Sequence record: NC_025447.1
Direction: 5' to 3' (one strand)
Length of the DNA stretch: 64,000 nucleotides
Under the pieces are notes generated by a model. That model searched no databases. It was not told where the DNA came from and saw nothing but the letters and a program-made list of their open reading frames with translations. How positions within the stretch are numbered: position 1 is the stretch's first letter; the number at the start of each line of letters is the position of its first letter. The position numbers and the translations under genes are program-made. Below, piece by piece: positions 1 through 64,000 of the stretch.

Positions 1-1
1 T

Positions 2-337
2 AACTTCAACTGCGGTGATTTTGAAACAACATTATTACTTCATGAGGGTTATCCAGAAGGTGATGTATTAGCTGAGTACAATCCAAAAACTAAAATTCTC
101 AAAAGAGGAATCCAGTTCACTATTAATAACAAAGATGATGTTCAAGCAGCACTGATGCAACTGAGTACAAGTGAACCTATCACTATTAGTGTAGAAGAGT
201 TATGGGGAATTATTTCAGTACTCAATGAGTGCTACAAAGTAAAATCATTGCGTAAACACAGCATTATATTACATACCAATATGGCAAATATAAAATGTAA
301 GCACATTCAAGAAATGGTGGTTCCAGATGGACTTTAA
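2..337 (+). CDS. hypothetical protein, 5' end outside the window
   Basis: frame is open from nt 2 to the stop at 337; track ORF 155..337 is its 3' part. Confidence 0.7.
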   Translation, partial: NFNCGDFETTLLLHEGYPEGDVLAEYNPKTKILKRGIQFTINNKDDVQAALMQLSTSEPITISVEELWGIISVLNECYKVKSLRKHSIILHTNMANIKCKHIQEMVVPDGL

Positions 338-911
338 AGAAATTGAAAGTAAATTAAAGTACTTCAAAGATATCAAACTTCTTTGGAAAAAGTATAAAGT
401 TGATTACAATTTCAGTGATGATGAGACAATAAAATACATTGAGATTAATATCAAAATCAAGTTCAAGAATAATAATTATGGTGAAGTAACCTTAAATCAT
501 ACTGGTATATCACTCAAGGACTATGATGGTACAACACTCGCATATTTTGACTTCACACCAGAACCAGGTGAAACACTACTTAGTGAGATAAATTCCTATG
601 ACATGGAAGTGTTCGGCGGGAATCCGTTACTGTTCCGACTTTCTGAAGAGTGGAGTGAAGAGTACTACACTTACAAAGATGGTGTAGTACTTGACATTCA
701 TGGAGAAGTTGTGAATGACTTGGAAGAACGTTTGTTCCAAGAATTGTGTGTTTCAAATACTTCATATGCATACAATCATATCCTTGACATGTTTGATTTA
801 TATAGTAAAATAGATGCTGAAATGAAGGCACATGGTATTCATTACCTTACAATTAACGACTATGCTCAACTCGAAACCGCTGTGAAAGCATTGACTAAAG
901 TACTGAAATAG
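327..911 (+). CDS. hypothetical protein (EE..FQ paralog family)
   Basis: 194 aa ORF, coupled to upstream gene; LEERLFQELCV motif. Confidence 0.75.
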   Translation: MDFKEIESKLKYFKDIKLLWKKYKVDYNFSDDETIKYIEINIKIKFKNNNYGEVTLNHTGISLKDYDGTTLAYFDFTPEPGETLLSEINSYDMEVFGGNPLLFRLSEEWSEEYYTYKDGVVLDIHGEVVNDLEERLFQELCVSNTSYAYNHILDMFDLYSKIDAEMKAHGIHYLTINDYAQLETAVKALTKVLK

Positions 912-920
912 GAATGAAAT

Positions 921-1334
921 ATGAAACTGTATCATGCGAGTACTGTAAAAATTGATAACTTTTATATCCCGTATGGTGGTCTTCATATGGGAGGTAAACA
1001 CAGTGCTTTGGAAGCTGCATTACGCAAGCTGAGAAGCCCACTGAACGTAGTAGACGCATGTACAGTATACTTGCATACCTTAGAAGTTGATGTTGATAAC
1101 GTGCTTCTGTGTGAAGATTTAGGCAGTGATGATGAGTGGCGTTCACTTATTGAGAATTGCACTGCTCAAGGTTATGATGCTGTTCAGTACAAAAATGATT
1201 ACGAGCCAGACAATGTTCCTAGCTTTATGATTTGGGATGCATCTAAAGTTCGCATCATTGAAGTTGATGCTATGCATATGGATGAAGCTGAAATGATTAT
1301 CGAAGATTTTCTTGATGAATATGAAGGTGTATAA
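921..1334 (+). CDS. putative ADP-ribosyltransferase-fold protein (ART-PolyVal-like)
   Basis: KLYHAS...GLHMG N-terminus and GYDAVQYKNDYE..SFMIWD C-terminal pattern. Confidence 0.4.
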   Translation: MKLYHASTVKIDNFYIPYGGLHMGGKHSALEAALRKLRSPLNVVDACTVYLHTLEVDVDNVLLCEDLGSDDEWRSLIENCTAQGYDAVQYKNDYEPDNVPSFMIWDASKVRIIEVDAMHMDEAEMIIEDFLDEYEGV

Positions 1335-1870
1335 TGTCTGACCCGATGGTAGCACTGGCACGTACAAAATTACTATTAAAGATTGGTGAGATTTTTACGG
1401 TTCTTCTGTCCAATAATATTGATATCACTGAGCTAGATATTAAGCAACCGTGGGAAGTGACTATGTTCTCGGCGTTCCACCGATTGTCATATAAAGGTGA
1501 AAGTGTTCTTGATTTTAACCCTAAAGCAAAATTCATAGATTATGCTGCGTTGTACAGAGAGTTGCACCGAAATATTTATTCCGGTTGTATAACCAATAAC
1601 TTCAAAGAAATTAAAGTTCAAACTGCATCACATGAGTTCAATGATTTACTTTATCCAGAATTTAATCTAACGGAAGAATTACTCTTTCAGTACTCGTTAA
1701 TTCTCACAAATCTCGAAACGCTAGAGTACTACAAAGAGTTAGTAGATATTTTTATGAATACACGACTTTCAAAAGATATTGTGATATTCTGGTATACAGA
1801 GCATGTTACGGAGGAATTGCTTACTGAATTTCTTCTAAATATGACAGCTATAAAGGAGAAGTTATGTTAG
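1334..1870 (+). CDS. hypothetical protein (EE..FQ family)
   Basis: 178 aa; LTEELLFQYSL. Confidence 0.75.
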   Translation: MSDPMVALARTKLLLKIGEIFTVLLSNNIDITELDIKQPWEVTMFSAFHRLSYKGESVLDFNPKAKFIDYAALYRELHRNIYSGCITNNFKEIKVQTASHEFNDLLYPEFNLTEELLFQYSLILTNLETLEYYKELVDIFMNTRLSKDIVIFWYTEHVTEELLTEFLLNMTAIKEKLC

Positions 1871-2337
1871 ATATTTTAGGAAACATCGATACTGCAAATT
1901 ATTTTATCCAGGACGCACTGTTCAATACAGTTCAACAAGGATTAGAAGTTCGTCATAACGTTTACCAAGGTGATGGTTATTTCGTTGATATTGTTGAGGC
2001 ACGAAAGAATACGTTTAATGTTAACATTACAACACTGGGTAGACAGAACATTGCACGAATTTTAGTAAGTAAAGATGAAATTGTATTGAGATACAGTGCT
2101 AAGTTTATGTTGACTTATAAGAAAAAAACTGATATGTTCAGTACTAATTTATTTGATGAACCATTTGACCTTGAAGATATTGAAGCTACTTTCTTTACTC
2201 AAAGTACTATGGTAAAATACACTGATGTTCAATTTTCTGCTGATGTAATGTCAGAAACATTACAAATGATCAAGGTATTATTTTATGCATTTGAGCAATT
2301 TAGAGAAGAAAGAAACAAGGTTAACAACCACAGATGA
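1864..2337 (+). CDS. hypothetical protein (EE..FQ family)
   Basis: 157 aa; IEATFFTQSTM. Confidence 0.7.
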   Translation: MLDILGNIDTANYFIQDALFNTVQQGLEVRHNVYQGDGYFVDIVEARKNTFNVNITTLGRQNIARILVSKDEIVLRYSAKFMLTYKKKTDMFSTNLFDEPFDLEDIEATFFTQSTMVKYTDVQFSADVMSETLQMIKVLFYAFEQFREERNKVNNHR

Positions 2338-2698
2338 ACTAATAGAGGCGATCACTAAGGAGTCAAAATACCACAAAGGGATTCGTCTATATTTTATAGA
2401 TATTGGTTCAATGGAAGGCATATACATTTATGGTTCACAATCTTTATCTTATGATGTAATGCCAAAAAAACATGTAAAAATCTTTTTAGGTTCAAATAAA
2501 AAAACTTTCTTGACAATTAATGATAAAAACGTTATTATGAATTCGTTGGGTCATGATAAGGTGGAAATTGATCTAAACACGCTTGAGGATATTGATTTTT
2601 TTCAATACGAGTGTTTAGGTGTTGACTTACATGGCATTAGTAGCGATAAGATAAAATCATTAATCAAATATTTCGAAGGTGTTCATAAATGTATCTAA
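2285..2698 (+). CDS. hypothetical protein (EE..FQ family), start uncertain
   Basis: 137 aa; LEDIDFFQYECL. Confidence 0.6.
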   Translation: MHLSNLEKKETRLTTTDELIEAITKESKYHKGIRLYFIDIGSMEGIYIYGSQSLSYDVMPKKHVKIFLGSNKKTFLTINDKNVIMNSLGHDKVEIDLNTLEDIDFFQYECLGVDLHGISSDKIKSLIKYFEGVHKCI

Positions 2699-3186
2699 CT
2701 AAATCAATGAAAAATTCATTTGATAAAATCAAGAGTTGTCTTGATGGGGAAAATATTACAAGTGTTACACAAACTGCTGACCAAATTCAAAGCAGTTCAA
2801 ATGATTGTACTGTTATTTTAGGTTTACATAGTCTACGTTTATCAATAGTAAATAATATTGACAACACTGCTATTGTAATCACACCATGCCATATTCAAAA
2901 TGAGAATGGTGTATATCTTCATCACATGGGAACAGTATTTCATATTTTCAATACAAACGAAAACATTGTTAAGGAATACAAATCTCTTAATATTGATTCA
3001 GGTGAATTATTTCAAATGAGTACTTTGTACTCATGTAATTTTACAGATACTTCATGTATTTTGCCATTTTTCTTGGAAATTATTAAGAAAATGGAAAATT
3101 TAAAACGTGAATACAATAAAGAAATGGTTCCTGAAGCTATATTAAATATTACTAATGCTATAGAGAAGTATAATGCAGTGACTTAA
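2689..3186 (+). CDS. hypothetical protein (EE..FQ family)
   Basis: 165 aa; DSGELFQMSTLY. Confidence 0.7.
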   Translation: MYLTKSMKNSFDKIKSCLDGENITSVTQTADQIQSSSNDCTVILGLHSLRLSIVNNIDNTAIVITPCHIQNENGVYLHHMGTVFHIFNTNENIVKEYKSLNIDSGELFQMSTLYSCNFTDTSCILPFFLEIIKKMENLKREYNKEMVPEAILNITNAIEKYNAVT

Positions 3187-3228
3187 TAAAAACGCACATG
3201 GAGTGCATTAGAAGATCAAGGATAGATC

Positions 3229-3702
3229 ATGGAGATTAAAACTGTTGAAAATGGGAAAATTGATGACATTTTAGAGTTGGACGCATTCAAAGTTCATGAT
3301 ATAATGTTTAATGTGAAGGACATTATTCAATGTCTATTTTTGTGTAGCAAGACAATGCATGATTTTTTTCACAACCCAAATACTAACGTTTTTATACTAA
3401 CAATCAGTACTGAAAACTCGTTTATCATGGGTATGCCTATGAGTACAAATGAACAATATATTGATTGTGTTATTCGTAATAACGATAGTATTACGCCACA
3501 ATCTGAAGTACGTAAAAAGAAAAACACCTACACAATCAAAGATGATAAAATTATGATGTGCTGTAGTAAAGGGTTTATATTAGATAATTTTATCGTCAAA
3601 GACAGTTATCATGACTTTAAAGTGTCTGAAAATCAATCCAATGTAGTTCTTTATGCGAGTGACATAGAAAGTCTAACAGTTAAAGACCCCAGTTTGGAGT
3701 AA
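3229..3702 (+). CDS. hypothetical protein
   Basis: 157 aa ORF with AAGGA RBS. Confidence 0.7.
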   Translation: MEIKTVENGKIDDILELDAFKVHDIMFNVKDIIQCLFLCSKTMHDFFHNPNTNVFILTISTENSFIMGMPMSTNEQYIDCVIRNNDSITPQSEVRKKKNTYTIKDDKIMMCCSKGFILDNFIVKDSYHDFKVSENQSNVVLYASDIESLTVKDPSLE

Positions 3703-3704
3703 GT

Positions 3705-3836
3705 ATGGCTAAGAAAGTAAACAATTTCGTACAGAAACACATGAATGAGTTTAACAAGCCTCAGACACATGTGGATCGTAAAAAAGAAATGAAAAATGGT
3801 AAAGTAAAACACAAGTCGAGATTTATTCTCGACTAA
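3705..3836 (+). CDS. small basic protein (43 aa), below track cutoff
   Basis: MAKKVNNFVQKHMNEFNKPQTHVDRKKEMKNGKVKHKSRFILD*, GGAG RBS; resembles small basic proteins of T4-like phages. Confidence 0.65.
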   Translation: MAKKVNNFVQKHMNEFNKPQTHVDRKKEMKNGKVKHKSRFILD

Positions 3837-3842
3837 TTTTTT
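3814..3842 (+). terminator. intrinsic terminator
   Basis: AGTCGAG-atttatt-CTCGACT followed by a T-rich tail. Confidence 0.55.
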
Positions 3843-3859
3843 GTCTAAATTTATGAGGA

Positions 3860-4714
3860 TTGTATATGTTAGACATTTCAGATTTTCTTAATTTTAAAAA
3901 ATATTCAGTACTTGAACATATCAACGAATTTCTGAATTCTACTACACCATTTGGTATCAGTACATCAGATGCATACGATGGATATACAATCTTCCCATAC
4001 AATGACTTTCAAATTTCCGTCAAAAAAGGTTTTACAAAAGAAGTTGCAATTCGTGATGTAGTAATGTATAGCGATTCTTCTATTTCTTACTGTCATGACG
4101 TGAACAAGTTTGAATCTCTTTCAACACCTAATTGTTCATACTACAAATCCCATGACACGATGATGTATAAAGAACAACATATTAATGGTGTTTCGTTCTA
4201 TAAAACTAGCAGTGATAAATCATATACATCTAGAGATGATTTTGGAAAATACACATGTACTATGCACACGGATAATGAAAAAACAAATTACACTCATTCA
4301 TTCGAGTCCAAATTCCAAGAGAGTGAAGTTTCAAATATCACTATACAAGAACAGGTTTCAGAAGGCATTGTATATCGTAGTACTGCATTCTTTCGCATGA
4401 AAGATATTGCCACAGGCAGACCAATGATGTACAATATTGACATATACATGAAAGGTGATATATCCGAAGTAGTGATTAGTACTGGTTATCGTGAAAAATA
4501 TACAGTTACAATGGAATCACCAGATGCATCATTAGTTCACCTCTTTAACAATTTATATACATTCCAATTCGAACTTAGTTTCGATCCAAATGAATATCAA
4601 ATATTTGATATATTAAAAAGTAATATTATTAATAAGTTAGAATATTACTACAAGTTAGGTGGTAAGATGTGCATAGTTAATACTATGTTACATAACATAA
4701 AAGAAACATTATAA
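3860..4714 (+). CDS. hypothetical protein
   Basis: 284 aa ORF, GAGG RBS. Confidence 0.75.
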   Translation: MYMLDISDFLNFKKYSVLEHINEFLNSTTPFGISTSDAYDGYTIFPYNDFQISVKKGFTKEVAIRDVVMYSDSSISYCHDVNKFESLSTPNCSYYKSHDTMMYKEQHINGVSFYKTSSDKSYTSRDDFGKYTCTMHTDNEKTNYTHSFESKFQESEVSNITIQEQVSEGIVYRSTAFFRMKDIATGRPMMYNIDIYMKGDISEVVISTGYREKYTVTMESPDASLVHLFNNLYTFQFELSFDPNEYQIFDILKSNIINKLEYYYKLGGKMCIVNTMLHNIKETL

Positions 4715-4730
4715 ATCTGGAGGATTTGGT

Positions 4731-5027
4731 ATGGATACTAAATTCAAAATTATTTTTAAAACTAAGCCGTATATTCCACATACAGCAGAACGTTTTATAC
4801 CACATGGTGCTGAGGAAATTATTCACCAAGATGGTACTAAGTTATACCTTGTTCCTTGTTCTTATGAACGTGCAGTAGAAATGTTACTAATGAATGCTAG
4901 ACTATGCAAAAACAAGTACATTAGTTACCTATACAATGAACATATTTTAGATTTCAATGATGAAAATATGTTCATTCTAGCAATTGAGGATTTTGATAAC
5001 TGGTACAATATTATTAAAATCCAATGA
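4731..5027 (+). CDS. hypothetical protein
   Basis: 98 aa ORF, GGAGG RBS. Confidence 0.75.
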   Translation: MDTKFKIIFKTKPYIPHTAERFIPHGAEEIIHQDGTKLYLVPCSYERAVEMLLMNARLCKNKYISYLYNEHILDFNDENMFILAIEDFDNWYNIIKIQ

Positions 5028-5035
5028 AAATAATG

Positions 5036-5063
5036 TGAACATATTAGATTCTTGTGATATAAT
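5036..5063 (+). promoter_or_regulatory. promoter, GGACA-type -35, 16 bp spacer, TGnTATAAT
   Basis: TGAACA-N16-TATAAT with TG extension, inside inverted repeat TGTGAACAT/ATGTTCACA. Confidence 0.65.
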
Positions 5064-5096
5064 GTTCACATCTTTTTTTTGATAACGGAGATATAG

Positions 5097-5483
5097 ATGA
5101 ATACAAGTTCAGTCCTAAAAGCAATTGGTGGTGTTTTACTCATTGAAGTAAAAGGTGAGCCAAAGCTATGCTGTTTAGAAGATATGAAGAATACAAAACA
5201 CTTCAGTACTGGTCAGATTTTCAATGCCATTCGTATTCTAAATGACAAATCCATTGCTGATTATGGAAAAGTTTGGCCTGTATATCAAAATGCTGATGGT
5301 GATATCAGTACTGATTGGAAAACAATTGAGGCGGTACGACAAAGTTGTGAGAGTGATTGGGACTTCATTGTTGAAGTTTGTGATCAACTACAAGAAGATG
5401 TTCCAGAAATTGTTGAACGAAAAGAAGTTCTAGCACGACTTGAAAAATTCCGTCACGGAACACTACAGTATGACACAATCTAA
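5097..5483 (+). CDS. hypothetical protein
   Basis: 128 aa ORF, GGAG RBS. Confidence 0.75.
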   Translation: MNTSSVLKAIGGVLLIEVKGEPKLCCLEDMKNTKHFSTGQIFNAIRILNDKSIADYGKVWPVYQNADGDISTDWKTIEAVRQSCESDWDFIVEVCDQLQEDVPEIVERKEVLARLEKFRHGTLQYDTI

Positions 5484-5532
5484 TCTGCTTATTAAAAATA
5501 TCTAATTAACATTATATAAAAGGAATTTAAAA

Positions 5533-5838
5533 ATGGAAGACAATGGAATGAAATTTGATATGTTTGAAGGTGTACCAGAGTTCGATTTCAACAAACTTGA
5601 AGAAGGTGAGGAATCAGAACTAGTTAGTGTTACGCTTAAAGCAGATTCTAAAAAGAAATATTCATCATCAGTACGTTCACGTTCACAAGAAGAATACGAA
5701 ACATTTATTGAAAGTATTCATTATGAAACATTCCATCACGCAGATGGAACTCCATATGAAGTACGTGTAACAGTACTGAAGCCTGAAGTAAATCCAATGG
5801 AAAATCTACGTCCTGTTTACTGCTGGGCAAGTCACTAA
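5533..5838 (+). CDS. acidic hypothetical protein
   Basis: 101 aa ORF, AAGGA RBS. Confidence 0.75.
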   Translation: MEDNGMKFDMFEGVPEFDFNKLEEGEESELVSVTLKADSKKKYSSSVRSRSQEEYETFIESIHYETFHHADGTPYEVRVTVLKPEVNPMENLRPVYCWASH

Positions 5839-5844
5839 TAAACC

Positions 5845-5877
5845 AAAGGACGGGATTTGTTATCTCGTCCTTTTTTT
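5845..5877 (+). terminator. intrinsic terminator
   Basis: AAAGGACGGGAT-ttgtt-ATCTCGTCCTTT plus T run. Confidence 0.8.
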
Positions 5878-5889
5878 GTCTGGAGATGT

Positions 5890-6744
5890 ATGAAACTTTA
5901 TCTAATCGTTGACTACAATAAGGATTATGCTGGTAACTTCACCGAAGATTCGGATGGATATTGCACATCGACTAATGTCAATGTACGTAGCAGTAGTGCT
6001 CATGAACATGAATCTTGTAAAAATCTAAAAGATTTTATCGCATACCGAGCATTTGAAAAGAACTTCTGCCGCAGTAGATATTCGAAGTTTGAGTACCCGT
6101 TAATTGATGTTCCTGATGATTTAATGTTCCAGTTAATGCTGACCGGAGTTCAAGATTATGATTACATAGCGTATAATCATATTACTAAGAAAATTTATAT
6201 TGGTACATCATCACATGACACTTCTATGTATGCATCATGCCCAGATGATCGAATGAATGATAGAAAATCATACTATAGTGGGTCAGTTGGTTTAAATGAT
6301 TCATTAAATAAAAATTCATTCTTTGAGTATGTTTATGATTACCATCATGAGAAAAAAGAACGTGAAGATTACTGTATAGCAATTGATAGTACTAATGGTT
6401 ATGAAGACGTGAAAGAAGCACTTATGCCGTACATTATTGAAAAGTACTACAAAGATTTTCAGTACTGTAGTAATTTTCTAATCAGAAATTCTATTATAAT
6501 CGGTCGCCAATCTAGTGCATACTCTCAGTACTATAATGATTCACCAGTAGCATCGGCAAATGAAATGTGTGATATTTTACAAATTCCACGTGAAGATATG
6601 GCATTCATTTTTACATCTTTTATTGAAGATGATGAGTTGTATATTAAAAATAAACACCGTTTCATGCCAAGCAAGATTGAGGTTATTCGAAGTTTTAGTG
6701 TTGATATACTAACAAATTTCACAGAAAAAACCGAATATAACTGA
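5890..6744 (+). CDS. hypothetical protein (EE..FQ family)
   Basis: start moved to ATG 5890 after GGAG; DDLMFQLMLT. Confidence 0.75.
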   Translation: MKLYLIVDYNKDYAGNFTEDSDGYCTSTNVNVRSSSAHEHESCKNLKDFIAYRAFEKNFCRSRYSKFEYPLIDVPDDLMFQLMLTGVQDYDYIAYNHITKKIYIGTSSHDTSMYASCPDDRMNDRKSYYSGSVGLNDSLNKNSFFEYVYDYHHEKKEREDYCIAIDSTNGYEDVKEALMPYIIEKYYKDFQYCSNFLIRNSIIIGRQSSAYSQYYNDSPVASANEMCDILQIPREDMAFIFTSFIEDDELYIKNKHRFMPSKIEVIRSFSVDILTNFTEKTEYN

Positions 6745-6770
6745 GACAAATGATAAGTTAATGATATAAT
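6743..6770 (+). promoter_or_regulatory. promoter upstream of ncRNA copy A
   Basis: GAGACA-N16-TATAAT with TG extension. Confidence 0.65.
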
Positions 6771-6772
6771 AT

Positions 6773-6807
6773 AAGGTGACAACATAATATGTTAGTCACC
6801 TTTTTTT
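6773..6807 (+). terminator. intrinsic terminator overlapping the promoter start site
   Basis: AAGGTGACAACATA-a-TATGTT(a)GTCACCTT plus T run. Confidence 0.7.
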
Positions 6808-6829
6808 AATCCTGAAAGGTTCCCATAAG

Positions 6830-7312
6830 GAAATGATTAAAAGCCTAATCCACTCGAAAATGTAGAGGGTAGATGAGTAGTCCTTTCAGTACGAACAGCA
6901 GATGAAACCCGTTAGATGATGGCATAGTTTGAACCACTCACGGCAATGCGGCTGTATAAAGAACTCCAATAGGATAAAGAGAGTTCCTCGATAGACATAT
7001 AAGGATCGCACCTTACCAATTATCTAAGGGAGATTTCATAAGAAATATGCGGTCGGAATTATACAATATAGTTGCGTCCAAATTTTGTGAAATCAAATAC
7101 AAGTACTGGTCATATGGTATTTGTATTATGTGTCGGGATGTTTAAGACCGACGACCGTTGCTACAAGAACCGCGATAGAGAGAAACAGAGCAACCCGCTT
7201 TCGTCTCGTAAGAGAATTCGTGATATGAACTATGTGAAGGCCACCAGCGTCAAATTTTTTTGTTCTTTCCCCTGCGGGGGGATGAAATATGCTCAAGCAA
7301 ACCCCGTCAATA
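6830..7312 (+). ncRNA. candidate large structured non-coding RNA, copy A
   Basis: no credible CDS; colinear homology to 61497-62042; covarying stems; cUGCGg and GUAA tetraloops. Confidence 0.75.
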
Positions 7313-7422
7313 TTAATTAAAAGAAAATAGTACTTGTAGAATTAGACATGCGTAGCATGATAATTCTACTGATGTTGATGCAATCAACGTCACGTATATT
7401 CATTGATGTTTCCATAGGAATA

Positions 7423-7968
7423 ATGATGGCATTTATTAGAAAAGAAAAAACTGTTACTTATAAAACTTTGAATTTTGATGATTGCATTAATCAATCACAA
7501 GACGAAGATATCTTTACTGGATATGTGGTTATTAAAGAAAAAGGATGCATTTCTTATATAAAGGAATTACAAAATGGAATTGAAGTGACTTCAGTTAAAT
7601 TACTTCCTACTCAAAAACCAACAATATCAAAAGCCCAGTATGGTAATTATTTTGAAGAAAGATATAGTAATAATTCAATAAGTGTTAAGGCTCATATTAT
7701 TAAAGGAGAACTAGAAGGAGAATATAGAAAATACAACCCACAAGGAAAATGTGTTTGGGTTAAATACTTCAATTCAGGATATGATGTAACATCTGAAATT
7801 ATAGAGTTCTTGGGTTTAAAATGTACCCCTGAGACTATTCATGATTACAAGTTCAATACTGAAGAAGAGTTTAATCTGATGATGCGTTACGGTTCACATT
7901 TTAAATTTTTATATGAATATAACATTGACAGTAGTACTTTTGATAAGATAGTACACAACTGTCTCTAA
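7423..7968 (+). CDS. MORN-variant repeat hypothetical protein
   Basis: KGELEGEYRKYNPQGKCVWVKYFNSG repeat-like segment; start after AGGA. Confidence 0.55.
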   Translation: MMAFIRKEKTVTYKTLNFDDCINQSQDEDIFTGYVVIKEKGCISYIKELQNGIEVTSVKLLPTQKPTISKAQYGNYFEERYSNNSISVKAHIIKGELEGEYRKYNPQGKCVWVKYFNSGYDVTSEIIEFLGLKCTPETIHDYKFNTEEEFNLMMRYGSHFKFLYEYNIDSSTFDKIVHNCL

Positions 7969-7984
7969 CAAAAGGAATTATATA

Positions 7985-8506
7985 ATGTCGAAGAAGGATG
8001 CTTCGAAAAAACATTCAGTACATTTCAGTACTGGAAAAGATAACTGGACAACTCCCAAAGATTTCTTTGAAGATTTGGATGAGTTATGGGGATTTACACT
8101 TGATGCTGCTTGTGTAGATGAGACTGCATTGTGTGATAATTTTTTCACTCCAGAAGATGATTCACTATCACAGGATTGGGGAAATAATATAGTTTGGTTG
8201 AATCCACCATACAGTGACTTGAAAACTTGGTTATCTAAAGCAGTAGATGCATATAATAACGGGGCAACTGTAGTTATTCTTGTACCCTCAAGAACCGACA
8301 CAATTGCTTTTCAGGATTATGCTGCTAAAATATGTGATTGTATTTGTTTTATTAAGGGAAGATTACGATTTGGTATACCAGAAGAACCCGATAAGAAAAC
8401 AGATTCAGCACCATTTCCTTCGTGTCTGATAGTACTGGATAAGTACTTAACCACTGCTAAAATCAATTATCTTAAATCTCTTGGGTTGGTGATGAAGAAT
8501 TTATGA
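7985..8506 (+). CDS. phage DNA N6-adenine methyltransferase (T1/lambdoid Dam-like)
   Basis: W.TP..FF..LD..WGFTLDAA, WLNPPYS catalytic motif IV, LVPSRTDT, FIKGRLRF. Confidence 0.88.
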   Translation: MSKKDASKKHSVHFSTGKDNWTTPKDFFEDLDELWGFTLDAACVDETALCDNFFTPEDDSLSQDWGNNIVWLNPPYSDLKTWLSKAVDAYNNGATVVILVPSRTDTIAFQDYAAKICDCICFIKGRLRFGIPEEPDKKTDSAPFPSCLIVLDKYLTTAKINYLKSLGLVMKNL

Positions 8507-9036
8507 AAGAAACATGTGTATTAACGTTTGGTCGTATTAATCCTGTACATCGTGGACATGGTTTAGTTTTTGAAAAGGCCAAAACATTACAAGAACAGTA
8601 CAATGCTGATTTAAAAATATATCTAAGCACCAGTACTGACAATATAAAAAACCCACTCCCACCTGAACTAAAAATGTATTATACAGAGGGATTCTATCCT
8701 TCAGTGCAAGAGAACATCTACACAGAAGACAATCTATTTGATATAATGAGAGAACTGGATGGAAAGTACTTAGATGTTCTTTTCATTTGTGGTTCTGACC
8801 GTATTGATTCTTTTCAAAAAACTCTTGACATGTACAATGGTAAGTTGTATAATTTTTGTAGTATAAAAGCAATTCAGGCAGGTATTGACCGTAATGTAAG
8901 TCAATATAGCTCAACACAAATGCGTAACTTCGCAAAAAATGAAGATTTTGATAGTTTTCGTGAGTTTTTACCTGGAAATGACGAGGACTTAAAAATACAA
9001 TTATTTGAAGACGTTATAAAATACATGAGGAAATAA
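8503..9036 (+). CDS. HIGH-motif nucleotidyltransferase (cytidyltransferase/NMNAT-like)
   Basis: TFGRINPVHRGH, GSDR, SSTQMR. Confidence 0.8.
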   Translation: MKETCVLTFGRINPVHRGHGLVFEKAKTLQEQYNADLKIYLSTSTDNIKNPLPPELKMYYTEGFYPSVQENIYTEDNLFDIMRELDGKYLDVLFICGSDRIDSFQKTLDMYNGKLYNFCSIKAIQAGIDRNVSQYSSTQMRNFAKNEDFDSFREFLPGNDEDLKIQLFEDVIKYMRK

Positions 9037-9038
9037 TT

Positions 9039-9332
9039 ATGTCAGTACTGTTCAAAACCAATCCAGTACTTTGGGATCAAAATGAGCAATCAGGATTTCG
9101 TTCCATCCATGTTGAATACAAAGGTAATACTGTAGTTGCAATTATTGCTAACAAAACTCTAGGAAACTGGACTGCACAGGTTGTTCCTATGGGATATTCT
9201 TACACATCTGATGAGGTACAATTCCTGGCTGAACTATATCGCCAAGTGCCGTTTATCATTAATGTACTAGAAGGTAATGATACATTATCACATGCAGATG
9301 TGATTAATTTTCTTGGAAACTTGCATGTGTGA
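9039..9332 (+). CDS. hypothetical protein
   Basis: 97 aa ORF. Confidence 0.7.
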   Translation: MSVLFKTNPVLWDQNEQSGFRSIHVEYKGNTVVAIIANKTLGNWTAQVVPMGYSYTSDEVQFLAELYRQVPFIINVLEGNDTLSHADVINFLGNLHV

Positions 9333-9612
9333 TGAAATAAATCTTACAGGATATTTTTTACAAGAATCAATGATTAAATTTAGTGAAAAATTTTCAGTAC
9401 TGGATGGTATCGAAATGTGGCATGTCAAACCACTGTTCCACACTTTCAGTAAAGAGCACAAAATGTTATTGACTGAAGCGAGTAAATCAAATAACATATG
9501 TGAAATCAAAATTGGTGTAAATGTCTATAAAGGGATGGTTATCTTTTTTGACAATAACAGCAACTACTTTTATATTGTTAAGGAGCATTACGTTGACAAA
9601 TACAAATACTAA
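9313..9612 (+). CDS. hypothetical protein, start uncertain
   Basis: 99 aa ORF. Confidence 0.55.
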   Translation: METCMCDEINLTGYFLQESMIKFSEKFSVLDGIEMWHVKPLFHTFSKEHKMLLTEASKSNNICEIKIGVNVYKGMVIFFDNNSNYFYIVKEHYVDKYKY

Positions 9613-10207
9613 TACATACTTCCGTTATCTTCGCTTAGGTCTTTCCCTACGTCCGATCCGTGGAAAGTGCGATTCACTCGCTGACCTTGACTATGCATAT
9701 GCATTACATCATGAAGGTGTACAGTATGTATTGGGTGATTATGGTGAATTTGAAGAAACAAATGACAGTACTGGAATTAATGCTGGTGTAGAAAATCTTA
9801 ACAACATTGCTAACAGTTCTCGCCATGACATTGTGTTACAGATTCAAAACTTTATTGAGCAGCACACAGGTAAACGTGTTTGGTGCTATGTCGGTACTGA
9901 TGCACAAATGTCAATTTCATTCGGTAACGATGAAGGATATGTTGCACAGCTTATTATGGATTTTGAATCTGAAGAGAAGTTTTTAGAATTCAAAGAAAAG
10001 ATTATTCAGTCACTTGTTGATATGGGTATCCCCGAAGATAAAATGCCAGAAGTTCAAAACATTGATGAATTTGTTTTGATTCCATCTGATGAGAAATATG
10101 ATGCAATGTTTACTGCCCTTAATATTCCAGGAGTTATTGTGGAGTACTTTGATGATGGTGATGATAGTATCTATATCGATCTAGATGACGATGACGACGA
10201 TGAATAA
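9521..10207 (+). CDS. acidic hypothetical protein with poly-Asp tail, start uncertain
   Basis: 228 aa; ends DLDDDDDDE; followed by a terminator. Confidence 0.65.
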   Translation: MSIKGWLSFLTITATTFILLRSITLTNTNTNTYFRYLRLGLSLRPIRGKCDSLADLDYAYALHHEGVQYVLGDYGEFEETNDSTGINAGVENLNNIANSSRHDIVLQIQNFIEQHTGKRVWCYVGTDAQMSISFGNDEGYVAQLIMDFESEEKFLEFKEKIIQSLVDMGIPEDKMPEVQNIDEFVLIPSDEKYDAMFTALNIPGVIVEYFDDGDDSIYIDLDDDDDDE

Positions 10208-10212
10208 TGTAC

Positions 10213-10241
10213 ATAGCCCGACATAAGTTCGGGCTATTTTT
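10213..10241 (+). terminator. intrinsic terminator
   Basis: ATAGCCCGA-cataagt-TCGGGCTAT plus T run. Confidence 0.8.
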
Positions 10242-10253
10242 GTAAGGGGATAT

Positions 10254-10529
10254 ATGAATTATAAAGTTCTACAATATACATACAGTGTTTTGTTTGATTT
10301 ACATCACAATGGAAGATATCTCAATACAATACGAGAAAACACATTCACTCATACTATCTGGATTAATCACTTAATAATGATACGTGAATATTTTGTTAAT
10401 AGTGAGATAATCATTCGTGGTAAAAAACATAAGATAGAACAAGTTAATAGTTTTGGTGGTAAATTAGTACTATCATTTATAGATAGTAATACTAATGAAA
10501 GATATAGTATAGATTTGGTGGACATATGA
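10254..10529 (+). CDS. hypothetical protein (TYK..YIG small paralog family)
   Basis: MNYKVLQYTYSVLFDL. Confidence 0.75.
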   Translation: MNYKVLQYTYSVLFDLHHNGRYLNTIRENTFTHTIWINHLIMIREYFVNSEIIIRGKKHKIEQVNSFGGKLVLSFIDSNTNERYSIDLVDI

Positions 10530-10792
10530 ATTATAAAGATTTCCTACTAACATACAAGATTATTCGAGATTTAGCACACGACAATGATAGCCCTAGTCTA
10601 GAAGACACATGCACTGAAATGATTCATACGATTCGTGGTAAGATTAAAAAAAAATTCAGTACTGTTATTATTGGTGATGACCATGCAGAATTTTCTGATA
10701 TAATCATTAGACGTGATGGTAAAGTTGAGGTTCAGTACTACACTGATTTTGGATTTACCAGTATTCCGTTGGAGATATTCCCTTGGGATTAA
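10526..10792 (+). CDS. hypothetical protein (TYK family)
   Basis: MNYKDFLLTYKIIRDL. Confidence 0.75.
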   Translation: MNYKDFLLTYKIIRDLAHDNDSPSLEDTCTEMIHTIRGKIKKKFSTVIIGDDHAEFSDIIIRRDGKVEVQYYTDFGFTSIPLEIFPWD

Positions 10793-11094
10793 ATTTAAAT
10801 GATATACAATTCACTTATAAGATCCTATATGATTTGTATGATGTATACCTTGTTAGTAACAAAATAGGTTCACATAACCCATACAAAGAACAACCATTTA
10901 TTGATTTATATATTGAGTACTTAGATTCAGTAGGTGAATATATAAAAAAGAATTACAGTACTTTTATCGACGGAAATGATATATTCGAGTTCTCTGGAGT
11001 TAAATCATACAATGGGATTATCCATGTTGAATTTCTTGAAATAACCGATAGGGGATTTATCGAGATTAAAGTTGTGAAGTTGGTGAATTTATAA
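10783..11094 (+). CDS. hypothetical protein (TYK family)
   Basis: LNDIQFTYKILYDL. Confidence 0.75.
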   Translation: MGLNLNDIQFTYKILYDLYDVYLVSNKIGSHNPYKEQPFIDLYIEYLDSVGEYIKKNYSTFIDGNDIFEFSGVKSYNGIIHVEFLEITDRGFIEIKVVKLVNL

Positions 11095-11104
11095 GAGGTT
11101 ACAT

Positions 11105-11416
11105 ATGTTATTAAATGATATACAATTCACATACAAATTTTTGTATATCCAATACGCTACGGTTGATGCTGGAGAATATCTCTACGGTGAAATCTATCGT
11201 TCGGTATGGATAAAGTTTTTGGATGAATTACATGAATATTACCATGATTTGTGTATAGTTCGTGATAATAAAATATACAAATTCCGCGATATTGTTAGTC
11301 ATAGCGGTAAGCTACGATTGGAATTAAGTACTGATAGTGATGTTGATTGGATTGGTGTAAATTTACTGGAGTTGGAGAATGAAAAACAACTTAAAGGAAA
11401 TACAAGTATTTTATAA
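11105..11416 (+). CDS. hypothetical protein (TYK family)
   Basis: LNDIQFTYKFLY. Confidence 0.75.
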   Translation: MLLNDIQFTYKFLYIQYATVDAGEYLYGEIYRSVWIKFLDELHEYYHDLCIVRDNKIYKFRDIVSHSGKLRLELSTDSDVDWIGVNLLELENEKQLKGNTSIL

Positions 11417-11663
11417 ATTCTTATACTTGTCATATGTAAAAGATGAGTACTATGAAAGTGTGTATTATTTTTTATGGCAACATTACCGTACTATAGTAAG
11501 AGATTTATATATAGGAAAATCTATCATATCCAATGGTGAAAAATGTATATGTACTGATGTTGTTAGTTTTAATGGTTCTTTAACACTGTGTTTCAGATGC
11601 GATAATAATAGTGGGTCATTTTCATTAAACGTATATCAGTTAGAAGGAATAAATTTTGAATAA
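11379..11663 (+). CDS. hypothetical protein (TYK family)
   Basis: LKEIQVFYKFLY...LYIGK. Confidence 0.7.
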   Translation: MKNNLKEIQVFYKFLYLSYVKDEYYESVYYFLWQHYRTIVRDLYIGKSIISNGEKCICTDVVSFNGSLTLCFRCDNNSGSFSLNVYQLEGINFE

Positions 11664-11856
11664 ATGTCCATATTGTAACAGTACTCAATTAGCTCGTTTC
11701 CGTTTAGATTCAGACTGGGCGACTGGTGCTGGTGATTTCTTCCCTATCAATGATGATGCAGAATACACCGAAGAACAGCACAAAGATTTTGATAAATCAT
11801 GGCGACCTGACATTGAGTGCATTTATTGCCTTAATTGTGAGCGTGTTCATGACTAA
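11656..11856 (+). CDS. small zinc-ribbon protein
   Basis: CPYC...CLNC. Confidence 0.6.
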   Translation: MNKCPYCNSTQLARFRLDSDWATGAGDFFPINDDAEYTEEQHKDFDKSWRPDIECIYCLNCERVHD

Positions 11857-12112
11857 AGCTGAACTAATAGTTCATACATATAAAATGATATCAAGTACTG
11901 AGTTATCATATAGTGCAGATAATCCAGTACTGGATTATTTTGTTGAATTATTGAAAGAGCATTATATTGGTAAATCACTGATTCTTAATAATATTAATTT
12001 CACGGTAAAGGATGTAGCACCTGGAAAAAACGTACTAATAGTATGTGTTACTTCATCTGATAACCCAGTATACCCAATATCAATAATTTTTGAGATATTA
12101 GGAGATTTATGA
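11849..12112 (+). CDS. hypothetical protein (TYK family)
   Basis: MTKAELIVHTYKMI...HYIGK; start moved to 11849. Confidence 0.7.
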   Translation: MTKAELIVHTYKMISSTELSYSADNPVLDYFVELLKEHYIGKSLILNNINFTVKDVAPGKNVLIVCVTSSDNPVYPISIIFEILGDL

Positions 12113-12399
12113 ATATCATTTTAATGCAGAAAACATATGCTATATTGGTGAAAGATTATTCCATTACTTTCGATTCACAAGAAAGTGCTCTACATAACCT
12201 ATACAAAAACGTAACACAAGAATACAGAAATATGTTTTCTGACTTAGTAGTAGGAAGGTATTTCAGTACTAGAAAATACCCAAAACTTCAAATAGTTGAT
12301 GTTTCTTTTTATTTCAATGGTCATATTACTATTCATAGTTTAGACCAAGATTCAACAACGTACTTAAACTTTTCATTTGATGAGGTAACATTTTTATGA
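12109..12399 (+). CDS. hypothetical protein (TYK family)
   Basis: LMQKTYAIL...LVVGR. Confidence 0.7.
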   Translation: MNIILMQKTYAILVKDYSITFDSQESALHNLYKNVTQEYRNMFSDLVVGRYFSTRKYPKLQIVDVSFYFNGHITIHSLDQDSTTYLNFSFDEVTFL

Positions 12400-12572
12400 G
12401 AACAGTATTTTTTATCTGGAGTCTTTTTTCATTGGCAGTACTGACAGTATGTGGGATTTGTTTCCTTTCATCAATTAATACTTGGTATATCAATTTACTA
12501 TTTCCATTTGTCGGTGTTGGATTAGGATTTACTTTACATAGTGTATGTAAGGATTACAATGAGAACAAATGA
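12396..12572 (+). CDS. small membrane protein (58 aa), below track cutoff
   Basis: ATGA-coupled; two hydrophobic segments. Confidence 0.55.
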   Translation: MRTVFFIWSLFSLAVLTVCGICFLSSINTWYINLLFPFVGVGLGFTLHSVCKDYNENK

Positions 12573-12837
12573 AGTACTTGTTGCTGAAACAATGAAGATG
12601 ATTTACGATATCACGTCAGCACAGAATATGCCATATCCAACTAAGTCTTTATTGAGGACTGTGTATCTGGGGATAGTACAGGAGTACTACAAATCCAAGC
12701 ACAGAAGCATTATTAGTGTTTATCGTGATTATGAAAGGATTCGTATTTTATTCTGGAACAAGAATCGAGTACGTTCTGAATGTGATCTAGTAGATTTTAA
12801 ATTAGAGAATCTTTATTGCTATAAACAGGGACAATAG
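12559..12837 (+). CDS. hypothetical protein (TYK-like)
   Basis: AAGGA RBS; VAETMKMIYDI. Confidence 0.6.
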   Translation: MRTNEVLVAETMKMIYDITSAQNMPYPTKSLLRTVYLGIVQEYYKSKHRSIISVYRDYERIRILFWNKNRVRSECDLVDFKLENLYCYKQGQ

Positions 12838-12855
12838 TCTAATTCATGATATAAT
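12828..12855 (+). promoter_or_regulatory. promoter, GGACA type
   Basis: GGGACA-N16-TATAAT with TG extension. Confidence 0.65.
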
Positions 12856-12886
12856 AATGGGTAAGGAACAATAATTAACACAAGGA

Positions 12887-13624
12887 GTGTGTGAAATGCT
12901 TGACCGTATCCGTTTCGCTACAGAGATGGCGAATGAATTAAACATGGCAAATTTCCAAATGTTAACATCAGTAATGGCTGAACATGCATGTGCTTATTCT
13001 GTAAGTGGTGTGCAGTGTGGTCAGGAGAATATGTTAGCAGATGTTTATAGTGAAGTACAAAGTAAGCAATATAGTGTAAAGACATATAAGGATAAGTTTG
13101 TTAGTCTTTATATGAACGAAGATATTGCCGAAGACCGCAAATTCACTGATTTTATTATTGAACGCCGAGTATCAGGTGTATCTAATCCTAATGCATCAAG
13201 CGATGAAGTTTTTGCAGAAGTACTGAAAGATATATACGAAAATGAATTAAAAAGTAAGAATCATTACAATGTACGTGAAACTAACACAGTGCTCTTGGGA
13301 TATGATGAAGACGAAGAATACTATTATTTTCGTATGACTGAAGTTCCTTTTGAATACAAATCTCCATATACAACTACAGTGAAAGAATTTACTGAAAAAA
13401 GTAAAAACTTTATGAAGCATGAAGGAAATCGTTGTAGTATAAATGGTTATGACGAAAATGGCATTCACATTTATGAATGGGTTCACCCAAATTGTCAGAC
13501 ATACACTCGTTGCTTGAAAAAACGTTATAATTTAGAAGAGCATGAATCATTCTATTTTAAAGTTAAGAAGCAAGGTTATACTCGCCCCGCCGATTCTGAA
13601 TTGATGGGTATGATATATTTCTAA
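12887..13624 (+). CDS. hypothetical protein
   Basis: 245 aa, AAGGAG RBS. Confidence 0.75.
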   Translation: MCEMLDRIRFATEMANELNMANFQMLTSVMAEHACAYSVSGVQCGQENMLADVYSEVQSKQYSVKTYKDKFVSLYMNEDIAEDRKFTDFIIERRVSGVSNPNASSDEVFAEVLKDIYENELKSKNHYNVRETNTVLLGYDEDEEYYYFRMTEVPFEYKSPYTTTVKEFTEKSKNFMKHEGNRCSINGYDENGIHIYEWVHPNCQTYTRCLKKRYNLEEHESFYFKVKKQGYTRPADSELMGMIYF

Positions 13625-13634
13625 GGAAACTGCT

Positions 13635-13916
13635 ATGGATTTTTATCTACACACATGGACATACGAACAATATATTACATTATATCTTGAAATTATTAAC
13701 ACAGAACCTAGGTGTGGTTGTTGGTTCGCAGATATCATAAAAGAGTATGCGGACGAATTTGAGTTCGTGTATCTTGGTACTGATATATTTGTAAAAAGTG
13801 TAGGTAAAACCGGACGAATCACTGATATAGATTACGACACTGTTAGTGTGAATTTCTATGTTGATTTTCCTGATGCTGGCGTTGATGGTGTATATTGTCT
13901 TTATGAAATAATTTAA
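13635..13916 (+). CDS. hypothetical protein (TYK-like)
   Basis: 93 aa; VYLGT...GRITDI. Confidence 0.7.
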   Translation: MDFYLHTWTYEQYITLYLEIINTEPRCGCWFADIIKEYADEFEFVYLGTDIFVKSVGKTGRITDIDYDTVSVNFYVDFPDAGVDGVYCLYEII

Positions 13917-13922
13917 ATTTTT

Positions 13923-13947
13923 AGGCCAGCGTTTGCTGGTCTTTTTT
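13923..13947 (+). terminator. intrinsic terminator
   Basis: AGGCCAGC-gttt-GCTGGTCT plus T run. Confidence 0.75.
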
Positions 13948-13960
13948 CGCAGGTACAAAG

Positions 13961-14263
13961 ATGTTCAGTATAGATTTAATTAACAGTACTATCAAAATGT
14001 TGGCAGATTTGGTGAGACAATCCAATGGAACTTTATATTCTGCAATGTATAAAATGTTTGACCGATATATCAAGGATTGTAACATATCATTATATGGACT
14101 TGCTGTTGATATAGACGATTACTATGGAATTAATACTTCATATAAAACAGGAATTTTAATTGGTATTAATATAAAGATGGGGTATCTCCCTTATTACTGT
14201 ATAGGATTACCAGATAATACTTTGGTAGAATATCCAGCCAGTACTATTAAATTAAGAGGATAA
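13961..14263 (+). CDS. hypothetical protein (TYK-like)
   Basis: LINSTIKMLADL. Confidence 0.65.
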   Translation: MFSIDLINSTIKMLADLVRQSNGTLYSAMYKMFDRYIKDCNISLYGLAVDIDDYYGINTSYKTGILIGINIKMGYLPYYCIGLPDNTLVEYPASTIKLRG

Positions 14264-14270
14264 AACTAAA

Positions 14271-14849
14271 ATGAATGTATTAGAATTAAGTACTAAGCTG
14301 ATTACTATGCGTAACGAGTGGTACGATTGGTTTTATAATGGTACTGATATGGATTTTTCAAAATATCCATTTATGGAATCAGGATGTGATGCAAGATACC
14401 GCTGGTTGAGCAAAGATTGTTCTGGTTTACATATTCTAGTTGACGATAGTGGTCAGGGAATTATAAAAGATTTACTTCAAGTTGAACAACTCGTCCATGA
14501 TAATTGGTGTGATAACGATCCATACCTTGGAAATATGATTTATGTAAGTGAAGATGATTGCATATTCGTTATCCAGCGTCATGGTAATTCTATGTTTTAT
14601 GTAGCAGACAGCAGTACTCCAGAAGGTGCAGCAGCCGATGGTCTTATGCCTAAGATTGATATATTGGAATTTGGATTACCTGAGCACTTCCAGATTAGTA
14701 CTTTATACGATATTCCACCACTTGAGTTCTTTGAAGAATTTAAATTGTACTACAATGATCTTCAAAAATTGAGTACTGAGAGTCGCCTTGAAATAACCGT
14801 CAAGTACATGGACGGAACGAAATTAACCGATACGGGGATAGAATTTTGA
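14271..14849 (+). CDS. hypothetical protein (EE..FQ family)
   Basis: LPEHFQISTLYD. Confidence 0.7.
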   Translation: MNVLELSTKLITMRNEWYDWFYNGTDMDFSKYPFMESGCDARYRWLSKDCSGLHILVDDSGQGIIKDLLQVEQLVHDNWCDNDPYLGNMIYVSEDDCIFVIQRHGNSMFYVADSSTPEGAAADGLMPKIDILEFGLPEHFQISTLYDIPPLEFFEEFKLYYNDLQKLSTESRLEITVKYMDGTKLTDTGIEF

Positions 14850-15535
14850 TTAAAGATTTAGATAGAATTTTATATGTACTAAGGGGTGTAATTACATTAC
14901 ATCCACAAATCAATCGAATTGAAAGTACATTTCAGTTGGAGTCAAGAGAAACTCCATATTCACATATATCAAATGTAGTTGGTTCACTCAGTACTGAAGA
15001 CTCGTCTTACGATATTTGTGTATGTGAAGTACAACCAAGTTCGGATCTTGGATTTGCTATTTTTGATAAAGAACAAAATCTCATTAGTATGTTTCAGTGC
15101 AATAATCCTTTTTGGAAAACATGCCTGTATCCAGAGTGGGCTATGCTTGATCCAACCAAGAGTACCATTAAAGTTTATGACTCTAAAAATGATGAAGTCG
15201 TTATTGATTTGGATGAGTCAATGTCAGAGGAAGAACACTTTCAGCTAATGATGATGCGTGCTATGCCTGAGTACAATGCAATGATTAACACTGTGCAATA
15301 CATTAAGGATACTATGCCATCATTGCGTACACATGAGTTTTGTCATCCTGTATTGTATGAACATTTGGATTTAGATTTCAGTACTATTAAATTCAAAGAT
15401 AGTATTATAAAATATATTCAAGAAAATGTTAAATTTAATTTCATTAGTACTATGAACAATAATCCAAAAACGAATTTTAGGCATCAGTACAATGAATCTT
15501 TTTCTAATGGTCGTGATACCAGTTGGTGGAAATAA
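14846..15535 (+). CDS. hypothetical protein (EE..FQ family)
   Basis: SEEEHFQLMMM; TTG start. Confidence 0.7.
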   Translation: MIKDLDRILYVLRGVITLHPQINRIESTFQLESRETPYSHISNVVGSLSTEDSSYDICVCEVQPSSDLGFAIFDKEQNLISMFQCNNPFWKTCLYPEWAMLDPTKSTIKVYDSKNDEVVIDLDESMSEEEHFQLMMMRAMPEYNAMINTVQYIKDTMPSLRTHEFCHPVLYEHLDLDFSTIKFKDSIIKYIQENVKFNFISTMNNNPKTNFRHQYNESFSNGRDTSWWK

Positions 15536-15536
15536 T

Positions 15537-15800
15537 ATGAATATCCAAGATAGATTACAATTACTGTACACTATTGAACAGGCTGCTTTTGAACTTGTTC
15601 GAAAAATATCAGATGAACTACCTAAAGGAACTAAAGTTCGTGTACGTGAGATGAATTATTTTTCTGGAGTAATTGAAGAACAAGTACTAACAGTGAATAA
15701 AGTAACATACTATGAATCTGAGTTGTCTATTCAGTGTGAATCGGATGATGGATTAATATCATATTATGGAACTGATGTAGATATAGAGGTAATAAAATGA
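15537..15800 (+). CDS. hypothetical protein (small beta-barrel-like family)
   Basis: 87 aa; start moved to 15537. Confidence 0.65.
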   Translation: MNIQDRLQLLYTIEQAAFELVRKISDELPKGTKVRVREMNYFSGVIEEQVLTVNKVTYYESELSIQCESDDGLISYYGTDVDIEVIK

Positions 15801-16939
15801 CCCTTTTACAAATATATGAAGATTTAATGCACTTATGTAATACAAACGATGCGTTTTTTTATGTGGATCATAAAAGTCCTGCTGGTGGTACGTATCGTGT
15901 ATTCAGTTATCGTCTAGCATCATACACTGATTTCATGCAACCAAATGCGTTGGAAACCCGTGGCTCTATGTGGGAAATTGATGAAGAAGGTGACATGATA
16001 CGTTGTGCAGCACGTACAATGAAAAAGTTCTTCAATGCTTACGAGAATCCTGCTACAATGTTCCCTGCTAACACCACATGCGATGACATTGCGGTAGTTA
16101 TGCCTAAGTTGGATGGTTCGATCATCAGTACTTATCGTGATAATGATGGTGAGATTCGTTGTAAATCACATACTGCATTGTATTCTGACCATGCGATTAA
16201 CAGTACTCGACTTATTAACGAGAACCAGAATTTGTATCAGTACATCGACGAAGCGGAACGTTTAGGTTACACAGTTAATATGGAGTATACAAGCCCAGAG
16301 TACCGAATTGTATTACCATATCAGGTAGAACAACTGTTTGTACTGAACGTTCGACATCGTGTGAGTGGTGAGTTGCTATGTGGTAAAGCACTACGTGATA
16401 AGTTTCCATGCCTTGCACAGTACAGTACTAATATGACCGGAAAAGATATTCATCACACTTTTCCGGTACGAAATACCTTCCGTGAAAGCGTGGAGGAAGT
16501 TCATAAAATGCTTGATATTGAGGGTTTTGTGTGCATCCTAAATAATGGGACAATGTGTAAAATAAAGACTGACTGGTACAGTTCATTACATCTTACAAAA
16601 GATAGTATTATTATTGATTCTCATTTATATGAAGCCGTATTAAATGGTTCAAGTGATGATTTAAAACAATTGTTCAGTACTGATGAATATGCTATGCAAA
16701 AGATATTAAGAATGGAACAATTGGTATTTTCGTGCTATAATGCATTACAAGATGAAGTAGAAAGCTTCGTCAAGGAACACAAGCACTTGGAGCGAAAGGA
16801 ATTCGCAATGAAGGTTCAGGAGTGTTTAACTAATGAACTGAATCGTCAGGGCTTGGCCTTTGCAATGTATAACAATAAGAAAGTTGATTACAAAGAGACT
16901 CTTATAAAATACATGAAAATTGTACTAAAGGATTTTTAG
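15797..16939 (+). CDS. rnlA: RNA ligase 1 (T4 Rnl1-like)
   Basis: FSYRLASYTDF, ETRG, KKFFN, motif I PKLDGSII, EYTSPEYRIV, IEGFV, CKIKTDWY. Confidence 0.93.
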   Translation: MTLLQIYEDLMHLCNTNDAFFYVDHKSPAGGTYRVFSYRLASYTDFMQPNALETRGSMWEIDEEGDMIRCAARTMKKFFNAYENPATMFPANTTCDDIAVVMPKLDGSIISTYRDNDGEIRCKSHTALYSDHAINSTRLINENQNLYQYIDEAERLGYTVNMEYTSPEYRIVLPYQVEQLFVLNVRHRVSGELLCGKALRDKFPCLAQYSTNMTGKDIHHTFPVRNTFRESVEEVHKMLDIEGFVCILNNGTMCKIKTDWYSSLHLTKDSIIIDSHLYEAVLNGSSDDLKQLFSTDEYAMQKILRMEQLVFSCYNALQDEVESFVKEHKHLERKEFAMKVQECLTNELNRQGLAFAMYNNKKVDYKETLIKYMKIVLKDF

Positions 16940-16966
16940 TACTATCTAGCCTAAGCACAAGGAGAA

Positions 16967-17224
16967 GTGATGGCTAAACCTAAGTATAAAAATGACGGTT
17001 CCCTTTCTCCGACTGAGTTCAGGAAAATACAAGAAGAAATCGATGAATTACAGCACAAACGCTCAATGAAAGGTGTGAAGATAAGTAAGAAACGAATCGA
17101 GAATACCTTCGGATGTAGTAGTACTGAATACAAGAAGAAAAGGAAACCAAAAGGTGTTAAGCCGAGAATACATGATGTAACTCGCTATACATCGAAACGT
17201 GAAAATAAATTTGATCCACTATAA
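16967..17224 (+). CDS. basic hypothetical protein
   Basis: 85 aa, K/R-rich, AAGGAG RBS. Confidence 0.65.
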   Translation: MMAKPKYKNDGSLSPTEFRKIQEEIDELQHKRSMKGVKISKKRIENTFGCSSTEYKKKRKPKGVKPRIHDVTRYTSKRENKFDPL

Positions 17225-17233
17225 GGAGTTCAT

Positions 17234-17464
17234 ATGAAAGTTGAAGTTCAGCATAGTATTGTTCAGGATATGTCAGTAGTTAAATTTCTTTCTCTGAAAG
17301 ATTACTTCAGATGTATCAAGTTCCTAGAAGAATCTCAATTACAGTGGACCCCATTAAAGTACAGTTCATCCAATGATACAGCTAGTATTCGTTGTGATGA
17401 ATCTGTACTTGTGAAAATCTCCAAACGATTTGGAGTAGGAAAAGTTAATGAGCACAGTAAGTGA
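17234..17464 (+). CDS. hypothetical protein
   Basis: 76 aa, AAGGAG RBS. Confidence 0.7.
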   Translation: MKVEVQHSIVQDMSVVKFLSLKDYFRCIKFLEESQLQWTPLKYSSSNDTASIRCDESVLVKISKRFGVGKVNEHSK

Positions 17465-17702
17465 CCTAAAATACTACAACAAAACTGCGGATACGTTTAT
17501 TACTCATTTATATGAAGAATTTAGTCGTATCCGTAAGGAATATACAGGTAAATGTATTTTATATAGTTCTTATCATAGTGGTGGAATTGAAAGTGCTTAC
17601 ATTACTAAAGTGAAGTTTTCTGATGACTATCAATTACTCTTTGAATTAGATGATTGTTTCGTTATTGAAGCTTGTTTGATAGTGGATGTTCTAGATAATT
17701 GA
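17448..17702 (+). CDS. hypothetical protein (YIG small family)
   Basis: KEYTGKC...YITKV. Confidence 0.65.
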   Translation: MSTVSDLKYYNKTADTFITHLYEEFSRIRKEYTGKCILYSSYHSGGIESAYITKVKFSDDYQLLFELDDCFVIEACLIVDVLDN

Positions 17703-17708
17703 GGACAT

Positions 17709-18023
17709 ATGAATAAAGAACTTGCATTTGAGAGGATCGAAAAGTTAAAGTACATTGAAAAGGAACTAATAGAATCTGTCGAATCAATGGTCGAAGATTA
17801 CGTTTTCGATTTTAAGAAAACATTGATTGGATGTAAAGTTAAATGCTGGGATCATACAATCAGAGAATGGTTCAGTACTATAATTCTTGATGTTAAAGTA
17901 TCGCGTACTGCTATTGGTAATTTAGTAAATGGTGAATGCTTTGTATACACTGAATACAATAACGGAACAAGAAACCTTTCAAGAGGATGGCACAAACTCG
18001 AAGATGTAGAATTCATTGAGTAA
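17709..18023 (+). CDS. hypothetical protein (YIG small family)
   Basis: TLIGCKV...ILDV. Confidence 0.7.
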   Translation: MNKELAFERIEKLKYIEKELIESVESMVEDYVFDFKKTLIGCKVKCWDHTIREWFSTIILDVKVSRTAIGNLVNGECFVYTEYNNGTRNLSRGWHKLEDVEFIE

Positions 18024-18035
18024 CAAGGAGTAATA

Positions 18036-18968
18036 ATGCCAACTATTACACTGACAGTTGGATTACCTGGGTGTGGCAAAACCACATGGGCAGTTCAAGA
18101 AATTAAAAATGCCAAATCGAAGACTATCAACATTAACCGTGATGACATTCGAGAATCAATGGCAGGGTCACATGATGCATACAAATTCAACGACGCTAAT
18201 GAGCAGTACGTAACTAAAATGCAGTTCAGTGCAGCAAATTCAGCAGCAGAGAATGGTTGGAACATCATTGTGTCCGATACGAACCTTAAACAACATTTCC
18301 GTGATGAATGGAAACGTTGGGCTAAAGATAATGAATACGACTACAAAGAAAAGAACTTCTACGAAGATTTCGTACCTAATGAAGATCGTGGTGCAGATGT
18401 TCATGTTTTCTTTAAGATTAAAGAGTTCGTAAAACTTTGTAAGAAACGTAACCTCATGCGTGAGCGTTCAGTACAAGATAATATCATCGACACTATGGCA
18501 GATACGTACTATTATAGTAAGGCCATGCACATTGGTTACTATGGTAATTCACGAGAAGCTGCTGTTATCGTTGATATTGACGGTACTCTTGCTCATAAAT
18601 GGGGTCGCAATCCTTACGATGAAAGTACTGTTCTTCAGGATACACCAGATGAAGAAGTTATTTTGTCTATTATCGCTGAAGCAGTTTTTCATAAACGCAA
18701 GATTATCGTCATGAGTGGGCGTACTGAAGGGTGTCGTGCTGATACCGAACAGTGGCTTAAGAATTGGGGTATTCCTTACGATGCATTGTTTATGCGAGAC
18801 ATAGATGATAAACGTCCCGATGATGTTGTAAAATTCGACCTGTACATGAAAAATGTGGTTGATCATTACGATGTTAAAAAGGTTTATGATGACCGCGATC
18901 AAGTTGTATTCATGTGGCGTAAGCTACTTGGCTTGAAAGTAATGCAAGTTGCAGAAGGAAATTTCTAA
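18036..18968 (+). CDS. pseT: polynucleotide 5'-kinase / 3'-phosphatase
   Basis: P-loop GLPGCGKTT, NRDDIR, HAD motif DIDGT, MSGR, RPDDVVK, YDDRDQVV. Confidence 0.95.
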   Translation: MPTITLTVGLPGCGKTTWAVQEIKNAKSKTININRDDIRESMAGSHDAYKFNDANEQYVTKMQFSAANSAAENGWNIIVSDTNLKQHFRDEWKRWAKDNEYDYKEKNFYEDFVPNEDRGADVHVFFKIKEFVKLCKKRNLMRERSVQDNIIDTMADTYYYSKAMHIGYYGNSREAAVIVDIDGTLAHKWGRNPYDESTVLQDTPDEEVILSIIAEAVFHKRKIIVMSGRTEGCRADTEQWLKNWGIPYDALFMRDIDDKRPDDVVKFDLYMKNVVDHYDVKKVYDDRDQVVFMWRKLLGLKVMQVAEGNF

Positions 18969-18971
18969 TAC

Positions 18972-19004
18972 AAAAGGGATCATATGTTGGTCCCTTTTTC
19001 TTTT
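18972..19004 (+). terminator. intrinsic terminator
   Basis: AAAAGGGATCA-tatg-TTGGTCCCTTTT plus T tail. Confidence 0.75.
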
Positions 19005-19017
19005 AAGGTATATTATA

Positions 19018-20599
19018 ATGAATGTAAAAACACAGATGTTGTTACAAAAAGAATACTTAGAAAATATAGAAATGTTCTATAGATTGTCTTTATACGAAAA
19101 TAAAGATAAAAAATATAACTTTTCTAAACAACTAAACACAAGTACTAATGATTATCTATTTTCATCAATGTTTTATGTGAGAGGTTTATTATAATGGATA
19201 AATTTCACACAGATATAACACAGATAGGTAATCTTATCAATAGTCTAATTACTGATTTAGAAGAAAAGTATTTAGGTCGAAATGTATACGTAGAAATGTA
19301 TGAAACATATGGTGTTATTGATATGATTTATTACAGTGCATTGAAGTGTGAAATACGTTTAACAGTATGTTTGTTTGAAAAAAATACATTCAACAGAAGT
19401 ACTGCAATTCGCCAAGTTGGAGTTGATGATATAGAATTATACGAGGAACAATGATGTTTGAGCAAGACTTAGAGATATTCAAAAGTCATATTGATTACTT
19501 GACTATATTAGAAAATGATTTAACTACAAAGTACAAAGGTATTCGTGTTCTGTGCTGGTATGATGATTGGGATTATAAACGTGAACTCACTATTGATCGA
19601 ATTTATTTCAGTGACGGTGTACTAAATGTACATGGTGTAAATGATTTTGGTCATTCATATACATATTCTAATAATGCTAAATTTAAAAGGATCTACAATG
19701 AATGAATATTATCATAATTTATTCGATTACATAAAACTAATAGATGATCTTTCTTTCGAATTTCTTAGTACTGAAAAAGTTCTTGAACCTCTCTATTATG
19801 ATTGTATTAGTTCACTATCTTTAGATGAAAAAGAGATATTATCAAATAATTTACCGTCAACCGTCTGTGTAATCAATGGTTCCAAGGCTGTGGTGTCTGA
19901 GGTTAATTTTCATAAATCACTTAATACAATTGTTTACAAGTTCGATAACACTTGGATCAATCATGTAACCAGTAATATTAAATCTGTGAGATTTTTATGA
20001 ATATAAAAAAATTATTTGAACAAGTAAATTTATTGTACTGGTGTTCAGACGGTTCAGATAAGGAATATAGTGAAGTTTATTTAGAACTGTTTAGAACTGA
20101 AATTCATTATATTCGAAGATACTTAATTGATAACAAAACTAAAGTACAAGTAAGATACCATAATGGTACTTTAAAGGATGGTATAATTATTGGATTGATA
20201 GTTGCACGATGGTCTAGTAATATTAAAGTTGCAGTAAGATTAATGACTGATGATGGTGTCTACACAATAGAAGCTAGTGAGATTATATATTAAATGGATA
20301 TACAAACATTCAATAAGCTAAAGTACTATGATAATGGTTTTGCATTAATAATTAACGAACTTGATGGGATACCATACGAATATCATAATCAATTAATGAA
20401 GATAGTAAAATGTATATGTGAAGAATTAAAAAGTATGTTTAAAAATGAATATGTTTATGATTTAGGTAATAGTAGCAAAAAACTATACATAAAAAAATTC
20501 TGGGGAACGCATTGTGGTTTAATGGTCGATTTAGGTTTAAGTTTAGACGATAATTCTGAATCATGTTCATTATATATAGATGAAATGCGAATATCATGA
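19018..20599 (+). other. run of six small paralog-like CDSs (19018-19194, 19194-19454, 19451-19705, 19698-20000, 19997-20293, 20294-20599)
   Basis: translationally coupled 58-101 aa ORFs; KYLGR/KYKGI motifs in two members. Confidence 0.7.
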
Positions 20600-20625
20600 G
20601 ACGTATCAGAATTCGGTGATATAAT
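20598..20625 (+). promoter_or_regulatory. promoter, GGACA type
   Basis: GAGACG-N16-TATAAT with TG extension. Confidence 0.55.
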
Positions 20626-20656
20626 TTGATTACATCACCAATGTGGAGAAGTTGAA

Positions 20657-20983
20657 GTGAATGGTTCGTTTTTAACAATTTTAGAAAAGACATCCGAGAT
20701 GCTTTCTAGTTCGTTAATGCACATTTTCAGTACTAATAATTTATACAATACCCAGGTGTTAGATTCAATTAGTAATAACTATGTGGTAAGTATATCTGAT
20801 GAAATATGTCCATTTAATGCGTATACGAATTATAGTGTAGAAGAGTTTCATATATCCGAGATTCGATGTGGTTTTGGTGCTTGGTTAGTTCTAAATGAAC
20901 GTTCAGGGACGTCTTTATACATCGAAGAAATTGATAAATTTATATACAAAGGAGTAGAATATGTTAACCCCAATCATTCTTAG
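20657..20983 (+). CDS. hypothetical protein
   Basis: 108 aa, GGAG RBS, GTG start. Confidence 0.65.
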   Translation: MNGSFLTILEKTSEMLSSSLMHIFSTNNLYNTQVLDSISNNYVVSISDEICPFNAYTNYSVEEFHISEIRCGFGAWLVLNERSGTSLYIEEIDKFIYKGVEYVNPNHS

Positions 20984-21590
20984 CAGTGCATATGTAATCG
21001 GTATTATTATTTCTGGTATGCTTGCATATAACTATAACAGAAGTGTTATAGGTTATGTAGTACTTGGTACAGTACTAAGTCCAGTGATTGCTATTGGTCT
21101 TCTTGTTATGCTAGGTGAGAAAAATACAAACTTCTTTATTACTAAAGAACTTGATAAAATCACCCCAGCACCAGAAACAGTTATTCCAGAAGTTAAAGAA
21201 GAAGTTAAAGAAGTTGAAGTGCAAATGCAAGTTAAAGTGTATAATACACTTGAAGAAACTGACCCTAAAGTTGTAGTGAATGTAGTTCCAGTCGTTGAAG
21301 ATGTGAAACCAAAAGCTCCTAAAGCACAGAAAAATACTAAAACTGCAAAGAAAGCTCGTTACACTAAAGGTAAGAACAAAGGTAAATCTAAGGATGAACC
21401 ACAACTAGGTGTTCATGACCATACTGCACAAATTGCAACGGCAGCGACCGCAGCAGCAATCGTAACATCACCAATCTACAACAATGATGATTACAGTGAT
21501 TATAGCCGTCACAGCAGTTCTTCCTCTGATTCTTGTTCCTATGATAGCTCTAGTTCTGATTCAAGTTCATCTTCTGGAAGTTGTGATTAA
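20961..21590 (+). CDS. membrane protein with Ser/Asp-rich tail
   Basis: two N-terminal hydrophobic helices, EVK repeats, terminal SSSSDSSSSSGSCD. Confidence 0.7.
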   Translation: MLTPIILSSAYVIGIIISGMLAYNYNRSVIGYVVLGTVLSPVIAIGLLVMLGEKNTNFFITKELDKITPAPETVIPEVKEEVKEVEVQMQVKVYNTLEETDPKVVVNVVPVVEDVKPKAPKAQKNTKTAKKARYTKGKNKGKSKDEPQLGVHDHTAQIATAATAAAIVTSPIYNNDDYSDYSRHSSSSSDSCSYDSSSSDSSSSSGSCD

Positions 21591-21919
21591 TGTCAATGAA
21601 ACCACTAATTCAACATAATATTTTTTATAGGTCATTATTCAAAATTCAAGATGATTTTTATCAGACGTTGAGTAATGATCTTATAGGTAAAACTGTACGA
21701 TATTCGGAACAATACATCAAACGTATGACAAGTCAGTATATTGACCCTGAATACGAATACGACATTGAACACATTAATCCCAATACTAGAATGAAAATCA
21801 TTGAGATATTTAAGAATGGGAGAACTATAGGTGCTGAAATTGAGTACTTGAATTGTGATTGTTACATAGATACAGAGTTGAGTTTGGATTATCTTGTTTT
21901 AGTGGATGATGAGGAATAA
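21590..21919 (+). CDS. hypothetical protein (YIG small family)
   Basis: DLIGKTV. Confidence 0.7.
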   Translation: MSMKPLIQHNIFYRSLFKIQDDFYQTLSNDLIGKTVRYSEQYIKRMTSQYIDPEYEYDIEHINPNTRMKIIEIFKNGRTIGAEIEYLNCDCYIDTELSLDYLVLVDDEE

Positions 21920-21921
21920 TT

Positions 21922-22137
21922 ATGATAACATTTTTCGCAATATATGGATTTGTAGCATTTGTTACATTTATAACCAACTTTCTAGTACTTAATTGGGGTT
22001 GTTTTAAAGATGAAATCATGATTATCATGAATCTCCAAACAGCAGCACTGATGGCTATTATTTGGCCTGTAACGTTAGTATATATTTTTATTTCACTTAC
22101 CCAAGATATTATTAACAAATATAAGAGAAAGAAATAA
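21922..22137 (+). CDS. small membrane protein
   Basis: two hydrophobic segments, IIWP motif. Confidence 0.65.
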   Translation: MITFFAIYGFVAFVTFITNFLVLNWGCFKDEIMIIMNLQTAALMAIIWPVTLVYIFISLTQDIINKYKRKK

Positions 22138-22388
22138 TGTTCAACAACGACTTATCACATTTGCGATATCTTATGTCTTTGGCTGATGATTTTATAAATG
22201 ATCTGAAGCCAAAATATATTGGTCAAGAAGTACGATTAATAAACTCCAGAGGGTATGGAAAATATATTATTACTGATATGTATATTAGTGGTGGTGAATG
22301 GCGTTTTAAAATTAATACTTATCTTAAAGATGGTTCTTTTGCTGGAACACAAGTTACTAAACACACTAATATTATATGGTTGGAGTAA
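22137..22388 (+). CDS. hypothetical protein (YIG small family)
   Basis: KYIGQEV...YIITDM. Confidence 0.7.
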   Translation: MFNNDLSHLRYLMSLADDFINDLKPKYIGQEVRLINSRGYGKYIITDMYISGGEWRFKINTYLKDGSFAGTQVTKHTNIIWLE

Positions 22389-22390
22389 TA

Positions 22391-23134
22391 ATGAAACATT
22401 TCTTAGAAGTAACCGTACCTGATGATAAAGATTTATACATTGTAGGTGATTTGCATGGTAATGGTAAACTATGGGATGCTACAGTGAAAGAATTTGGTAT
22501 TACACACAATGATTATGTTTTCAGTGTAGGTGATATTATCGACCGTGGAGAACAAAATTCAAAGCTCCTTTTTGAATTTTTGTTCGGAGAAAATCGTTAC
22601 ATGATTGCAGGTAATCATGAGATGATGTGCGTTGATTCGGAAACACTTCGAGATTGGTATCATTGTTGGATAAGTAATGGTGGTGATAAATTCCTTGATG
22701 AAGTTGGAGGAACAGGCATTCAATTCTTTCGTCAGTACTTAAAAGATCTCCCTATGATTATCCAAATCAATCACCGAGGCTTGAAGATTGGGTTAGTTCA
22801 TGCTGGAGTTCCGTTGGAATATACAACATGGGAACGATTTGTTAATGGGACAAAATCACTTAGTGCTGATATAATTGATAAGTGCTTGTGGGATAGGAAA
22901 ACATTCGATTATTGTAGAACGAATAATACCTATTATGCACCTAAGTTAGATGGAGTGCATTGTGTCTTTAGTGGACATACAGCAGTTACTGATCCACTCA
23001 TTTATGGTAATCGCATTTGGATTGATAGTCAGTTCTTGACGGGTGACTTAACTCTCGCTACTCCACAAAGTGGTGGGATGAGATACTTACGTAAAGAAAA
23101 AGATGAATACTCATTCAATCGTTTCAAAAGGTAA
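22391..23134 (+). CDS. Ser/Thr protein phosphatase-like metallophosphoesterase (lambda NinI-like)
   Basis: GDLHG, GDIIDRG, GNHE, W..NGG, VHAG, GHT. Confidence 0.9.
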   Translation: MKHFLEVTVPDDKDLYIVGDLHGNGKLWDATVKEFGITHNDYVFSVGDIIDRGEQNSKLLFEFLFGENRYMIAGNHEMMCVDSETLRDWYHCWISNGGDKFLDEVGGTGIQFFRQYLKDLPMIIQINHRGLKIGLVHAGVPLEYTTWERFVNGTKSLSADIIDKCLWDRKTFDYCRTNNTYYAPKLDGVHCVFSGHTAVTDPLIYGNRIWIDSQFLTGDLTLATPQSGGMRYLRKEKDEYSFNRFKR

Positions 23135-23139
23135 TAATT

Positions 23140-23409
23140 ATGCATGATGTAGTTAAAAAATATTTGAATGATAGATATATTATGAAAAAATCTATTAATT
23201 CTATCCTAAAAGATCATGCTAATCAAATACGTGAGATTCTATCAAATAAACTTATTGGTTGTTCAGTTGAGTTCAATTACAAAAAGAATGTAGTGAAGAT
23301 TGGAGTTATTAAACGTGTAGTTGCTGTTTATGACCAAAATGTATATGTTGAAATTGAATATGATGGTAAATTATCACAATTAAGTACTGAAGATTTAACA
23401 TTTTTATAA
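23140..23409 (+). CDS. hypothetical protein (YIG small family)
   Basis: KLIGCSV...IGVIKRV. Confidence 0.7.
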   Translation: MHDVVKKYLNDRYIMKKSINSILKDHANQIREILSNKLIGCSVEFNYKKNVVKIGVIKRVVAVYDQNVYVEIEYDGKLSQLSTEDLTFL

Positions 23410-23419
23410 GGAAATAGAA

Positions 23420-23647
23420 ATGAAAGTAATTCAAGTTATGGTAGAAAAATACCAAACTGAAGATGGTCGTATTTTTGATTCAGCTAAACAAGCTGAACAC
23501 CATGAACGTATTATTTCGGGTGCACGTAAAGTGTGTCCTACATGTAGTGGAACACAACAAGTACCGTCAGAAGATTACCGCAGCTTTTATGCTTGTCCAC
23601 ACTGTGATGGGAAAGGCTATGTAGAAAAACAAGAGGTATGGAAATGA
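23420..23647 (+). CDS. DnaJ-type zinc-finger small protein
   Basis: CPTCSGT and CPHCDGKG. Confidence 0.7.
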   Translation: MKVIQVMVEKYQTEDGRIFDSAKQAEHHERIISGARKVCPTCSGTQQVPSEDYRSFYACPHCDGKGYVEKQEVWK

Positions 23648-24057
23648 AATTGTATTGCTTAACTAATATGTACTGTCAAGGTGTCCAAGCTGGTATTCAA
23701 GCATTCCATGCTGGTGTTAAACTAATTAAAGAATATGAAGGTACTGCTTTCAGTACTATTATTGATGAATGGTACTATGAACACGAAACTATTGTAGTTC
23801 TAAATGCTGGTGGACATGATAAATTAAATTCTTATTATAACAACCTTAGCAAACAGGGGAAAGTTCCGTTTGCCAAGTTCAATGAAGCTGGATTGAATGA
23901 TGCTATTACCTGTGTAGCAGTACTGTGTACGTCTGAAATGATTGAAGACATGGCTGTTATGCGTATGAATCTTCCTGCTGGTGATCAACTAATGCAAGTA
24001 AAATATGGTGCATTGTTTGACACACTAAAAGCAATCAGTACAATGAGGACTATTTGA
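23638..24057 (+). CDS. peptidyl-tRNA hydrolase 2 (PTH2)-like protein
   Basis: QAGIQAFHA, TIVVL, FNEAGL..AITCVAV pattern. Confidence 0.55.
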   Translation: MEMKLYCLTNMYCQGVQAGIQAFHAGVKLIKEYEGTAFSTIIDEWYYEHETIVVLNAGGHDKLNSYYNNLSKQGKVPFAKFNEAGLNDAITCVAVLCTSEMIEDMAVMRMNLPAGDQLMQVKYGALFDTLKAISTMRTI

Positions 24058-25256
24058 TGGATTTTCCAGAGAAGTTATTTGTTGCACGTTCCTATGTAAA
24101 CCACAACCAAGTTGATGGTTTTATTATCGATGCAACAAAATCACATACAAAAGCGTTTGAAACAAAGAAAGAGAGAGCAGAGTACTGGGCAAAGAAGAAC
24201 AATCTTCCATCGTTATATATTGACAACGTTCCAACTACTGGATTTTGTGTAGTTGATAAATTAACAATTCATGCACGAGAAACATATTTCACAATCCGTC
24301 ACCCAGAAGGATTTGAATTTATGATTAGTGCCAAAAACATGAATGATTTAATTATCAATAACGATATAATCAAAGGTGTTTTTGTAGACCCAATGTTTTT
24401 CAACAATAACTTAGAATTAATTAATGGTAAAACAAAAACATTTGCTAAGTTAGTTGAAAAAGAAAATAAAAAAGAACAACAAAAAGAAACTGTAGCAGGT
24501 CTTAAAGTTGGTGATGGTTTCACGTATCTCAAAGAAGATTACTATTACTGCGGTAAAGTACATGCAATTTGTATAAAGAAAACTAAAGAATTTGCATACC
24601 CCGACAAAAGTTCTGTTTATCATTTACTTTTTAACAGTACTCGTGGAACTTATGCATTGAATCAACGTTTGGATAATTACAATCTGGAACCTCGTGCACT
24701 CTTGAATAAGAAAACTACGGCAGATGAAGAAATTAAACTTGCTAATGAATTTTGGCAAAGCTATAGAACAAACAGACATAATCCATTAGGTGAATCTAAC
24801 ATTCCAGTACTGGTACACAATAAATCATTTAAAGCAAAAGACCTAAAAATTAAATATGAAGAAATAAATGTTGATGATCTTATGAATAATGGACGTTTCA
24901 ACGAGAACGTACCATTTATGACTAAAGATAATGAACAATCTTATCGCGTATTTTTTGGTGTAAGTAATAATACAACACGTAGTTATTATGGACGTAGCGG
25001 GGATTATAATATTCATTATAATGATAAATTTGAACGCTTTAGTGCATACCCAGTTCAAATTGATGATAATGGAATTATGTCAATGGATGTTGATATTAAT
25101 GAGCACACATCATTTAGTACATGGAACGGTTATCGTTCACCATTCTTCCCACCAAATGAACGCAAAACATCAAGTTCTCGTTACTACCAAGATAAGCCGT
25201 GTCACGTTCAACTATCAATTAGTAATCCACTTTATATTGGAAAGTATTATCTATAA
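24054..25256 (+). CDS. hypothetical protein
   Basis: 400 aa ORF. Confidence 0.75.
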   Translation: MMDFPEKLFVARSYVNHNQVDGFIIDATKSHTKAFETKKERAEYWAKKNNLPSLYIDNVPTTGFCVVDKLTIHARETYFTIRHPEGFEFMISAKNMNDLIINNDIIKGVFVDPMFFNNNLELINGKTKTFAKLVEKENKKEQQKETVAGLKVGDGFTYLKEDYYYCGKVHAICIKKTKEFAYPDKSSVYHLLFNSTRGTYALNQRLDNYNLEPRALLNKKTTADEEIKLANEFWQSYRTNRHNPLGESNIPVLVHNKSFKAKDLKIKYEEINVDDLMNNGRFNENVPFMTKDNEQSYRVFFGVSNNTTRSYYGRSGDYNIHYNDKFERFSAYPVQIDDNGIMSMDVDINEHTSFSTWNGYRSPFFPPNERKTSSSRYYQDKPCHVQLSISNPLYIGKYYL

Positions 25257-25267
25257 AGGAATATACA

Positions 25268-26686
25268 ATGAGCATTTTAGCAATTCTTGAAAGCATTAAA
25301 AATACTAGCAGTACTCTGGGCAAAAAGGCTATTCTTGAACAAAATAAAGATAATGTAACTTTGCAAAAAGTTCTGAAATATACACTCGATCCTAGTATTG
25401 TAAGTGGGTATAAAAAGCTACCAGACGCTGATAACGTGTATCAACATATGACATTGGATGAAGCTATTGATAAACTAGAATGCATCTATAAGCGTGCATT
25501 GACGGGACATACAGGGCGTGATTTCATTGCTTCAGTACTAGGTAGTGTGAGTCCAGATGATGCTGAAGTTCTTCGTAAGATGCTTACAAAGAACTTAGAT
25601 TGTGGTATTCAAGAAAAGAACTGCAATGATGTATTTGGTAAAGGATTTATTAAAGATGAACCATATATGCGTTGTTCTTTGCTTGATAAAAAGACTGTTA
25701 AGAACATCAACTTCAAAGGTCATGGTTATGCTGTCTCCGAGGTCAAGATGGATGGTCAGTACTTAAACCATGTAGTCATTAATGGTGCTCTTACCTCTTC
25801 CTCCCGTAATGGTAAACTATATGACTTCTTAGGTTGTCGTGATGGTGAGATGGCAGGTCTTGCACATCAAATTCAAATGAATGATGAACGTTTTAGTAGT
25901 GGTGTCGTCTTTATGGGTGAAGGTCTAGTACTTGATAATGACGGTGAAACTATTCTTCCACGAACAACTGGTAATGGTATCATTCAGAAGGCTGGTAAAG
26001 ATAGTATTAGTCAGAATGAAGCAATGCGTACTGTATTTGTACTATGGGATGTTGTTCCGTATGATGCATTCTGTGAAGGTACATGGAATGTAAAACGTAA
26101 AGAACGTCGCGAACTTCTTGAATCTGCCATCAATGTATTGGGTAGTGATTTTGTACGTATGGTGAAATACCGTAAGGTTCAAAACATTAAAGAAGCATTT
26201 GAGTACAATAACGAACTCATGGATCAGGGTGAAGAAGGATCAGTACTGAAATGTGAAGATGGTATCTGGAAATCACATACATCTCCTAAGCAGTTGAAAG
26301 TAAAACTAAAAATGCAATTGGATTTGCGTATTGTTGGTTTCAACGAAGGTGAAGGTAAGCGTAAAGGTTCACTTGGTTCTTTACAACTTGAAAGTGCATG
26401 TGGCACACTGAAGGTAAATGTAGGAACAGGTATCCGTGAAAAAGATGCAGAGTGGACATTCAAAACCATTTGGGAACGAATGCAAGAACTAATTGGTAAA
26501 GTCGTTACCGTTGAGTGCAATGAGATTGTAATCGACAAGCGTACAGGTGAACCATCACTATTTTTACCAGTGTTTATTGAATTTAGATTTGACAAAAACA
26601 CTTGTGACGATTATACTCGTATCTTAGAAATTCGTGATAGTGCTGTTGAGGTGTTCTCTAACAGTATTATTGAAGCACTTAGCTAA
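25268..26686 (+). CDS. ATP-dependent DNA ligase (T4 gp30-like)
   Basis: motif I EVKMDG, FMGEG, LWDVV, EGSVLK, W...SP.QLKVK, VGTG, LFLPVFIEFRFDK. Confidence 0.95.
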   Translation: MSILAILESIKNTSSTLGKKAILEQNKDNVTLQKVLKYTLDPSIVSGYKKLPDADNVYQHMTLDEAIDKLECIYKRALTGHTGRDFIASVLGSVSPDDAEVLRKMLTKNLDCGIQEKNCNDVFGKGFIKDEPYMRCSLLDKKTVKNINFKGHGYAVSEVKMDGQYLNHVVINGALTSSSRNGKLYDFLGCRDGEMAGLAHQIQMNDERFSSGVVFMGEGLVLDNDGETILPRTTGNGIIQKAGKDSISQNEAMRTVFVLWDVVPYDAFCEGTWNVKRKERRELLESAINVLGSDFVRMVKYRKVQNIKEAFEYNNELMDQGEEGSVLKCEDGIWKSHTSPKQLKVKLKMQLDLRIVGFNEGEGKRKGSLGSLQLESACGTLKVNVGTGIREKDAEWTFKTIWERMQELIGKVVTVECNEIVIDKRTGEPSLFLPVFIEFRFDKNTCDDYTRILEIRDSAVEVFSNSIIEALS

Positions 26687-26705
26687 TCATTTATTGGAGG
26701 TAATT

Positions 26706-27497
26706 ATGAAATTTGTTGTAACATCTGACGTACACGGTGGAACTGATTACCTCCATAGCGGTGATTACAGTGATGTAGTACTGATCATTGCTGGGGACTT
26801 CGATGAAGTTAAACGCAGTCGTTACCGTACTGGTATCGAATCACTGTGTAAGCAGTTCAAAAATGTAGTACTGGTTCCAGGTAATCACGAATATTATGGT
26901 TCCAATATCATCAAAACGCATAAAGTACTATCCAATATGCAGGATGAGATTCCTAATTTTATCTTTTTGCAAAACAAATTTGTATGGCTGGATGGAGTAC
27001 TGCTTGTTGGTAGTACTCTGTGGACAGACTTCGATAAAGGTAATTCTTTGACGAAGTTTGATGCTCGTCAGAAGATGAACGATTACAAACATATCCGTCA
27101 TGGAACAACATCAGAGCCTTGGCGTAAAAAACTGACACCTGATGATACTGAGTTTATGCATCACAAAGATAAACAATTTATCAAAAATTCTATTGACACA
27201 GTTCGCTTTATGCATGATAATGATTTCAAGGTCATCGTGATTACTCATCACGCACCAAGTTATCAAAGTGTTTCACCAAAATATAAAAATGATTCACTGA
27301 ATGGTTGTTACTGTTCCGATATGGATCAGTACATTGAAGATTTGGGTGCTGATGTTTGGATTCATGGTCATGTTCATAGTAGCTTTGACTACCACATTGG
27401 TAAGACACGTATCATTTGTAATCCACGAGGCTATGAATCGTATAGTGGATCTTGTGAGAATTTTGATTACAATCCTAAATTTGTATTTGAAATTTAA
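26706..27497 (+). CDS. calcineurin-like metallophosphoesterase
   Basis: SDVH, AGD, GNHEYY, GSTLWTDF, THHAPS, HGHVH. Confidence 0.9.
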   Translation: MKFVVTSDVHGGTDYLHSGDYSDVVLIIAGDFDEVKRSRYRTGIESLCKQFKNVVLVPGNHEYYGSNIIKTHKVLSNMQDEIPNFIFLQNKFVWLDGVLLVGSTLWTDFDKGNSLTKFDARQKMNDYKHIRHGTTSEPWRKKLTPDDTEFMHHKDKQFIKNSIDTVRFMHDNDFKVIVITHHAPSYQSVSPKYKNDSLNGCYCSDMDQYIEDLGADVWIHGHVHSSFDYHIGKTRIICNPRGYESYSGSCENFDYNPKFVFEI

Positions 27498-27509
27498 TGT
27501 GAGGATACA

Positions 27510-27893
27510 GTGTCATTGATTTATTTTGAACTACCAGAATATACCAATTATCCAAGCCGAGTTATTTGCTCAGTTTATAGTAATGCATATCATCACTTGT
27601 TAGTGAATAGTAATAAAGCTGTGCATTATTATCGAAATAAAGAACCACGTACATTAAAGAATCGTTATGGTTTTGACCCAACTAACACTGAAGTTGAACT
27701 CTGTGATCTGTTTGGGGAAGTAATGGTGGTGTTGAAACGAGATATTCATCTTTTCCATACATACAAACTTAATCAGTACTTTATGGAAACACTGTCTATA
27801 CGTTCCCATGCTCCGATGATTAAAGTTGATTTGAATTATGTTGATGATAAATTGAAATATGATTTCATAAATTCACTTGTTTATTTGGAGTAA
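27510..27893 (+). CDS. hypothetical protein
   Basis: 127 aa, GAGG RBS. Confidence 0.65.
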   Translation: MSLIYFELPEYTNYPSRVICSVYSNAYHHLLVNSNKAVHYYRNKEPRTLKNRYGFDPTNTEVELCDLFGEVMVVLKRDIHLFHTYKLNQYFMETLSIRSHAPMIKVDLNYVDDKLKYDFINSLVYLE

Positions 27894-27894
27894 T

Positions 27895-28299
27895 ATGAAT
27901 ATACGTTCAGTACGAATATTTTCATTTGTTGATATGAATGAAAAACACTCTTATGTGTTTGAAACTGTCAATAAGTTAAATCCTCATACGGCAAAAATGA
28001 TTGAAACCATGAAGATCTTGAGTTTTCATATAGAAGTTTACTATCTTCATGACGATTCTGTTTTTGTATATGATGATGGATGGTATGACGGTGTGTTTTA
28101 TGATGACATTAGCACTACTGCTGATTACTACTTTCTAGTGAGTAACCCACTATTCAGTACTAAAACTTTGTTTGACATTACCGATACAAGCGTGTATGAT
28201 ACAAGTCATGTTGAGTTACTTAAGTTTGATCCAGTATTATTCAACAAAGAAACGGCGTATTGGATGACTGATTTCTTTTCAAATATTCCAGTAAAATAG
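27895..28299 (+). CDS. hypothetical protein
   Basis: GGAG RBS, start moved to 27895. Confidence 0.65.
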   Translation: MNIRSVRIFSFVDMNEKHSYVFETVNKLNPHTAKMIETMKILSFHIEVYYLHDDSVFVYDDGWYDGVFYDDISTTADYYFLVSNPLFSTKTLFDITDTSVYDTSHVELLKFDPVLFNKETAYWMTDFFSNIPVK

Positions 28300-28301
28300 T
28301 T

Positions 28302-28329
28302 TGGACATTTTAAATCTTAGTGATATAAT
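28302..28329 (+). promoter_or_regulatory. promoter, GGACA type, upstream of clpP
   Basis: TGGACA-N16-TATAAT with TG extension. Confidence 0.7.
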
Positions 28330-28363
28330 ACTCACTACAACGAAATAATAGAGGAAATTAACA

Positions 28364-29059
28364 ATGGTTGAACAATTCATGTTTGGTGGTTATGCTAATG
28401 GCGAAGTACGTAACATTTCTATTCCTTACGTAGTTGAGAAAGTTAATGGTTCAGAACGTACATATGATCTAGCATCTCGTATGATGCAAGACCGTATCAT
28501 TTTCCTTGATACTGATTTCAATGATCAAATGGCACATATCATCAAACAACAATTGGTGTGGTTAGACTCACAAGGTGATTCCCCTATTACATTCTACATT
28601 AGTTCACCAGGTGGTTCAGTACACGCAGGTTTGGGTATTGCAGACGTTGCTAAGTCTTGTATTTCCCCAATCCGCACTGTAGTTATGGGTTATGCGGCAT
28701 CAATGGGTTGCTATACACAATCTGTTATTGGAACTAAAGGTTTCCGTTTAGGTGGTAAACGTTCATACTTCATGTGTCACCAAGTAAGTTCTGGTACACA
28801 AGGTCTAATTACAGACCAGAAGATTTCCCTACAACATTCTGATGCACTGAATACATTGTTGACCAAAGAAATTGCAGAAGCAGTAGGCGTATCACATGAA
28901 CAATTACTAAAAGATGCTGACCGCGATTTGTGGTTAAATGCAGAAGAAGCACTTGAATATGGTGAACATGGTTTCATTGATGGTATTATTCTTGGACCAC
29001 GTAACGAAGAAGGCAAGTACTTAGTTAAGCGTCGCGGCGGTGTGGAAGAGTGGGTGTAA
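28364..29059 (+). CDS. clpP: ATP-dependent Clp protease proteolytic subunit
   Basis: YDLASRMMQDRIIFL, ISSPGGSV, AASMG (Ser), HQ (His), DRDLW, AEEALEYG. Confidence 0.95.
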   Translation: MVEQFMFGGYANGEVRNISIPYVVEKVNGSERTYDLASRMMQDRIIFLDTDFNDQMAHIIKQQLVWLDSQGDSPITFYISSPGGSVHAGLGIADVAKSCISPIRTVVMGYAASMGCYTQSVIGTKGFRLGGKRSYFMCHQVSSGTQGLITDQKISLQHSDALNTLLTKEIAEAVGVSHEQLLKDADRDLWLNAEEALEYGEHGFIDGIILGPRNEEGKYLVKRRGGVEEWV

Positions 29060-29107
29060 GATAGATTTTGATGCCTCAATATGGGGCATCATCTTTGTGG
29101 AGATTAT

Positions 29108-29398
29108 ATGAAAGTACTAGTACGTAATAATACGGAAGTAGCAAATGTATTAGAAGATTCCGATTTTATTAATGTTGCGTTCGATCAAATTAGTGCAGTA
29201 GCACTTGAGTTAAAAAATGTGGATGAATCTGAGCGTGTACTAAATGGTTTTGCAATTGTACTTGAATTAATGAAAGAAGTACTAATTAAAAAGAACATTA
29301 ATCCAGTTGATGCGGTTCAACATGCAGAAGCTGTGCGTAAAGAACACGGTACATTCTCTGACAAAAAATACATTCAAACTGATGAGGTAAAAGAATAA
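29108..29398 (+). CDS. hypothetical protein
   Basis: GGAG RBS. Confidence 0.7.
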   Translation: MKVLVRNNTEVANVLEDSDFINVAFDQISAVALELKNVDESERVLNGFAIVLELMKEVLIKKNINPVDAVQHAEAVRKEHGTFSDKKYIQTDEVKE

Positions 29399-29399
29399 T

Positions 29400-29846
29400 A
29401 TGTCCAATGCACAATATAAAGATGGTTATGACGCATACAAAGCAAAAGTAGTTCTAAGTGCTGAACAGCTAAAAATGCAGCATCCATTATATCGTCAGGG
29501 CTATCGTGCAGCACAAGCAGAAGCAATGAAGAAAAATAATGTAACTTTCCCTACTACGCTATATGATATTCCTAAACGTCCACACATTTTTAAAGCTGAA
29601 TGGACTGATATTATGGCAGCGACAAAGCGTCCACGTTTTGCTAAATTACACACCGATGAAGGTCGCTGGTTGCTAATGGGGATTATGAAAGCAGTTGAGA
29701 ATCAATCTCATAAGATTGTTCGTTATAAAGATGTTGTTGCTATGGTTGATAAAGCATTTGACCTTGTACTTCAATATGGTTATGATGAAGGTGTACTAAC
29801 TGTTTCTGATTGTGAAAAATATCAGTACACCCCATATCAAAAATAA
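29400..29846 (+). CDS. hypothetical protein
   Basis: 148 aa ORF. Confidence 0.75.
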   Translation: MSNAQYKDGYDAYKAKVVLSAEQLKMQHPLYRQGYRAAQAEAMKKNNVTFPTTLYDIPKRPHIFKAEWTDIMAATKRPRFAKLHTDEGRWLLMGIMKAVENQSHKIVRYKDVVAMVDKAFDLVLQYGYDEGVLTVSDCEKYQYTPYQK

Positions 29847-29856
29847 TATTACAAAT

Positions 29857-29884
29857 AGGAATCCAGTACTGGATTCCTCTTTTT
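29857..29884 (+). terminator. intrinsic terminator formed by a 22 bp perfect palindrome
   Basis: AGGAATCCAGTACTGGATTCCT followed by cttttt. Confidence 0.7.
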
Positions 29885-29964
29885 ATTGCTGTATATCAAT
29901 TTTCATCGATCAAAAAATGATCTATATAAGCTAAATACCCAAGGAATCATTGTTACTAGGGTAG

Positions 29965-30519
29965 GTGAATATGCAGCAATATAATTTAACTGAAGAACAA
30001 AGTGATATTTTTTATCATCATATGTTTTTAATTGATGAGTTTGCTTTGAAAATTAATTCTGAAGCAATTGATATATTGAAGAAATGGTATTCATGTTATA
30101 ATAAAAACAAAAAGTGGTATTGGTTTAATAGAAATTTAAAGTCATTTTTAAAAACAATAACACAAGTTGATAGTGTAGAAATGATACATAGTTCAATTGG
30201 ATATAGTTATTTGACTAAACACAATAATACTATGATGTTATCCGGTTTTAAAGTTGAAAGAATTTCAAAGCTTACAGGTTTATCATTAAAAACAATTTTA
30301 TATGATATAGAAAAGATTTGGAAAACTATAGAATTCATGCACAAAAATATGTCATTCATATATAGAAATTATGATATATTCACTGAGGTACGTCAATATC
30401 ATAATAAACCTTATGTATTGAATGAAAAGTACTATAATCATATGGAAGTTTGTTCTAAACTCGTTGATGATTGGAATCTAGAGGGACATAATGAAATACA
30501 CACACCTAAGTATAGATGA
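29965..30519 (+). CDS. hypothetical protein
   Basis: 184 aa. Confidence 0.65.
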   Translation: MNMQQYNLTEEQSDIFYHHMFLIDEFALKINSEAIDILKKWYSCYNKNKKWYWFNRNLKSFLKTITQVDSVEMIHSSIGYSYLTKHNNTMMLSGFKVERISKLTGLSLKTILYDIEKIWKTIEFMHKNMSFIYRNYDIFTEVRQYHNKPYVLNEKYYNHMEVCSKLVDDWNLEGHNEIHTPKYR

Positions 30520-31015
30520 TACTAATATCTGGTTAGATAACATAATCAAGACATTAGAATTAATTAAACTTACATTACAAAAAACTACTGATATTGAAAT
30601 TAATATTAAACAAGAAATATTAAACTATTATCATAGAAACAAATATAGCACGTTTATCTCTAAATTAATTTATGGATTATATGATATTGAAGATATTTGC
30701 ATCGGTTACAGTACTGGTATTTGCTTCACTGTTAATGGTTTAAAAAATGATTTAAATTTCAGACTTTCCGATGAAGAGCAAGATTTTCGTAGATTTTGTG
30801 ATAATATTATGGATACAGACAAAATTACATTTGTGATTGAATTAAATCAAACATGGTCTACATATGCAGATAAACCATTTGAAATTAATGAAACAGATGT
30901 GTTAAACTATATTCGAGTTATGAAAATTCATGATTTGTGTAAAAACGCATTGTTAAGTATTGGAGCTTATAATGAAACATACGACTTGGTTGAAGATAGC
31001 AGAAGTAGTTGCTGA
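30491..31015 (+). CDS. hypothetical protein
   Basis: 174 aa. Confidence 0.65.
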   Translation: MKYTHLSIDDTNIWLDNIIKTLELIKLTLQKTTDIEINIKQEILNYYHRNKYSTFISKLIYGLYDIEDICIGYSTGICFTVNGLKNDLNFRLSDEEQDFRRFCDNIMDTDKITFVIELNQTWSTYADKPFEINETDVLNYIRVMKIHDLCKNALLSIGAYNETYDLVEDSRSSC

Positions 31016-31451
31016 GGAAAGTAAATGTATTTCACAAAAAGTTGGTTGTGTTATTGTTAAAAATAATAGAGTATTGAGTACTGGATACAATGGAACGCCA
31101 TCTAAGCAGCCAAACTGTTGTGATGTAAATCAACATTTAGTGAACGATGGTCGTTTTCAAGACTGGGTTGATGATGCAGCAAAACATGAACATCATGAGT
31201 GGAGTAATATTCATGAGATCCATGCAGAGATGAACGCTTTACTGTATAGTTCTCCTACTGAACGCCAAGGAGCAACTCTTTACACAACTCTACAACCATG
31301 CTATACTTGTTCTAAGTTAATCGCAGGTAGTGGGATTACCCGTGTAATTTATCACAAAAGTTATCCACGAACACCACCTGAAGCGATTAAAGTACTGGAA
31401 GATGCTGGGATTATTGTTAACTGCATTTATGACAAGGGTATGAATCAATGA
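30972..31451 (+). CDS. cd: dCMP deaminase
   Basis: SKCISQKVGCVIV, STGYNGTP, EIHAEMNAL, LQPCYTCSKLI. Confidence 0.93.
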   Translation: MKHTTWLKIAEVVAEESKCISQKVGCVIVKNNRVLSTGYNGTPSKQPNCCDVNQHLVNDGRFQDWVDDAAKHEHHEWSNIHEIHAEMNALLYSSPTERQGATLYTTLQPCYTCSKLIAGSGITRVIYHKSYPRTPPEAIKVLEDAGIIVNCIYDKGMNQ

Positions 31452-31702
31452 CATTTATGATTGTTGGATTTCTATCAATATTAGTATTATTTTTTATAAC
31501 AGTAATGTTTGTTATTGATGATAATGACATTTCTCAACGAAACTATGAAGTGCGTTTTTCTGCACAAAACAACAAGTACTACATTGTAAACTGTATACAC
31601 CGTAGTGAGAAAAGGGTAACAAGTAGATTTGGATTTACCATTTATTATAAAGACCGAGTAGAAGCTGACATGATTTGTCAGAAGCTTAATACTGTAGAAT
31701 AA
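31448..31702 (+). CDS. membrane-anchored hypothetical protein
   Basis: N-terminal hydrophobic helix. Confidence 0.65.
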   Translation: MTFMIVGFLSILVLFFITVMFVIDDNDISQRNYEVRFSAQNNKYYIVNCIHRSEKRVTSRFGFTIYYKDRVEADMICQKLNTVE

Positions 31703-31731
31703 AAAAAAAGGAGCCACAAGGCTCCTTTTTT
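31701..31731. terminator. bidirectional intrinsic terminator between convergent genes
   Basis: A9-GGAGCC-acaa-GGCTCC-T6. Confidence 0.85.
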
Positions 31732-31732
31732 G

Positions 31733-32110
31733 TTAACCAGGGATGTTACAATAATACAAATCCCAAGGGTGATATTTCATTTCTCCAGTACTCAATTTAA
31801 TTTTATGAAACTGGAATGATTCGGCAAATGCACTATCATCAATCTTAATACAAAAAGTATTTTTTGCTAAAGTTGGTGCAATCTCTAGTGCAGTTTTAGT
31901 TGCATCTAATCTGATTTTATCTTTATCAAAACTTGTTATAGTTACAAAACGATAAACATTAAAATCAGTGTCGATAAGATCGTAAACACAACTAGAACGT
32001 TGATTAAAGATGTTCAAGTTATATTTCAATTCACCGTTTATATTAGCGGCGGTTACACAAAAGCCGCCGATATTGAATGGTAATTTACCTTGTGCTGCTA
32101 TAGCTTTCAT
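31733..32110 (-). CDS. hypothetical protein, probably late gene
   Basis: 125 aa, GAGG RBS, only well-supported minus-strand gene of this size. Confidence 0.75.
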   Translation of the reverse strand: MKAIAAQGKLPFNIGGFCVTAANINGELKYNLNIFNQRSSCVYDLIDTDFNVYRFVTITSFDKDKIRLDATKTALEIAPTLAKNTFCIKIDDSAFAESFQFHKIKLSTGEMKYHPWDLYYCNIPG

Positions 32111-32238
32111 ATTTTATTTCCTCTTATTAATAAACAACTACTTTTACAGATTGTTGTACCTTTTATATTTACACCGTCAACTAAATATCCACCTAAAGTG
32201 AATGGAAATTGGTCTTGTCCTGCGATTGGTTCCCCCAT
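32107..32238 (-). CDS. 43 aa ORF similar to the N-terminus of the downstream gene
   Basis: AAGGAG RBS, ATGA overlap; MGEPIAGQDQFPFTLGGYLVDGVNIKG... Confidence 0.55.
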   Translation of the reverse strand: MGEPIAGQDQFPFTLGGYLVDGVNIKGTTICKSSCLLIRGNKI

Positions 32239-32357
32239 TAAGGGCACTCCTTATAAAAAAGCTTTACATTTGGTATGGGTTTGTGATAGAATCTTCACAG
32301 TGATTGTACTAAGGGGATTATCAGATGAGGGAAATTTGAGTTAAGTACAGAAAAAGT

Positions 32358-32386
32358 TTGACTTAAGTGTTTAAGTACTATATTAT
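32358..32386 (+). promoter_or_regulatory. sigma70-like promoter
   Basis: TTGACT-N17-TATTAT. Confidence 0.5.
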
Positions 32387-32391
32387 TTATA
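32384..32391 (-). promoter_or_regulatory. T4-type late promoter
   Basis: TATAAATA on the minus strand upstream of the minus-strand cassette. Confidence 0.55.
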
Positions 32392-32419
32392 TCTTCCTAA
32401 CCAAAATTAAGGATTTGTT

Positions 32420-33028
32420 ATGAAAAGACTATGGCTTGAGGTAGTACAAGCAGTAATGCTTCTGATGTTGATAAATTTTCCAGCCAGTGCTGGTGTTGAA
32501 AGTAAAAATGTGATAAAGTACAATCCTGAAACACGTAATGTATATTTCATCTCAGATATTACGGATGGGTCACTAAAGCGTATGATGGAGTTGTATGATA
32601 AAGAACACTATGATACCATTACCATCACATCGCCAGGTGGTGATTTTGATGCTGGGATTAAAATGGCAAACTTCGTTAGAGACAATGGTATAAATTTAAT
32701 TGTTTCTAGGTATTGCAACTCAGCATGTACTGTGGTATTCTTCAGTGTAGCTTTTGAAAAGCGATACATGATAAATCGCTCAGTACTGGGACTTCATAAC
32801 ATTTCTATTAAAAGTAATGTTAAAGACGGTGATAATTCTTTTGTATCAGTTAGGCAGCTATCAACTTTTACTGAAGAAATGGCAACTAAAGTAGGTTTTC
32901 TATTTACACTATATTCTGCAAATGGAATTCCACCAGACGTTCTATATAAAGTTAGCCGTTCGCGTGGTGAAGATGTTGTAATATTAACAAAACCAGAACT
33001 GGTTTTTTACGGTTCAGTCAAACAATAA
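32420..33028 (+). CDS. exported ClpP/crotonase-fold protein
   Basis: signal peptide ending PASA; TSPGGD, CNSAC, LGLH. Confidence 0.55.
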   Translation: MKRLWLEVVQAVMLLMLINFPASAGVESKNVIKYNPETRNVYFISDITDGSLKRMMELYDKEHYDTITITSPGGDFDAGIKMANFVRDNGINLIVSRYCNSACTVVFFSVAFEKRYMINRSVLGLHNISIKSNVKDGDNSFVSVRQLSTFTEEMATKVGFLFTLYSANGIPPDVLYKVSRSRGEDVVILTKPELVFYGSVKQ

Positions 33029-33098
33029 AAATAATTAAAATAACAGGATGATTATGATGTACTTCCTTTGTTATTAATTATATTGAGATTATATAACT

Positions 33099-33359
33099 AT
33101 GACAAACATCCAAAATTTGACATCTATTATTTTTTATGCTACAGTAGTGATGTATATTACTGTACTTTTCCTAACAGTTTTCATTTACAAAGATTACAAA
33201 AATGGCTTTATTGATAACACAACAATGAAGTTCAATTCAAAGTTTGAAGCAATAATTTATTATGTTCTGGCAACATCATATTTGGTGTGTCTAATGTTAT
33301 TAGGTACATTGATTTATATTTTATATACAACTTTATTTGCAATTGGAGCTATTTTATGA
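33099..33359 (+). CDS. small membrane protein
   Basis: two hydrophobic helices. Confidence 0.6.
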   Translation: MTNIQNLTSIIFYATVVMYITVLFLTVFIYKDYKNGFIDNTTMKFNSKFEAIIYYVLATSYLVCLMLLGTLIYILYTTLFAIGAIL

Positions 33360-33952
33360 CATGTATCATTGCACACACTGATGGTGTAACTTCTTTTATT
33401 GCAGGGGACAAACTGGGAAGTAACGGGTTCACAAAGTCCGTTCAAACTGAGCCTAAAGTATTTGAGAAAGAATTCATTAAAATCAATGATGATGCTGGTT
33501 TGACCCGTACAAAAGAAATTATGGCGATTGGTTACACCACATCATTCCGTATGGGTCAACTTCTTACTTACAGTTTGAATCTACCACAGCAAGATGCAAA
33601 TGAGACGTTTCCACAGTACTTAGTACTGAAAGTTATTCCTATTATTCGTCAAATGTTCAAAGAGGAATGGGGTTCTCGTGATCCTTCACAAGAAGTAGGT
33701 GGTGGACAGTTCATCATTCTTCACAATCATACAATTTATGAAGTTCAAGAAGATTTTTCAGTTCTTCAACCGAAAACACGAATCACCGCCGTAGGTAGCG
33801 GAACATATCATGCTATTGCAGCAATGCAAGCATATATTGAAGTTGAAAATGAATCAAAAGTGCCACTACATGAACGCATCAAATCAATTTTTAAAATTGT
33901 CAGTGATAATGTAACTAGTGTAAGTGCCGAGTTTGATGTTTTAAAGTATTAA
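33356..33952 (+). CDS. HslV/proteasome-beta-like Ntn hydrolase
   Basis: M-TCII (N-terminal Thr), AGDKLGS, KVF, AVGSG; start moved to 33356. Confidence 0.7.
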   Translation: MTCIIAHTDGVTSFIAGDKLGSNGFTKSVQTEPKVFEKEFIKINDDAGLTRTKEIMAIGYTTSFRMGQLLTYSLNLPQQDANETFPQYLVLKVIPIIRQMFKEEWGSRDPSQEVGGGQFIILHNHTIYEVQEDFSVLQPKTRITAVGSGTYHAIAAMQAYIEVENESKVPLHERIKSIFKIVSDNVTSVSAEFDVLKY

Positions 33953-33970
33953 AATTATAAGAGAGAATAG

Positions 33971-34165
33971 ATGATGGCATACACAATTTATGAATGGGTT
34001 TTGAGTTTTTTTATAGTTTTTTCTATTGTTGTAATTTATAACAATGCTAAATGCTTATACAGGGACTTGAAATCCAATGGTTATCACAAAGATAATAATT
34101 TTATGTATGCCTATCATATTGGAATAATTCTGTTATTATCAATATATTTAATTGGTTTTTCATAA
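33971..34165 (+). CDS. small membrane protein
   Basis: two hydrophobic helices. Confidence 0.55.
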   Translation: MMAYTIYEWVLSFFIVFSIVVIYNNAKCLYRDLKSNGYHKDNNFMYAYHIGIILLLSIYLIGFS

Positions 34166-34174
34166 GGATCGAAT

Positions 34175-34927
34175 ATGATATCAGAAAAATTTATAAGTAA
34201 TGAAGGTAAAAAAAGATTACTGATTATATCTGGTGCAGGACTTTCAGTCGAAAGTGGGATGGAACCTTTTCGATTTGATGATGGTTTGTGGGATACATTT
34301 AAAATTAATGATGTATGTAACATTGCTAGTTTAACTACAAAATATCATGTTGTTCATTCTTTCTATAATACATTGCGTGTAAAATTGGGACAATGCGAAC
34401 CAAATGCAATGCATTATTTTATAAAATCGTTAGAAGAACAATATGGTGATTGCTTCCTTCATATGACTTCTAACATGGACGATCTTTATACTCGTATTGG
34501 TGGTCATGAGCTTAAACTTCATGGAAACTTGTGCGAAGTTATTGAAAATTATAGTATCAATTCTGATGATTATAATGTTATTAACTGCGGATACGAACCA
34601 TACATACCAAAACATGATGTTTTTGCTAAACCAAATGTGGTAATGATTGGAGAATATCATCGTTATGTTGATGGTATACGCTTACCAATTTACGAAGAAC
34701 GAAATAATGTGTTGAAATCTCTTAATGAAAATGATACAGTTATTGTAATTGGTAGTAGCGATACAGTACTAGTATGGTCGAGATTAGCAGCAGCATTACC
34801 ATGTTATAGTGTTAATGTTAACATTCGTAAAAATGATAATGATTTTTTGTTTAATGAAAAAGTTATCAAGCCAGCAACCAAAGCAATACCACATCTAGAG
34901 ACTATAATTAAGGAACGTATGAAATGA
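34175..34927 (+). CDS. Sir2/CobB-family NAD-dependent deacylase
   Basis: SGAGLSVESG..FR, TSNMDDL..R.G, LHGNL, KPNVV, IGSS, VN. Confidence 0.9.
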   Translation: MISEKFISNEGKKRLLIISGAGLSVESGMEPFRFDDGLWDTFKINDVCNIASLTTKYHVVHSFYNTLRVKLGQCEPNAMHYFIKSLEEQYGDCFLHMTSNMDDLYTRIGGHELKLHGNLCEVIENYSINSDDYNVINCGYEPYIPKHDVFAKPNVVMIGEYHRYVDGIRLPIYEERNNVLKSLNENDTVIVIGSSDTVLVWSRLAAALPCYSVNVNIRKNDNDFLFNEKVIKPATKAIPHLETIIKERMK

Positions 34928-35475
34928 GTGTTAAAGAAGTTCCCTTTGGTGAATATGGCTCACGTGCAAATTTTGTATTTTGTTATTTCTTTGCAAGAAA
35001 ATGTAACCCTTACAAAAACTATGAGTTGAATGATATACCAGAAGTAAATTTAGTTTTACTACAATTACGATGGGATGGTCTTCTTGGTGGATGTGGTGGA
35101 ACCGTAGAAAGTACTGATATCTCACTAGAAGATGCGTTGCGTCGTGAAGTTCAAGAAGAAATGGATTACAATATTTTTGTTTCCCATCTTCGACCACTCA
35201 AAACTTTTGAAATTTACCCAGGTGCAAACAGTCATAGTTTTAGCTATGAAGTAAGCTATGACGAGTTGAAACACATTAGAGATGGATACACTAATGCTAA
35301 ACATGCGAGTGCTGAAGTTGCTGGTGTAAATTTATGTCATATTTCTCGTTATTCTAAGGGACAAAATCGAGAAGCGGGATATAATAATCTTATGACACAG
35401 AACTTCATCGGTACAGCAAAACAAGAATTGGAGTATCTGGTTCAAAAAGAAAACTTACTAATTAGTTATCTATAG
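34924..35475 (+). CDS. Nudix hydrolase, NUDT16-like
   Basis: [26 protein letters not shown] Nudix box, FIGTAKQEL. Confidence 0.85.
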   Translation: [183 protein letters not shown]

Positions 35476-35484
35476 GAGTTTAAC

Positions 35485-35805
35485 ATGTCTTACGCAATGT
35501 TTTTGGATGATATTCGTGATGCAAATCTATATTATCCAAACCAAGATATGGTGGTATGTCGTGACTTTAAAAGTGCATGTGAATATGTTATTGAAAATGG
35601 AATTCCAGCATTTGTATCATTCGACCATGACTTGGGTGATGTGAGCGAAGACGAAAAGACTGGATATTCTTTTGCTAAGTTTCTTATTGATTATATGTTT
35701 GATAATAATATTAAAGAACCGTTTGAGTACTTTGTTCACAGTAGTAATCCTGTTGGTAAAATTAATATTGAAACATACTTAAACAATGGATTTAACGCAT
35801 TATGA
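35485..35805 (+). CDS. cyclic-phosphate-processing receiver domain protein
   Basis: FLDDIR, VSFDHDLG, TGY.FAKFL, HSSNPVG. Confidence 0.8.
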   Translation: MSYAMFLDDIRDANLYYPNQDMVVCRDFKSACEYVIENGIPAFVSFDHDLGDVSEDEKTGYSFAKFLIDYMFDNNIKEPFEYFVHSSNPVGKINIETYLNNGFNAL

Positions 35806-36104
35806 TTCAAACACACATCAAAAGTCTTATTTGTACTGTTCTGTTAGGTGCAGGAGTTCTTTGGTTCGGACAGTATCACGAGAACACTAAGCGTACCAAC
35901 ATTCACTACAATACCGCAGAAGTTGTTAGTTTAGGACAATGTAGCGAGTCCAAATGTTCATTCATGTATAAAACCCAAAGTGGTGAAGTACGTAATGGAC
36001 TATCAAGAGAACCAGTTTCAATTGGTCAACTTGTTTACCAGGAGTGCTGGGAAGAAAAGGTTCGAGGTTCACGTTGCTATGTTGAATACGAACCAAATAT
36101 GTAA
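35802..36104 (+). CDS. membrane-anchored hypothetical protein
   Basis: N-terminal hydrophobic helix, four Cys. Confidence 0.65.
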   Translation: MIQTHIKSLICTVLLGAGVLWFGQYHENTKRTNIHYNTAEVVSLGQCSESKCSFMYKTQSGEVRNGLSREPVSIGQLVYQECWEEKVRGSRCYVEYEPNM

Positions 36105-36164
36105 TAATCCGAGTCAATAACATTAGTCGAGTACAAGGATGTACTCATAACTCAAGGATGTTTT

Positions 36165-37604
36165 ATGAAAAAATATACAATTGACACAAACGTACTACTA
36201 TCTGACCCTAATGCATCTATTGCTTTTGATGGTGCTGCAATCATTCTACCATTTACAGTACTGGAAGAATTAGATTCGATTAAGAGTCGTAATGTAGATG
36301 TTTCACGCGATGCTCGTGTTGCTATTCGTAACATTGAAGCAATTATTGCAGATGCATCACATGACGAGATTAGTAGTACTGGTGTTAATATTGCTGATGT
36401 TCATACCAATATGAATCCTGATAGCAAATTGTTTGTTATTACAAACGAAGAAGCTGAGGCACTAATTCGTACTAAAGGTACAGAAGAGAAAGTTCAAACC
36501 CTTCTCAAAAGTACTGTACCTGATGATAAAATCATTCTGGTAGCTTTAGCAACAGAATCAGTACTGGTAACTCGTGATATCAACATGCGTATCAAAGCAC
36601 TAAGTTATGGTGTCGAGGTACAAGATTATCGCCATGATATTGTTATTGGTGATAGTGATTTGATTCACATTGGTCAACACCATCTGGAAATCAATTTTTG
36701 GGAAGTATACAGCAACTTAACCAATACTAATATTCAATCCGAACAAGTTGGTCGTCGTTTGTATCATTACATTTCTAAAAGCTTGATTGAACATCTGCTT
36801 CCACAAAATCTATGCATCGGTGATTATCTATATGATGATGCTGACGTATTATTTGTGTACGAAGGACAATCAGCAATTGAGGAAGATGATGGAACACTAA
36901 CACCAGAAGATATTTTGGTATTCCAAGACATTGGACAATCAGTGTCTTTACGTGCTAAAGTATGGGATATTAAAGCAAAGAATATCCAACAAGCACTCGC
37001 CATCAACAGTATTCTCGATCCTGATGTACATCTAACAGTACTGCTAGGTTCTGCTGGTACTGGTAAAACACTAATTACAATTGCTACTGCATTAGAATTA
37101 GTACTGGAAAAACGTAAATACGACCGAATCATCTTCTCTAAAACTCAAGACTCACAGTTTGAAGATATTGGTTTCTTGCCAGGTTCAGAAGCAGAAAAAG
37201 TGATTCCATTCTGTGGAGCCGCGATTGATGCGTTAGAGTTTCTTCATAAAGATGATGCCAATCCACAAGGTAGTATTGAAGAGATTATGAAACGTAATGT
37301 TATTCAATTTAAAGCACTAAACTTTGTACGTGGACGTTCATTCACCAACACTATTCTAGTAGTTGATGAATTCCAAAACATTACACCTGCACAAGCAAAA
37401 ACCATCTTGACACGAGCAGGGTTAAACTGTAAAGTAGTAATTATGGGTAACTTGAGTCAGATTGACAGTAAGTTTATTAGTCCTGTTAACAGTGGTTTGA
37501 CATATGTAACTGAGAAGTTTAAAGACTGGGCAGGTTGTCGTGTCATCGAACTAGAAGGTGTTGTTCGTTCACCACTGGCTGAATTTGCTGAAGAAAATAT
37601 GTAA
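36165..37604 (+). CDS. phoH: PhoH-like ATPase with N-terminal PIN domain
   Basis: IDTNVLL, VLEELD, PDDKII, TRDINMRIKA; GSAGTGKT, RGRSF, VDEFQN, GNLSQID, RSPLA. Confidence 0.93.
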   Translation: MKKYTIDTNVLLSDPNASIAFDGAAIILPFTVLEELDSIKSRNVDVSRDARVAIRNIEAIIADASHDEISSTGVNIADVHTNMNPDSKLFVITNEEAEALIRTKGTEEKVQTLLKSTVPDDKIILVALATESVLVTRDINMRIKALSYGVEVQDYRHDIVIGDSDLIHIGQHHLEINFWEVYSNLTNTNIQSEQVGRRLYHYISKSLIEHLLPQNLCIGDYLYDDADVLFVYEGQSAIEEDDGTLTPEDILVFQDIGQSVSLRAKVWDIKAKNIQQALAINSILDPDVHLTVLLGSAGTGKTLITIATALELVLEKRKYDRIIFSKTQDSQFEDIGFLPGSEAEKVIPFCGAAIDALEFLHKDDANPQGSIEEIMKRNVIQFKALNFVRGRSFTNTILVVDEFQNITPAQAKTILTRAGLNCKVVIMGNLSQIDSKFISPVNSGLTYVTEKFKDWAGCRVIELEGVVRSPLAEFAEENM

Positions 37605-37612
37605 TATTGTAT

Positions 37613-37641
37613 GGGACATAATGTCCCATACATGATATAAT
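37613..37641 (+). promoter_or_regulatory. promoter, GGACA type
   Basis: GGGACA-N17-TATAAT with TG extension; -35 lies inside hairpin TATGGGACA-ta-TGTCCCATA-like. Confidence 0.65.
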
Positions 37642-37672
37642 GTTGTTATCATAATACAGAAGGAGATATAAA

Positions 37673-37861
37673 ATGGCTAAACAACCTAAGAAACAAGAAC
37701 CAGTAGCAAAAGTTAAGAAAGAGAAAGTTATTCAATCCAAAGAACAACGTATGTACGAACAACGTAAGAGTGAAACCCTATCCGGTCTACAAGCTCTACG
37801 CAAGCAAGGTGTACTAACTCGTGCACAGTACCGTGAACTAGTAGCTCAGAAAGGTTTTTGA
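37673..37861 (+). CDS. small basic protein
   Basis: 62 aa, AAGGAG RBS. Confidence 0.75.
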   Translation: MAKQPKKQEPVAKVKKEKVIQSKEQRMYEQRKSETLSGLQALRKQGVLTRAQYRELVAQKGF

Positions 37862-37965
37862 TTCATTTGAAGCAATATTGTGGAGTTCTTAATAAATACT
37901 TTTATAAGAATAATAATACTTTTTATTAAATTAAAAAGAACTCCATGTGTTATTTCAGTTTTTCG

Positions 37966-37991
37966 TCCCTGTCTTTTGGCAGGGATTTTTT
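37966..37991 (+). terminator. intrinsic terminator
   Basis: TCCCTGTC-tttt-GGCAGGGA plus T run. Confidence 0.8.
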
Positions 37992-38087
37992 ATATCTATA
38001 TCTTGACAAAAGGAACAAATCATGAGAACATGTATTAAAGGAAGAATGACTTTCCATTAGGTTATTTTAACTTAAAGGAGATTTCAT

Positions 38088-38645
38088 ATGTTTTTTGACC
38101 AAACATTTACGTTGTATCACGATTCTGGTAAAGTTGAGATTGTAGACGATCTACTTCAATACATTGCTGACCATCAAGGGATAGATCGTTTCCACAGTAA
38201 GATGAAATTTGATTTAGCAGAATTCAACAAAAAGAATCGTGAAACTTTTTGGAAGAACCGTTTCTATTACGAAATGTTCCCAGAAGAGTTTGTGGGTTAT
38301 TATCTTTGTACTGAAAAAGGATTACTTGTATCTCCTGATTTACTTATGGGTGAATACATGATACTCTATAATGAGTACTGGGAACATAAACGTAAAGCTC
38401 GTGATACGGAATGGCGACATAAGCGTTCGTATATGTACAAACATAACCACTCCCGATACAAGCGTCCTAAGACTCAACAAGAGCGTCGTATGGCTTGTGC
38501 AGTACTGAAGGATGAGGGGGAACCTGATATACGTGGAAGACGTAAGATGCGTTCATTACCATCGTATTGGGACGATATCAGAACAAGACATAGTACTGGC
38601 TGGAAATACAGTACTAAACGTAAACATCAATACAAAGGGAGCTAA
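38088..38645 (+). CDS. hypothetical protein with basic C-terminal motif
   Basis: RRKMRSLPSYWDD...WKYSTKRKHQYK; AAGGAG RBS. Confidence 0.75.
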   Translation: MFFDQTFTLYHDSGKVEIVDDLLQYIADHQGIDRFHSKMKFDLAEFNKKNRETFWKNRFYYEMFPEEFVGYYLCTEKGLLVSPDLLMGEYMILYNEYWEHKRKARDTEWRHKRSYMYKHNHSRYKRPKTQQERRMACAVLKDEGEPDIRGRRKMRSLPSYWDDIRTRHSTGWKYSTKRKHQYKGS

Positions 38646-38663
38646 TGCTCCCTAATTTTATAG

Positions 38664-39002
38664 GTGAACTTTATGAACAAAATTGACGTTACTGTAGTGA
38701 TTGGTTATATTGAAATTGAACCGTGTGGCATTGATACCTTTATTGACACTCTTAATAAGTATCGTGCTGAATATAACGGTCACATTAGTCTTTCACCAGA
38801 CAGTGGTTACGGCGGTTTTCATGGATACAATGTAATTTGGACCAGAGAAGAAACTGACGAAGAATATAATACACGAATTGAAGCTGAATCTAAAAGATGT
38901 GAAGAAATTGAACGTCAAGAAATGAAACACTTAATGAACAAGAAATCATTAAGTACCGAAGAGAAATCTAAACTGCTAAAATACATCAAGGATTACATGT
39001 AA
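38664..39002 (+). CDS. hypothetical protein
   Basis: 112 aa. Confidence 0.65.
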   Translation: MNFMNKIDVTVVIGYIEIEPCGIDTFIDTLNKYRAEYNGHISLSPDSGYGGFHGYNVIWTREETDEEYNTRIEAESKRCEEIERQEMKHLMNKKSLSTEEKSKLLKYIKDYM

Positions 39003-39649
39003 TGAAAAATGTAACTCAAGAAAAGATTCTGTACCTTGCAAAGTACAATGGTGGTTTCAATATCATTAGCCGTGAGTACAGTGGTAATTTGGCTAAGTTG
39101 ATTGACAGTTTGTTAGAATTTGATTTCATTAAATGGGAAACTAATGAACTTTGGTACGAATATGCTGGTCAGAAATGGGAAAGTGATTATGATAATGCAA
39201 TACATTCATACACTATCACCAAAGCAGGTGAAGTTCGATTAGCCATTATGCGTTGTGCATATACTTACAAAAATCATAAAGGTGAAGAAAAACATATTCG
39301 CAGAAATGAAGAGCTATTACTTCTTATGGAAGCAGCAAAAGTTACAATGCATGATTTGTTCCACCACCCACGTTGGTATGAAAATCTAACAAAAGCAGAG
39401 TACAAAGCTTTACGTTACATTGATGAACAAAACAACACGGTTCAACAAGAACATGCTGAGGATGGTGAACTATCCATCAGAAATGTATTTGAGACTACCA
39501 ATACTGAAAGTATTACTGAAATTTCAGTGCAAATGGCTATCAAAGCTATGGAACTATTCAAAACACAATACGATGGTGTTAATTCAGATGAAGTAGAGCG
39601 TGAGTTCATTACGCGAGTACAAATTGCATTACATAAATCAAAAAAGTAG
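39002..39649 (+). CDS. hypothetical protein
   Basis: 215 aa. Confidence 0.7.
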   Translation: MKNVTQEKILYLAKYNGGFNIISREYSGNLAKLIDSLLEFDFIKWETNELWYEYAGQKWESDYDNAIHSYTITKAGEVRLAIMRCAYTYKNHKGEEKHIRRNEELLLLMEAAKVTMHDLFHHPRWYENLTKAEYKALRYIDEQNNTVQQEHAEDGELSIRNVFETTNTESITEISVQMAIKAMELFKTQYDGVNSDEVEREFITRVQIALHKSKK

Positions 39650-39838
39650 GTTCATATGAAATTTTTACTTGTACTAATCGCAGTTCTTATGGTATTATCT
39701 TGTTCAGTTAGTAATGGTTCATACATTTACGTATCAGTATTTGAAGAAGCTCCCGACAACTGTGTATTAACTCACACTGGAATTGTGTTAGTTAATGGTA
39801 AACCATCAATCGAGTACTTATGTATAGGTGATTAAATT

Positions 39839-40069
39839 ATGAAATTATTATATATTTTTATTATTTCTTCTATTGTATTTCTGAGTGGATGTGCTCCTAA
39901 AGTTGATGAGATGGATGCTGAAATCATCCGTCAAGGTTTAACAAAACTAAATCATCAAGGAACACTATACGCATGTCATACTATGCGTCATGGGCAAGAT
40001 CTTAACCTCATGTGCAGGAAGATTGTGAATCGCAAACGTCTTAATACTGTTCCGAAGGATGCACAATGA
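39839..40069 (+). CDS. putative lipoprotein
   Basis: lipobox FLSG-C after a hydrophobic leader. Confidence 0.65.
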   Translation: MKLLYIFIISSIVFLSGCAPKVDEMDAEIIRQGLTKLNHQGTLYACHTMRHGQDLNLMCRKIVNRKRLNTVPKDAQ

Positions 40070-40232
40070 AAGAAGTAATTGACTACAAATGTAAAAATTG
40101 TGGCAAAGATAAGGGTAAGCATTCAGTACAAGGAATGGCTTGCCCGAATCCAGGTCGTGGTAATTTCAGAGGGTTCAGTACTGAAAAGTCTTACGAACCG
40201 GATCATACCAAACCTGTAATGGGTTATAAATT

Positions 40233-40592
40233 ATGAGTGATTATGTAGCATTTCTTCATCGCTTTGGAGAAGCTAAAGAAAAACATATTATCCGTATGCC
40301 ATTATATGGTGAAAAAGACTGGTACAAAAGTACTATCAGTGTAGGTGCATTTCGTGACCGTGAAGCTGGATTCTTTCTGGGTAAGCAACATGAACGAGAG
40401 GTACTTTGCTCACTTTGGCGTTTAGATGAATGGGATAGTGAGAACGTAAGAACTGCTGAATCAATGATGGCTATTGTTGGTATTGCGAACTATCAGCACC
40501 CATATGATCTATTACCTACATTTGAACATGCTTCTTTGTTTGACTTTTACAAAGCAGTAGGGTATGATTATAAAAAGAAACGTTACGTTTAA
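40233..40592 (+). CDS. hypothetical protein
   Basis: 119 aa. Confidence 0.7.
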   Translation: MSDYVAFLHRFGEAKEKHIIRMPLYGEKDWYKSTISVGAFRDREAGFFLGKQHEREVLCSLWRLDEWDSENVRTAESMMAIVGIANYQHPYDLLPTFEHASLFDFYKAVGYDYKKKRYV

Positions 40593-40596
40593 CATC

Positions 40597-40624
40597 AGTA
40601 CTGCCATCGTGTGCAGTACTTTTT
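40597..40624 (+). terminator. probable terminator
   Basis: AGTACTGC-catcgtgt-GCAGTACT-tttt. Confidence 0.55.
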
Positions 40625-40638
40625 AATTGGAGATTACT

Positions 40639-41253
40639 ATGACTACATCGGAAAAGTACTGGTGGATTTTGGGTCATCCTAAATTCATAAACAAAGATAT
40701 GGTTCCAGCTAGGATTGATATTGAACCTCATGATGTGTGTCCAATGACAAATCGAATTGAAGATTTCAAAGCATTGAATACAAAGACTCAATTTTGGGTA
40801 GAATTTCTTTCACCAATGTATATTGAGCAAGACGACGAATGGGTACAAGCACATGATTATCAATTGGATTGTGGTGGTGATACGTATGAAGAGGCCATTG
40901 ATGAATTATACAAAAATGTGCTAAGAACATATGGTGATTATACCCAACAGGAAGCAGATGATAAATTTCATAAAATACATTCATTCAATGCATCACAATC
41001 AATATATAATCCCGCTAAAACAGTTTGGGAGGAACGACACAGTTGGAGTTCATGTGTAATCGATGAAGAAACCAAAGAAAAAATTATCGATGACATAAAA
41101 AATTTAAAAAATACAATCCAAGCCTTGCGTGCATTCATAAAGTCTTGTACAATAGAAGAACAGCAAGAGGCAAAGATACATTTGGAGAGTGAAGAATGTA
41201 AACTTTGGGTTCTAGAAAAATCACTTGAAAAGGGTATAGACTTAGACTTATGA
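40639..41253 (+). CDS. hypothetical protein
   Basis: GGAG RBS. Confidence 0.7.
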   Translation: MTTSEKYWWILGHPKFINKDMVPARIDIEPHDVCPMTNRIEDFKALNTKTQFWVEFLSPMYIEQDDEWVQAHDYQLDCGGDTYEEAIDELYKNVLRTYGDYTQQEADDKFHKIHSFNASQSIYNPAKTVWEERHSWSSCVIDEETKEKIIDDIKNLKNTIQALRAFIKSCTIEEQQEAKIHLESEECKLWVLEKSLEKGIDLDL

Positions 41254-41618
41254 ATAGTAAATTGGAGAAACTTGTTGAAGAATTACGCCGGATGCCACCT
41301 ATTGAGCAAGTAGGGAACTACAAGCGGTATCGTGTGATTGCTCGTGCACTGGATAAAAAAGGTCGAGTACTGGCAACCCGCACAAATTCTTATACACAGA
41401 CACATCCAGTACAGAAAGGTTTTGCAATTCGTGCTGGACGTCCACAAGGTGAATTTCTCCATGCTGAAATTTCTTGCTTATTAGCTGCACGTGCTGATGT
41501 TCATACTTTACTGATTGCACGGATAAGTAAAGATGGTATTCCTGTACCTGCTAAACCATGTGAAATTTGCACATTAGCAATTATGGAATACGGGGTTAAG
41601 GAAATTATCCACACATGA
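41250..41618 (+). CDS. CMP/dCMP-type zinc deaminase-fold protein
   Basis: LHAEIS and KPCEIC zinc motifs. Confidence 0.8.
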   Translation: MNSKLEKLVEELRRMPPIEQVGNYKRYRVIARALDKKGRVLATRTNSYTQTHPVQKGFAIRAGRPQGEFLHAEISCLLAARADVHTLLIARISKDGIPVPAKPCEICTLAIMEYGVKEIIHT

Positions 41619-41839
41619 AGAAAATCGAGCGTTATACAAACCATACTGTTGTAGTTGAAAATGATATATTTTATTATTATATTTTCAGACCTATACATTG
41701 TTGCCAAATAACAACATTCAATAGTGGAAGGTTTTATGACAAGAACTTTCACATTACTGAGTTAGCAAAATATTCCAGTACTGAACACTTTAGTAATCTA
41801 GTATATGTGTACTGTATACCAAACCCAAATAATAAGTAG
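41615..41839 (+). CDS. hypothetical protein
   Basis: 74 aa, ATGA overlap. Confidence 0.55.
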   Translation: MKKIERYTNHTVVVENDIFYYYIFRPIHCCQITTFNSGRFYDKNFHITELAKYSSTEHFSNLVYVYCIPNPNNK

Positions 41840-41848
41840 GAGATTAAA

Positions 41849-42208
41849 ATGGCTAAAACTATTTCTTTAAAAAATGAAAATGTAGGACAACGCAAAGATG
41901 GTTTCTTTGGATTCTCATGGACAACATTATTCTTTGGACCGTTCCCTGCATTGTTTCGTGGTGACTTTATTACGTTCATCGGTGCATTTGTAATTTACTT
42001 CATCCTCAACGCAGTGTCATTTTGGATTGTGGGTACAATTGCAATGGTCGTGTGGGCATTTCTTTACAATAAGTACTACACAGTGAATCTCATTAAGAAT
42101 GGGTATAAATTCAATGGCACACATGAAGAAAATGCTGAAGCTGCAATGGCTTTACAAATTGATTTGAATAAAAACAACACAGTTGATAAAAACAAAGATC
42201 CAGAATAA
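41849..42208 (+). CDS. membrane protein (HrgC/DUF2628-like)
   Basis: GFSWTTLFFGPFPALFRGD, YNK.Y...L...GY. Confidence 0.65.
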   Translation: MAKTISLKNENVGQRKDGFFGFSWTTLFFGPFPALFRGDFITFIGAFVIYFILNAVSFWIVGTIAMVVWAFLYNKYYTVNLIKNGYKFNGTHEENAEAAMALQIDLNKNNTVDKNKDPE

Positions 42209-43022
42209 ATGGAAAAATATGACATAATTTACGATTATTATGGTAAGGCTTATATGAAGTGTGGGCGTTATGTTGAACTCTCTAATAGAGAATCAATAGA
42301 TCCCCACACTCTTATAACAATTCATAATTCGTACTATAAAAAAGTTACAATAGCTAATTTCGCTACATACGTGAATAATCCATTATTTCCTTACATTATT
42401 CAGTACTACTGTCGAGTTATAAAATAAGGTAAAAAAATGTTAGCCGATGATTTTATGTCTCTAAGTACCAAGATATTTGATATATTAGGAGATGAAATAG
42501 ATTTCCACCTAAATGATACAACTATACCGTTCGAAGATGGTGGTTATTTTTTTGCATTTGGTTATAAGTACAATGTTGATTTCTCAATTCCGATTCCTGA
42601 TGGAAGTGATTATACATCATCAACATATTTTGAATTTCAGTTCAACGGACACAAAGAGCGTTTACTAACATATAGACGTAAAGGTAATTTCAGTAGACCA
42701 GAGATTATATTAATGGATATTGAAAAACGAATAGAAATTGCAAAGAATAATCCATTCTTCAGTTCTTATGCGTTAAACCAACTTATTGAACTATTTGATG
42801 GCTATCCAGACAGAATACGAGGGTCGTTACGTATCAATGCAGAATGAAATCTTTAAAAAAGAATACGATGGTGAAAGTCTCTATGATATTCAGAGAGATG
42901 TGCATGAAGCCTTCGATTCAAGATTTAACCCATTAGCTGAACAAATCCCACAAGATGAGTTTGGTTTTCAAGAAGGGACGTTCACAGTAACTATTACATG
43001 GAGTCCAGATGAGACTAGCTAA
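42209..43022 (+). other. three small hypothetical CDSs (42209-42427, 42437-42847, 42837-43022)
   Basis: coupled ORFs with the usual codon style. Confidence 0.6.
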
Positions 43023-43123
43023 ACTTGTCATAGGTTGCAGTGCACTTGCTGCATATATGCTTTTTTCCGCACCAACCAATGTATTACTGCTAATTTGGGC
43101 AGTTGTTATATTAGCAGTACTTT

Positions 43124-43147
43124 AAAAGCACCCTTGTGGTGCTTTTT
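43124..43147 (+). terminator. intrinsic terminator
   Basis: AAAAGCACC-cttgt-GGTGCTTTT. Confidence 0.75.
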
Positions 43148-43182
43148 CTATTTGTGCAAATAAAAAGCAATGTGACTTTTCC

Positions 43183-43224
43183 TTGATATAGGTCAAGAGA
43201 AATAACCTGTTCTGACGCTATAAT
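43183..43224 (+). promoter_or_regulatory. putative FNR-activated class II promoter of nrdD
   Basis: TTGAT-atag-GTCAA (43183-43196) and TATAAT (43219-43224); box centre at -41.5. Confidence 0.65.
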
Positions 43225-43285
43225 GTTGTCTGGTGATATTAAATATCTTCACCCCCAGATGATTTCAAAATACAAGGAATGTACA

Positions 43286-45091
43286 ATGCAATTAGATAAA
43301 TTATATACCGATGTAACAAATTTCCTAAATCAGAGTAATACTGATCTTACTAATGAAAACGCTAATAAAGATGCAAAATGCGTCAATACACATAGAGATT
43401 TACTAGCAGGTATTCTATCTAAGCATTATTCACAAGATGTTATTCCCACCGAGTTAATGCAATGGCATAATGATGGATATGGTCATATTCATGATTTAGA
43501 TTACTATATTAGCCCATTGACCAATTGTTGCTTGGTTAACTATCCTGATATGCTTAAAAACGGCTTCACTATTGGTTGTGCTAAAATTGAAGAACCAAAA
43601 AGTTTCAGTGTAGCTTGCACAGTACTGACACAAATTGTCCAAGCTGTTGCCAGTTCCCAGTATGGTGGTCAATCTTTGGCTCACATTGATGTCGGATTAG
43701 AACCTTACGTTCAAAAGTCATGGGATAAGCTGTTAGAAAAACAAAAGAAATATAATCTAAGTGATGAATTCATTGAAGAAGAACTACGTAAAGAAGTGTA
43801 TGATGGCTGCCAAACATTACTTTACCAAACTAATTCAATGATTAGTACTAATGGTCAAGCTGCATTTATTTCTCTTAGTTTAGGTCTTAACACTTCTAAA
43901 TTTGGCAAATTAATCACTGAACAGTACTTAAAAGTCCATGAGAATGGTTTAGGTAAAGATAAGATTACTCCAGTGTTTCCTAAAGTAATTTTCTTTTTAC
44001 AAGATGGTATAAACATGAATACCAACGATAGTAATTATGACCTTAAACAGTTAGCTATGCGTTGTGCATCAAAACGAATCTACCCTGACTTTGTTTCAGT
44101 ACCATTAAATCACAAAGTGACTGGAAGTAGTAGTACTGCTGTAACACCGATGGGCTGTCGTTCATTCTTAGGAAAATGGGAAGATTCAAATGGAAATGAA
44201 CAATACAACGGTCGTTTCAATTTAGGTGTGGTTTCTATCAATTTACCTCTAATTGCTCTTGAGAGTACTTCTGACGGAGAGTTTTTTGATAAGATAGACG
44301 AGCATATGAATATTGCATATCGTGCTCAGATGAACCGCGTAGAGCGTTTAAAAGGCACTAAAGCAAAGCAAAATCCAATTTTGTTCATGGAAGGTGCATT
44401 AGCACGTTTAGGTGCAGAAGAAACCATTGACAAGCTATTTTACAATGGTTATGCTAGTATTAGTATTGGTTATGTTGGACTTGTTGAATGTTCAGAAATC
44501 CTCACTGGTTCTATCAGTAAGGAGTTTTGTATGTCAGTACTGAATTATATGAAAGTAAAATGCGATGAGTTCAAAAAAGAGAGTAATATAGCTTTTAGTC
44601 TATATGGAACTCCAGCAGAGTCACTTTGTTATAAATTTGCACGTTGTATTGAAGCAAAATATCCTTCAGTACTAAAACGTGATTACATCACAAATTCCTT
44701 CCATCAACCAGTATGGGTAGAAAGTTCTCCATTTGATAAATGGAGTTATGAAGAAGGCTTTGCTTACCTAAGTAACGGTGGAAACATCAGTTATGTTGAA
44801 TCTCCAAACTTAGCAAACAACATTCAAGCACTTGAAACATTAGTTAACTATGCTTACACGAAGATACCATATTTTGGTATTAACCAACCAGTTGACCATT
44901 GTTATGAATGTGGCTTCCAGGGTGAGTTCAGTGTAGATAAACATGGTTTCCACTGTCCGGTATGTGATAATCGTAATGAGAAGACAATCTCAGTGATTCG
45001 TCGTGTTTCTGGTTACTTGGGTAATCCTTCTTCGCGTGGATTCAATAAAGGCAAACAACAAGAGTGTTGTGAGCGTATTCAGCACAAATAA
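43286..45091 (+). CDS. nrdD: anaerobic (class III) ribonucleoside-triphosphate reductase
   Basis: HIHDLDY, TNCC, QYGGQ, YPD, PMGCRS, NLGVVSINLP, YGTPAESL, CxxC..CPVC, RRVSGYL glycyl motif; no ATP cone; AAGGA RBS before ATG 43286. Confidence 0.97.
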   Translation: MQLDKLYTDVTNFLNQSNTDLTNENANKDAKCVNTHRDLLAGILSKHYSQDVIPTELMQWHNDGYGHIHDLDYYISPLTNCCLVNYPDMLKNGFTIGCAKIEEPKSFSVACTVLTQIVQAVASSQYGGQSLAHIDVGLEPYVQKSWDKLLEKQKKYNLSDEFIEEELRKEVYDGCQTLLYQTNSMISTNGQAAFISLSLGLNTSKFGKLITEQYLKVHENGLGKDKITPVFPKVIFFLQDGINMNTNDSNYDLKQLAMRCASKRIYPDFVSVPLNHKVTGSSSTAVTPMGCRSFLGKWEDSNGNEQYNGRFNLGVVSINLPLIALESTSDGEFFDKIDEHMNIAYRAQMNRVERLKGTKAKQNPILFMEGALARLGAEETIDKLFYNGYASISIGYVGLVECSEILTGSISKEFCMSVLNYMKVKCDEFKKESNIAFSLYGTPAESLCYKFARCIEAKYPSVLKRDYITNSFHQPVWVESSPFDKWSYEEGFAYLSNGGNISYVESPNLANNIQALETLVNYAYTKIPYFGINQPVDHCYECGFQGEFSVDKHGFHCPVCDNRNEKTISVIRRVSGYLGNPSSRGFNKGKQQECCERIQHK

Positions 45092-45099
45092 GGTAAATT

Positions 45100-45432
45100 A
45101 TGGATTTAAAGCCAATTGTGGTTAACAAATACAAAGAACCGTATGATGTGTATATTGGACGTGGGTCTAAATGGGGAAACCCATTTACCCATATTAAAGA
45201 TAAACAAACTAAAGCCGAATTCATTGTTAGTACAAGAGAAGAATCAATTGAAAAATTCAGAGAATACATTATTGAACGTATTTCTTGTGGAGAAGTTAAG
45301 ATTGATGAATTACTTGAACTCGCAGGGAAACGCCTTGGTTGTTTCTGTAAACCCAAATCATGTCACGGCGATGTTCTTGTCGAAATAGTGAGTGCAATAT
45401 TAGATGAATTACCAGACGATAATCAAGGATGA
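45100..45432 (+). CDS. DUF4326 family protein
   Basis: YDVYIGRGSKWGNPF, LAGKRLGCFCKPKSCHGDVL. Confidence 0.85.
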   Translation: MDLKPIVVNKYKEPYDVYIGRGSKWGNPFTHIKDKQTKAEFIVSTREESIEKFREYIIERISCGEVKIDELLELAGKRLGCFCKPKSCHGDVLVEIVSAILDELPDDNQG

Positions 45433-45874
45433 TTTAGTAAATGGAGAGGGCGTTCGCTGCTCTTTATTTGTTAGTGGGTGTTCGCACGGATGTGATGGTT
45501 GCTTCAATGAAGAAGCATGGGACTACCGAAGTGGACAAGAGTTCAGTACTGAAACAGTTGAGATTATACTACAGGAACTAAAAAAACCATATGTTAGTGG
45601 TTTGTCACTTCTAGGCGGCGATCCATTAATGAAAAAGAATATAGATGAAGTTTTAAATCTATGCAAAGTAGTTAAAGAAACTTATCCTAGTAAAACTATT
45701 TGGTGCTGGAGTGGGTATACTTTAGATGAGATTATGAAAAATCATGCTAAAGATATACTTCAGTACTTAGATGTATTAGTTGATGGTAAGTTTATCGAGT
45801 CCGAAAAGAATTTAAAATTACCTTTCCGTGGTTCAAATAATCAAAGAATACTATATAAAAATAAAGATTTTTAA
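45404..45874 (+). CDS. nrdG: anaerobic RNR activase (radical SAM)
   Basis: DLVNGEGVRCSLFVSGCSHGCDGCFN, LLGGDP, DVLVDGKF, FRGSNNQRI. Confidence 0.96.
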   Translation: MNYQTIIKDDLVNGEGVRCSLFVSGCSHGCDGCFNEEAWDYRSGQEFSTETVEIILQELKKPYVSGLSLLGGDPLMKKNIDEVLNLCKVVKETYPSKTIWCWSGYTLDEIMKNHAKDILQYLDVLVDGKFIESEKNLKLPFRGSNNQRILYKNKDF

Positions 45875-45877
45875 CAT

Positions 45878-45900
45878 AAGCACCCGTTGGGTGCTTTTTT
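45878..45900 (+). terminator. intrinsic terminator
   Basis: AAGCACCC-gtt-GGGTGCTT plus T run. Confidence 0.8.
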
Positions 45901-45908
45901 GTTATGTA

Positions 45909-45916
45909 TATAAATA
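45909..45916 (+). promoter_or_regulatory. T4-type late promoter
   Basis: TATAAATA 35 nt upstream of a structural-type gene. Confidence 0.65.
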
Positions 45917-45950
45917 CATTAACTAATATCTAATTTATAAGGGATATATA

Positions 45951-48647
45951 ATGTCAAAGAAAATATATGGTGGCTTGGATGTCACACATAATGTGACAGT
46001 TAATGGTAAAAGAACAATACAAGGTATCAATGATCAAGTATTTGATGCTAATGGCAATATGGAGCTAGATACTTATTCAAGAGATGAAGTACTAGATATC
46101 GTCAGTATGATGCCAATTTCCCATTATGGGTCACAAAACTATCTTCCTGCTGGTGTATCTGGTGATTTCAATGGTGCATCTGAAAACCAGTCCCAACGTA
46201 GAAATAAAATTTTATTAGAAAACGATGGTACACTCGTATTATTACGTAGTGGTACAAACGGTAGTGTTGAGGGATTATATTATTCATATTTGGCTAACGC
46301 ATTATCAGTTGATGACATGAGCCGTACAATTAACACCAGTCGTCAATACAAGCCTGGTTTTTTCGGTTCAAATCGCGTCGCAATTGGCTTATACAATACT
46401 GATCCAAATATTTTACTCGGTAGATATGTAGACACTTCTAACAGTACTAATGGATTGTTTATTTCTATTACTAATGGTACATTAGATGATAAATTACATA
46501 CTGGTTTTTTTGTAAATCAAGCAGATATTTGCCCTGAAGGTGGTATAGAATTTGCAATGATGGCTGAAGATGGTTCAATCTATGTCTTTAGTGTTCTTAA
46601 TGAAAATAACCAACTACAGTTAGTTGTTGTCCGAGTTGTATATAATATTAGCAATGGAACATATACGGCAACTCGTATTACAGGATGGACTACAAAAACA
46701 TTCTATAATACAACTTATTCTGCACAGAATAACATGGTTATTACTAATCAAGTAACTTCAACTAATATAGCAGATAAGCCTTATGTGTATGTACCACAAA
46801 ACCTACGTGGTATTGGGATTTATATGACATCCATTGATTTGTATGTTGCACAGCAACCAGGAACACAGAACTTTCGTTTTAGAATGAATGGTGATGCATG
46901 GTTTACAATGGCGACATATAATGCCCGACCACAACATAGCTACAGCTTTGCATTTAATATGAGTACTAAACAATGCACCCTAGACGCTGGGAATGACATA
47001 GGTTCATATCAAGCACCATTGGTTATAACCAATACTGGTTCTGCATTAGTGCCTACAGGTAACGTTTTAAATAATGATCCATTATATAATCATGCTAATG
47101 CAAGAAACATTTATAGTTCTTATTTTTACTTAAGTTCAGGTGAAGCTTTTTGTACTGTGTGTCCAAACTTAGCAGAACCATTACTTATGCAAAAAGCAAA
47201 GTTTCCTATACAAATTGTTTATAGTATGATTAACGTTCGTGCAGTACAATCAACTGATTTTAAAGGTGGAGTTGTTAGACCATCCTTTGGTTCAGCAGTT
47301 GGTTCATTTATTAATGGTGTGGAGTTGTTACCAGATAATAGTACTAAACAATATTCACGTGCGTCTGGTAGTGGTGGGTTTAGACCATCATATGCAGTTC
47401 ATAAAAGTACTCCTAATTTTACATTTAAATCATTATCTTTAGGAACCATACAAGGTTATGAACCTACAACTGAACGTGGTTATGTAGATGATAATGCCAA
47501 TAATAGAATTTTCATTAGTAGTATTTCAGGTTCAACTGTAACAACTAATGGCGGTATTTTTATGGTTGGTCAACGTTATTCACAATCATTTTCATATGAT
47601 AAAAACTTAAATGGTACTGGTGTTATTAGTGTTACACAATCAGTTCTAGATAACTTTAGAAATACAGAATATGCTAAAGTTCTAAGTGACTGGAACTTAT
47701 CTTCACAAGCTTATCGTGATATGACATTATTTGTTCCACAACAAACTGACATTCCGGCTTTTGTTATGTTGAGTACTATAACAAATGACTATAAAAACTA
47801 TATTAGAATTGCTGAAGTTAACGTTAATACTAGAGTTGGAAATATAACATCTATTACCTTTAAGCGTTTAGTACTAGAAAATACATATGGTGAAAACTTT
47901 ACACCTAATGGTAATGGTTCGATTGCATCTTCTTCTGTTGGGTTAACAATTTATGATGGTGGTTCATTCTACTTCATTGGTGGTTCTGACCCATTAACAC
48001 ATCCAACAATAGGAAATACAGCAACTCATCAATTTAGAGCATATGTAACTAAATCAACTGCACAATTTACAAGTTTTGTTATTACTGGTTCTCATGCCAG
48101 TTATGAACAAGGAAGACAACCCACTGCGTTGCCTGGTATTGGATTTGGTATTTTTGATCCACTGGATTATACAAATAAAATGTCATTTCAAAAATATGGA
48201 ACAACGATAGCCGACTATAATAACTGGACTCCACAAGGTAGCCCAATTAACGTAGTATCACAAGACGTTGCTCAAGGGTTTATTGTTTATTTTACAGAGG
48301 AAACACCAGTTATACTATCAGGTAAGTCTTTTACACTACCAGTTTCAAATATTGATTTGAGAACTATAAAATCTAATCCAGCAAATACAACATTTTATGT
48401 ATATGTTAAATTAGAACAAGGGTTGGCAAACTACTACATAACTACTGATGTTATTTCCGAAACAGGAACAACTGCATATAATATTTTTTGGATAGGTACT
48501 ATTCAAACTAACGCAATTCAAATCGAAACTATTAATATACAAAAACGTTCACGTTTAGATATATTTGGTGCTTCACTTGAATCAGCAGGTTCATCGTTCC
48601 CAGTTAGCTACGGTCTACCATCACAAACAGGAACCATAAACTGGTAA
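45951..48647 (+). CDS. large virion/tail-associated protein (paralog 1)
   Basis: 898 aa, G/S/T/N-rich, late promoter, colinear with 49263-51992. Confidence 0.65.
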   Translation: MSKKIYGGLDVTHNVTVNGKRTIQGINDQVFDANGNMELDTYSRDEVLDIVSMMPISHYGSQNYLPAGVSGDFNGASENQSQRRNKILLENDGTLVLLRSGTNGSVEGLYYSYLANALSVDDMSRTINTSRQYKPGFFGSNRVAIGLYNTDPNILLGRYVDTSNSTNGLFISITNGTLDDKLHTGFFVNQADICPEGGIEFAMMAEDGSIYVFSVLNENNQLQLVVVRVVYNISNGTYTATRITGWTTKTFYNTTYSAQNNMVITNQVTSTNIADKPYVYVPQNLRGIGIYMTSIDLYVAQQPGTQNFRFRMNGDAWFTMATYNARPQHSYSFAFNMSTKQCTLDAGNDIGSYQAPLVITNTGSALVPTGNVLNNDPLYNHANARNIYSSYFYLSSGEAFCTVCPNLAEPLLMQKAKFPIQIVYSMINVRAVQSTDFKGGVVRPSFGSAVGSFINGVELLPDNSTKQYSRASGSGGFRPSYAVHKSTPNFTFKSLSLGTIQGYEPTTERGYVDDNANNRIFISSISGSTVTTNGGIFMVGQRYSQSFSYDKNLNGTGVISVTQSVLDNFRNTEYAKVLSDWNLSSQAYRDMTLFVPQQTDIPAFVMLSTITNDYKNYIRIAEVNVNTRVGNITSITFKRLVLENTYGENFTPNGNGSIASSSVGLTIYDGGSFYFIGGSDPLTHPTIGNTATHQFRAYVTKSTAQFTSFVITGSHASYEQGRQPTALPGIGFGIFDPLDYTNKMSFQKYGTTIADYNNWTPQGSPINVVSQDVAQGFIVYFTEETPVILSGKSFTLPVSNIDLRTIKSNPANTTFYVYVKLEQGLANYYITTDVISETGTTAYNIFWIGTIQTNAIQIETINIQKRSRLDIFGASLESAGSSFPVSYGLPSQTGTINW

Positions 48648-48658
48648 AGGATTACATA

Positions 48659-49246
48659 ATGGCATTTAAAATAAGAGCAGACCTTAAGGCAATGCAACAA
48701 GTTACAGTACAGGGTAAAAGTACTGGACTTGGTGTATTAGGTAATAATATGACTTATTACCCAACAAATTCAAATGGGGAATGTACATTCCCCTCTATTA
48801 CCAAAGATGAAGTTAACTTTATTGTCAATGGATTACCACTTACACAATACGGAGAATTGTATGATGACGCTAGTCTAAATATTACTTCATCAGGCTATAG
48901 TCTTACATTTAATAGACAGATACCATCATTTATTGGTGGTTATCTTTATAAATTTCCAGCAGTTTCTATTTTTGCTTCAACTGTTTCATCTGGAACACAA
49001 ACACAATATGTATATGCAACGTTAGTTCTCGGTGAACCAATTTATAAAATATCACCAACACAAATACAAGAATCTGAAATTATAATGTTTATTGGAACAC
49101 TGACCGTTGGTACAAGTGGTATTACAAATATAAACATTAATAAAGTATCCAGATTTAGTACATATAGACCTAGTGTTACACAAAAAGGTTCTTCATTCCC
49201 AGTCAGTACTGGAAAACCATCAGAAACTGGTACAATTGGTTGGTAA
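48659..49246 (+). CDS. short virion/tail-associated protein (paralog 2)
   Basis: 195 aa sharing N- and C-terminal modules with its neighbours. Confidence 0.65.
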   Translation: MAFKIRADLKAMQQVTVQGKSTGLGVLGNNMTYYPTNSNGECTFPSITKDEVNFIVNGLPLTQYGELYDDASLNITSSGYSLTFNRQIPSFIGGYLYKFPAVSIFASTVSSGTQTQYVYATLVLGEPIYKISPTQIQESEIIMFIGTLTVGTSGITNININKVSRFSTYRPSVTQKGSSFPVSTGKPSETGTIGW

Positions 49247-49262
49247 ATTAAGGAAAAGAAAG

Positions 49263-51992
49263 ATGTCATCAAAACGAATTATAGGAAGTGCCGAGATCCT
49301 TGGGAACTTGGCAATTGGACAAAGGTACGCTATGCGTACTTTTAATGGAACCTCACCGAATGCCAATACTGGAATTGTTCAATATCCAATATATAAGCGT
49401 TCAGAAGTTCAAAGTATTTTAGATATGTTGCCTATATCACGTGTAGGAGAAATGGATTACTTGCCATTAAACGTAAGTGGGTCGTATGAAGGTGCTACAC
49501 CTATGTCAAGTGACCAAGTAGTTCAGCCAACAATTATTGAAGATGATGGAACCGCCGTTGTTCTGCGTAGCGGAACCAATGGTAGTACTAAAGGTTTTTA
49601 TTATTCATTTATACGAGAAATCAGAAATATAACCATGATTTCACAAGAAAGTGTTATTTCAACCAATTCAATGTATAAACCTTCAATTATGAGTAGTACA
49701 GAGAATATTAAGTATTTTATTGGCTCTAATGGTTATGAAATGCTTGGATGTTTAAGTACAGAAGATAATTATATTTTTACTATAACTAATGGTACATTCA
49801 ACGAAGTATCACATATTCATGCTAAAGTACCAAGTACTTCTTTTGGTAATGATATGCCTATATATACTCATATTGTTGGAACAAAAGTATATATTTGGTG
49901 TAAAGATAAAAGTGTTTCTAATTTAGGATTAGCACTTTCAATTTATACAGTAGAGCTAAGTGATGTGAAAGCAAGCTCAATGGCATCATTAACAAAAGTT
50001 ACTGGATTATCAGGGCAAACTGTTCGAAATACAAGTTATTCTGCATCTAATAACATAAGAGTGTTTGATAGATTATATAGTGTTGGTACTAGCTCGGATT
50101 CATTATTCGAAGTTACATCACCAGTCTCACGTGTAGAATTTTCGGATTATACAGACTTTAATATACAAGCAAACGTTAGTACTGATTTATCCAAAATACG
50201 TGTAACTTTATACCCAACCCATAGAATGGTTACACCTTTATATATTTCAACAGTGTATGGTACTGGTATCAGTTTTGTTTATAATATAAACTCAAAATCT
50301 ATGTCACTAGATGGTTCTGCTCGTGCTCCTGCTACAGTTTCATATGATAATGGATTTCAAGTTTCTAACCCATTTGAAATCAATATGGTCAACTTTACTG
50401 GGACAACTGCTGCTGGTGTATTAGGAAACGCAGGTGGTTTATGTCAAACCAAAGATGGTTTAGTATTTGCATCTAAATTTAGATGGAGTTCAACTGAATT
50501 TTATGGTCTACAACGATATAAGGTTAGTGGTACACCGTTTGATTCATGGGTTGCTAGTACTAGATCCGCAAGTAACGTTATAAATGCAAACGTTTTACCA
50601 GTTTTTGGTAGTGCTGTTGGTGCAAACCTATTAGGTGTACGTTTCATCGATAATAGAAAAATATTATTAGCATGTTCTGGTACGTATGATGATGTAACAT
50701 ATAATTATAATAATACTGTTTTTTCTGAAATAGGCTCACAACCAACATATCAATATAACTCAGTTCAAAATAATACTACATTAAATGGTTTTGCACCACA
50801 ATCTAATCGTAAACAAATAGGTGATGATTTTACATACACTGCTATGATTTCTCTTGTTGATACCGATGGTAGTGTTAGATGTTATGGAACATCATTCATT
50901 GAAGGTGTATATAAAACAAGTGGTGGATTATTAAACCCAGATACTTTAGAATTTGATGAAACATATACAATAGAACCAACGGTATTAGAATCATTAAAAC
51001 AAGATATTTTTGCTAATCTAGGAAACTCTGGCATTGTTGGTACACTATCTGGACAAATTGTATTATATTATGTACCTGATAATACTTTTTCTAAATCCAT
51101 TGCAGTAGTTTCAGCATATAATCTTAACAATAACCAAGGTTATGCAATCTATGCCGAAGTTGATGTTGTATTATCTGGAACTAACATAACTTCAGCTACA
51201 TTGGTAAGTACTAGATATGAGACACTTAGTTCTGTTACCGGAATTATTACTGAAGCATATATGAAACGTTGTACTGGTCTAACAGTTGCTAAATATTCAG
51301 GATTTGGTTACATTGGTGTTGATGCAGTTCATCAATTTTCACAACCAGGTAATGCACAATTTAAGATGATGATAGCTAAAACAGTAGATGGTGTCATAAC
51401 ATCAAATCGTTTTTTATCATCTAGTTACATCCAACTCGGTGCAGCATATCAACATGGTGTTATTCCTGGTGTTGGTTTTGGATATTACAATTTTCAAGAT
51501 TCTGACTATCAAACCAAATCTGTATTCAGCGTTTTTGGTACAACATCTGCTGAAATGGATGGTTTAATTAGCGGAAATGGTAGCGTTAAAGAAAAGATTG
51601 TGGTAGTATCACAAGACGTTGCACAAGGATTCTCAGTGTACTTTACACGTGAAGTCCCGGTGTTTTTAGGTGGAATTTTCGACAGACTACCTATACAAAG
51701 TGTAGATTTAAGTACTGTAAAAAGTAATCCAGCTAATACTACGTTCTATTTGTATATACAAATGAACAGGAATACTAAGAAAGCTTCATATGTTATTAGT
51801 ACTGAAACAATTGATGAATCTTTAACTAGCACTTACATTGGTAAGATAGTTACTGGAACTTCAGGAATAACTTCAATTGATACAGAAAAAGTAACTCGTT
51901 TTTTGACATATCGTCCAAGTACAACGAAACGTGGTTCAGCGATACCTGCCAGTACTGGTGTACCATCAGGTCCAGGTACACGTTGGAAATAA
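49263..51992 (+). CDS. large virion/tail-associated protein (paralog 3)
   Basis: 909 aa from ATG 49263 after AAGGA; DDGTAVVLRSGTNGS, VVSQDVAQGF shared with paralog 1. Confidence 0.65.
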   Translation: MSSKRIIGSAEILGNLAIGQRYAMRTFNGTSPNANTGIVQYPIYKRSEVQSILDMLPISRVGEMDYLPLNVSGSYEGATPMSSDQVVQPTIIEDDGTAVVLRSGTNGSTKGFYYSFIREIRNITMISQESVISTNSMYKPSIMSSTENIKYFIGSNGYEMLGCLSTEDNYIFTITNGTFNEVSHIHAKVPSTSFGNDMPIYTHIVGTKVYIWCKDKSVSNLGLALSIYTVELSDVKASSMASLTKVTGLSGQTVRNTSYSASNNIRVFDRLYSVGTSSDSLFEVTSPVSRVEFSDYTDFNIQANVSTDLSKIRVTLYPTHRMVTPLYISTVYGTGISFVYNINSKSMSLDGSARAPATVSYDNGFQVSNPFEINMVNFTGTTAAGVLGNAGGLCQTKDGLVFASKFRWSSTEFYGLQRYKVSGTPFDSWVASTRSASNVINANVLPVFGSAVGANLLGVRFIDNRKILLACSGTYDDVTYNYNNTVFSEIGSQPTYQYNSVQNNTTLNGFAPQSNRKQIGDDFTYTAMISLVDTDGSVRCYGTSFIEGVYKTSGGLLNPDTLEFDETYTIEPTVLESLKQDIFANLGNSGIVGTLSGQIVLYYVPDNTFSKSIAVVSAYNLNNNQGYAIYAEVDVVLSGTNITSATLVSTRYETLSSVTGIITEAYMKRCTGLTVAKYSGFGYIGVDAVHQFSQPGNAQFKMMIAKTVDGVITSNRFLSSSYIQLGAAYQHGVIPGVGFGYYNFQDSDYQTKSVFSVFGTTSAEMDGLISGNGSVKEKIVVVSQDVAQGFSVYFTREVPVFLGGIFDRLPIQSVDLSTVKSNPANTTFYLYIQMNRNTKKASYVISTETIDESLTSTYIGKIVTGTSGITSIDTEKVTRFLTYRPSTTKRGSAIPASTGVPSGPGTRWK

Positions 51993-51996
51993 ATTT

Positions 51997-52026
51997 AAAG
52001 CTCGTCTATTGACGGGCTTTTCTTTT
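51997..52026 (+). terminator. intrinsic terminator
   Basis: AAAGCTCGTC-tatt-GACGGGCTTT-tctttt. Confidence 0.8.
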
Positions 52027-52037
52027 ATGTGTATAAT
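52009..52037 (+). promoter_or_regulatory. sigma70-like promoter
   Basis: TTGACG-N17-TATAAT, -35 inside the terminator arm. Confidence 0.7.
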
Positions 52038-52059
52038 TGAATAAAAATAGGAGGAAATT

Positions 52060-52626
52060 ATGGTCAAATCTTTATTACCGCCACCAAAACGTCACAAAAT
52101 CAAAGAAATGAAAGAACAACGTACATTAAAGATGTACATCAATTTAGTTAAGTTACTGTGTAAAAGTCCATCGCTCAAAGCAGAGTTTAAAACTGATGAT
52201 GACCGCAAAGCACTAATTGAGATGAAGTATATGCTCAGTAAAATGTCCTTTTACAAATTTGTAAAAGAATACGCATCTGACCCATTTAGTCCTCGTTGGA
52301 GAGCCAAACCAAGAGAGTATTTTTACGGTGGTTCATATACGGATCTCATTCAAGACACAGTGATGGGAGTTGAATTTGAAATCGATTATGAGCCGAATGG
52401 TGTGGAAAGCTGGCCGATTGAGAAACGTTTACCAAGTGAAGAAGAAATTTATGTTTATGCAAGAAAACTTTCAAATTTCAGTTCAAGAATTACTCTAGGC
52501 AATTTAGATTCATTTATTATTTTCTATACACGTGTTGGTGTAGATAAAATGGTAACTAAACTCAATGAACTTTCATTACAACAAAAACAGATTAATGCAT
52601 ACAAAGACATTACTGATTTATACTAA
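52060..52626 (+). CDS. hypothetical protein (triplet paralog 1)
   Basis: KSPSLK...DDRKALIEMKYMLSK. Confidence 0.75.
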   Translation: MVKSLLPPPKRHKIKEMKEQRTLKMYINLVKLLCKSPSLKAEFKTDDDRKALIEMKYMLSKMSFYKFVKEYASDPFSPRWRAKPREYFYGGSYTDLIQDTVMGVEFEIDYEPNGVESWPIEKRLPSEEEIYVYARKLSNFSSRITLGNLDSFIIFYTRVGVDKMVTKLNELSLQQKQINAYKDITDLY

Positions 52627-52632
52627 TGAGGA

Positions 52633-53154
52633 ATGGATATGTTTTTTGGATCAGTTGGAAAACAAAACAGTACTTTAATTTGGCATGAAATTATCTTTAA
52701 AATTATATCTAAAAGCTACTCACTAAAGGATATTATTACCACAGATAATGATAGACGTATCCTGTTAGATGCAAAATATAAATTGAGCAAACACCCTTTA
52801 CTTTCTTTAATCATTGATTACGTTAATGATTATGAATCTAGTCGTTGGAAGTGGGAAGACGGCGGTTTATTTCGTGGAAAAACATTCTACGGTGCGGAAC
52901 GATATGTTTTCAGTGATACATCAAATGGCGTTAAGTTTGTTATTAGAAACTTTAACTCCAAAGAAAATGATTATCTTGAAAGTGGAGTGAAAGTATATAT
53001 CGATAATAATAGCAATGTACTAACATATGACGAATCACTAATTATGTTACAAATAATGCGTGGAGTTGAAGGTGTAAGAAACAACCTTACTAAATTGAAA
53101 ATCCAGCAAAATGATATACATAATAGACAGAAAATTAAGGGTTTATATAAATGA
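52633..53154 (+). CDS. hypothetical protein (triplet paralog 2)
   Basis: KSYSLK...NDRRILLDAKYKLSK. Confidence 0.75.
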   Translation: MDMFFGSVGKQNSTLIWHEIIFKIISKSYSLKDIITTDNDRRILLDAKYKLSKHPLLSLIIDYVNDYESSRWKWEDGGLFRGKTFYGAERYVFSDTSNGVKFVIRNFNSKENDYLESGVKVYIDNNSNVLTYDESLIMLQIMRGVEGVRNNLTKLKIQQNDIHNRQKIKGLYK

Positions 53155-53660
53155 TTTCATTTTTCAAAAAGAAACAAAAAGTTGATGAAACCGGATTAGA
53201 ATCGTTTCTGTGGACTCTTATCATCAAAAAAAGCCCATTGATGAAAGAATATGCTATCAATGATGCTAATAGAAAAACTATCATTGAATACAAATATGAA
53301 TTATCTAAATGTGATCCAATTGTTTATCACTTTGCGAAGTACTGTTCAAAAAATTTATCGGATATCACAATCGACCACGAGTCAGTCCCGATGAGTTTTC
53401 CTTATGGTGATTGGGTAGATACTTTTGATATTTTTGATGGGTCAAATGGTTTCAGTTTCTTTTACTCGTCAAATAAAGCAAATGTTCGTATTAAAACAGA
53501 CATAGGTTGGACACAGCATAGCTCAAATAAAGAAGATTATAATTTATTAGCTGACGTATACCGAAGTGTGAAGAATTCAAAGGATATTGATGAAAGAATT
53601 AAAAAGCAAAATCGTATATCTTTATCACTTGAAACATACAAGTCAAAGTATGGTGGTTAA
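53151..53660 (+). CDS. hypothetical protein (triplet paralog 3)
   Basis: KSPLMK...ANRKTIIEYKYELSK. Confidence 0.75.
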   Translation: MISFFKKKQKVDETGLESFLWTLIIKKSPLMKEYAINDANRKTIIEYKYELSKCDPIVYHFAKYCSKNLSDITIDHESVPMSFPYGDWVDTFDIFDGSNGFSFFYSSNKANVRIKTDIGWTQHSSNKEDYNLLADVYRSVKNSKDIDERIKKQNRISLSLETYKSKYGG

Positions 53661-53662
53661 CT

Positions 53663-54064
53663 ATGACTACAGTTGATGATATCTATAGCACTATACGCAA
53701 TATGAGTACAGATAGAAAAGTATTTGGCGATAAAGAAAAATCTAAGTGTTATGGTATTGATTCTTTTGATATAATTTCTTATGAGTACAATACAAGTGGA
53801 AATAGTTCACTGAATATCGTCTGTCCTCGTGACCCAGAAAATAATTTTATGTATGTTGAAATTAATAATGATGGAATGTTTTTTACAAAAGTTTTCAAAG
53901 GTGGAATTAATTACGAACCTATTGAATGTATGAATGAAGAAACTTTCTTTCAAGAAGATACAATTATCAATTTAGGTTTTAGTTTTGATGATTATAAAAC
54001 ATTAGAACATGACTTTAATCGTTATTATAATGGTTTCTTAAAGGAGTTAACAATTTATCTATGA
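53663..54064 (+). CDS. hypothetical protein (EE..FQ family)
   Basis: NEETFFQEDTII. Confidence 0.7.
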   Translation: MTTVDDIYSTIRNMSTDRKVFGDKEKSKCYGIDSFDIISYEYNTSGNSSLNIVCPRDPENNFMYVEINNDGMFFTKVFKGGINYEPIECMNEETFFQEDTIINLGFSFDDYKTLEHDFNRYYNGFLKELTIYL

Positions 54065-55293
54065 ATAACCAATATATTGAACAAACAATAGTGAAACACT
54101 TGGCTGGGTCACAAGCCTACGGAACCAGTACACCTGAAAGTGATACTGATTATCGTGGTATTTTTCTTGCTAATAAAGAATTTATTCTTACACCCTTCTA
54201 TAAGGTCAAAGAGGTAGCTGATAAAAGCGAAGAAGATACTAAATTCTATGAGTTGAATCAGTATTTAAAATTATACACTGAAGCTAACCCTAATATTCTT
54301 GAATCACTTTGGGTTGAACCTGAACACATTGTTGAAAGTACTGAAATTTATGACTATCTTCGTTCATTTAACCAAAAACTTCTTAGTTCCAAGATTGCAT
54401 TTTCATATACTGGTTATGCATATAATCAGATTAAGCGTATGACAAATCATCACGGTTGGATGGATAAAGAGCGTATTGCTGAAAAACGATTAAATGAGAT
54501 TTTAGAAGAACACCCTGTCGATGAGGTTCTTGCGTGGATGTATGATTCATTCCCACAGTATCTTGTTGAACGTTTAGATACATCCAACTTACATCCATTT
54601 AATGCTAAAAAGATTGATTTTGAAAAATATATGCGTGATACATCATTGCAGTTAGTTTCGAAAAATCCATTAAAGCAATATCATTTCGTAAGATTAGTGC
54701 ATAACTACACTACTGAAAAAATTCTTGATCGTGATTTCAATTTATTGAATTTTAATAATGGTTATGAACTAATTCATTACGGAGAAAACATTTTTGCGAT
54801 TGTTAAGAATCCTAATGAAAGCACTATTAACCATGATGGTTCATTGCGTTATTTTTCAAAAGAACGTAGTACTGAAGAGTTGAAAAACAAACCAGAACTA
54901 ATTGTCAAATTTAACGAAAAAGAATATCAGGAAAATAGTGAGAATAGGAAAAGTTATCATAAATGGAAAGAAAATCGTAATGCCAAACGTGCTATTTTAG
55001 AATCACAACACGGATACGATTGTAAACATGCTATGCACACAATCCGACTTTTGAATAGTGCAGAAGAAGCATTACAAAGTGGAATTATTCAAGTTAAACG
55101 ACCAGATGCACAAATGTTGATGGATATTCGTAATGGTAAATGGAAGTATGAAGAAGTATTAGAATATTTCGATGATAAAGTACAATACATTCGTGATGTT
55201 CTATATAAGAAATCAGTACTTCCTAAAAAACCAAACATCAAGTTAGCATCAAAAATTATCATTGATATTAGAGAAATGCAATGGTATAAGTAA
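54061..55293 (+). CDS. RlaP-like (pol-beta superfamily) nucleotidyltransferase
   Basis: GSQAYGTSTPESDTDYRGIF, NPNILESL, YDCKHAMHTIRLL. Confidence 0.85.
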   Translation: MNNQYIEQTIVKHLAGSQAYGTSTPESDTDYRGIFLANKEFILTPFYKVKEVADKSEEDTKFYELNQYLKLYTEANPNILESLWVEPEHIVESTEIYDYLRSFNQKLLSSKIAFSYTGYAYNQIKRMTNHHGWMDKERIAEKRLNEILEEHPVDEVLAWMYDSFPQYLVERLDTSNLHPFNAKKIDFEKYMRDTSLQLVSKNPLKQYHFVRLVHNYTTEKILDRDFNLLNFNNGYELIHYGENIFAIVKNPNESTINHDGSLRYFSKERSTEELKNKPELIVKFNEKEYQENSENRKSYHKWKENRNAKRAILESQHGYDCKHAMHTIRLLNSAEEALQSGIIQVKRPDAQMLMDIRNGKWKYEEVLEYFDDKVQYIRDVLYKKSVLPKKPNIKLASKIIIDIREMQWYK

Positions 55294-55335
55294 CATATAC
55301 AAGTGTAATGGTACTAAAAATGCCATTACACTCAA

Positions 55336-55341
55336 TAAATA
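55336..55341 (+). promoter_or_regulatory. possible late promoter
   Basis: TAAATA after a 10 bp hairpin (55302-55332), 30 nt before ATG 55371. Confidence 0.45.
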
Positions 55342-55370
55342 CTCAATATAAATTAACACAAGGATTAAGT

Positions 55371-55998
55371 ATGGCACAACAAATTTTCACAGATATCCAC
55401 ACTACCGGAGTTATTAAATTTCAAAATAATTTTTCTGGTGCTACTGGTGTAGACATTAAAAATGATGGTTTTAACATTGTCAGTACTCGGATCTATTGAT
55501 GGTGAAGATAGTTCTCTTAGTGATTCTGTGATTGCATCATTCGGAACTAATAAAAACAGTTCTTTTATTATATCTGGATGGACTGGAATGACTGATTCTG
55601 AAAATAATGTTAAGATAAAAGCTAAAGCTACTAACGAGAATCATGAAACAGAATGGGTAACATTATATGATAGTGCAAGTAATAAGTTATATAATGTATT
55701 AAGTTCTAATAATATTTTAATTAATCCACTGTCGGGCAATTCTGTTTTTAATATTAATTTATCTGATAGAAATACTACTATTTCGATTGGTGCGGCTCCT
55801 ACTGAAGTTTATTCAATTACCATCCTATTAACACAACAAACAGGTTCAAACCTAGTTAATTGGGGTTCTAATGTTAAATGGTCATATAACAGACCAGTTG
55901 TTCTTTCTTATGAAATTGGTGAAAAAGATATTATTTCATTAGAAACATATGATAAAGGAGTTACATGGTACGGTGCATTAATTAGAGCAGGAGTATGA
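55371..55998 (+). CDS. tail-fibre-like protein split by a +1 frameshift near 55453-55497
   Basis: N-terminal MAQQIFTDIHTTG resembles the tail paralog N-termini; C-terminal W..NVKWS..P.LS..DII.L.T.D.G.TWYG module. Confidence 0.55.
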
Positions 55999-55999
55999 T

Positions 56000-58789
56000 A
56001 TGTTAAACAATAATATTGATAATATTGTACAACTTCTTTATGGGCATCACAAATTTATTGAAAGAAATACTGGTGATACAATAGACCCAACAGTACAACA
56101 TTATGTGGTGAACAATCAGGGTGTTTTGGCGAACAACCGTCATTTTATTAACTATTCTGCAATGGAAGGTCAACCAAACGGTGACGGAACAACAGAAGGT
56201 CAAAGTCTATTAATTTTAGGATACATTTATGCGTATCTGGCAACAAATGATCCAATGTTTTTAGATAAGGCAAAGTGGTATTGGGACGCATATCATCAGT
56301 ACTTTTATGCTGGACGTGAATTACCAGATCCACCTACACCACTACAATGTAACTGGATAGTTAATGCCAAAGAACCTATATTGGCTAACTGGCCTTTAGC
56401 TGATGATGGCTGGCCCACACATGGTGGTTTCAAGGGAGTAGAATTTACATTTACTAATGGTCAATGTAAAATACCACATGGTGCACCATATTATGGTCAG
56501 TTCTTGGATAAAGTGACATTTGCATTCAAAGGTGCGTTAGCATGGAACCAAATAAATGCTTCAGTAAAAGCATTATTACCAGATGGTAGTGTTGATTGGG
56601 ATACACCAGGTGAACAATATGATGTTGACTGGATTATCGATTTCATGGGTAGAAAAATCGACTGGGATGGTAATATTTTAGCAGAAGGTTTTGACGAATC
56701 TGAAAAAGGAACTGTTCAATTAAAGAATACAACAATTAATGGTGTATATAAATTAAATTTTGCAAATCGTCAACCAGTAGAATATGGTGGTGTGATAATT
56801 CAACGAAATGAAATGCAACACAACCGCCCTCTTCATGTTCCAATTGATTTGGAATTTGCTGATAACGCATCAGATGCAGAATTATGGTTTAGTGATGCTT
56901 CTTATTTGTTATATAAAATAACAAAAGAAAGAAAACATTATTTGGGTTGGAAATGTTCACTACTAACGTGTTATGCTTATGGTGATATTGACTCCAGAGA
57001 TAAATTTTTCAGACAAAGTACAATTGTAACCACACCATTCACTGATGGTATTTCCTATGAATATTTTTATCCTAGTGATGCTATTGCTAAGTTTGGTAGA
57101 AATTCTCTAGGATATATTACTATCAGGCAAGACCAAAGTGCACAAAGTACTATGGAACAACAAGCTATTTGGTTCAGGGTCAATGCTGATTCTAAATTAC
57201 TTGTAGACTATGGTGGTGTATGTGATGATGGTAAGCCGTTATCATTTAAACCAGTACTGGAATTGTCAAAAACAAAAAATGACCATGATGTTGTTCGTTA
57301 TCGTTGTGGCTTACCGGAAAGTAAAGACCAAAATATCACACATTCATTAACACCTTTAAGTGCATTTGTTAGAGAAAAGAAAGCAGATGGTTTCCCTTAT
57401 ATAATTGCTGATAGTAGAATTGTTGTTCCTTATGGTGCAGCTACGTCCGAAATGATATATAGTACTGATATATTAGTTACACGCCGCGATACCATTAATC
57501 AGTTAGTTTGTGGTGAAGATGATGGTGCTGTTATTGGATTTTGGCTATTAGCAACAAATAAGTCTGAAGTTAAATCTTTTACCTATCGTTCATATGAAGA
57601 TGATTACAATATAAGAATTGTAGATGATAATGGTTGGAGATGGTGGTGGATGATTCCTGCAACACACGGGGAATGGACTACAATCACACTAAGTTCCGAT
57701 ACATTACGTTTATCTGGGTATCAGCCAAATCATCCAAGTTCTGACCCAAGACCAGATGCACCAGTTTATAGTGAACTAGAAGATATTACTATTTTACCTG
57801 ATACAACCCCAGTAGATGGTGTTGCTGCAATAATTGATTGGTATTGTATTAATGACATTCCAGAATTATACACGGATGCTGACGGTGATGACTATACTAT
57901 GACATTTTCAATAACAATTGCAGGTGAATCACCATATACTGCACAGTTAGGGGATTGTGTAATCAAGGATTATTTGTTAAACTCATTGCATTACACACCA
58001 GGAACAATACCATTTTCTAACATCACTGACCCGTATGCGAACCAGTATTCAGGATGGCGTGGTTTACCGTATCCAGGTTATCAATATCCTGTGATATATT
58101 GTTTTAAAGACCAGCCAGTAGATAACACACGCTTAGGAAACATGTTAAGCTTTATGAAAGATTCCCAAACATGGTTTACTCAACAATTCGGTACTGTTGG
58201 TCCGTGTGCACAAGCATATGTTTGGAACCGCTGGGATAACTTAAAATATGGTGAACCAGATACATTTACTATGCTACATTGGGGTGATCAAGCATGGAGT
58301 GGGTATGAACCACGTGCGTTCTTTGGGGCTGCCAGAGCATGGCAAGAACTCGCAGAGAGAGGAATTGAACCACCAGCAGATCTTGTTGAATTTTGTGAGA
58401 ATTGGATTCACTTTTTAATTCAATTTCAAAAAGATAATGATGGTCGTTCACCAACAATCTTCAATAAAGATGGCACAGTTGAAGGTCCAGATTGGGACTT
58501 TACAGGTCATATGTGTGGGTTGTGGTTAGCTGGGGCTTGTGCTGCTGGATTGGCTGGATGTAAAATAGAAGGTCTAACAACACTCGCTGATAACTTAGTT
58601 CTCGAACTTCAAAAGAATTATGTTATTGTAAATCCAGGTTCACCAATGAATGGTTCATGGAGTCCAGCAGTTAGAGAAGGTACTGATAATGGTATGTTTT
58701 TTGGTTTCTGGGCAGGTGAGATTATGCGTGGATTGGGATTATACTCAATGTACCGCTTAAACACACCAAATCGTTTCCGTGATTTATAA
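56000..58789 (+). CDS. large virion-type protein with GH8-like glycoside hydrolase motifs
   Basis: TTEGQS...LATND and NASDAELW match GH8 motifs recalled from BcsZ. Confidence 0.55.
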   Translation: MLNNNIDNIVQLLYGHHKFIERNTGDTIDPTVQHYVVNNQGVLANNRHFINYSAMEGQPNGDGTTEGQSLLILGYIYAYLATNDPMFLDKAKWYWDAYHQYFYAGRELPDPPTPLQCNWIVNAKEPILANWPLADDGWPTHGGFKGVEFTFTNGQCKIPHGAPYYGQFLDKVTFAFKGALAWNQINASVKALLPDGSVDWDTPGEQYDVDWIIDFMGRKIDWDGNILAEGFDESEKGTVQLKNTTINGVYKLNFANRQPVEYGGVIIQRNEMQHNRPLHVPIDLEFADNASDAELWFSDASYLLYKITKERKHYLGWKCSLLTCYAYGDIDSRDKFFRQSTIVTTPFTDGISYEYFYPSDAIAKFGRNSLGYITIRQDQSAQSTMEQQAIWFRVNADSKLLVDYGGVCDDGKPLSFKPVLELSKTKNDHDVVRYRCGLPESKDQNITHSLTPLSAFVREKKADGFPYIIADSRIVVPYGAATSEMIYSTDILVTRRDTINQLVCGEDDGAVIGFWLLATNKSEVKSFTYRSYEDDYNIRIVDDNGWRWWWMIPATHGEWTTITLSSDTLRLSGYQPNHPSSDPRPDAPVYSELEDITILPDTTPVDGVAAIIDWYCINDIPELYTDADGDDYTMTFSITIAGESPYTAQLGDCVIKDYLLNSLHYTPGTIPFSNITDPYANQYSGWRGLPYPGYQYPVIYCFKDQPVDNTRLGNMLSFMKDSQTWFTQQFGTVGPCAQAYVWNRWDNLKYGEPDTFTMLHWGDQAWSGYEPRAFFGAARAWQELAERGIEPPADLVEFCENWIHFLIQFQKDNDGRSPTIFNKDGTVEGPDWDFTGHMCGLWLAGACAAGLAGCKIEGLTTLADNLVLELQKNYVIVNPGSPMNGSWSPAVREGTDNGMFFGFWAGEIMRGLGLYSMYRLNTPNRFRDL

Positions 58790-58790
58790 C

Positions 58791-58819
58791 TTGACATAGA
58801 AAAAGTAATTATGTATAAT
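58791..58819 (+). promoter_or_regulatory. consensus sigma70 promoter
   Basis: TTGACA-N17-TATAAT with TG extension. Confidence 0.85.
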
Positions 58820-58820
58820 C

Positions 58821-58851
58821 AGAGAACTTCATATGGAGTTCTCTTTTTTTT
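58821..58851 (+). terminator. intrinsic terminator
   Basis: AGAGAACTTC-atat-GGAGTTCTCT plus T7. Confidence 0.8.
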
Positions 58852-58864
58852 ATAAGGTGATAAA

Positions 58865-59284
58865 ATGTTAAATGAACGTATTAAAAATGCACTACATGTA
58901 TTGAACCAAGAAGTCAATTCTATTCATAAAAGTACTGACCGTTATAAAGTAATGCATGAAATCAAACAAGAATTGGAATCTATTAATAAGGGAGAGTGGT
59001 GGTATCTTCAGCCCGAATATCAAACTCGTGAATTAAACGATGTTGAAAAAGAAATTGTCAAATTCATCACTACTCGTTATTGTGATACATCAGAGAATGA
59101 TGTATCAGCGAACTTCAATCTTACTAAATTGGAAGTCGAAGAAAAATTCCATTTTGATTGGCTTGATTGGATTGAAATGGTAATGGAACTAGAAGAAAAA
59201 TTCAATGTTGAAGTTGATGAAAAGTTCGAGAATAATGAAACTAAGCTGTATGAACTAGTAGAACATATTCAAAAAATGTTGTAA
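58865..59284 (+). CDS. acyl carrier protein-like domain protein lacking the attachment Ser
   Basis: DWLDWIEMVMELEEKFNVEV versus AcpP [20 protein letters not shown]. Confidence 0.7.
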   Translation: MLNERIKNALHVLNQEVNSIHKSTDRYKVMHEIKQELESINKGEWWYLQPEYQTRELNDVEKEIVKFITTRYCDTSENDVSANFNLTKLEVEEKFHFDWLDWIEMVMELEEKFNVEVDEKFENNETKLYELVEHIQKML

Positions 59285-59337
59285 AACTATACAATTGTAT
59301 ACTCTAAATAATATCATCAACTATAGGAGATATTATT

Positions 59338-59712
59338 ATGAGTATGTTAGAAATAATTGTTTCAAAAATTCTTATTCCATTTTGGAAACCAATTTCTTTT
59401 GTATTATTAATTGGCGGTTCAGCTTATGCTGGTTGGGAAGCTAATACTTATTACAGTGGATATCAACAAAGCATAGAGCAACAAATAGCTAAAAAAGTTG
59501 ATACCGCCTTGGATAAAATGCAACAAGAAAATGCAAAAAATTACCTTGAAACTAAAAAAATCATGGAAGATAATGCTAAAGTTATTGAAACAAAGGTTCC
59601 TTTTATTGTAGAACGTGAAGTTTATAAGAATGTATGTTTAGATGAAGATGGTGTAAAAGTACTGAATGAACTAAAACAAAATTCTCAAGCAGCGAGGAAT
59701 AAATTCAAATGA
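59338..59712 (+). CDS. inner-membrane spanin (Rz-like)
   Basis: N-terminal TM helix, coiled coil, terminal C.LDEDG..VLN; upstream CTAAATA. Confidence 0.75.
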   Translation: MSMLEIIVSKILIPFWKPISFVLLIGGSAYAGWEANTYYSGYQQSIEQQIAKKVDTALDKMQQENAKNYLETKKIMEDNAKVIETKVPFIVEREVYKNVCLDEDGVKVLNELKQNSQAARNKFK

Positions 59713-60017
59713 AAAAATTATTAGTTCCAATGATTTCTTTTTTAATTATAAGTGGGTGTGCCGAGCAAGTAAAACTACAATCCCCCGCACCAATTAAACA
59801 AGAAATTCTGTTAGAAAGATGTGATGATGATACACCTCTACCACAAAAAATTATGATTGACAAAAATGGTTTTAAAGGTTATGATGGTGCAGAAATTCTT
59901 AAAGTACTTACTCGTTGGGATGCAGTCTACAATGAATGTGCTTTAAAACACGACGCATTGATTAAAACTATTCGTGATTTACAAGGTAAAGATATTAAAA
60001 TCAATATCAAGGAATAA
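59709..60017 (+). CDS. outer-membrane spanin lipoprotein (Rz1-like)
   Basis: lipobox IISG-C, Pro-rich, YNECALKHDAL; ATGA overlap with i-spanin. Confidence 0.75.
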   Translation: MKKLLVPMISFLIISGCAEQVKLQSPAPIKQEILLERCDDDTPLPQKIMIDKNGFKGYDGAEILKVLTRWDAVYNECALKHDALIKTIRDLQGKDIKINIKE

Positions 60018-60018
60018 A

Positions 60019-60630
60019 ATGAACAAATATCATGTTTACTATACGACAAAATTATCACTTCTTGAAGAATTAAATCAACGAAGTACTAAGATGAAACGCT
60101 ACACTTTAAATGGTATTACTTTTCGATATTTCCCACAAAAAGTTCTTACTTTTGTTAAGAATCCAAAATGCGTGGCATGTGGGATTGAAGCTACTGAAGT
60201 ACGCATTGAACGTTCATTATGTTCTGATCCAGTATATGGTAAACCACATTTAAATGTATATGCTGTATGTGGTCTTTATGAAGTTTTAATGACAGTTGAC
60301 CATAATCATCTGGCATCTAAGGGTGGACCTGATTTAGAGTCAAACTTTAATACTATGTGCTCCAGATGTAATCAACTACGTTCGAATAAAACTGAAACAG
60401 TTGATGAGTTTCTTGAGAAAGTTAAAGGTCGTAATCTTCTCCAAGAACATATGAATAATTTCTTTAATGTACAAAAAAAGAAAAATAACATTGACAAGTC
60501 GAAACTACTAGAAGAACGTAGGTTACGTCAAGAATTATGGGAAACTGATCATCTATGGCATGTTCGAGAGTTTGGTCGTCATATGAAAGCTTTGAAAAAA
60601 GAACAGAAGAAATTGAATAAACATGATTGA
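60019..60630 (+). CDS. HNH endonuclease
   Basis: CVACG, TVDHNHLASKGG, NFNTMCSRCNQLRSNK. Confidence 0.85.
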   Translation: MNKYHVYYTTKLSLLEELNQRSTKMKRYTLNGITFRYFPQKVLTFVKNPKCVACGIEATEVRIERSLCSDPVYGKPHLNVYAVCGLYEVLMTVDHNHLASKGGPDLESNFNTMCSRCNQLRSNKTETVDEFLEKVKGRNLLQEHMNNFFNVQKKKNNIDKSKLLEERRLRQELWETDHLWHVREFGRHMKALKKEQKKLNKHD

Positions 60631-60641
60631 TATGATATTAT
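60613..60641 (+). promoter_or_regulatory. sigma70-like promoter
   Basis: TTGAAT-N17-TATTAT with TG extension. Confidence 0.5.
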
Positions 60642-60670
60642 AGGGACTTGAGTATTCAAGTCCTTTTTTT
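60642..60670 (+). terminator. intrinsic terminator
   Basis: AGGGACTTGA-gta-TTCAAGTCCT plus T run. Confidence 0.8.
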
Positions 60671-60682
60671 TGGAGAAAATAA

Positions 60683-61039
60683 ATGAAATCTAAAATCTTT
60701 TTACCGCAGTTAATGTGGCATCTGGCAGAGTTAGATGAAGATGATGAATATACTGACTATGGTACATGGGATGACAGTACTGAATCATTCAATCCAGATG
60801 TTAAGTACAAAATCATTAGTAATGAAAGTAAAGGGCATAGACGATGGACAGAAGAATTTGATCTAGTTTTTCTTGACATGAACACGAACAAATATTATCA
60901 TTGTACGTATGAACGAGGTTTAACAGAAGATAGACCAGCAGAACCATTCAGAAATGAAACTGATGGTGTTAAGTGCTATGAAGTTTCTGTTACCAGAGAA
61001 GAAATTATCACTTATCGAACTTTGTGGAAATACTTGTAA
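60683..61039 (+). CDS. acidic hypothetical protein
   Basis: 118 aa, GGAG RBS. Confidence 0.75.
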   Translation: MKSKIFLPQLMWHLAELDEDDEYTDYGTWDDSTESFNPDVKYKIISNESKGHRRWTEEFDLVFLDMNTNKYYHCTYERGLTEDRPAEPFRNETDGVKCYEVSVTREEIITYRTLWKYL

Positions 61040-61437
61040 TGCTAAAAGAATTAGATTTTTCAAACTTAGAAATCATCAGTGCTGTTAAAAATATCTCTGA
61101 CTTTGGAGATGAGAAGTCAGTACTGGTAACTGTTACATTCGTCAAAGAACAGGATAGCTATAGCCATTTAGATGGTATTGAAGAACTAATTCACAAGACT
61201 AATCTACAAAACGATGGTAAACTCATTAAGCTTCAGGCTTCCTATACGCAAAAATCGTCATTTTTTGTAGACCTAAATAATGTAGTCAAGGTGGTATACA
61301 ATCACCCTGAACACAAATACAGGAACACGACAAGAAACGAGAATGATGCTATAGACTCCAATATCAAAGAGGATGTCGAATTCATCAACACAATTTTTGA
61401 TCGTTGTTCCAAGGATTTGAAAAAGGTATACATGTAA
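61039..61437 (+). CDS. hypothetical protein
   Basis: TAATG coupling to the upstream gene. Confidence 0.7.
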   Translation: MLKELDFSNLEIISAVKNISDFGDEKSVLVTVTFVKEQDSYSHLDGIEELIHKTNLQNDGKLIKLQASYTQKSSFFVDLNNVVKVVYNHPEHKYRNTTRNENDAIDSNIKEDVEFINTIFDRCSKDLKKVYM

Positions 61438-61438
61438 C

Positions 61439-61466
61439 GGGACATAACACATCCTAGTGATATAAT
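61439..61466 (+). promoter_or_regulatory. promoter upstream of ncRNA copy B
   Basis: GGGACA-N16-TATAAT with TG extension. Confidence 0.7.
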
Positions 61467-61496
61467 GTATATTGTAAAATGACAACGGACATTGAA

Positions 61497-62042
61497 AAAT
61501 GGATAATGAGAACCTACTTCTCTTGAAAATGTAAAGGATAGATGAGCTTTACCGTTGTAGCGAACAGCAAAAGAAACCTGTTAGAGTACTGGCATTCAAA
61601 CAAACACGATGTAAGACCACGAATCACGGCGACACGGCTGTATAAAGAACTCCGATAAGCATACAGAGAGTTCCTAGATAGATGTATAAGGTTCGCACCT
61701 TACCAGATTTGCTAAGGGAGTTTAAGAATAGCGGACGCAATTTTACAAGAAAGTTGCGTCCAAAATTTGAGAACAGGTACTACTTTGATCGAATAGAGTT
61801 AGTACTGAGTGCTGTTGATGAAAAGACCAGCGACCGTTGCATATGACTGCGATAGAGAGAAACCGAGCAACCCGCTTTCGCTCTCTAAATTTTGGTACAA
61901 GAAAGATCCGTCCAAAATTTGAGAAATTCGCAATTCGATAATATCCGATGCCATCATCGTCAAGAGAGACTTAATTGTCTCTTTTTTATTACCTTCATTC
62001 CCCTGCGGGGGGATGTAATAGTCCTCAACAAATCCCGTCAAG
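61497..62042 (+). ncRNA. candidate large structured non-coding RNA, copy B
   Basis: colinear homology to 6830-7312; dedicated promoter; covarying stems; cUGCGg loop. Confidence 0.75.
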
Positions 62043-62127
62043 TTTTTAAAGTACATTATCATTTTCAGAAGGAACTAGTTTACGAAGTAAACGCAGTGAC
62101 TTCTTGAGTTACGAGAGAACGAAGTGA

Positions 62128-62556
62128 ATGAGTAACACAACGAAAATATCCGATAAATCCGAATTAACACAAATGTTATTCAAAGAATATTTTGAGTTTC
62201 AGATAAAAGACGAACAACAATTACCACAGCAATATTTGAAAAGAATTAAAGATCCGTCAGTAATTACTAAAGAAACTAATTTTTATAATAGTATTTTGGA
62301 TTTCGTTAAATCAGTTCATACAACAAGACCTATTGTAGTTTTGTTTTTTGATAAATCTATTCCTTTAGTAGTTCCTGAAAATGTATTTTTTATTTCAGAA
62401 ACTGATTTAAATAATCAAAGTACTGTAAGTAGATTAAGAAATTGCTTACTTGTAGTATGTGATTCTTCTTTGTATAATAACAGAATACTATGGGATAGAA
62501 GTAAACGCAATGCAGTTTCGGAAATGAATCCTGAAATTACCTTTATTATTAACTAA
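62128..62556 (+). CDS. hypothetical protein
   Basis: 142 aa. Confidence 0.6.
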   Translation: MSNTTKISDKSELTQMLFKEYFEFQIKDEQQLPQQYLKRIKDPSVITKETNFYNSILDFVKSVHTTRPIVVLFFDKSIPLVVPENVFFISETDLNNQSTVSRLRNCLLVVCDSSLYNNRILWDRSKRNAVSEMNPEITFIIN

Positions 62557-62588
62557 ATAATAAGAGAATAACTCTAAGGAGAGATATT

Positions 62589-63029
62589 ATGGAAGATATT
62601 AATGATTTACGACACGTAATGGACTTTATCGGAAGTACTGAAGAAGATAATTCATATGATGAAGTACTATTAACTTTTATTGAAAATAGTTTGTTTTTAA
62701 GTTCTGCTGCACATAACTGGCACTTACAATGTCATTTTTATACAAAGCATTTACAATTAGATGAACTATATAAAGAATTACCAGAATATGTAGACGCATT
62801 TGTTGAAGGTATCATGAATAATCGTGGTGCTTTGCAAGTTGGGACTGGTAATAGTTATCGTTTTACACCAATTGAAGATTGTGTACCAATTCTTGAAGAA
62901 TATGTTGAGCAATGCAGAGCAATTCATGATATGCTTGAAGAATCGGGTGATTACGGCAGTGTAAACACATTAGAAGATATTATGAGTTTTGTTGAAGGAA
63001 CACTTTACAAACTTAAAGTTTTACAATAA
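62589..63029 (+). CDS. ferritin/Dps-like four-helix protein
   Basis: AHNWHL, HLQLDELYKEL.EYVDAFVE, C-terminal YKLKVLQ; AAGGAG RBS. Confidence 0.7.
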   Translation: MEDINDLRHVMDFIGSTEEDNSYDEVLLTFIENSLFLSSAAHNWHLQCHFYTKHLQLDELYKELPEYVDAFVEGIMNNRGALQVGTGNSYRFTPIEDCVPILEEYVEQCRAIHDMLEESGDYGSVNTLEDIMSFVEGTLYKLKVLQ

Positions 63030-63036
63030 ACTATAT

Positions 63037-63066
63037 GGAGAGTCGCTATGACTCTCCTTTTCTTTT
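63037..63066 (+). terminator. intrinsic terminator
   Basis: GGAGAGTC-gctat-GACTCTCC-ttttctttt. Confidence 0.8.
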
Positions 63067-63077
63067 GGAGAAATAAT

Positions 63078-63710
63078 ATGAAATCGCATGAGTTAGCAAA
63101 ATTACTACTATCTCAACCAAATCTAGAAATTTATCATTATGATGCAGAGAGTGACTTGCATTATCAGAATTTTGATAATAAATTAATGGTTACACCATCT
63201 GGTATTTTCACAACGGTAAAACCTACATCAGTTTCTGAAAATGTACTTACACCATACGAAACCCCCCTCTTGGGTCATGTGCAAATTTTCTTTAAGGATG
63301 GTACTATTACTCCAAAATTGGAGGGTTCACATATTCAAACTGTTCTTAGCTTAGAATATGGGTTGGTATTTAACATTCCTTATGAAAAGCCAATTGTTTT
63401 ATTAGGTAAAAATCAATCAACACAATTCTCTAATCAACATACTGTTTGTTATACATCTGATGATATTGATTTCATTTCAGTACTGACAGAATATGATCCT
63501 AATACTTGGCACGAAACATGGAAAACTATGTCATATGATGAAGCAATTGAATGTGGTAAAAATTTAGCCAAAATGTTATTTTCACCGAAAAAAGAACTTT
63601 CACAAGAACAAAATGAATCATTTTCTAAAGATTTTCCTGATTCTGAATTCAATGTTAAAGTATCAACTACCAAAATTGGTGAATTTCTAAATGAAAATCA
63701 AAAAGATTAA
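63078..63710 (+). CDS. hypothetical protein
   Basis: GGAG RBS; MKSHELAKLLLSQP. Confidence 0.7.
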   Translation: MKSHELAKLLLSQPNLEIYHYDAESDLHYQNFDNKLMVTPSGIFTTVKPTSVSENVLTPYETPLLGHVQIFFKDGTITPKLEGSHIQTVLSLEYGLVFNIPYEKPIVLLGKNQSTQFSNQHTVCYTSDDIDFISVLTEYDPNTWHETWKTMSYDEAIECGKNLAKMLFSPKKELSQEQNESFSKDFPDSEFNVKVSTTKIGEFLNENQKD

Positions 63711-64000
63711 ATTCCACCAGCATTGTTCTATACATGTCTGTGATGATTGTGGTATACAAATGAGTGATATTTATACAGTTTCCTGTAAAGGTTTCAAATT
63801 CACTCATGGTGAACCTGCTTACTGTTATGGTACAGAAGAAGGTGATATCGAGATAGTACTGAAAGAATTGTTCCAGTACTTGCAAAGTGTCGGTCATGAT
63901 GTTACAATACCCACATATTATGAAGATGATTATGATGCACATGTAGAAGAAAATACATATTATAATCAATTCGTTTATGGTAATGGTTTTATCACATACC
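63691..64000 (+). CDS. hypothetical protein, runs off the window end
   Basis: open frame MKIKKIKFHQHCSIHVCDDCG... Confidence 0.55.
   Translation, partial: MKIKKIKFHQHCSIHVCDDCGIQMSDIYTVSCKGFKFTHGEPAYCYGTEEGDIEIVLKELFQYLQSVGHDVTIPTYYEDDYDAHVEENTYYNQFVYGNGFITY

Follow-up and report, generated by a model that had tools for sequence, protein, structure and literature searches.

Hyper-abundant short palindromes are known from cyanobacterial chromosomes, in which HIP1 (GCGATCGC) and alternate palindromes occur in all frames as well as in intergenic DNA. HIP1 sites are conserved beyond background, and hence selected (PMC5861425). Deviant HIP1 copies are biased to changes at the first and last bases, and the orphan methyltransferases associated with HIP1 target its inner core (PMC4390886). 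Here, we describe a comparable hyper-abundance of the hexamer AGTACT in Escherichia phage 121Q and its relatives. We tentatively read AGTACT as a HIP1-like, selected recognition site for a two-fold-symmetric, probably phage-encoded DNA-binding protein, a reading that we hold at somewhat less than even confidence. Part of this reading is that the word, with the graded consensus TTCAGTACTGAA, serves as a ‘signature’ that Rak2-like jumbo phages carry throughout their genomes.

The window analysed here is a 64 kb stretch (nt 186,001–250,000) of the 348.5 kb 121Q genome. AGTACT occurs 184 times in the window (positions 1..64000), or about once per 348 bp, against a mononucleotide expectation of 21.5 and Markov expectations of 17, 31, and 59 at orders 1, 2, and 3. 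It is the commonest hexamer both in the window and in the full genome, which contains 903 copies versus about 100–118 expected (100–350 over all composition and Markov nulls). This 8–9-fold excess reaches 44-fold for copies with the preferred flanks. Escherichia coli host DNA carries 0.17 AGTACT per kb, and 121Q carries ∼2.3–2.6 per kb genome-wide, roughly 15 times more. Thirty other A/T-rich 6-bp palindromes were examined in the window and none shows enrichment; other palindromes there are depleted. A first-pass annotation of this DNA had reported that the motif recurs across the window, as these counts bear out, and its hand count of 34 copies in nt 1–10,000 was reproduced exactly. It had also placed 17 copies in a 6 kb block of tail genes. 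The 17 copies are present (45951..51992, + strand), but the tail label is wrong: gp499–gp501 are annotated as hypothetical proteins. The annotated tail-fibre and tail genes, gp508–gp509 (55477..58789, + strand), contain only five copies, about 1.4–1.5 per kb and at the low end for the window.

The enrichment is not a by-product of coding. AGT, ACT, GTA, and TAC are all fairly common codons in 121Q, as would be expected if AGTACT merely followed from codon usage, dipeptide content, or a bias toward the tetramer GTAC. However, a synonymous-codon shuffle that preserves every protein and the codon usage of each gene yields 41.4 ± 5.4 copies in coding sequence versus 173 observed (z = 24), and a codon-order shuffle yields 22.7 (z = 30). 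The first of these had been named beforehand as a refuting test, together with a GTAC bias; GTAC outside AGTACT occurs 238 times where about 194 would be expected, which shows that the abundance of AGTACT produces the GTAC excess and not the reverse. The word falls in all three codon phases (86 sites in phase 0, 34 in phase 1, and 50 in phase 2, with eight non-coding), including the phases previously quoted for positions 661 (GAG TAC TAC) and 686 (GTA GTA CTT), and we agree that no single amino-acid pair explains it. Moreover, coding and non-coding DNA have equal AGTACT densities outside the terminal repeat. Together, these results leave the coding and tetramer explanations with a negligible probability. 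The pressure is instead visible in codon choice: 87 of 131 Ser-Thr pairs (66%) are spelled AGT-ACT versus 14 expected, and the dipeptides Ser-Thr, Val-Leu, and Gln-Tyr are about 1.5-fold more frequent than the reversed pairs.

Examination of the flanking bases shows a symmetric, graded site. C occupies position -1 in 44% of sites and G occupies position +6 in 47%, and these preferences are reverse-complement symmetric despite strong strand skew and a genome with almost all genes on one strand. The exact core with both flanks (CAGTACTG, 37 copies in the window) has an observed/expected ratio of 44, the core with other flanks 7.4, sequences with one core mismatch 1.4–2.0, and those with two mismatches 1.0. 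The two halves contribute independently, as CAGTACTG is observed 37 times versus 36.5 expected from its constituent 7-mers. Single-base deviants are weakly biased to the outer positions (NGTACT and AGTACN, 1.5–2.2-fold) over the inner positions (0.6–2.0-fold). The full 12-mer TTCAGTACTGAA occurs twice in the window, at 40174 and 45542. The occurrence in all phases and in non-coding DNA, the symmetric flanks, and the Ser-Thr spelling establish that the pressure acts on double-stranded DNA.

AGTACT sites are under selection, as they are conserved beyond background, intergenic DNA included, and are evenly spaced. Between genomes of 83% identity, 58–73% of AGTACT sites are conserved versus 42% for other hexamers, and intergenic sites in the terminal repeat are conserved at 94% versus 73% (p = 2e-5). 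AGTACT copies are spaced more regularly than expected by chance (CV 0.79, p = 0.0005 in the window; range 0.79–0.89), and 22 genes lack the word versus 36 expected. New sites arise by the change that costs the protein least (GTT>GTA, Ser>Thr, or Phe>Tyr), and the radical mirror change hardly occurs (20 versus 1). Sites are created most often by T>A transversions. Terminal branches show 17 gains and eight losses, and private sites number 55 on the 121Q/PBECO4 side versus 27 on the ph0011 side; AGTACT density is therefore still changing. This surplus of gains is also what favours a neutral mutational or repair bias, in which a very-short-patch-like drive would create functionless sites, and a model based on repair has been put forward for HIP1. 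We nonetheless disfavour such a drive, which the first-pass annotation had raised as one of six candidate mechanisms without preferring any, and consider it highly unlikely: no single-base neighbour of AGTACT is depleted, conservation extends to intergenic DNA, the spacing is under-dispersed rather than Poisson, the predominance of T>A is set by protein cost rather than mismatch class, and two adjacent regions of 121Q escape entirely.

Comparison with related phages, another check proposed earlier, indicates that the trait belongs to a clade. Asterius-, Mimas-, and Eneladusvirus phages and their relatives share the enrichment (5.5–15-fold), which reaches 12-fold in PBECO4, 9-fold in ph0011, 15-fold in CBB, 13-fold in XbC2, 7-fold in BF, 5.5-fold in Munch, 7–13-fold in Yersinia phage fHe-Yen9-04, and 14-fold in a contig of GAP32 length. 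The word persists across genera that have diverged too far for DNA alignment. More distant relatives show no excess (∼1-fold in Atu_ph07 and some 30 contigs with 64–69% capsid identity), and AGTACT is depleted in about 120 unrelated phage contigs versus 5–15-fold enriched in the Rak2-like clade.

The enriched phages infect almost exclusively Enterobacterales, which carry the nucleoid-occlusion factor SlmA, and the phage may exploit or titrate a host protein. SlmA sites are likewise genome-wide palindromes, and the 12-bp SlmA site GTGAGTACTCAC has AGTACT at its centre; the published rule requires G, T, and a purine at positions 1–3, A and G at 4–5, and a pyrimidine at 6 (PMC3020112). However, SlmA-compatible flanks at AGTACT are 2.5-fold depleted (11 versus 27.6 expected on the left, 9 versus 23.0 on the right, and none on both sides), and phage sites prefer a pyrimidine at position 3, where SlmA needs a purine. 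The relaxed full site GTRAGYRCTYAC is absent from the 121Q genome. We reject SlmA as the reader because its required flanks are depleted and no relaxed full site is present. We know of no other host protein with AGTACT specificity, and an explanation through host-protein sites is very unlikely overall. The recorded host of one enriched phage, XbC2, is Xanthomonas; this likewise speaks against a host protein and, only if the host label is right, favours a phage-encoded reader.

AGTACT is most concentrated in the 20 kb direct terminal repeat of 121Q, at about 6.7 per kb versus 2.3 per kb elsewhere; the terminal repeat of CBB is also denser (6.4 versus 4.5 per kb). The 121Q repeat, which lies outside the window, carries very small early genes with strong sigma-70 promoters. 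AGTACT holds fixed registers in these promoters and is also present in terminator stems. AGTACT is present in 33 of the 129 strong promoter matches and occupies a single register in about 24 of these, although the fixed registers may partly reflect duplication of a single promoter cassette. In the window, a consensus match to a sigma-70-like promoter (32358..32386, + strand; genome 218,358) places AGTACT (32374) in the spacer, abutting the -10 element, in the same register as the terminal-repeat family. Sequence context also shows two intergenic hairpins on the + strand. The first (29858..29887) is terminator-like and has a perfectly palindromic stem centred on AGTACT (29865) followed by a T-run, and a terminator of this type has been published for CBB (Torf26). 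The second (40597..40626) forms from a pair of AGTACT copies (40597 and 40615), with arms AGTACTGC and GCAGTACT followed by a T-run. AGTACT is mostly absent from the published CBB promoter set. A role as a plain promoter element is rejected: only about 45 of the 903 genomic sites lie in promoter-like contexts, and 94% of window sites lie inside genes, evenly distributed along gene length.

A second unusual region, also outside the window, bears on how the word is read. One strand of a 7,511-nt block spanning about 19 genes contains no ACT at all (p about 1e-59), and the block is conserved in PBECO4 and TH47, with one new ACT versus 53 ± 7 expected neutrally. Within the block, AGTACA replaces AGTACT one-for-one, at the same density and in all three phases. 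The altered half is still ‘read’, because density, phases, and the C and G flanks all persist. A strand-specific reader of ACT or ACU must exist, given the conserved and complete absence of ACT, and AGUACU might accordingly be a processing, cleavage, or pairing site in transcripts, densest in early mRNAs for turnover and escaped by the ACU-free block. Peak AGTACT density does coincide with the early region, and ACU lies within the words cleaved by the enterobacterial mRNA interferases Kid (UUACU) and ChpBK (ACY) (PMC5408214). The window also encodes a candidate RNase for the ACT-free block, gp480 (36165..37604, + strand), with a predicted PIN_4 nuclease domain fused to a PhoH ATPase, as in PhoH2; mycobacterial PhoH2 prefers sequences beginning AC[A/U]. 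The block further resembles MazF-resistant ACA-less mRNAs, in which a three-base word is wholly missing and confers immunity to an endoribonuclease (PMC5408214), although those are engineered single genes and the 121Q block is a natural viral region with ACU as the missing word. An RNA or single-strand signal is nevertheless quite unlikely to explain AGTACT itself. Its flanks are reverse-complement symmetric on a strand-skewed genome with genes almost all on one strand, its density is equal in coding and non-coding DNA outside the repeat, ACT is not avoided elsewhere in the 121Q genome, and an RNase-target model does not predict AGTACA at full density. A new structured RNA, present in four copies, was found alongside.

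Methylation offers another reading. A phage methyltransferase would recognise AGTACT or its GTAC core, and the methylated site would either be useful or be created and kept by methylation-dependent repair, as proposed for HIP1. Several observations are consistent with this. 121Q encodes two methyltransferases, one small C5 enzyme and one of the Dam family; the latter, gp417 (7985..8506, + strand; PF05869), is a candidate N6-adenine modifying enzyme by domain match and is conserved, together with its flanking genes, in CBB and XbC2. Specificity for the core is close to all-or-none, the mildly enriched deviants spare the GTAC core in the manner of HIP1, and the substitute AGTACA retains GTAC. 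AGTACT is, moreover, a methylated viral site in Mollivirus (PMC7253447). However, neither methyltransferase family tracks the enrichment outside the clade, and the link to methylation raised in the first-pass annotation gains no support. Median AGTACT observed/expected is 0.3 in about 60 unrelated phage contigs with gp417-like enzymes, 64 contigs with gp91-like enzymes contain 99 copies versus 258 expected, and in both searches only jumbo-clade members are enriched. GTAC outside AGTACT shows no enrichment, AGTACA is no substrate for an AGTACT-specific enzyme yet stands at full density with its flank preferences intact, and none of the neighbours expected from deamination is depleted. Pulsed-field gel electrophoresis indicates that 121Q DNA lacks bulky modification, with which plain methylation is compatible (PMC5646251). 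We regard a methylation-linked palindrome as unlikely.

A selected protein-binding site accommodates these observations in the following way. The reader would be a DNA-binding protein and not an enzyme; it would be specific to the clade, probably encoded by the phage, and dimeric, with each subunit contacting one half-site (C-A-G-T). By binding densely and evenly, it may set phage DNA apart from host DNA, either as a mark or by organising it, and it may also act on early promoters. A contiguous 6–8 bp palindrome with a near all-or-none core would be more usual for a restriction-modification enzyme than for a helix-turn-helix regulator, and no fitting DNA-binding domain was found among candidate window proteins scanned against Pfam and PHROGs or in any annotated 121Q gene.

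Several known systems share part of this pattern. Stoperators of cluster A mycobacteriophages (e.g., L5) are short protein-binding sites that occur in numbers at promoters and within transcription units. They number about 30, are 13 bp long, asymmetric, and orientation-dependent, and are bound by a temperate phage's immunity repressor, whereas the roughly 900 AGTACT sites are symmetric and belong to virulent phages. Chi, KOPS, and DNA-uptake sequences are similarly dense and fairly even, with weak per-copy selection that overrides codon choice; they are asymmetric and strand-polar, whereas AGTACT and its flanks are palindromic and lack orientation. (121Q shows a separate excess of Chi.) Restriction-site avoidance in phages concerns the same class of word, a ScaI-type 6-bp palindrome, but with the opposite sign. 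The nucleoid-occlusion sites of SlmA (E. coli) and Noc (Bacillus subtilis) are also genome-wide palindromes within genes, the SlmA site shares its central six bases with AGTACT (PMC3020112), and both classes are models for a signal that ‘DNA of this kind is here’. However, nucleoid-occlusion sites number 24–52 per chromosome versus 903 AGTACT per 348 kb, and they are said to avoid promoters, where AGTACT is enriched.

The proposed likeness to HIP1 holds for abundance in all frames and in non-coding DNA, for conservation beyond background, and, weakly, for the outer-base bias of deviants. HIP1 hosts and 121Q both encode orphan methyltransferases, although for AGTACT no cognate enzyme could be linked. 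The systems differ in that AGTACT is an A/T-rich hexamer in a virus and HIP1 a G/C-rich octamer in a cellular chromosome, in the size of the excess (8–9-fold, or 44-fold with flanks, versus 15–300-fold), and in the local structure of AGTACT density, with its terminal repeat, deserts, and substituted word. HIP1 itself shows a periodicity of 10–90 kb. AGTACT is thus HIP-like in behaviour and not a member of HIP1, because the word differs from GCGATCGC and its bearer is an enterobacterial phage rather than a cyanobacterium.

Escherichia phage 121Q is a virulent jumbo myovirus of 348,532 bp that belongs to the genus Asteriusvirus and is one of the 'Rak2-like' phages (PMC5259590). Its sequence, NC_025447, also carries a second accession, KM507819, and was assembled here from eight fetched pieces of the record. 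The window matches nt 186,001–250,000 of 121Q at 100% identity, has a G+C content of 33%, is 94% coding, and carries nearly all of its genes on the + strand. Within it, the palindrome AGTACT occurs 184 times, against 21.5 expected from base composition and 17, 31, and 59 expected under Markov models of order 1, 2, and 3, respectively. AGTACT is the top-ranked hexamer in both the window and the entire 121Q genome, where 903 copies are observed against about 100–118 expected. Our recounts reproduce the ∼34 sites that the first-pass annotation reported in the first 10 kb (34) and the ∼17 that it reported in a 6 kb block (17, at 45,951–51,992). Its description of this block as tail genes does not hold, as the block encodes three large hypothetical proteins, gp499–gp501; the annotated tail genes are at 55477–58789. 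The codon phases that it quoted are correct. Sites in the window fall into the phases AGT-ACT (86), nAG-TAC-Tnn (34), and nnA-GTA-CTn (50), with a further eight in non-coding DNA.

The enrichment persists when protein sequence is held constant. We permuted synonymous codons within each gene, leaving proteins and per-gene codon usage unchanged, a conservative null because per-gene codon usage is itself inflated by AGTACT. This shuffle yields 41.4 ± 5.4 copies against 173 observed in complete coding sequences (z = 24), and a codon-order shuffle yields 22.7 (z = 30). Among 30 other A/T-rich palindromic hexamers, none exceeds expectation in the window. Bias toward the GTAC tetramer is likewise rejected as the cause: 184 of the 422 GTAC tetramers in the window lie inside AGTACT, and the remaining 238 compare with 194 expected. 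Since GTAC outside the hexamer matches expectation, the tetramer excess is a consequence of AGTACT. The shuffles and tetramer counts thus rule out a codon or dipeptide artefact as well as GTAC bias, and we attach practically no credence to a coding origin. Codon choice itself bends to the word. The AGT-ACT spelling is used for 87 of 131 Ser-Thr dipeptides, where codon usage in other contexts predicts 14.4 (p = 4e-51), and the same choice is seen in Val-Leu after an A-ending codon and in Lys/Gln/Glu-Tyr-Tnn triplets. Moreover, these dipeptides are ∼1.5-fold more frequent than their reversed forms (ST 131/TS 85, VL 156/LV 98, QY 61/YQ 30), which indicates that the pressure extends into protein sequence. 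The serine codon inflated by the word, AGT, accounts for 34% of Ser codons; a phage tRNA-Ser with anticodon ACT (genome 75,464–75,555, confirmed with ARAGORN) reads AGT.

The anatomy of the motif indicates how it is recognised. Genome-wide, C precedes AGTACT at 44% of sites (background 16%) and G follows at 47% (background 18%), with weak outer preferences for T/T and A/A that give the extended consensus TTCAGTACTGAA. The flank preferences are mirror-symmetric despite the strong compositional skew of the coding strand, and the left and right preferences are mutually independent. Word and flanks are reverse-complement symmetric, not strand-polar in the manner of an architecture word. The observed/expected ratio (O/E) is 44 for the exact core with C and G flanks, 7.4 for the exact core with other flanks, 1.4–2.0 with one core mismatch, and 1.0 with two. 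No single-base neighbour of AGTACT is depleted genome-wide, including both products of cytosine deamination. This symmetry, the sharpness of the word, and the lack of depleted neighbours argue for two-fold-symmetric recognition of duplex DNA and not for an RNA signal, a peptide signal, or a deamination-repair cycle. A neutral repair drive would be expected to leave a depleted neighbour behind, and we rate it the least probable of the live alternatives. A very-short-patch-type drive is not supported for the same reason.

Comparison of related genomes indicates that individual sites are maintained. In a three-way 50 kb alignment of 121Q with PBECO4 (95% identity) and ph0011 (83%), AGTACT is conserved between 121Q and PBECO4 at 92% of sites, compared with 80% for other hexamers, and between 121Q and ph0011 at 58–73%, compared with 42%. 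There is also turnover: 85 sites are common to all three phages, 55 occur only on the 121Q/PBECO4 side and 27 only in ph0011, and terminal branches show 17 gains against eight losses. Where 121Q has a site that ph0011 lacks, ph0011 reads AGTTCT in 20 of 65 cases. The creating transversion, AGTTCT>AGTACT, leaves Val unchanged in phase 2 (GTT>GTA) and puts Thr in place of Ser in phase 0 and Tyr in place of Phe in phase 1; its mirror image, a radical amino-acid replacement, is seen once. Selection thus acts on AGTACT as DNA, within the limits of protein tolerance. Conservation in the terminal repeat is free of any codon effect because the sites compared are intergenic: 64 of 68 (94%) are kept between 121Q and its close relative G17, against 73% of other intergenic hexamers (p = 2e-5). 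One AGTACT in the capsid gene is common to nine of 10 genomes across genera, and the capsid gene of 121Q is without the word.

AGTACT is found throughout the 121Q genome at a background density of 11–40 per 10 kb. Outside the terminal repeat region its density is the same in coding and non-coding DNA (2.3 and 2.6 sites per kb), and sites spread evenly along the length of genes. Inter-site distances are more regular than random, with coefficients of variation of 0.79 in the window (p = 0.0005), 0.81 in the terminal repeat, and 0.89 in the right arm. Likewise, only 22 of 114 genes in the window are without a site, against 36 expected. We found no periodic or helical-phase spacing; short distances are near Poisson apart from a small peak at 20–22 bp, which stems from promoter cassettes.

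The density rises to 65 per 10 kb at 131–156 kb of the genome. The two ends of the G17 record (1–20,668 and 350,150–370,817) match each other fully (100%) over 20,668 bp and constitute a direct terminal repeat. Its equivalent in 121Q, matched at genome 135,477–155,638 outside the window, is present in the record as a single, unannotated copy. This repeat holds 135 sites, a density of 6.7 per kb (O/E 21) where the rest of the genome has 2.34 (p = 2e-23); between its tiny genes the density reaches ∼12 per kb. The terminal repeat annotated in the record of Pectobacterium phage CBB is also enriched (6.4 versus 4.5 sites per kb). The 121Q repeat consists of tiny early genes separated by ∼90 bp intergenic gaps, with a family of near-identical strong promoters. 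The sigma-70 −35 and −10 hexamers, like the Chi octamer, GATC, GGCC, and CCWGG, were searched as consensus words. The repeat is dense in strong sigma-70-type promoter matches, and AGTACT lies inside 33 of 129 such matches on the + strand. In ∼24 of these it takes one register, with the word in the spacer and its trailing G serving as the G of the extended −10; in others it is fused to one or other end of the −35. As a general explanation, a promoter element fails: few sites qualify, and the published CBB promoters are mostly without the word, so the link to promoters does not hold everywhere. Within the window, non-coding copies of AGTACT occupy a promoter-like spacer at 32358–32386 and form the stems of terminator-like hairpins at 29858–29887 and 40597–40626; a terminator of this kind has been published for CBB. 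A second promoter family, at genome ∼98.7–112.7 kb and 144.9–153.8 kb, carries a GGGTTGACTTCGGTCAGCCC-type G/C hairpin followed by a T-run, a terminator that also supplies the next promoter with its −35 and spacer.

Two regions of the genome, both outside the window, depart from this distribution. Beside the terminal repeat, 4.1 kb occupied by 17 tiny genes that overlap one another (155,502–159,569) contain no AGTACT (2.4 expected by shuffle), few GTAC, and no GTAC-type excess, and the same holds for G17. This is what DNA without motif pressure looks like, and the stretch may be recently acquired or fast-turnover DNA. The second region, a 7,511 bp block of ∼19 hypothetical genes (gp346–gp364; 161,804–169,313), is entirely free of ACT on the + strand, against a genome mean of 19.2 per kb and an expected longest gap of ∼460 bp (p about 1e-59). 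The frequency of AGT, the reverse complement, is normal in the block, and no other trinucleotide shows a comparable run. The homologous 7.3 kb of PBECO4 also has zero ACT. In TH47 (84% identical) there is one, where random scatter of the 1,302 observed substitutions predicts 53 ± 7, and the ph0011 locus, with most of its genes replaced, is still ACT-poor (∼3 versus 25 per kb). We saw no word-free block in other genera in the ∼20–45 kb sampled per genome. An internal terminator and a promoter match indicate that the block comprises more than one transcript.

Absolute, strand-specific avoidance of ACT points to a process acting on RNA or single-stranded DNA. The simplest reading of the sequence is that transcripts of the block would escape an ACU-specific endoribonuclease. 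Interferases with ACU-containing targets are known in enterobacteria: Kid cuts at UUACU and ChpBK at ACY (PMC5408214). In the window, gp480 (36165–37604), annotated as 'PhoH-like', joins a PIN_4 nuclease (residues 4–156) to a PhoH ATPase (residues 269–473), the layout of the PhoH2 RNase-helicases, and is a candidate RNase here; mycobacterial PhoH2 prefers AC[A/U]-initiated sequences. AGTACT might then itself be read on RNA or on single strands, in connection with this avoidance of ACU. We consider this quite unlikely, as the symmetry of the word points to duplex DNA. Inside the block AGTACA substitutes for AGTACT (41 versus 3.6 expected; phases 15/12/12), with the usual C and G flanks and a density equal to that of neighbouring AGTACT, and AGTACC and AGTACG are absent. 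Retention of the closest permitted word at full density with intact flanks is more readily explained by a reader whose affinity for two half-sites is graded than by an exact-match enzyme.

Our sample of related phages comprised regions of named phages and 80 capsid-gene loci drawn from IMG/VR. In it, the enrichment is confined to one clade: every locus with a major capsid protein at least 85% identical to the 121Q protein has AGTACT as its top palindrome, at an O/E of 3–15. Values are 12 for PBECO4, 9 for ph0011, 15 for CBB, 13 for Xanthomonas phage XbC2, 7 for Serratia BF, 5.5 for Salmonella Munch, 7–13 for Yersinia fHe-Yen9-04, and 14 and 10.6 for contigs of 358,663 and 345,809 bp. A single locus at 72% capsid identity has an O/E of 3.1, and the ratio is ∼1 in ∼30 loci at 64–69% and in Agrobacterium phage Atu_ph07 (59%). 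No substitute palindrome was seen in these unenriched relatives. The same word is thus kept across genera that are otherwise unalignable at the DNA level. A 100 kb sample of E. coli DNA contains 0.17 AGTACT per kb, compared with which phage DNA is 15-fold and the terminal repeat 39-fold denser. Phages are textbook cases of palindrome avoidance, and in small phages with Dam-family or small C5 methyltransferases (∼120 unrelated IMG/VR contigs) AGTACT falls below expectation, which makes the excess in the jumbo clade stand out more. Two other palindromes, GATC (620 versus 1091 expected) and GGCC (105 versus 291), are depleted across the 121Q genome. The + strand of the genome carries 18 copies of the Chi octamer, GCTGGTGG, and the − strand 11 (1.1 expected on each); those in the window are on the + strand at 15881 and 23806 and on the − strand at 7241, 58370, and 63714.

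Pressure and symmetry at the DNA level, conservation of sites, even spacing, persistence across genera, and concentration in a repeat of early promoters together show that AGTACT is a selected site on duplex DNA, recognised by something two-fold symmetric and clade-specific. Several candidate readers were tested. SlmA, the E. coli nucleoid-occlusion factor, binds GTGAGTACTCAC and requires G, T, and a purine at positions 1–3 (PMC3020112). These flanks are 2.5-fold depleted at phage sites, the genome contains no relaxed full site, and SlmA is rejected as the reader. Some other host protein is improbable, only slightly less so than a repair drive. The phage encodes two methyltransferases, gp417 (7985–8506 in the window; Dam family, PF05869), for which no solved relative was found, and gp91, a small enzyme resembling short-TRD C5 methyltransferases. 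AGTACT is depleted in ∼60 unrelated phage contigs with gp417 relatives (median O/E 0.3) and in 64 with gp91 relatives (median 0.2; pooled, 99 versus 258 expected); in both searches an excess appears only in jumbo-clade contigs. These phyletic tests, negative outside the clade, lend no support to gp417 or gp91 as the cause. Atu_ph07 has two adenine methyltransferases, neither of them related to gp417, and pulsed-field electrophoresis of 121Q DNA indicates no bulky modification (PMC5646251). With nothing in its favour, a methylation-linked palindrome of the HIP1 kind is unlikely. No DNA-binding domain was found in ten plus ten window proteins scanned, gp442 included, out of 611 in 121Q, and the annotation of the fEgEco12 homologue of gp442 as a 'transcriptional regulator' has no Pfam or PHROGs support.

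We tentatively favour a putative, probably phage-encoded dimeric DNA-binding protein as the reader. Such a protein would mark or organise phage DNA through AGTACT and would act on early promoters in the terminal repeat. A fuller and more doubtful proposal is that the word is a 'self' mark written in sequence, at 15–40 times host density and read by a phage protein, and that Asteriusvirus transcripts free of ACU are RNase-immune, the mark there being AGTACA. Phage and host DNA would then be discriminated by site density and not by base modification, for protection, compaction, or global control of early transcription.

We found no earlier report of AGTACT enrichment in the literature on AGTACT in phages, on 121Q/PBECO4, or on SlmA sites in phages. 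Across a whole clade, the largest enterobacterial phages do the opposite of avoiding a palindrome, strongly enough to alter codon choice and, through Ser-Thr, Val-Leu, and Gln-Tyr pairs, even amino-acid content. Should the reader prove to be a phage protein, self and host DNA could be discriminated by density without chemical modification, which would bear on how DNA is protected and organised in jumbo phages that lack a nucleus-like shell. AGTACT also provides a cheap sequence signature for spotting clade members in metagenomes. The ACT-free block is an independent lead, as is a structured RNA present in four copies (6764–7316 and 61460–62045 in the window; genome 90,289–90,789 and 326,622–327,153). 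This RNA, predicted to be ∼500 nt with an invariant extended −10 promoter, is kept in CBB, XbC2, BF, Munch, and ph0011, where the surrounding DNA is unalignable. RNAalifold predicts 84 pairs, 40 with compensatory double changes. It matched no Rfam family and is unannotated in all records, with a tiny ORF, gp516, called within one copy.

HIP1, the highly iterated palindrome of cyanobacteria, has been a puzzle for some 30 years, and 121Q offers a second, far smaller and easier experimental system in which to address it: a 350 kb E. coli virus with dozens of sequenced relatives at graded distances and with internal controls, namely a region that lacks the mark and another in which it is substituted. 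The likeness to HIP1 proposed in the first-pass annotation is borne out by over-representation, occurrence in all frames, selection, and deviants at the outer bases (PMC5861425, PMC4390886). Unlike HIP1, the 121Q palindrome is a different word in a viral genome, is linked to no cognate methyltransferase, and has a strong local density structure.

Follow-up and report, generated by a model that had tools for sequence, protein, structure and literature searches.

Copies A and B of the window analysed here, a stretch of 64,000 nucleotides corresponding to bases 186001-250000 of Escherichia phage 121Q, are genuine copies of a previously undescribed folded RNA of about 500 nt. The 121Q genome harbors four co-oriented paralogs of this structured RNA, at 90.3, 192.8, 247.5 and 326.6 kb, with the pair at 90.3 and 326.6 kb (copies C and D) lying beyond the window. 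A sequence-only reading of the window had proposed a large structured RNA kept as two diverged paralogs. Massive compensatory covariation, which includes that of a pseudoknot, upholds the proposal and both copies are real, while their count in 121Q has to be raised to four. With regards to function, the RNA may mark RNA-primed replication origins, a reading that draws on genome context and on resemblance to known systems. A literature search for this RNA in Rak2-like phages returned no description.

The core of copy A spans 6810..7312 (+ strand; nhmmer match 6831-7315, 376 bits) and covaries on an alignment of 59 homologs, termed A3, while the core of copy B spans 61492..62041 (+ strand; nhmmer match 61503-62044, 390 bits). 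Copy A had initially been placed at 6830-7312, where the core is indeed found, but the element begins 5' of 6830 and conserved hairpins reach approximately 7390. Both of its ends are placed tentatively, since statistical support is lacking for the closing helix H0, which would pair UUGRN at the 5' end with NUCAR at the 3' end; it is equalled by 46% of shuffles and has a single compensatory case, in RaK2. The gaps 6745-7420 and 61440-62127, said to align colinearly, do so in alignment A1, and all of the shared blocks quoted were found in their reported places. Two of these, CGGCTGTATAAAGAACTCC (6949-6967 and 61635-61653) and GCGATAGAGAGAAAC-N-GAGCAACCCGCTTTCG (7172-7203 and 61849-61880), each occur exactly 2 times in the window compared with 0 expected from 100 shuffles. 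The blocks TCGCACCTTACCA at 7006-7018 and TTCCCCTGCGGGGGGATG at 7267-7284 likewise read as had been described.

The family comprises at least 59 members, this being the number of distinct homologs collected, with a core length of 422-591 nt. Rak2-like jumbo phages account for 51 of the 59, with 2-5 copies per genome and copies found in every Rak2-like genome examined. The other 8 are housed in small islands that bear an integrase, within Serratia, Enterobacter, Silvania, Buttiauxella and related genomes, and further copies are present in rare E. coli islands. A first variable-gap pattern gave many chance matches in small viral contigs, which were removed by nhmmer; no match was obtained among 72,556 plasmid records and no island-type contig was found in the viral collection. 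One 15.7-kb viral contig, L070, groups with the bacterial copies and was considered as a packaged island, a proposal that was rejected as the contig is a jumbo-phage fragment at the D locus. Paralogs are only 55-70% identical, and thus strongly diverged, yet each is retained, and the tree of copies resolves orthologous paralog groups. These paralogs sit at syntenic loci across genera, with the A locus occupied in RaK2 and XaC1 and the D locus in EJP2, L070 and the distant L160. The recorded host of one of the phages, Sharanji, is E. coli K-12.

Covariation lends strong support to a fold of many helices, including an H-type pseudoknot, when the + strand is read. Alignment A3 accommodates 95 pairs in 19 helices, with 78.6% of cells paired (65.7% in shuffles), 798 cells showing double-sided changes (287 in shuffles) and a covariation score of 0.399 compared with 0.168 when shuffled, a value reached by 0 of 500 shuffles; slid controls gave 0.08-0.19. 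Support is higher still in the 3' domain, where 92.5% of cells pair and the score is 0.511 (0.204 shuffled), with the pseudoknot helix paired in 100% of cells and helices Ha, Hb and Hc in 99-100%, double-sided changes being numerous. For example, GAGAG/CUUUC of Hc is exchanged for AGGGG/CCUCU in RaK2 and elsewhere for GGAAG/CUUCC or ACUGG/CCAGU, and in all about a dozen helices keep their pairing by compensatory change. The hairpins originally singled out, GAACUC/GAGUUC, UAAGG/CCUUA and CCCC-UGCG-GGGG, are real and belong to helices that covary across the 59 homologs, and the choice of the + strand holds as well, since changes from G.U to A-U or G-C are valid on that strand only. Single-sequence folding energy of copy A, on the other hand, is not significant (z = -1.15 on the + strand, 0.18 on the - strand), so that the evidence for structure is comparative rather than thermodynamic. 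The P1 loop CGAAA was also considered as a tertiary partner of the invariant GCUUUCG, an idea rejected because CUUUC and GAGAG change jointly in RaK2, XaC1 and type-1 copies, where the P1 loop remains constant.

The 5' part of copy A, on the + strand throughout, consists of P1 (6850-6855 with 6865-6869, loop GAAAAUGUA), H3 (6895-6899 with 6951-6955) and H5 (6961-6966 with 6981-6986), and the UAAGG/CCUUA hairpin around 7000-7016. The remaining core comprises a variable, branched helix and a long hairpin, together with the pseudoknot domain and the 3' hairpin. Within the pseudoknot domain (7137..7253; covariance model R1, 97.1 bits, E = 3e-21), Ha (GUUGC 7157-7161 with GCAAC 7190-7194) crosses both Hb (CGCGA 7171-7175 with UCGUG 7218-7222) and Hc (GAGAG 7178-7182 with CUUUC 7198-7202), and Hd is formed by UCUC-GUAA-GAGA at 7204-7215. 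The 3' hairpin at 7267..7289 reads UUUCCCC-UGCG-GGGGGGAUGA and is followed by AAACCCCGUCAAU up to 7312. In this hairpin, helix 19 of the alignment, G509-G512 of A3 are invariant while the C strand shows one-sided C-to-U changes only, and a G-run that is invariant opposite a partner varying merely by wobble suggests a role beyond hairpin pairing.

Copy B follows the same plan on the + strand, with its pseudoknot domain at 61808-61963 (covariance model R1, 100.3 bits, E = 5e-22), a terminator-like variable hairpin at 61964-61987 and the 3' hairpin at about 61996-62017. A long insert had been reported in B where A has UCUC-GUAA-GAGA, and this proves correct, in a helix that covaries across the 59 homologs. 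Copy B holds a recurrent hairpin module, UACAAgAAAGUUGCGUCCAAAAUUUGAGAA, found first at the tip of the variable helix (61744..61773) and again as an insert in Hd (61896..61925), where copy A has its GUAA tetraloop; these two 30-nt stretches form an internal repeat of 93% identity. Depending on the family member, the module occupies either helix tip. Beyond the core of copy A, two further hairpins on the + strand, at 7337-7369 (GUAGAAUUA...UAAUUCUAC, with GCGUAGC in the loop) and 7374-7388 (GUUGAU-GCA-AUCAAC), overlap the annotated start of gp416, and the downstream hairpins of copy B (62079..62150, + strand), which were placed by alignment with homologs and include a GAACGAAGUGA loop, overlap the annotated start of gp517 (62128). 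A homologous downstream module composed of GAAUUGA, a stem, the loop CGAACGWAGUGAG, a stem and GAAAAUUC is present in phage and bacterial copies, its stems covarying as judged by eye only.

Conservation of the element is not driven by a protein, as had been argued from the open reading frames of the two copies, which differ in frame and strand. No conserved ORF is evident, the autocorrelation of column variability falls smoothly with no peak at lag 3, and the median length of the longest stop-free stretch is 51 codons on the + strand and 72 on the - strand. A protein-coding gene or pseudogene is ruled out by the lack of a conserved frame and of 3-periodic substitution. Several annotated "hypothetical proteins" that overlap the RNA in these phage records are probably spurious, and the flanking phage proteins gp415, gp416, gp517, gp595 and gp168 contain no informative Pfam domain. 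Comparison with known RNA families, recommended at the outset for ROOL, GOLLD, OLE, raiA and HEARO in particular, yielded no family match in Rfam 15: cmscan of the whole window gave 0 matches at gathering thresholds, none of 7 bacterial loci reached the gathering threshold, and at E<=10 copy A, a GAP32 copy and a bacterial copy produced only noise matches to unrelated small RNAs. RNase P RNA, tmRNA and group I/II introns were likewise without a match in these searches. The vague likeness of ACAGAGCAACCCGCUUUCG to CR-V of RNase P was discarded because this segment forms Ha and Hc, which covary.

Each copy is preceded by a promoter of the same class, in agreement with the original description. 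In copy A it occupies 6742..6770 (+ strand), with a -35-like TGAGACA at 6742-6748 and an extended -10 element, TGATATAAT, at 6762-6770, from which transcription likely starts near 6777. Directly 3' of this promoter is a terminator-like hairpin, GGUGAC...GUCACC with a U-run (6775..6808, + strand), and an equivalent hairpin and U-run follow the -10 box in the orthologous A-type copies of L076, L065, L069, L067 and L084. The promoter of copy B lies at 61438..61466 (+ strand), with CGGGACA at 61438-61444 in place of the TG[AG][AG]GA[CT]-N-TGnTATAAT form of copies A, C and D, and with TGATATAAT at 61458-61466. Promoters of the TG[AG][AG]GACA-N-TGnTATAAT class also precede about 20 genes in 121Q, among them those for primase, an exonuclease, topoisomerase II, DNA polymerase and a sigma factor, a set of genes which suggests that the class is of "middle" type. 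The class corresponds to the "TGAAACG" -35 class reported in phage CBB, with CBB and GAP32 carrying the equivalent class (PMC5259590). Many copies in addition have terminator-like hairpins and U-runs inside or just past the element.

In the five-copy genomes the copies are 52-84 kb apart and all on one strand. The gaps are 64, 79, 84, 79 and 53 kb in GAP32, 63, 81, 84, 77 and 52 kb in Serratia BF, and 67, 80, 81, 63 and 75 kb in a 366-kb metagenomic contig, with a chance of 4e-4 to 5e-3 for a minimum gap so large, although these genomes are related and the values therefore not independent. The four copies of 121Q are unevenly spaced (103, 55, 79 and 112 kb), and RaK2-type phages have only 2 detectable copies, 88 kb apart. 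Regular spacing of this kind argues for a cis-acting, position-dependent role rather than simply an RNA of the ROOL or GOLLD type.

None of the island proteins matched 121Q in tblastn searches, leaving the RNA as the sole element common to islands and phage. The islands retain a phage-type promoter, TGAAAC-N17-TATACT, and no replication genes are annotated in the island stretches examined. Cargo beside the RNA includes defence-type genes, namely DarT with a DarG-like protein and a UvrD-like helicase; DUF4326, DUF488 and an OB-fold protein; an HNH nuclease; and Hcp. Cargo and integrase type vary, and no conserved protein partner of the RNA was found across the islands. Gene order differs too: the RNA is directed through cI toward HTH_35, membrane and LprI genes in the Enterobacter-type island and precedes three co-oriented genes in the E. 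coli island, while genes on the opposite strand follow the Serratia island copies, as they do copy D.

Several other explanations have been weighed against an origin-associated function. The element might not be an RNA at all but a repeated DNA element, such as a protein-binding or recombination site or the relic of a mobile element, or else a degraded protein gene or a chance similarity, and its strongly conserved sequence blocks, together with a copy A that folds no better than shuffled sequence, could be taken that way. This is extremely improbable and is contradicted by the covariation: compensatory changes extend over about a dozen helices with G.U intermediates valid on the + strand only, 3-periodicity and a conserved ORF are missing, the blocks are far above chance, and neither a transposase nor repeat termini were noticed next to the copies where the annotation was read. 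A role in conflict between phage and host is improbable as well, though less so. The island version would in that case serve defence or addiction, for instance as an antitoxin-like or sensor RNA switched on by phage middle transcription, and phage copies would neutralise it as mimics (or the other way round), much as some phages use pseudo-ToxI repeats to escape ToxIN. Such a role is in keeping with the defence-type cargo adjoining the RNA and with an RNA that alone is common to phage and islands and has kept its phage-type promoter there, but a protein partner conserved across islands is lacking, and no Rak2-like genome examined is without the phage copies, which are ancient and syntenic and in all of this differ from an accessory anti-defence gene. 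Also unlikely is a cis-acting transcription element, which would either use its nascent RNA to modify RNA polymerase for processive antitermination, as HK022 put and lambda nut do, or serve as a long regulatory leader. It would then allow read-through of downstream terminators into long gene blocks and, in islands, antisense through the cI-like gene into a cro-like operon. The RNA lies close to its promoter and has the orientation of most genes downstream, its regular spacing looks as if it marked transcription units, its terminator-like hairpins must be read through to finish the conserved 3' part, and the gene order of the Enterobacter-type and E. coli islands fits this. Known antitermination RNAs, however, are about 60-120 nt, far exceeded by a 500-nt pseudoknotted fold, about 20 other promoters of the same class are without such an RNA, and the genes after copy D and the Serratia island copies are on the opposite strand; core length and these orientations set the RNA apart from put, nut and EAR, which are small elements with co-oriented downstream genes.

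A trans-acting "ornate" RNA, stable, abundant and possibly multimeric or protein-bound, with a function comparable to that of GOLLD, ROOL or OLE, is the main rival, although one held at well under even likelihood. Roles as a ribozyme, RNP scaffold, host-takeover factor or sponge are conceivable, with the copies providing dosage, or isoforms that are specialised or differ in timing. The architecture is typical of such RNAs, with a core of 422-591 nt, about 19 helices and a pseudoknot, invariant junction nucleotides, variable helices capped by GNRA loops, and a conserved hairpin module swapped between helix tips. Furthermore, each copy has its own promoter; copy D, on the + strand and antisense to both of its neighbouring genes, must for that reason be a transcription unit of its own; and retention of the fold in phages and unrelated islands would suit an RNA that works with host factors. 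What a trans-acting RNA leaves without a reason is the near-equidistant, co-oriented and syntenic positioning of the copies. Retention of each of several paralogs that are 55-70% identical is odd if dosage only is at stake, and homology to any Rfam ornate RNA is absent.

The explanation put forward here, tentatively and at somewhat below an even chance, is that of a cis-acting, origin-associated pre-primer or R-loop RNA which islands have copied. RNA polymerase would transcribe the RNA from the middle-type promoter, and the transcript, once folded and bearing its invariant G-run close to the 3' end, would remain annealed to the template as an R-loop. From this R-loop a T4-like replisome (gp43-, gp41- and gp61-like proteins, RNase H and a UvsW-like helicase) would start leading-strand synthesis, so that the regularly spaced copies would represent the origins of a 350-kb genome. 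Such origins would be akin to T4 oriF/oriG but would depend on RNA folding in the way that ColE1 RNA II does. In islands, the copy would let an infecting phage replicate them, as hitch-hikers, or would compete with the phage. The 121Q annotation includes a T4-like replisome, RNase H and a UvsW-like helicase, copy D adjoins a PF12322 (gp26-family) baseplate-hub gene, and copy A is one gene away from an N6-adenine methyltransferase gene, whose product, judged by sequence motif, does not appear to be of the same family as T4 Dam. A+T content over the first 45 nt past the 3' conserved block is mildly raised, at 72-78% compared with approximately 66% for the genome and 59% inside the RNA. Transcription of RNA D, on the other hand, runs toward the hub gene, in the direction opposite to that of the T4 oriF primer, and the elaborate conserved junctions, pseudoknot and modular helix-tip inserts are more reminiscent of a trans-acting ribozyme or RNP RNA because T4 origins need no conserved RNA fold. 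In the overall weighing, spacing, synteny, promoter class, replisome, G-run, islands sharing the RNA only and the neighbours of copies D and A were counted in favor of an origin function; the 2 copies of RaK2-type phages, the uneven 121Q gaps, the mild A+T rise, GC skew, which as an origin mapper follows gene orientation only, and kinship in the spacing statistics were counted against it. The full proposal is doubtful, namely that this new large pseudoknotted RNA class constitutes the evenly spaced, transcript-primed and fold-dependent origins of Rak2-like phages, with islands having captured gene and promoter for phage-driven replication and spread or for sabotage.

Large folded RNA classes of bacteria and phages are rare, with OLE, GOLLD, ROOL, HEARO and raiA among those known, and each has opened new biology or structural work. 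The present family has unusually clean comparative support and tractable hosts, and combines two features that are found together in no described ornate RNA: regularly spaced, diverged copies on a 350-kb phage, and the pairing of the RNA with the phage promoter type in unrelated integrative islands with defence genes. Should the origin reading be true, it would show how these jumbo phages start replication, provide a natural case, beyond ColE1 plasmids and mitochondria, of RNA priming that depends on folding, and reveal a new way for mobile islands to exploit phages; were island capture true as well, the islands would rank as the first jumbo-phage satellites or parasites, acting via an RNA-origin mimic. 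If it is wrong, a new large RNA for structural study remains.

GOLLD, ROOL and OLE are large, ornate bacterial or phage-associated RNAs that are described as being of unknown function (PMC12286853). Like GOLLD and ROOL, both associated with phages or prophages, the 121Q RNA is several hundred nt in length, with many covarying helices and pseudoknots. Unlike them, it has no detectable homology to the Rfam 15 models, its carriers are Rak2-like jumbo phages of Enterobacterales and integrative islands, and it exists in 2-5 diverged, co-oriented copies per genome, regularly spaced where there are five. The PA5oct ncRNA001-004 are unannotated intergenic putative lncRNAs of 236-619 nt defined by RNA-seq (PMC7318152). 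PA5oct is a distant relative of 121Q and RaK2, and its ncRNA004, on the + strand between two - strand genes as is copy D, has a similar C-run/G-run 3' hairpin. Homology to ncRNA001, 002 and 004 is unsupported, given that nhmmer --max and R1 find nothing in these regions; the best R1 match in PA5oct with filters off (15 bits, E = 0.14) is on the wrong strand and outside the ncRNAs.

The origins of T4 and of ColE1 provide the closest functional parallels. T4 oriF and oriG consist of a middle-mode promoter together with an unwinding element, the transcript forms a primer R-loop, and plasmids carrying T4 origins replicate upon infection (PMC3016281). As with T4 oriF (uvsY), oriG (34) and oriA, there are several loci per genome, a phage promoter of putative middle type and a T4-like replisome; oriF adjoins a gp26-family hub gene, as copy D does, and oriA abuts dam, while copy A is one gene from a methyltransferase gene. 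T4 minimal origins, however, are about 100 bp, have no common motif and need no conserved RNA fold, whereas the 121Q RNA has a 500-nt fold under strong selection. The ColE1 transcript RNA II is structured and about 550 nt long, and its folding determines whether the hybrid at the origin persists; a G-rich RNA segment aids the persistent hybrid, and RNase H makes the primer. Sequence similarity to RNA II is absent, the Rfam RNAI model has no match on either strand, and no antisense regulator resembling RNA I is evident. With a phage context and several copies per genome, the resemblance to ColE1 would be functional only. ColE1 and mitochondrial origins are both cited as transcript-primed in the T4 review (PMC3016281).

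With regards to the islands, the nearest counterparts are integrase-bearing islands without their own replication or transfer machinery, such as the SXT-mobilised MGIs, which mimic oriT, the PICIs mimicking cos or pac, and P4, and these hitch-hikers have one element in common with their helper. The islands described here are alike in that the RNA gene and its phage-type promoter are all that they have in common with the phages. They differ in that the common element is an RNA gene, its fold conserved in the islands too.

Escherichia phage 121Q (KM507819) is a Rak2-like jumbo phage of the genus Asteriusvirus with a genome of 348.5 kb, of which the window represents bases 186001–250000, + strand. 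The sequence-only reading had aligned two intergenic gaps of the window colinearly, as paralogous copies A and B of a structured RNA, and this is borne out, with each of the shared blocks it quoted found in place and having exactly two occurrences across the window, where chance alone would give 0. The paralogy stands, while the number of copies does not. Reassembly of the genome from the window and six further stretches, followed by blastn, revealed four copies instead of two, all on the + strand: copy C at 90.3 kb of the genome, after a sigma-factor gene; copy A at 192.8 kb (window 6.8 kb); copy B at 247.5 kb (window 61.5 kb); and copy D at 326.6 kb, between the endonuclease VII gene and gp595/baseplate-hub gp596. 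Since the genes flanking copy D are on the − strand, this copy forms a separate transcription unit.

From 5′ to 3′, the unit commences with a promoter, composed in copy A of a −35-like TGAGACA, 17 nt and then TGATATAAT, followed in A-type copies by a 5′ hairpin and a U-run. Helix P1 carries the invariant loop GAAAAYGUA, the long-range helix H3 encloses H4 and a variable hairpin, and helix H5 (GAACUC/GAGUUC in copy A) precedes a UAAGG/CCUUA hairpin, the invariant CUAAGGGAG, a helix of variable length and a long hairpin with the conserved loop UUGRUYGNAUAGR. Beyond these lie the pseudoknot domain, a terminator-like hairpin (in copies B and D, absent from A and C), a 3′ hairpin with an invariant G-run and a C strand that changes by wobble only, the motif AAAUCYCGUCAR and, within ca. 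100 nt 3′ of the latter, two more conserved hairpins. A sequence-conserved hairpin module of ca. 30 nt (UACAAUAUAGAUCCGUCCAAAAUUUGAG) occupies helix tips that differ between members; copy B harbors it at both tips (window 61744–61773 and 61896–61925), and many loci in the alignment of 59 distinct family members have it at columns ca. 455–490 and 625–655. On its 3′ side the module is flanked by CCGUCCA, which is similar to the RNA's two other YCGUCAR motifs. The module could serve in protein binding or tertiary contacts.

The structure, derived by eye as 95 pairs in 19 helices, was scored on this MAFFT alignment of 59 members. The covariation score was 0.399 compared with 0.168 after shuffling, standard pairs filled 78.6% of cells (65.7% shuffled) and 798 cells were changed on both sides (287 shuffled), none of these three values being attained in 500 shuffles. 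When the 3′ partners were slid by 1–3 columns as a control, covariation was just 0.08–0.19. Nine helices are paired in 99–100% of cells with both sides variable, helix Hc providing an example with AU 22, GC 22 and CG 12. Separate re-alignment of the 3′ domain (32 sequences) gave 92.5% of cells paired and a covariation of 0.511 versus 0.204. This domain contains an H-type pseudoknot, in which GUUGC pairs with GCAAC in the Hc loop and helix Hb is crossed as well; the pseudoknot helix is paired in 100% of cells, one position being CG in 22 sequences, UA in 9 and AU in 1. A covariance model of the 3′ domain scores copies A and B at 97 and 100 bits, respectively. Support in the MAFFT alignment is weak for the small 5′ hairpin and for two others, He and the long H8, probably owing to misalignment. 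A 5′–3′ closing helix was without statistical support, so the ends of the RNA stay tentative. The folding energy of copy A, taken alone, is unremarkable.

Changes from G·U to A-U or G-C occur often, and since on the opposite strand they would count as mismatches, the + strand is the one on which the RNA is read, as had been proposed. The proposal that conservation is not protein-driven likewise holds: cores are 422–591 nt long, the median for the longest stop-free stretch is 51 codons and column variability lacks 3-periodicity. The region is non-coding. The element constitutes a conserved family of genes that encode a pseudoknotted RNA and have a promoter of their own; as far as can be told, it is a new RNA class. 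Rfam 15 holds no matching family, including ROOL, GOLLD, OLE, HEARO, raiA, RNase P, tmRNA, introns and RNAI, and no description of the RNA was found in the literature on Rak2-like phages.

Annotated genes overlap the element in several records. In 121Q, gp516 (window 61799–61954, − strand) lies entirely within copy B, antisense to it, and is probably a spurious CDS; other phage records have up to 4–5 “hypothetical protein” CDSs across the element. The annotated starts of gp416 (window 7357) and gp517 (window 62128) fall in the conserved downstream hairpins, and the real starts are probably further downstream, e.g., ATG 7426 after AGGAA. Two HNH homing-endonuclease genes, gp513 (window 59974–60630) and gp170 (genome 91320–92108), lie ca. 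1 kb or less from copies B and C. The product of gp418 (window 8503–9036), annotated as “NrdB ribonucleotide reductase A”, has an HxGH-type motif and weak, sub-threshold Pfam matches only, to cytidylyltransferase-like and FAD-synthetase families; its ortholog in RaK2 is labelled a cytidyltransferase, and the 121Q annotation is probably wrong.

Across 50,697 phage records, blastn places the element in Rak2-like jumbo phages only, at 2–5 places per genome, with hosts in Escherichia, Salmonella, Klebsiella, Cronobacter, Erwinia, Pectobacterium, Serratia, Yersinia and Xanthomonas. When the most conserved block was turned into a degenerate search pattern (GACCGT-N12-24-TA-N4-GAAAC-N-G-N4-ACCCGC) and each match was checked by nhmmer, a viral collection gave 57 stretches, all on Rak2-like contigs with at most five per genome. 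Metagenomes yielded 93 stretches, 82 of them confirmed, including a more divergent subgroup on contigs of 41–44% GC. In this subgroup (L169:1008–1254, L195, L209, L154 and L198) the family model matched over the 3′ two-thirds only, and it may represent a truncated or differently built variant; the surroundings of L169 are bacterial-looking, with an MFS transporter, large BNR-repeat proteins and no integrase in view. A bacterial genome collection contained 17 stretches, eight of which are full-length homologs: Serratia fonticola (complete chromosome), Serratia sp., Silvania, Enterobacter chinensis, Buttiauxella, two Enterobacteriaceae and one contig that is probably mis-binned. No copy was found among 72,556 plasmid records; among complete E. 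coli genomes, an island copy is present in 2 of 5,426.

The bacterial copies reside in small integrative islands, which measure ca. 10 kb in the two cases where the ends could be identified (L118 and L130). In Enterobacter chinensis and relatives (L118:3269–13543; also L119–L123), an island of ca. 10.5 kb interrupts the pilin gene ppdD and encodes, in order, a UvrD-like helicase, DarT, a DarG-like protein, a small resolvase, LprI, a membrane protein, an HTH_35 protein, a CI-like repressor with a peptidase S24 domain, the RNA and a large serine recombinase, the HTH_35 and repressor genes being divergent; it contains no replication or structural genes. DarT and DarG form a known anti-phage toxin-antitoxin pair. 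The Serratia island adjoins a duplicated rof and carries a large serine recombinase, HNH and Hcp cargo and, next to the RNA, two ParB_N/RepB-like proteins. In S. fonticola (L114:4775–5490; L124:13114–13829), two near-identical tandem copies of rof, a Rho-termination modulator, flank the island end, probably the trace of an integration event in rof or next to it that duplicated the target. In Buttiauxella and RIT714 the serine recombinase is replaced by an ORF of ca. 399 aa, taken to be a putative tyrosine integrase. The E. coli island adjoins ffs, its tyrosine recombinase gene is disrupted by IS3, its cargo comprises DUF4326, DUF488 and OB-fold proteins, and its RNA was left unannotated by PGAP. 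Island copies retain the fold and a TGAAAC-N17-TATACT promoter. As no island protein has a tblastn match in 121Q, the RNA gene is the sole element common to islands and phage.

The promoter class of the phage copies, TG[AG][AG]GACA-N13-14-TGnTATAAT, occurs ca. 20 times in 121Q (e.g., genome 15293, 21683, 38012, 321899, 326600 and 340961, and window 6742) and precedes the primase, exonuclease, topoisomerase II, DNA polymerase and sigma-factor genes. An equivalent class in the CBB genome, with a −35 of TGAAACG, is concentrated ahead of DNA-synthesis genes (PMC5259590). The class looks like this phage group's counterpart of T4 middle promoters, with TGAAAC/TGGGAC as the box that a factor would recognise. 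A site of this class, at genome 135736, lies inside a 2-kb stretch without annotated genes (genome 135194–137161; L005:35195–37160) that follows ca. 17 small paralogous ORFs.

Loci are syntenic across genera, and in a tree the copies cluster by locus across Eneladus- and Mimas-type phages. The A locus lies one gene upstream of an adenine methyltransferase gene in RaK2 and Xanthomonas phage XaC1, and the D locus is kept in EJP2, L070 and L160, the last a metagenome contig of the divergent subgroup with the order baseplate hub, RNA, 681-aa ORF, portal and prohead protease. Copies are regularly spaced and invariably on one strand, with gaps of 64, 79, 84, 79 and 53 kb in GAP32 and 63, 81, 84, 77 and 52 kb in Serratia BF (chance of such a minimum gap ca. 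0.005 in each), 67, 80, 81, 63 and 75 kb in a 366-kb metagenomic contig (ca. 0.0004) and 103, 55, 79 and 112 kb in 121Q (ca. 0.05), tests that are not independent since the genomes are related. RaK2-type phages have two detectable copies only.

Copies that are regularly spaced, share one orientation and persist as diverged paralogs at syntenic sites suggest a position-dependent role in cis, for which replication origins appear the best fit, albeit a tentative one. Each transcript would form an R-loop and prime leading-strand synthesis in the manner of T4 oriF and oriG, and islands sharing only the RNA element might be replicated by the phage, or interfere with it. Consistent with such a role, 121Q encodes a T4-type replisome, RNase H and a UvsW-like helicase. 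Against it count the mild A+T enrichment downstream of the copies, the mere two copies of RaK2 and the fold itself, as T4 origins need no conserved one. An ornate RNA acting in trans is a serious, if still doubtful, alternative. That the copies are put/nut-like elements acting on RNA polymerase seems improbable, and a mimic arising from phage-island conflict slightly more so.

Among related phages, PA5oct has lncRNAs defined by RNA-seq (PMC7318152), of which ncRNA001, 002 and 004 show no detectable homology to the 121Q RNA. Its ncRNA004 (L129:817–1435) is transcribed from the + strand, with a − strand gene on either side; neither HMM nor covariance model finds homology, yet its 3′ end, a C-run/G-run hairpin UUUCCUUCCC-AAAC-GGGGAGGAAAU and then CGCCCGAAUAU, is reminiscent of that of the 121Q RNA. 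For the origin reading, the closest models are T4 oriF and oriG, which consist of a middle-mode promoter together with an unwinding element, whose transcript forms an R-loop that primes the leading strand, and which allow plasmids carrying them to replicate upon infection (PMC3016281). T4 oriF directly follows genes 26 and 25 and copy D follows the gp26-family gene gp596 (PF12322 in both), although RNA D runs opposite to the oriF primer; T4 oriA abuts dam, and copy A is one gene from an adenine methyltransferase gene. These positional parallels are suggestive only. The invariant G-run of the phage RNA and its presumed need for a fold also recall ColE1 RNA II, with its own fold requirement and G-rich segment.

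Follow-up and report, generated by a model that had tools for sequence, protein, structure and literature searches.

The Sir2, NUDT16-like Nudix and cREC genes of Escherichia phage 121Q and their possible role in NAD+-consuming RNA-end repair

Introduction

NAD+ and ADP-ribose derivatives are central to the conflict between phages and bacteria, as in Thoeris, DSR, SIR2-HerA and the NARP pathways. Escherichia phage 121Q, an E. coli jumbo phage of the Rak2-like group, carries genes for a Sir2 protein, a Nudix protein and a cREC protein in direct succession (genes 476-478), which raises the question of what these three proteins do together. In this study, we analysed a window of 64,000 nucleotides from sequence record NC_025447.1. 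Comparative genomics has already described the neighbourhood and predicted an NAD+-using system for RNA repair (Iyer et al. 2022, PMC9503650). The cassette itself has therefore been known, as a prediction, since 2022, and the value of the locus lies in testing that existing prediction. It is a compact, conserved and tractable E. coli phage test case for common phage sirtuins and for cREC proteins. It could show whether a sirtuin acts on RNA phosphates as Tpt1 does, and it could also show the chemistry of cREC and the substrates of the large microbial NUDT16 branch.

Results

Genes 476-478 and the extent of the transcription unit

The initial annotation had described a unit of three coupled genes. 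The open reading frames were found at 34175-34927 (Sir2, gene 476, 250 aa), 34924-35475 (NUDT16-like Nudix, gene 477, 183 aa) and 35485-35805 (cREC, gene 478, 106 aa), all on the plus strand, as are all other features given below. The stop codon of Sir2 and the start codon of the Nudix gene lie in a common ATGA. The gap between the Nudix and cREC genes is 9 nt, and a GGAG precedes the ATG of cREC. All three products passed their curated Pfam cut-offs. The coupling was confirmed. The extent of the unit was not, as it runs on beyond gene 478. The cREC stop codon shares a further ATGA with the start of a fourth open reading frame, gene 479, which encodes a small membrane protein of 100 aa (35802..36104; phrog_14661, 3.9e-44). 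Gene 480 (36165..37604) follows and encodes a PIN domain and a PhoH ATPase (Pfam PIN_4, 7.8e-20; PhoH, 7.3e-44), the arrangement of a PhoH2-type RNA helicase/nuclease; its nearest NCBIfam model was 'RNA 5'-3' helicase PhoH2', with a score under the cut-off. These results indicate that Sir2, Nudix and cREC are three intact, translationally coupled predicted enzymes with a PIN-PhoH2 RNA helicase/nuclease downstream.

Upstream of Sir2, the list of open reading frames holds a small hydrophobic one of 64 aa (33971..34165) that is absent from the RefSeq annotation. Its stop codon lies 9 nt 5' of the Sir2 start, a Pfam search assigned it to no family, and it may be co-transcribed with Sir2. Downstream, a consensus scan identified a terminator-like hairpin with a T-run at 37965..37986, the sole plus-strand site in 33000-38200. 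This hairpin is a possible end of the transcription unit, and the evidence is weak because the count of such sites was not above the shuffled expectation. A promoter scan was uninformative (32 sites vs 26.2 +/- 4.7 in shuffles). Wastewater metatranscriptomes held patchy, low-depth contigs of 121Q-like phages, which indicate presence, not transcription. Two genes for RNA-end processing are encoded further upstream: a T4 Rnl1-type RNA ligase (gene 438, 15797..16939; Pfam RNA_lig_T4_1 and T4_Rnl1_C), 17 kb away, and a polynucleotide kinase/HAD 3'-phosphatase (Pnkp, gene 443, 18036..18968), identified by annotation and by Pfam AAA_33 and HAD_PNKP (1.9e-43). Both are possible functional partners of the cassette.

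Gene 476 belongs to a zinc-less Sir2 clade of phages

Gene 476 matched Pfam SIR2 (PF02146) at 4.6e-20 (72.8 bits; curated cut-off, 24) and phrog_2162 at 1e-77, and its best PDB relatives were CobB and Sirt5. The Rossmann core, the catalytic His and the NAD+ motifs are common to gene 476 and these class III deacylases; the GxG motif, PNxxH, N100, D102 and the catalytic H116 (H116-G117) are invariant. In contrast to CobB and Sirt5, gene 476 lacks the zinc Cys residues, has the Gln of TQNID replaced and carries a VCNI motif of its own. No conserved Cys of the four-Cys zinc ribbon was found between the catalytic His and the GSS motif in the Rak2-like, T5-like or rV5-like members. The VCNI motif, TxNVDDL and the absence of zinc Cys are the signature of the clade across three phage lineages. 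Scores against the NCBIfam CobB equivalogs were under the cut-offs (92.7 bits vs 318 and 85.7 vs 320), and none of the PADLOC defence Sir2 models (ThsA, DSR, SIR2-HerA and others) matched at E <= 0.01. A reading of the locus as a defence system was dropped, since its PADLOC support was nil. These results indicate that gene 476 is a predicted NAD+-consuming Sir2 of a phage-specific zinc-less clade with intact NAD+-binding and catalytic residues. The clade was present in 981 phage records and the NUDT16-like Nudix in 75, which suggests that the partnership of the two is lineage-specific.

Gene 477 is a NUDT16-type Nudix of the microbial branch

Gene 477 matched Pfam Nudt16-like (PF22327) at 1.3e-18 (67.9 bits; cut-off, 27), while the generic NUDIX model scored 29.7 bits. 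An alignment with human NUDT16 had been given in the initial annotation. Searching PDB chains with phmmer reproduced it block for block and far beyond chance (Xenopus X29, 2.8e-12; human NUDT16, about 3e-11; residues 37-179). When the family profile was searched against PDB, NUDT16 and X29 were matched full-length at 2e-27 to 6e-26, with X29 at 2e-27 and NUDT16 at 4e-26, and the best generic Nudix was matched at 1.7e-11 over ~50 residues round the Nudix box only. The NUDT16 family was therefore ahead of every other solved Nudix by ~15 orders of magnitude. Among the NCBIfam bacterial Nudix equivalogs there was no match, only NudI appearing at 0.0023 (17.6 bits; cut-off, 95). A NUDT16-type protein, not a generic MutT/NudF, had been claimed, and both searches bear this out.

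The AlphaFold model of gene 477 (pLDDT 96.8) has a NUDT16/X29-like fold over its full length, N-terminal strands included. The top 39 PDB matches in Foldseek were all NUDT16, X29 or TIRR/syndesmos (TM 0.72-0.82), with an rmsd mostly of 2.4-3.5 A and up to 4.3 for TIRR chains; the next family reached TM 0.56. In human NUDT16, E76, E79 and E80 are metal ligands together with the extra-motif Glu136 (PMC4485890, PMC6459841). NUDT16 R50, D52, E76, E79, E80 and E136 correspond to R49, D51, E75, E78, E79 and E131 of gene 477. G55, G58, E75, E78, E79 and E131 are invariant in 105 family members, and R49 and D51, the counterparts of the phosphate-binding Arg50 and the positioning Asp52, are nearly so. 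From its residues, gene 477 retains every metal and phosphate ligand of a NUDT16-type Nudix and is predicted to be active. NUDT16 and X29 are U8 snoRNA-decapping enzymes that hydrolyse IDP, ADPr and caps, and gene 477 resembles them in both sequence and fold over the full length. However, the identity is ~25%, the animal proteins branch apart from gene 477, and the base contacts differ: Phe19 stands in place of His24 and Glu168 in place of Gln170, as in 112/113 and 99/113 of the microbial branch, respectively. Glu168 versus Gln170 was considered as a discriminator between ADPr and IDP as substrates and was dropped, since a Ham1/ITPase-fused member also has Phe/Glu.

The subfamily had been called best known from animals. 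This holds for the published work but not for the occurrence of the NUDT16-like family, which comprises 482 clusters at 50% identity, mostly metagenomic, with bacterial and phage members included. These clusters came from an exhaustive profile search, whereas a word-indexed search found 13 close relatives only. A pattern scan of bacterial genomes with the Nudix alignment matched 27 patterns and gave no true relative, and bacterial members were reached only via metagenomic contigs. One cellular Nudt16-like gene lies inside a NAPRTase-NMNAT-NAD synthase cluster, another is fused to an NMNAT-like domain, and one bacterial member, among purine genes, is fused to Ham1/ITPase. On a quick tree with weak support, the phage clade falls in the microbial branch of the family, apart from the animal branch, and groups with a NAD-context member, not with the Ham1-fused branch. 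This placement of gene 477, weakly supported as the tree is, is new here.

Gene 478 is a standalone cREC protein

Gene 478 matched Pfam cREC_REC (PF20274) at 1.8e-22 (80.3 bits; cut-off, 27). RefSeq places its start at position 35497 of the window; the upstream ATG at 35485 has the GGAG, and from it the conserved Tyr3 aligns with homologues. D8, D9, R11, D47, H48, D49, H85, S86 and N88 are invariant in 39 cREC sequences. The model (pLDDT 95.8) has four strands rather than five, with an acidic pocket where strands 1 and 3 end; D8/D9 come after strand 4-7, D47 after strand 43-46 and S86 after strand 81-84. Receiver domains were its best matches by both Foldseek and VIA-align (Z 8.2-9.9). Sequence and model together suggest that gene 478 is a standalone receiver-fold protein and a putative aspartate-based (cyclic) phosphoesterase with an intact acidic pocket.

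Of 71 further viral loci, nearly all likewise encode a standalone cREC of about 100-145 aa, with no fusion to a two-component output. Its neighbours in 35 dereplicated viral loci include Rnl1, Rnl2 and RtcB ligases, Pnk-like kinases, metallophosphoesterases and Macro domains, as well as NAPRTase, NMNAT, Nudix and a YAcAr-SLOG protein. A prediction of the complex of Nudix and cREC returned 'no answer' (score 0.00) and was counted neither way.

Conservation of the block and its neighbours in other phages

In Rak2-like jumbo phages, the syntenic order is Sir2, Nudix, cREC, small membrane protein and PIN-PhoH2, and it is kept across at least four genera. The membrane protein of gene 479 is syntenic in the Rak2-like phages and absent in the more distant L012 and L101. 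Nudix and cREC are fused in BF, GAP32 and P0014. Every relative has PIN-PhoH2 after Nudix/cREC, and this extends to the distant phage L101, which keeps Nudix-cREC-PhoH2 with no adjacent Sir2. Proteins of 248 and 155 aa upstream of the L101 Nudix were considered as divergent sirtuins and were rejected by Pfam and by hhalign (probability 0.1%). These results indicate that the evolutionary core consists of Nudix and cREC, which some phages have as a fusion, with PIN-PhoH2 next downstream.

A NARP2-type pair, NMNAT(-Nudix) and NAMPT, lies directly upstream of the block in RaK2, BF, GAP32 and the metagenomic jumbo phage L012. An Acb1-family 2H gene (56-59 bits; cut-off, 27) is also upstream in BF, GAP32 and L012, but not in RaK2. 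NARP2 (NAMPT + NMNAT) and Acb1 have an NAD+/nucleotide-signal theme in common with the block; however, they have no homology to Sir2, Nudix or cREC, and both are missing from 121Q. Searches of the 121Q genome found no NAMPT/NAPRTase, no PF13563 (2H), no homologue of the BF 2H/Acb1 gene and no PF01885 (the PTS_2-RNA domain of KptA/Tpt1). NARP3 (Sci Adv 2026), a PnuC and NadR system, was considered as a relative and found to be unrelated. The L101 locus without an adjacent Sir2 and the NARP2-type and Acb1-family neighbours in sister phages are new here.

The same zinc-less Sir2 clade was found beside RNA end-healing genes in other phages, which reproduces the main argument of Iyer et al. The order in Vequintavirus is Metallophos and AAA_33 kinase, then Rnl1 ligase, cREC and SIR2. 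T5-like phages have SIR2 overlapping with the gene of a HAD_SAK_2 'RNA repair' phosphatase.

Comparison with the described neighbourhood

The closest described system is the type-1 neighbourhood of Iyer, Burroughs, Anantharaman and Aravind (Viruses 14:1977, section 3.7.3), with Serratia phage BF as its exemplar, and BF aligns gene for gene with 121Q. Three differences were found. Nudix and cREC are separate genes in 121Q, and the 2H gene is missing from its genome. The Nudix was not assigned to the NUDT16 family in that work, which has 0 mentions of it (PMC9503650). The gene called '2H' in BF and GAP32 now falls within the Acb1 family by score.

Discussion

The functions listed in the initial annotation were erasure of ADP-ribosylation, decapping and clearing of ADPr signals, all of which are possible. 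NAD+-dependent RNA-end repair was left out, and this is the reading best supported by context (PMC9503650). We tentatively propose that the cassette is a phage system for NAD+-consuming RNA-end repair with clean-up of the ADP-ribose by-product, to which we give somewhat less than an even chance. Host ribonucleases would leave RNA ends with a 2',3'-cyclic phosphate, which cREC would open in place of a 2H cyclic phosphodiesterase. Sir2 would then move ADP-ribose from NAD+ onto the remaining 2'-phosphate, like KptA/Tpt1, and release nicotinamide and ADP-ribose 1'',2''-cyclic phosphate. The Nudix would cut the pyrophosphate of the latter, or that of ADPr- or adenylate-capped RNA ends. Its products would be AMP and phosphoribosyl (cyclic) phosphate, which cREC would linearise, and the RNA would be sealed by the Rnl1 ligase and Pnkp that the phage itself encodes upstream.

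Several observations argue for RNA-end repair. Three phage lineages have RNA end-healing genes linked to one and the same Sir2 clade, and the viral neighbours of cREC include ligases, kinases, metallophosphoesterases and Macro domains. 121Q lacks KptA and has Rnl1 and Pnkp. Its Sir2 has no zinc ribbon, scores under the CobB cut-offs and matches no defence-type Sir2, and the catalytic residues of Sir2, Nudix and cREC are conserved. The Nudix-cREC fusions point to consecutive steps on a molecule with both a pyrophosphate and a phosphate ester, and ADPr cyclic phosphate is such a molecule. There is a precedent in the Nudix NudC, which converts ADPR-cyclic phosphate to phosphoribosyl cyclic phosphate (bioRxiv 10.1101/2024.02.11.579819), and the same function was proposed independently by Iyer et al. 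(PMC9503650). The set of activities is also that of tRNA ligation in yeast and plants, which uses Trl1 (ligase, kinase and 2H cyclic phosphodiesterase), the NAD+-dependent 2'-phosphotransferase Tpt1/KptA, and Cpd1 and Poa1 acting on ADPr cyclic phosphate. All analogous genes are adjacent in Vequintavirus. However, the phage proteins are not homologous to Tpt1 or 2H, and Sir2 and cREC are proposed analogues only. Several points stand against RNA-end repair. To our knowledge, no sirtuin ADP-ribosylates an RNA phosphate, and we know of no PIN nuclease that makes cyclic phosphates. The T4-type route of Pnkp and Rnl1, which 121Q has, leaves no 2'-phosphate, so that it is not evident why a Tpt1-like step would be required. 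The ligase and kinase of 121Q are 16-18 kb from the cassette, the L101 locus does without an adjacent Sir2, and the partnership of Sir2 and Nudix is confined to one lineage.

The NARP2-type and Acb1-family genes that adjoin the block in sister phages point away from RNA repair and towards counter-defence. Nudix and cREC may destroy ADP-ribose-derived immune signals or toxic by-products, such as cyclic ADPR isomers, ADPr cyclic phosphate or ADPr-1''-phosphate; AMP and ribose phosphates would feed NAD+ resynthesis, and Sir2 would generate or regulate such molecules. We regard this role in counter-defence and NAD+/ADPr economy as a real, if doubtful, possibility. NARP2 is a counter-defence pathway with experimental proof, and the block follows its two genes in four phages and the Acb1-family gene in three of these. 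The NAD+ contexts of cellular Nudt16-like genes, the grouping of the phage clade on the tree and the Macro, NAPRTase, NMNAT, Nudix and YAcAr-SLOG neighbours of cREC are in line with it. Yet 121Q keeps the block while lacking NAMPT and any 2H/Acb1 gene, and a phage-encoded NAD+ consumer is ill-suited to conserving NAD+. Being neighbours means little in a region packed with early genes, and the tree has weak support. An unlikely alternative is turnover of RNA 5' ends, in which the Nudix would strip host or phage RNA of NAD, ADPr, Ap-type or adenylate caps, cREC would trim 3' cyclic phosphates, and the ends would pass to the PIN-PhoH2 helicase/nuclease. The constant presence of PIN-PhoH2, even where Sir2 is not adjacent, would fit this, and the closest solved relatives of the Nudix are RNA decapping enzymes. 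T4 NudE.1, likewise a phage Nudix for adenosine-diphosphate-X compounds (ADPr, Ap3A and FAD), removes NAD caps from RNA in vitro, and lysis is delayed when it is inactivated (bioRxiv 10.1101/2024.04.04.588121). However, NudE.1 is of a different Nudix clade from the rarer gene 477; according to a 2022 survey, most phage Nudix domains fall in the NudE or NadM clades. In gene 477, the base-contact residues of the animal enzymes are replaced (H24 by F and Q170 by E), and decapping accounts neither for the link to Sir2 nor for the NAD operons in which other members of the family occur.

Two other explanations were also weighed. The genes may be housekeeping neighbours by chance, with Sir2 an ordinary CobB-like deacylase and the Nudix clearing O-acyl-ADPr or ADPr. 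The closest solved relatives of Sir2 and its GenBank annotations (cobB or deacylase) are compatible with this, and O-acyl-ADPr, a product of deacylation by sirtuins, could be cut by a Nudix. It is nevertheless very unlikely, given a score of 93 bits against a CobB equivalog cut-off of 318, a zinc ribbon missing from the whole clade, and synteny over several genera with Nudix-cREC fusion and overlapping stop and start codons. Still less probable, and in our view close to negligible, is nucleotide-pool sanitation, in which the Nudix would hydrolyse (d)IDP/(d)ITP arising from host adenosine-deaminase defences. Human NUDT16 is an IDP/dIDP hydrolase (PMC4485890), and the Ham1/ITPase-fused family member lies among purine genes. 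The phage clade, however, falls outside the Ham1-fused branch on the quick tree, and the cREC fusion, the Sir2 linkage and the NAD contexts are a poor fit. Gene 477 also has Glu168 in place of the Gln that reads hypoxanthine N1, which is not decisive as the Ham1-fused member has Glu too.

A more specific proposal, which we consider rather unlikely, concerns Nudix and cREC themselves. The pair may be a dedicated two-step enzyme that converts ADP-ribose 1'',2''-cyclic phosphate or a related phospho-ADPr to AMP and ribose-1,5-bisphosphate. If so, the host could turn ribose-1,5-bisphosphate into PRPP, and with Sir2 and the NAMPT/NMNAT of the sister phages an NAD+ cycle would be closed. The pair might then be a new enzymatic counter-defence against ADPr-derived immune signals. 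This would also give cREC its first biochemical function and make the microbial NUDT16 branch specific for ADPr-type substrates.

Results

In Escherichia phage 121Q (Asteriusvirus, 348.5 kb), window position 1 corresponds to genome position 186001. Genes 476 (34175-34927, 250 aa), 477 (34924-35475, 183 aa) and 478 (35485-35805, 106 aa), all on the + strand, are annotated in GenBank and RefSeq as Sir2-like protein, nudix hydrolase and hypothetical protein, respectively. The three ORFs that the initial annotation placed within 34175-35805 matched the ORF list exactly, and its description of the genes as coupled agreed with their junctions. The Sir2 stop and the Nudix start share ATGA, and a spacer of 9 nt with a GGAG separates Nudix from cREC. 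By these junctions, genes 476-478 are translationally coupled. ATGA is also common to the cREC stop and the start of a 100-aa membrane-protein gene (gene 479, 35802-36104), and 60 nt 3' of this lies gene 480 (36165-37604), in which PIN_4 and PhoH domains were found with Pfam. A consensus scan of 33000-38200 detected a terminator-like site at 37965-37986, the only one on the cassette strand. An unannotated hydrophobic ORF of 64 aa (33971-34165, +), which matched no Pfam family, ends 9 nt 5' of the Sir2 ATG. The RefSeq start of gene 478 is at 35497, 12 nt 3' of the first ATG (35485); a GGAG Shine-Dalgarno precedes the latter, and the added residues include a Tyr invariant in 8 aligned close homologues.

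The Nudix protein scored 1.3e-18 against Nudt16-like versus 7e-7 against generic NUDIX in Pfam. The alignment with human NUDT16 given in the initial annotation was reproduced by phmmer against PDB chains (X29, 2.8e-12; NUDT16, ~3e-11; residues 37-179). A profile built from 105 family sequences matched X29 and NUDT16 at 2e-27 to 6e-26 and TIRR/syndesmos, a catalytically dead paralogue, at 5e-18, and the best generic Nudix reached 1.7e-11 over ~50 residues around the Nudix box only. In the AlphaFold model (pLDDT 96.8), the top 39 Foldseek matches were NUDT16, X29 or TIRR chains (TM 0.72-0.82), and the next family had a TM of 0.56. None of the bacterial Nudix equivalogs in NCBIfam was matched. 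By these profile, Foldseek and NCBIfam results, the protein does not cluster with generic MutT/NudF families, a clustering that the initial annotation had named as refuting its reading. G55, G58, E75, E78, E79 and E131 do not vary among the 105 members, and R49 and D51 are almost invariant. Phage E75, E78, E79, E131, R49 and D51 correspond to human E76, E79, E80, E136, R50 and D52, for which metal and phosphate binding is documented (PMC4485890, PMC6459841).

A profile search among 1.84 billion representatives recovered 482 NUDT16-like clusters (50% identity), of which 163 scored E <= 1e-10. Most members are unnamed metagenomic proteins; among the named ones are 'U8 snoRNA-decapping enzyme-like' proteins from tick and horsehair worm, which match the phage profile at E ~1e-11, as well as one protein from Goniomonas and one from an Obscuribacterales MAG. 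Where human NUDT16 has His24, which stacks on the purine, and Gln170, which forms a hydrogen bond to hypoxanthine N1 or adenine N6 (PMC4485890, PMC6459841), animal proteins carry His and Gln, whereas Phe (112/113) and Glu (99/113) occupy these positions in the microbial and phage members. Since a Ham1-fused member also has Phe/Glu, this pair marks a branch and not a substrate. In a quick maximum-likelihood tree with weak support, animals and a protist formed one clade inside a group also holding the Ham1-fused member, and the Rak2-like phage clade grouped with a member from an NAD operon, apart from the animals. The phage Nudix is thus a NUDT16-like family member that lies outside the group of animal orthologues, and we see no sign that it was recently acquired from animals.

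Other Nudt16-like proteins are fused to an NMNAT-like domain, HD_4 or Ham1/ITPase. The bacterial Ham1/ITPase-Nudt16-like fusion P0062 (L010:6001-7176) adjoins adenylosuccinate synthase and SAICAR synthase genes and, given this purine context, is probably an enzyme for ITP/IDP-to-IMP sanitation. The Nudt16-like gene of P0024, from a metagenomic contig of 888 kb, is flanked by NAPRTase + NMNAT and NAD synthase, and appears to be embedded in an NAD biosynthesis cluster (L009:3798-8837).

Gene 478 matched cREC_REC in Pfam (1.8e-22). Across 39 sequences, D8, D9, R11, D47, H48, D49, H85, S86 and N88 are invariant, and in the model (pLDDT 95.8) they lie at the C-terminal ends of strands 1, 3 and 4, as in receivers. 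The Foldseek matches were almost solely receiver domains (E ~1e-3), as were those of an independent aligner (Z 8.2-9.9 over ~88 residues); the model has four strand-helix units, not five. Gene 476 matched SIR2 (4.6e-20), with the GxG motif, PNxxH, N100, D102 and the catalytic H116 invariant. No conserved Cys was found at the zinc-ribbon position in the aligned phage Sir2 proteins, and another residue stands in for the Gln of TQNID; these traits, together with a VCNI motif, are shared with T5-like and rV5-like phage sirtuins. CobB and Sirt5 are the nearest solved structures, but the protein reached 93 bits against the 318-bit cut-off of the CobB equivalog in NCBIfam, and it matched none of the defence-type Sir2 models in PADLOC. 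PHROGs families exist for Sir2, Nudix, cREC and gene 480. By sequence criteria, all three cassette genes thus encode intact enzymes that belong to defined families and keep their catalytic residues.

The order Sir2, Nudix, cREC, membrane protein, PIN-PhoH is kept in RaK2 (Alcyoneusvirus), Serratia phage BF (Eneladusvirus) and GAP32 (Mimasvirus), and in every Rak2-like IMG/VR contig recovered. One small extra ORF separates Sir2 from Nudix in several Rak2-like phages, and in BF, GAP32 and several others Nudix-cREC is a single polypeptide of ~300 aa. The Nudt16-like Nudix occurs in 75 phage records, nearly all from jumbo phages of ~350 kb, cREC in at least 141 phage records and at least 491 viral contigs, and the Sir2 clade in 981 phage records. 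In a distant phage (L101/L102), Nudt16-like, cREC and PIN-PhoH are contiguous, and no adjacent sirtuin was found. This block and the differing spread of the three components indicate that Nudix and cREC followed by PhoH2 form the evolutionary core, which Sir2 joins in the Rak2-like lineage. Sir2 is split into two ORFs in one IMG/VR contig and intact in a near-identical other (L020:5863-6623 / L028:5295-6055), owing to either a frameshift or a sequencing error.

The Sir2 clade and cREC are repeatedly linked to RNA end-healing genes. A tight co-directional run in the Vequintavirus phage pangalan comprises the genes for an Rnl1-type RNA ligase, for cREC (Pfam 1.8e-13, hhalign probability 97%) and for SIR2; just upstream, the opposite strand carries a Pnk-like AAA_33 kinase and a calcineurin-like phosphoesterase. 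The gene following SIR2 at a Vequintavirus locus (L106:5773-6483, 237 aa) is annotated 'putative Sir2-like protein' and has no Pfam matches. In T5-like phage Spc35, a HAD_SAK_2 'Swiss-army-knife RNA repair' phosphatase gene overlaps the SIR2 gene. Around standalone cREC genes (35 dereplicated viral loci, 230 neighbouring ORFs of at least 120 aa), the recurrent neighbours are calcineurin-like phosphoesterases, Rnl2, Rnl1 and RtcB ligases, AAA_33 kinases and PhoH, as well as Macro, NAPRTase, NMNAT, Nudix and a YAcAr-SLOG protein, a set in which RNA end-healing enzymes are mixed with NAD/ADPr enzymes. In 121Q itself, a T4-type Rnl1 ligase with T4_Rnl1_C (15797-16939, +) and Pnkp, a kinase + HAD phosphatase (18036-18968, +), lie 16-18 kb upstream of the cassette. 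Together they make up a full tRNA-repair pair of T4 type, which shares its early-gene-like region with the cassette. No KptA, 2H or Rnl2 was found in the 121Q genome.

Discussion

The genes are annotated in a published phage genome, and the cassette was already known as a computational prediction. cREC was named in 2021 by Iyer et al. (PMC7824862). Its describers, who called it experimentally uncharacterised (PMC9503650), proposed for the sirtuin a KptA-like action on RNA 2'-phosphates, and for its partner enzymes either the opening of cyclic phosphates or the processing of the released ADPr cyclic phosphate (PMC9503650, section 3.7.3). That 2022 paper never mentions NUDT16 and gives the NudE and NadM clades as home of most phage Nudix domains (PMC9503650). 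Our literature search found no later experimental work on cREC, phage sirtuins of the gene 476 clade or phage NUDT16-like Nudix proteins. The observation in the initial annotation was confirmed, and its interpretation was supported in part; the functions it offered were erasure of ADP-ribosylation, removal of non-canonical RNA caps or clearance of ADPR-type defence signals.

For the substrates of Sir2, Nudix and cREC that we infer, the cassette would perform NAD+-dependent RNA-end repair and would clean up the resulting ADPr cyclic phosphate. We rank this reading first, with somewhat less than even confidence, mainly because of the Sir2-clade and cREC context and the Rnl1/Pnkp pattern in 121Q. 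In the NARP1 study, the Nudix enzyme NudC cleaved ADPR-cyclic phosphate to phosphoribosyl cyclic phosphate (bioRxiv 10.1101/2024.02.11.579819). This is a useful precedent, since exactly such a cleavage would be the expected first step for a Nudix that is fused to a domain opening cyclic phosphates.

A role in counter-defence, by recycling ADPr signals and NAD+, is unlikely but the strongest of the alternatives. The NARP2 pair, NMNAT(-Nudix) and NAMPT, has been shown to counter defences that deplete NAD+, and the block sits directly downstream of these two genes in RaK2, BF, GAP32 and a metagenomic jumbo phage. The short gene beside Sir2 in BF and GAP32 scores as a member of the family of the anti-CBASS phosphodiesterase Acb1 (56-59 bits against a Pfam cut-off of 27), and the metagenomic jumbo phage has an Acb1-family gene in the equivalent position (L012:6366-6815). 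Together with the Nudt16-like genes inside the NAPRTase-NMNAT-NAD synthase cluster and fused to an NMNAT-like domain, these contexts keep a counter-defence or NAD+-economy role alive; however, a genome search showed that 121Q keeps the block without NAMPT and Acb1. RNA decapping that feeds PhoH2 seems less probable still, and it, RNA-end repair and recycling counter-defence are mutually compatible. We consider an unrelated housekeeping deacylase plus Nudix improbable, and IDP/ITP sanitation very improbable. The biochemistry of the cassette is directly testable in an E. coli phage.

The 148-aa BF/GAP32 gene (L003:2507-2953, L004:2500-2946) is annotated 'RNA ligase' and was treated as a 2H RNA-repair enzyme in the 2022 paper (PMC9503650), whereas Pfam assigns it to the Acb1 2H family. 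The sole Macro candidate in 121Q is a weak sub-threshold ORF outside the window (G000:C1:259599-259940, E 0.005, 15 bits). An ATP-dependent DNA ligase with a calcineurin-like phosphoesterase immediately after it (window 25268-27497) recalls end-healing/end-sealing modules. ClpP-like and HslV-like protease genes are clustered just 5' of the Sir2 block (32420-33028, 33287-33952), gene 464 (record 214364-215059) is another of this kind, and an HslV-like gene precedes the block in some relatives too (L015, L017). Two dCMP-deaminase-like genes occur within 11 kb (window 30960-31451, record 227250-227618), and a dCMP deaminase is also found upstream of the Nudix-cREC block in the distant relatives L012, L014 and L101.
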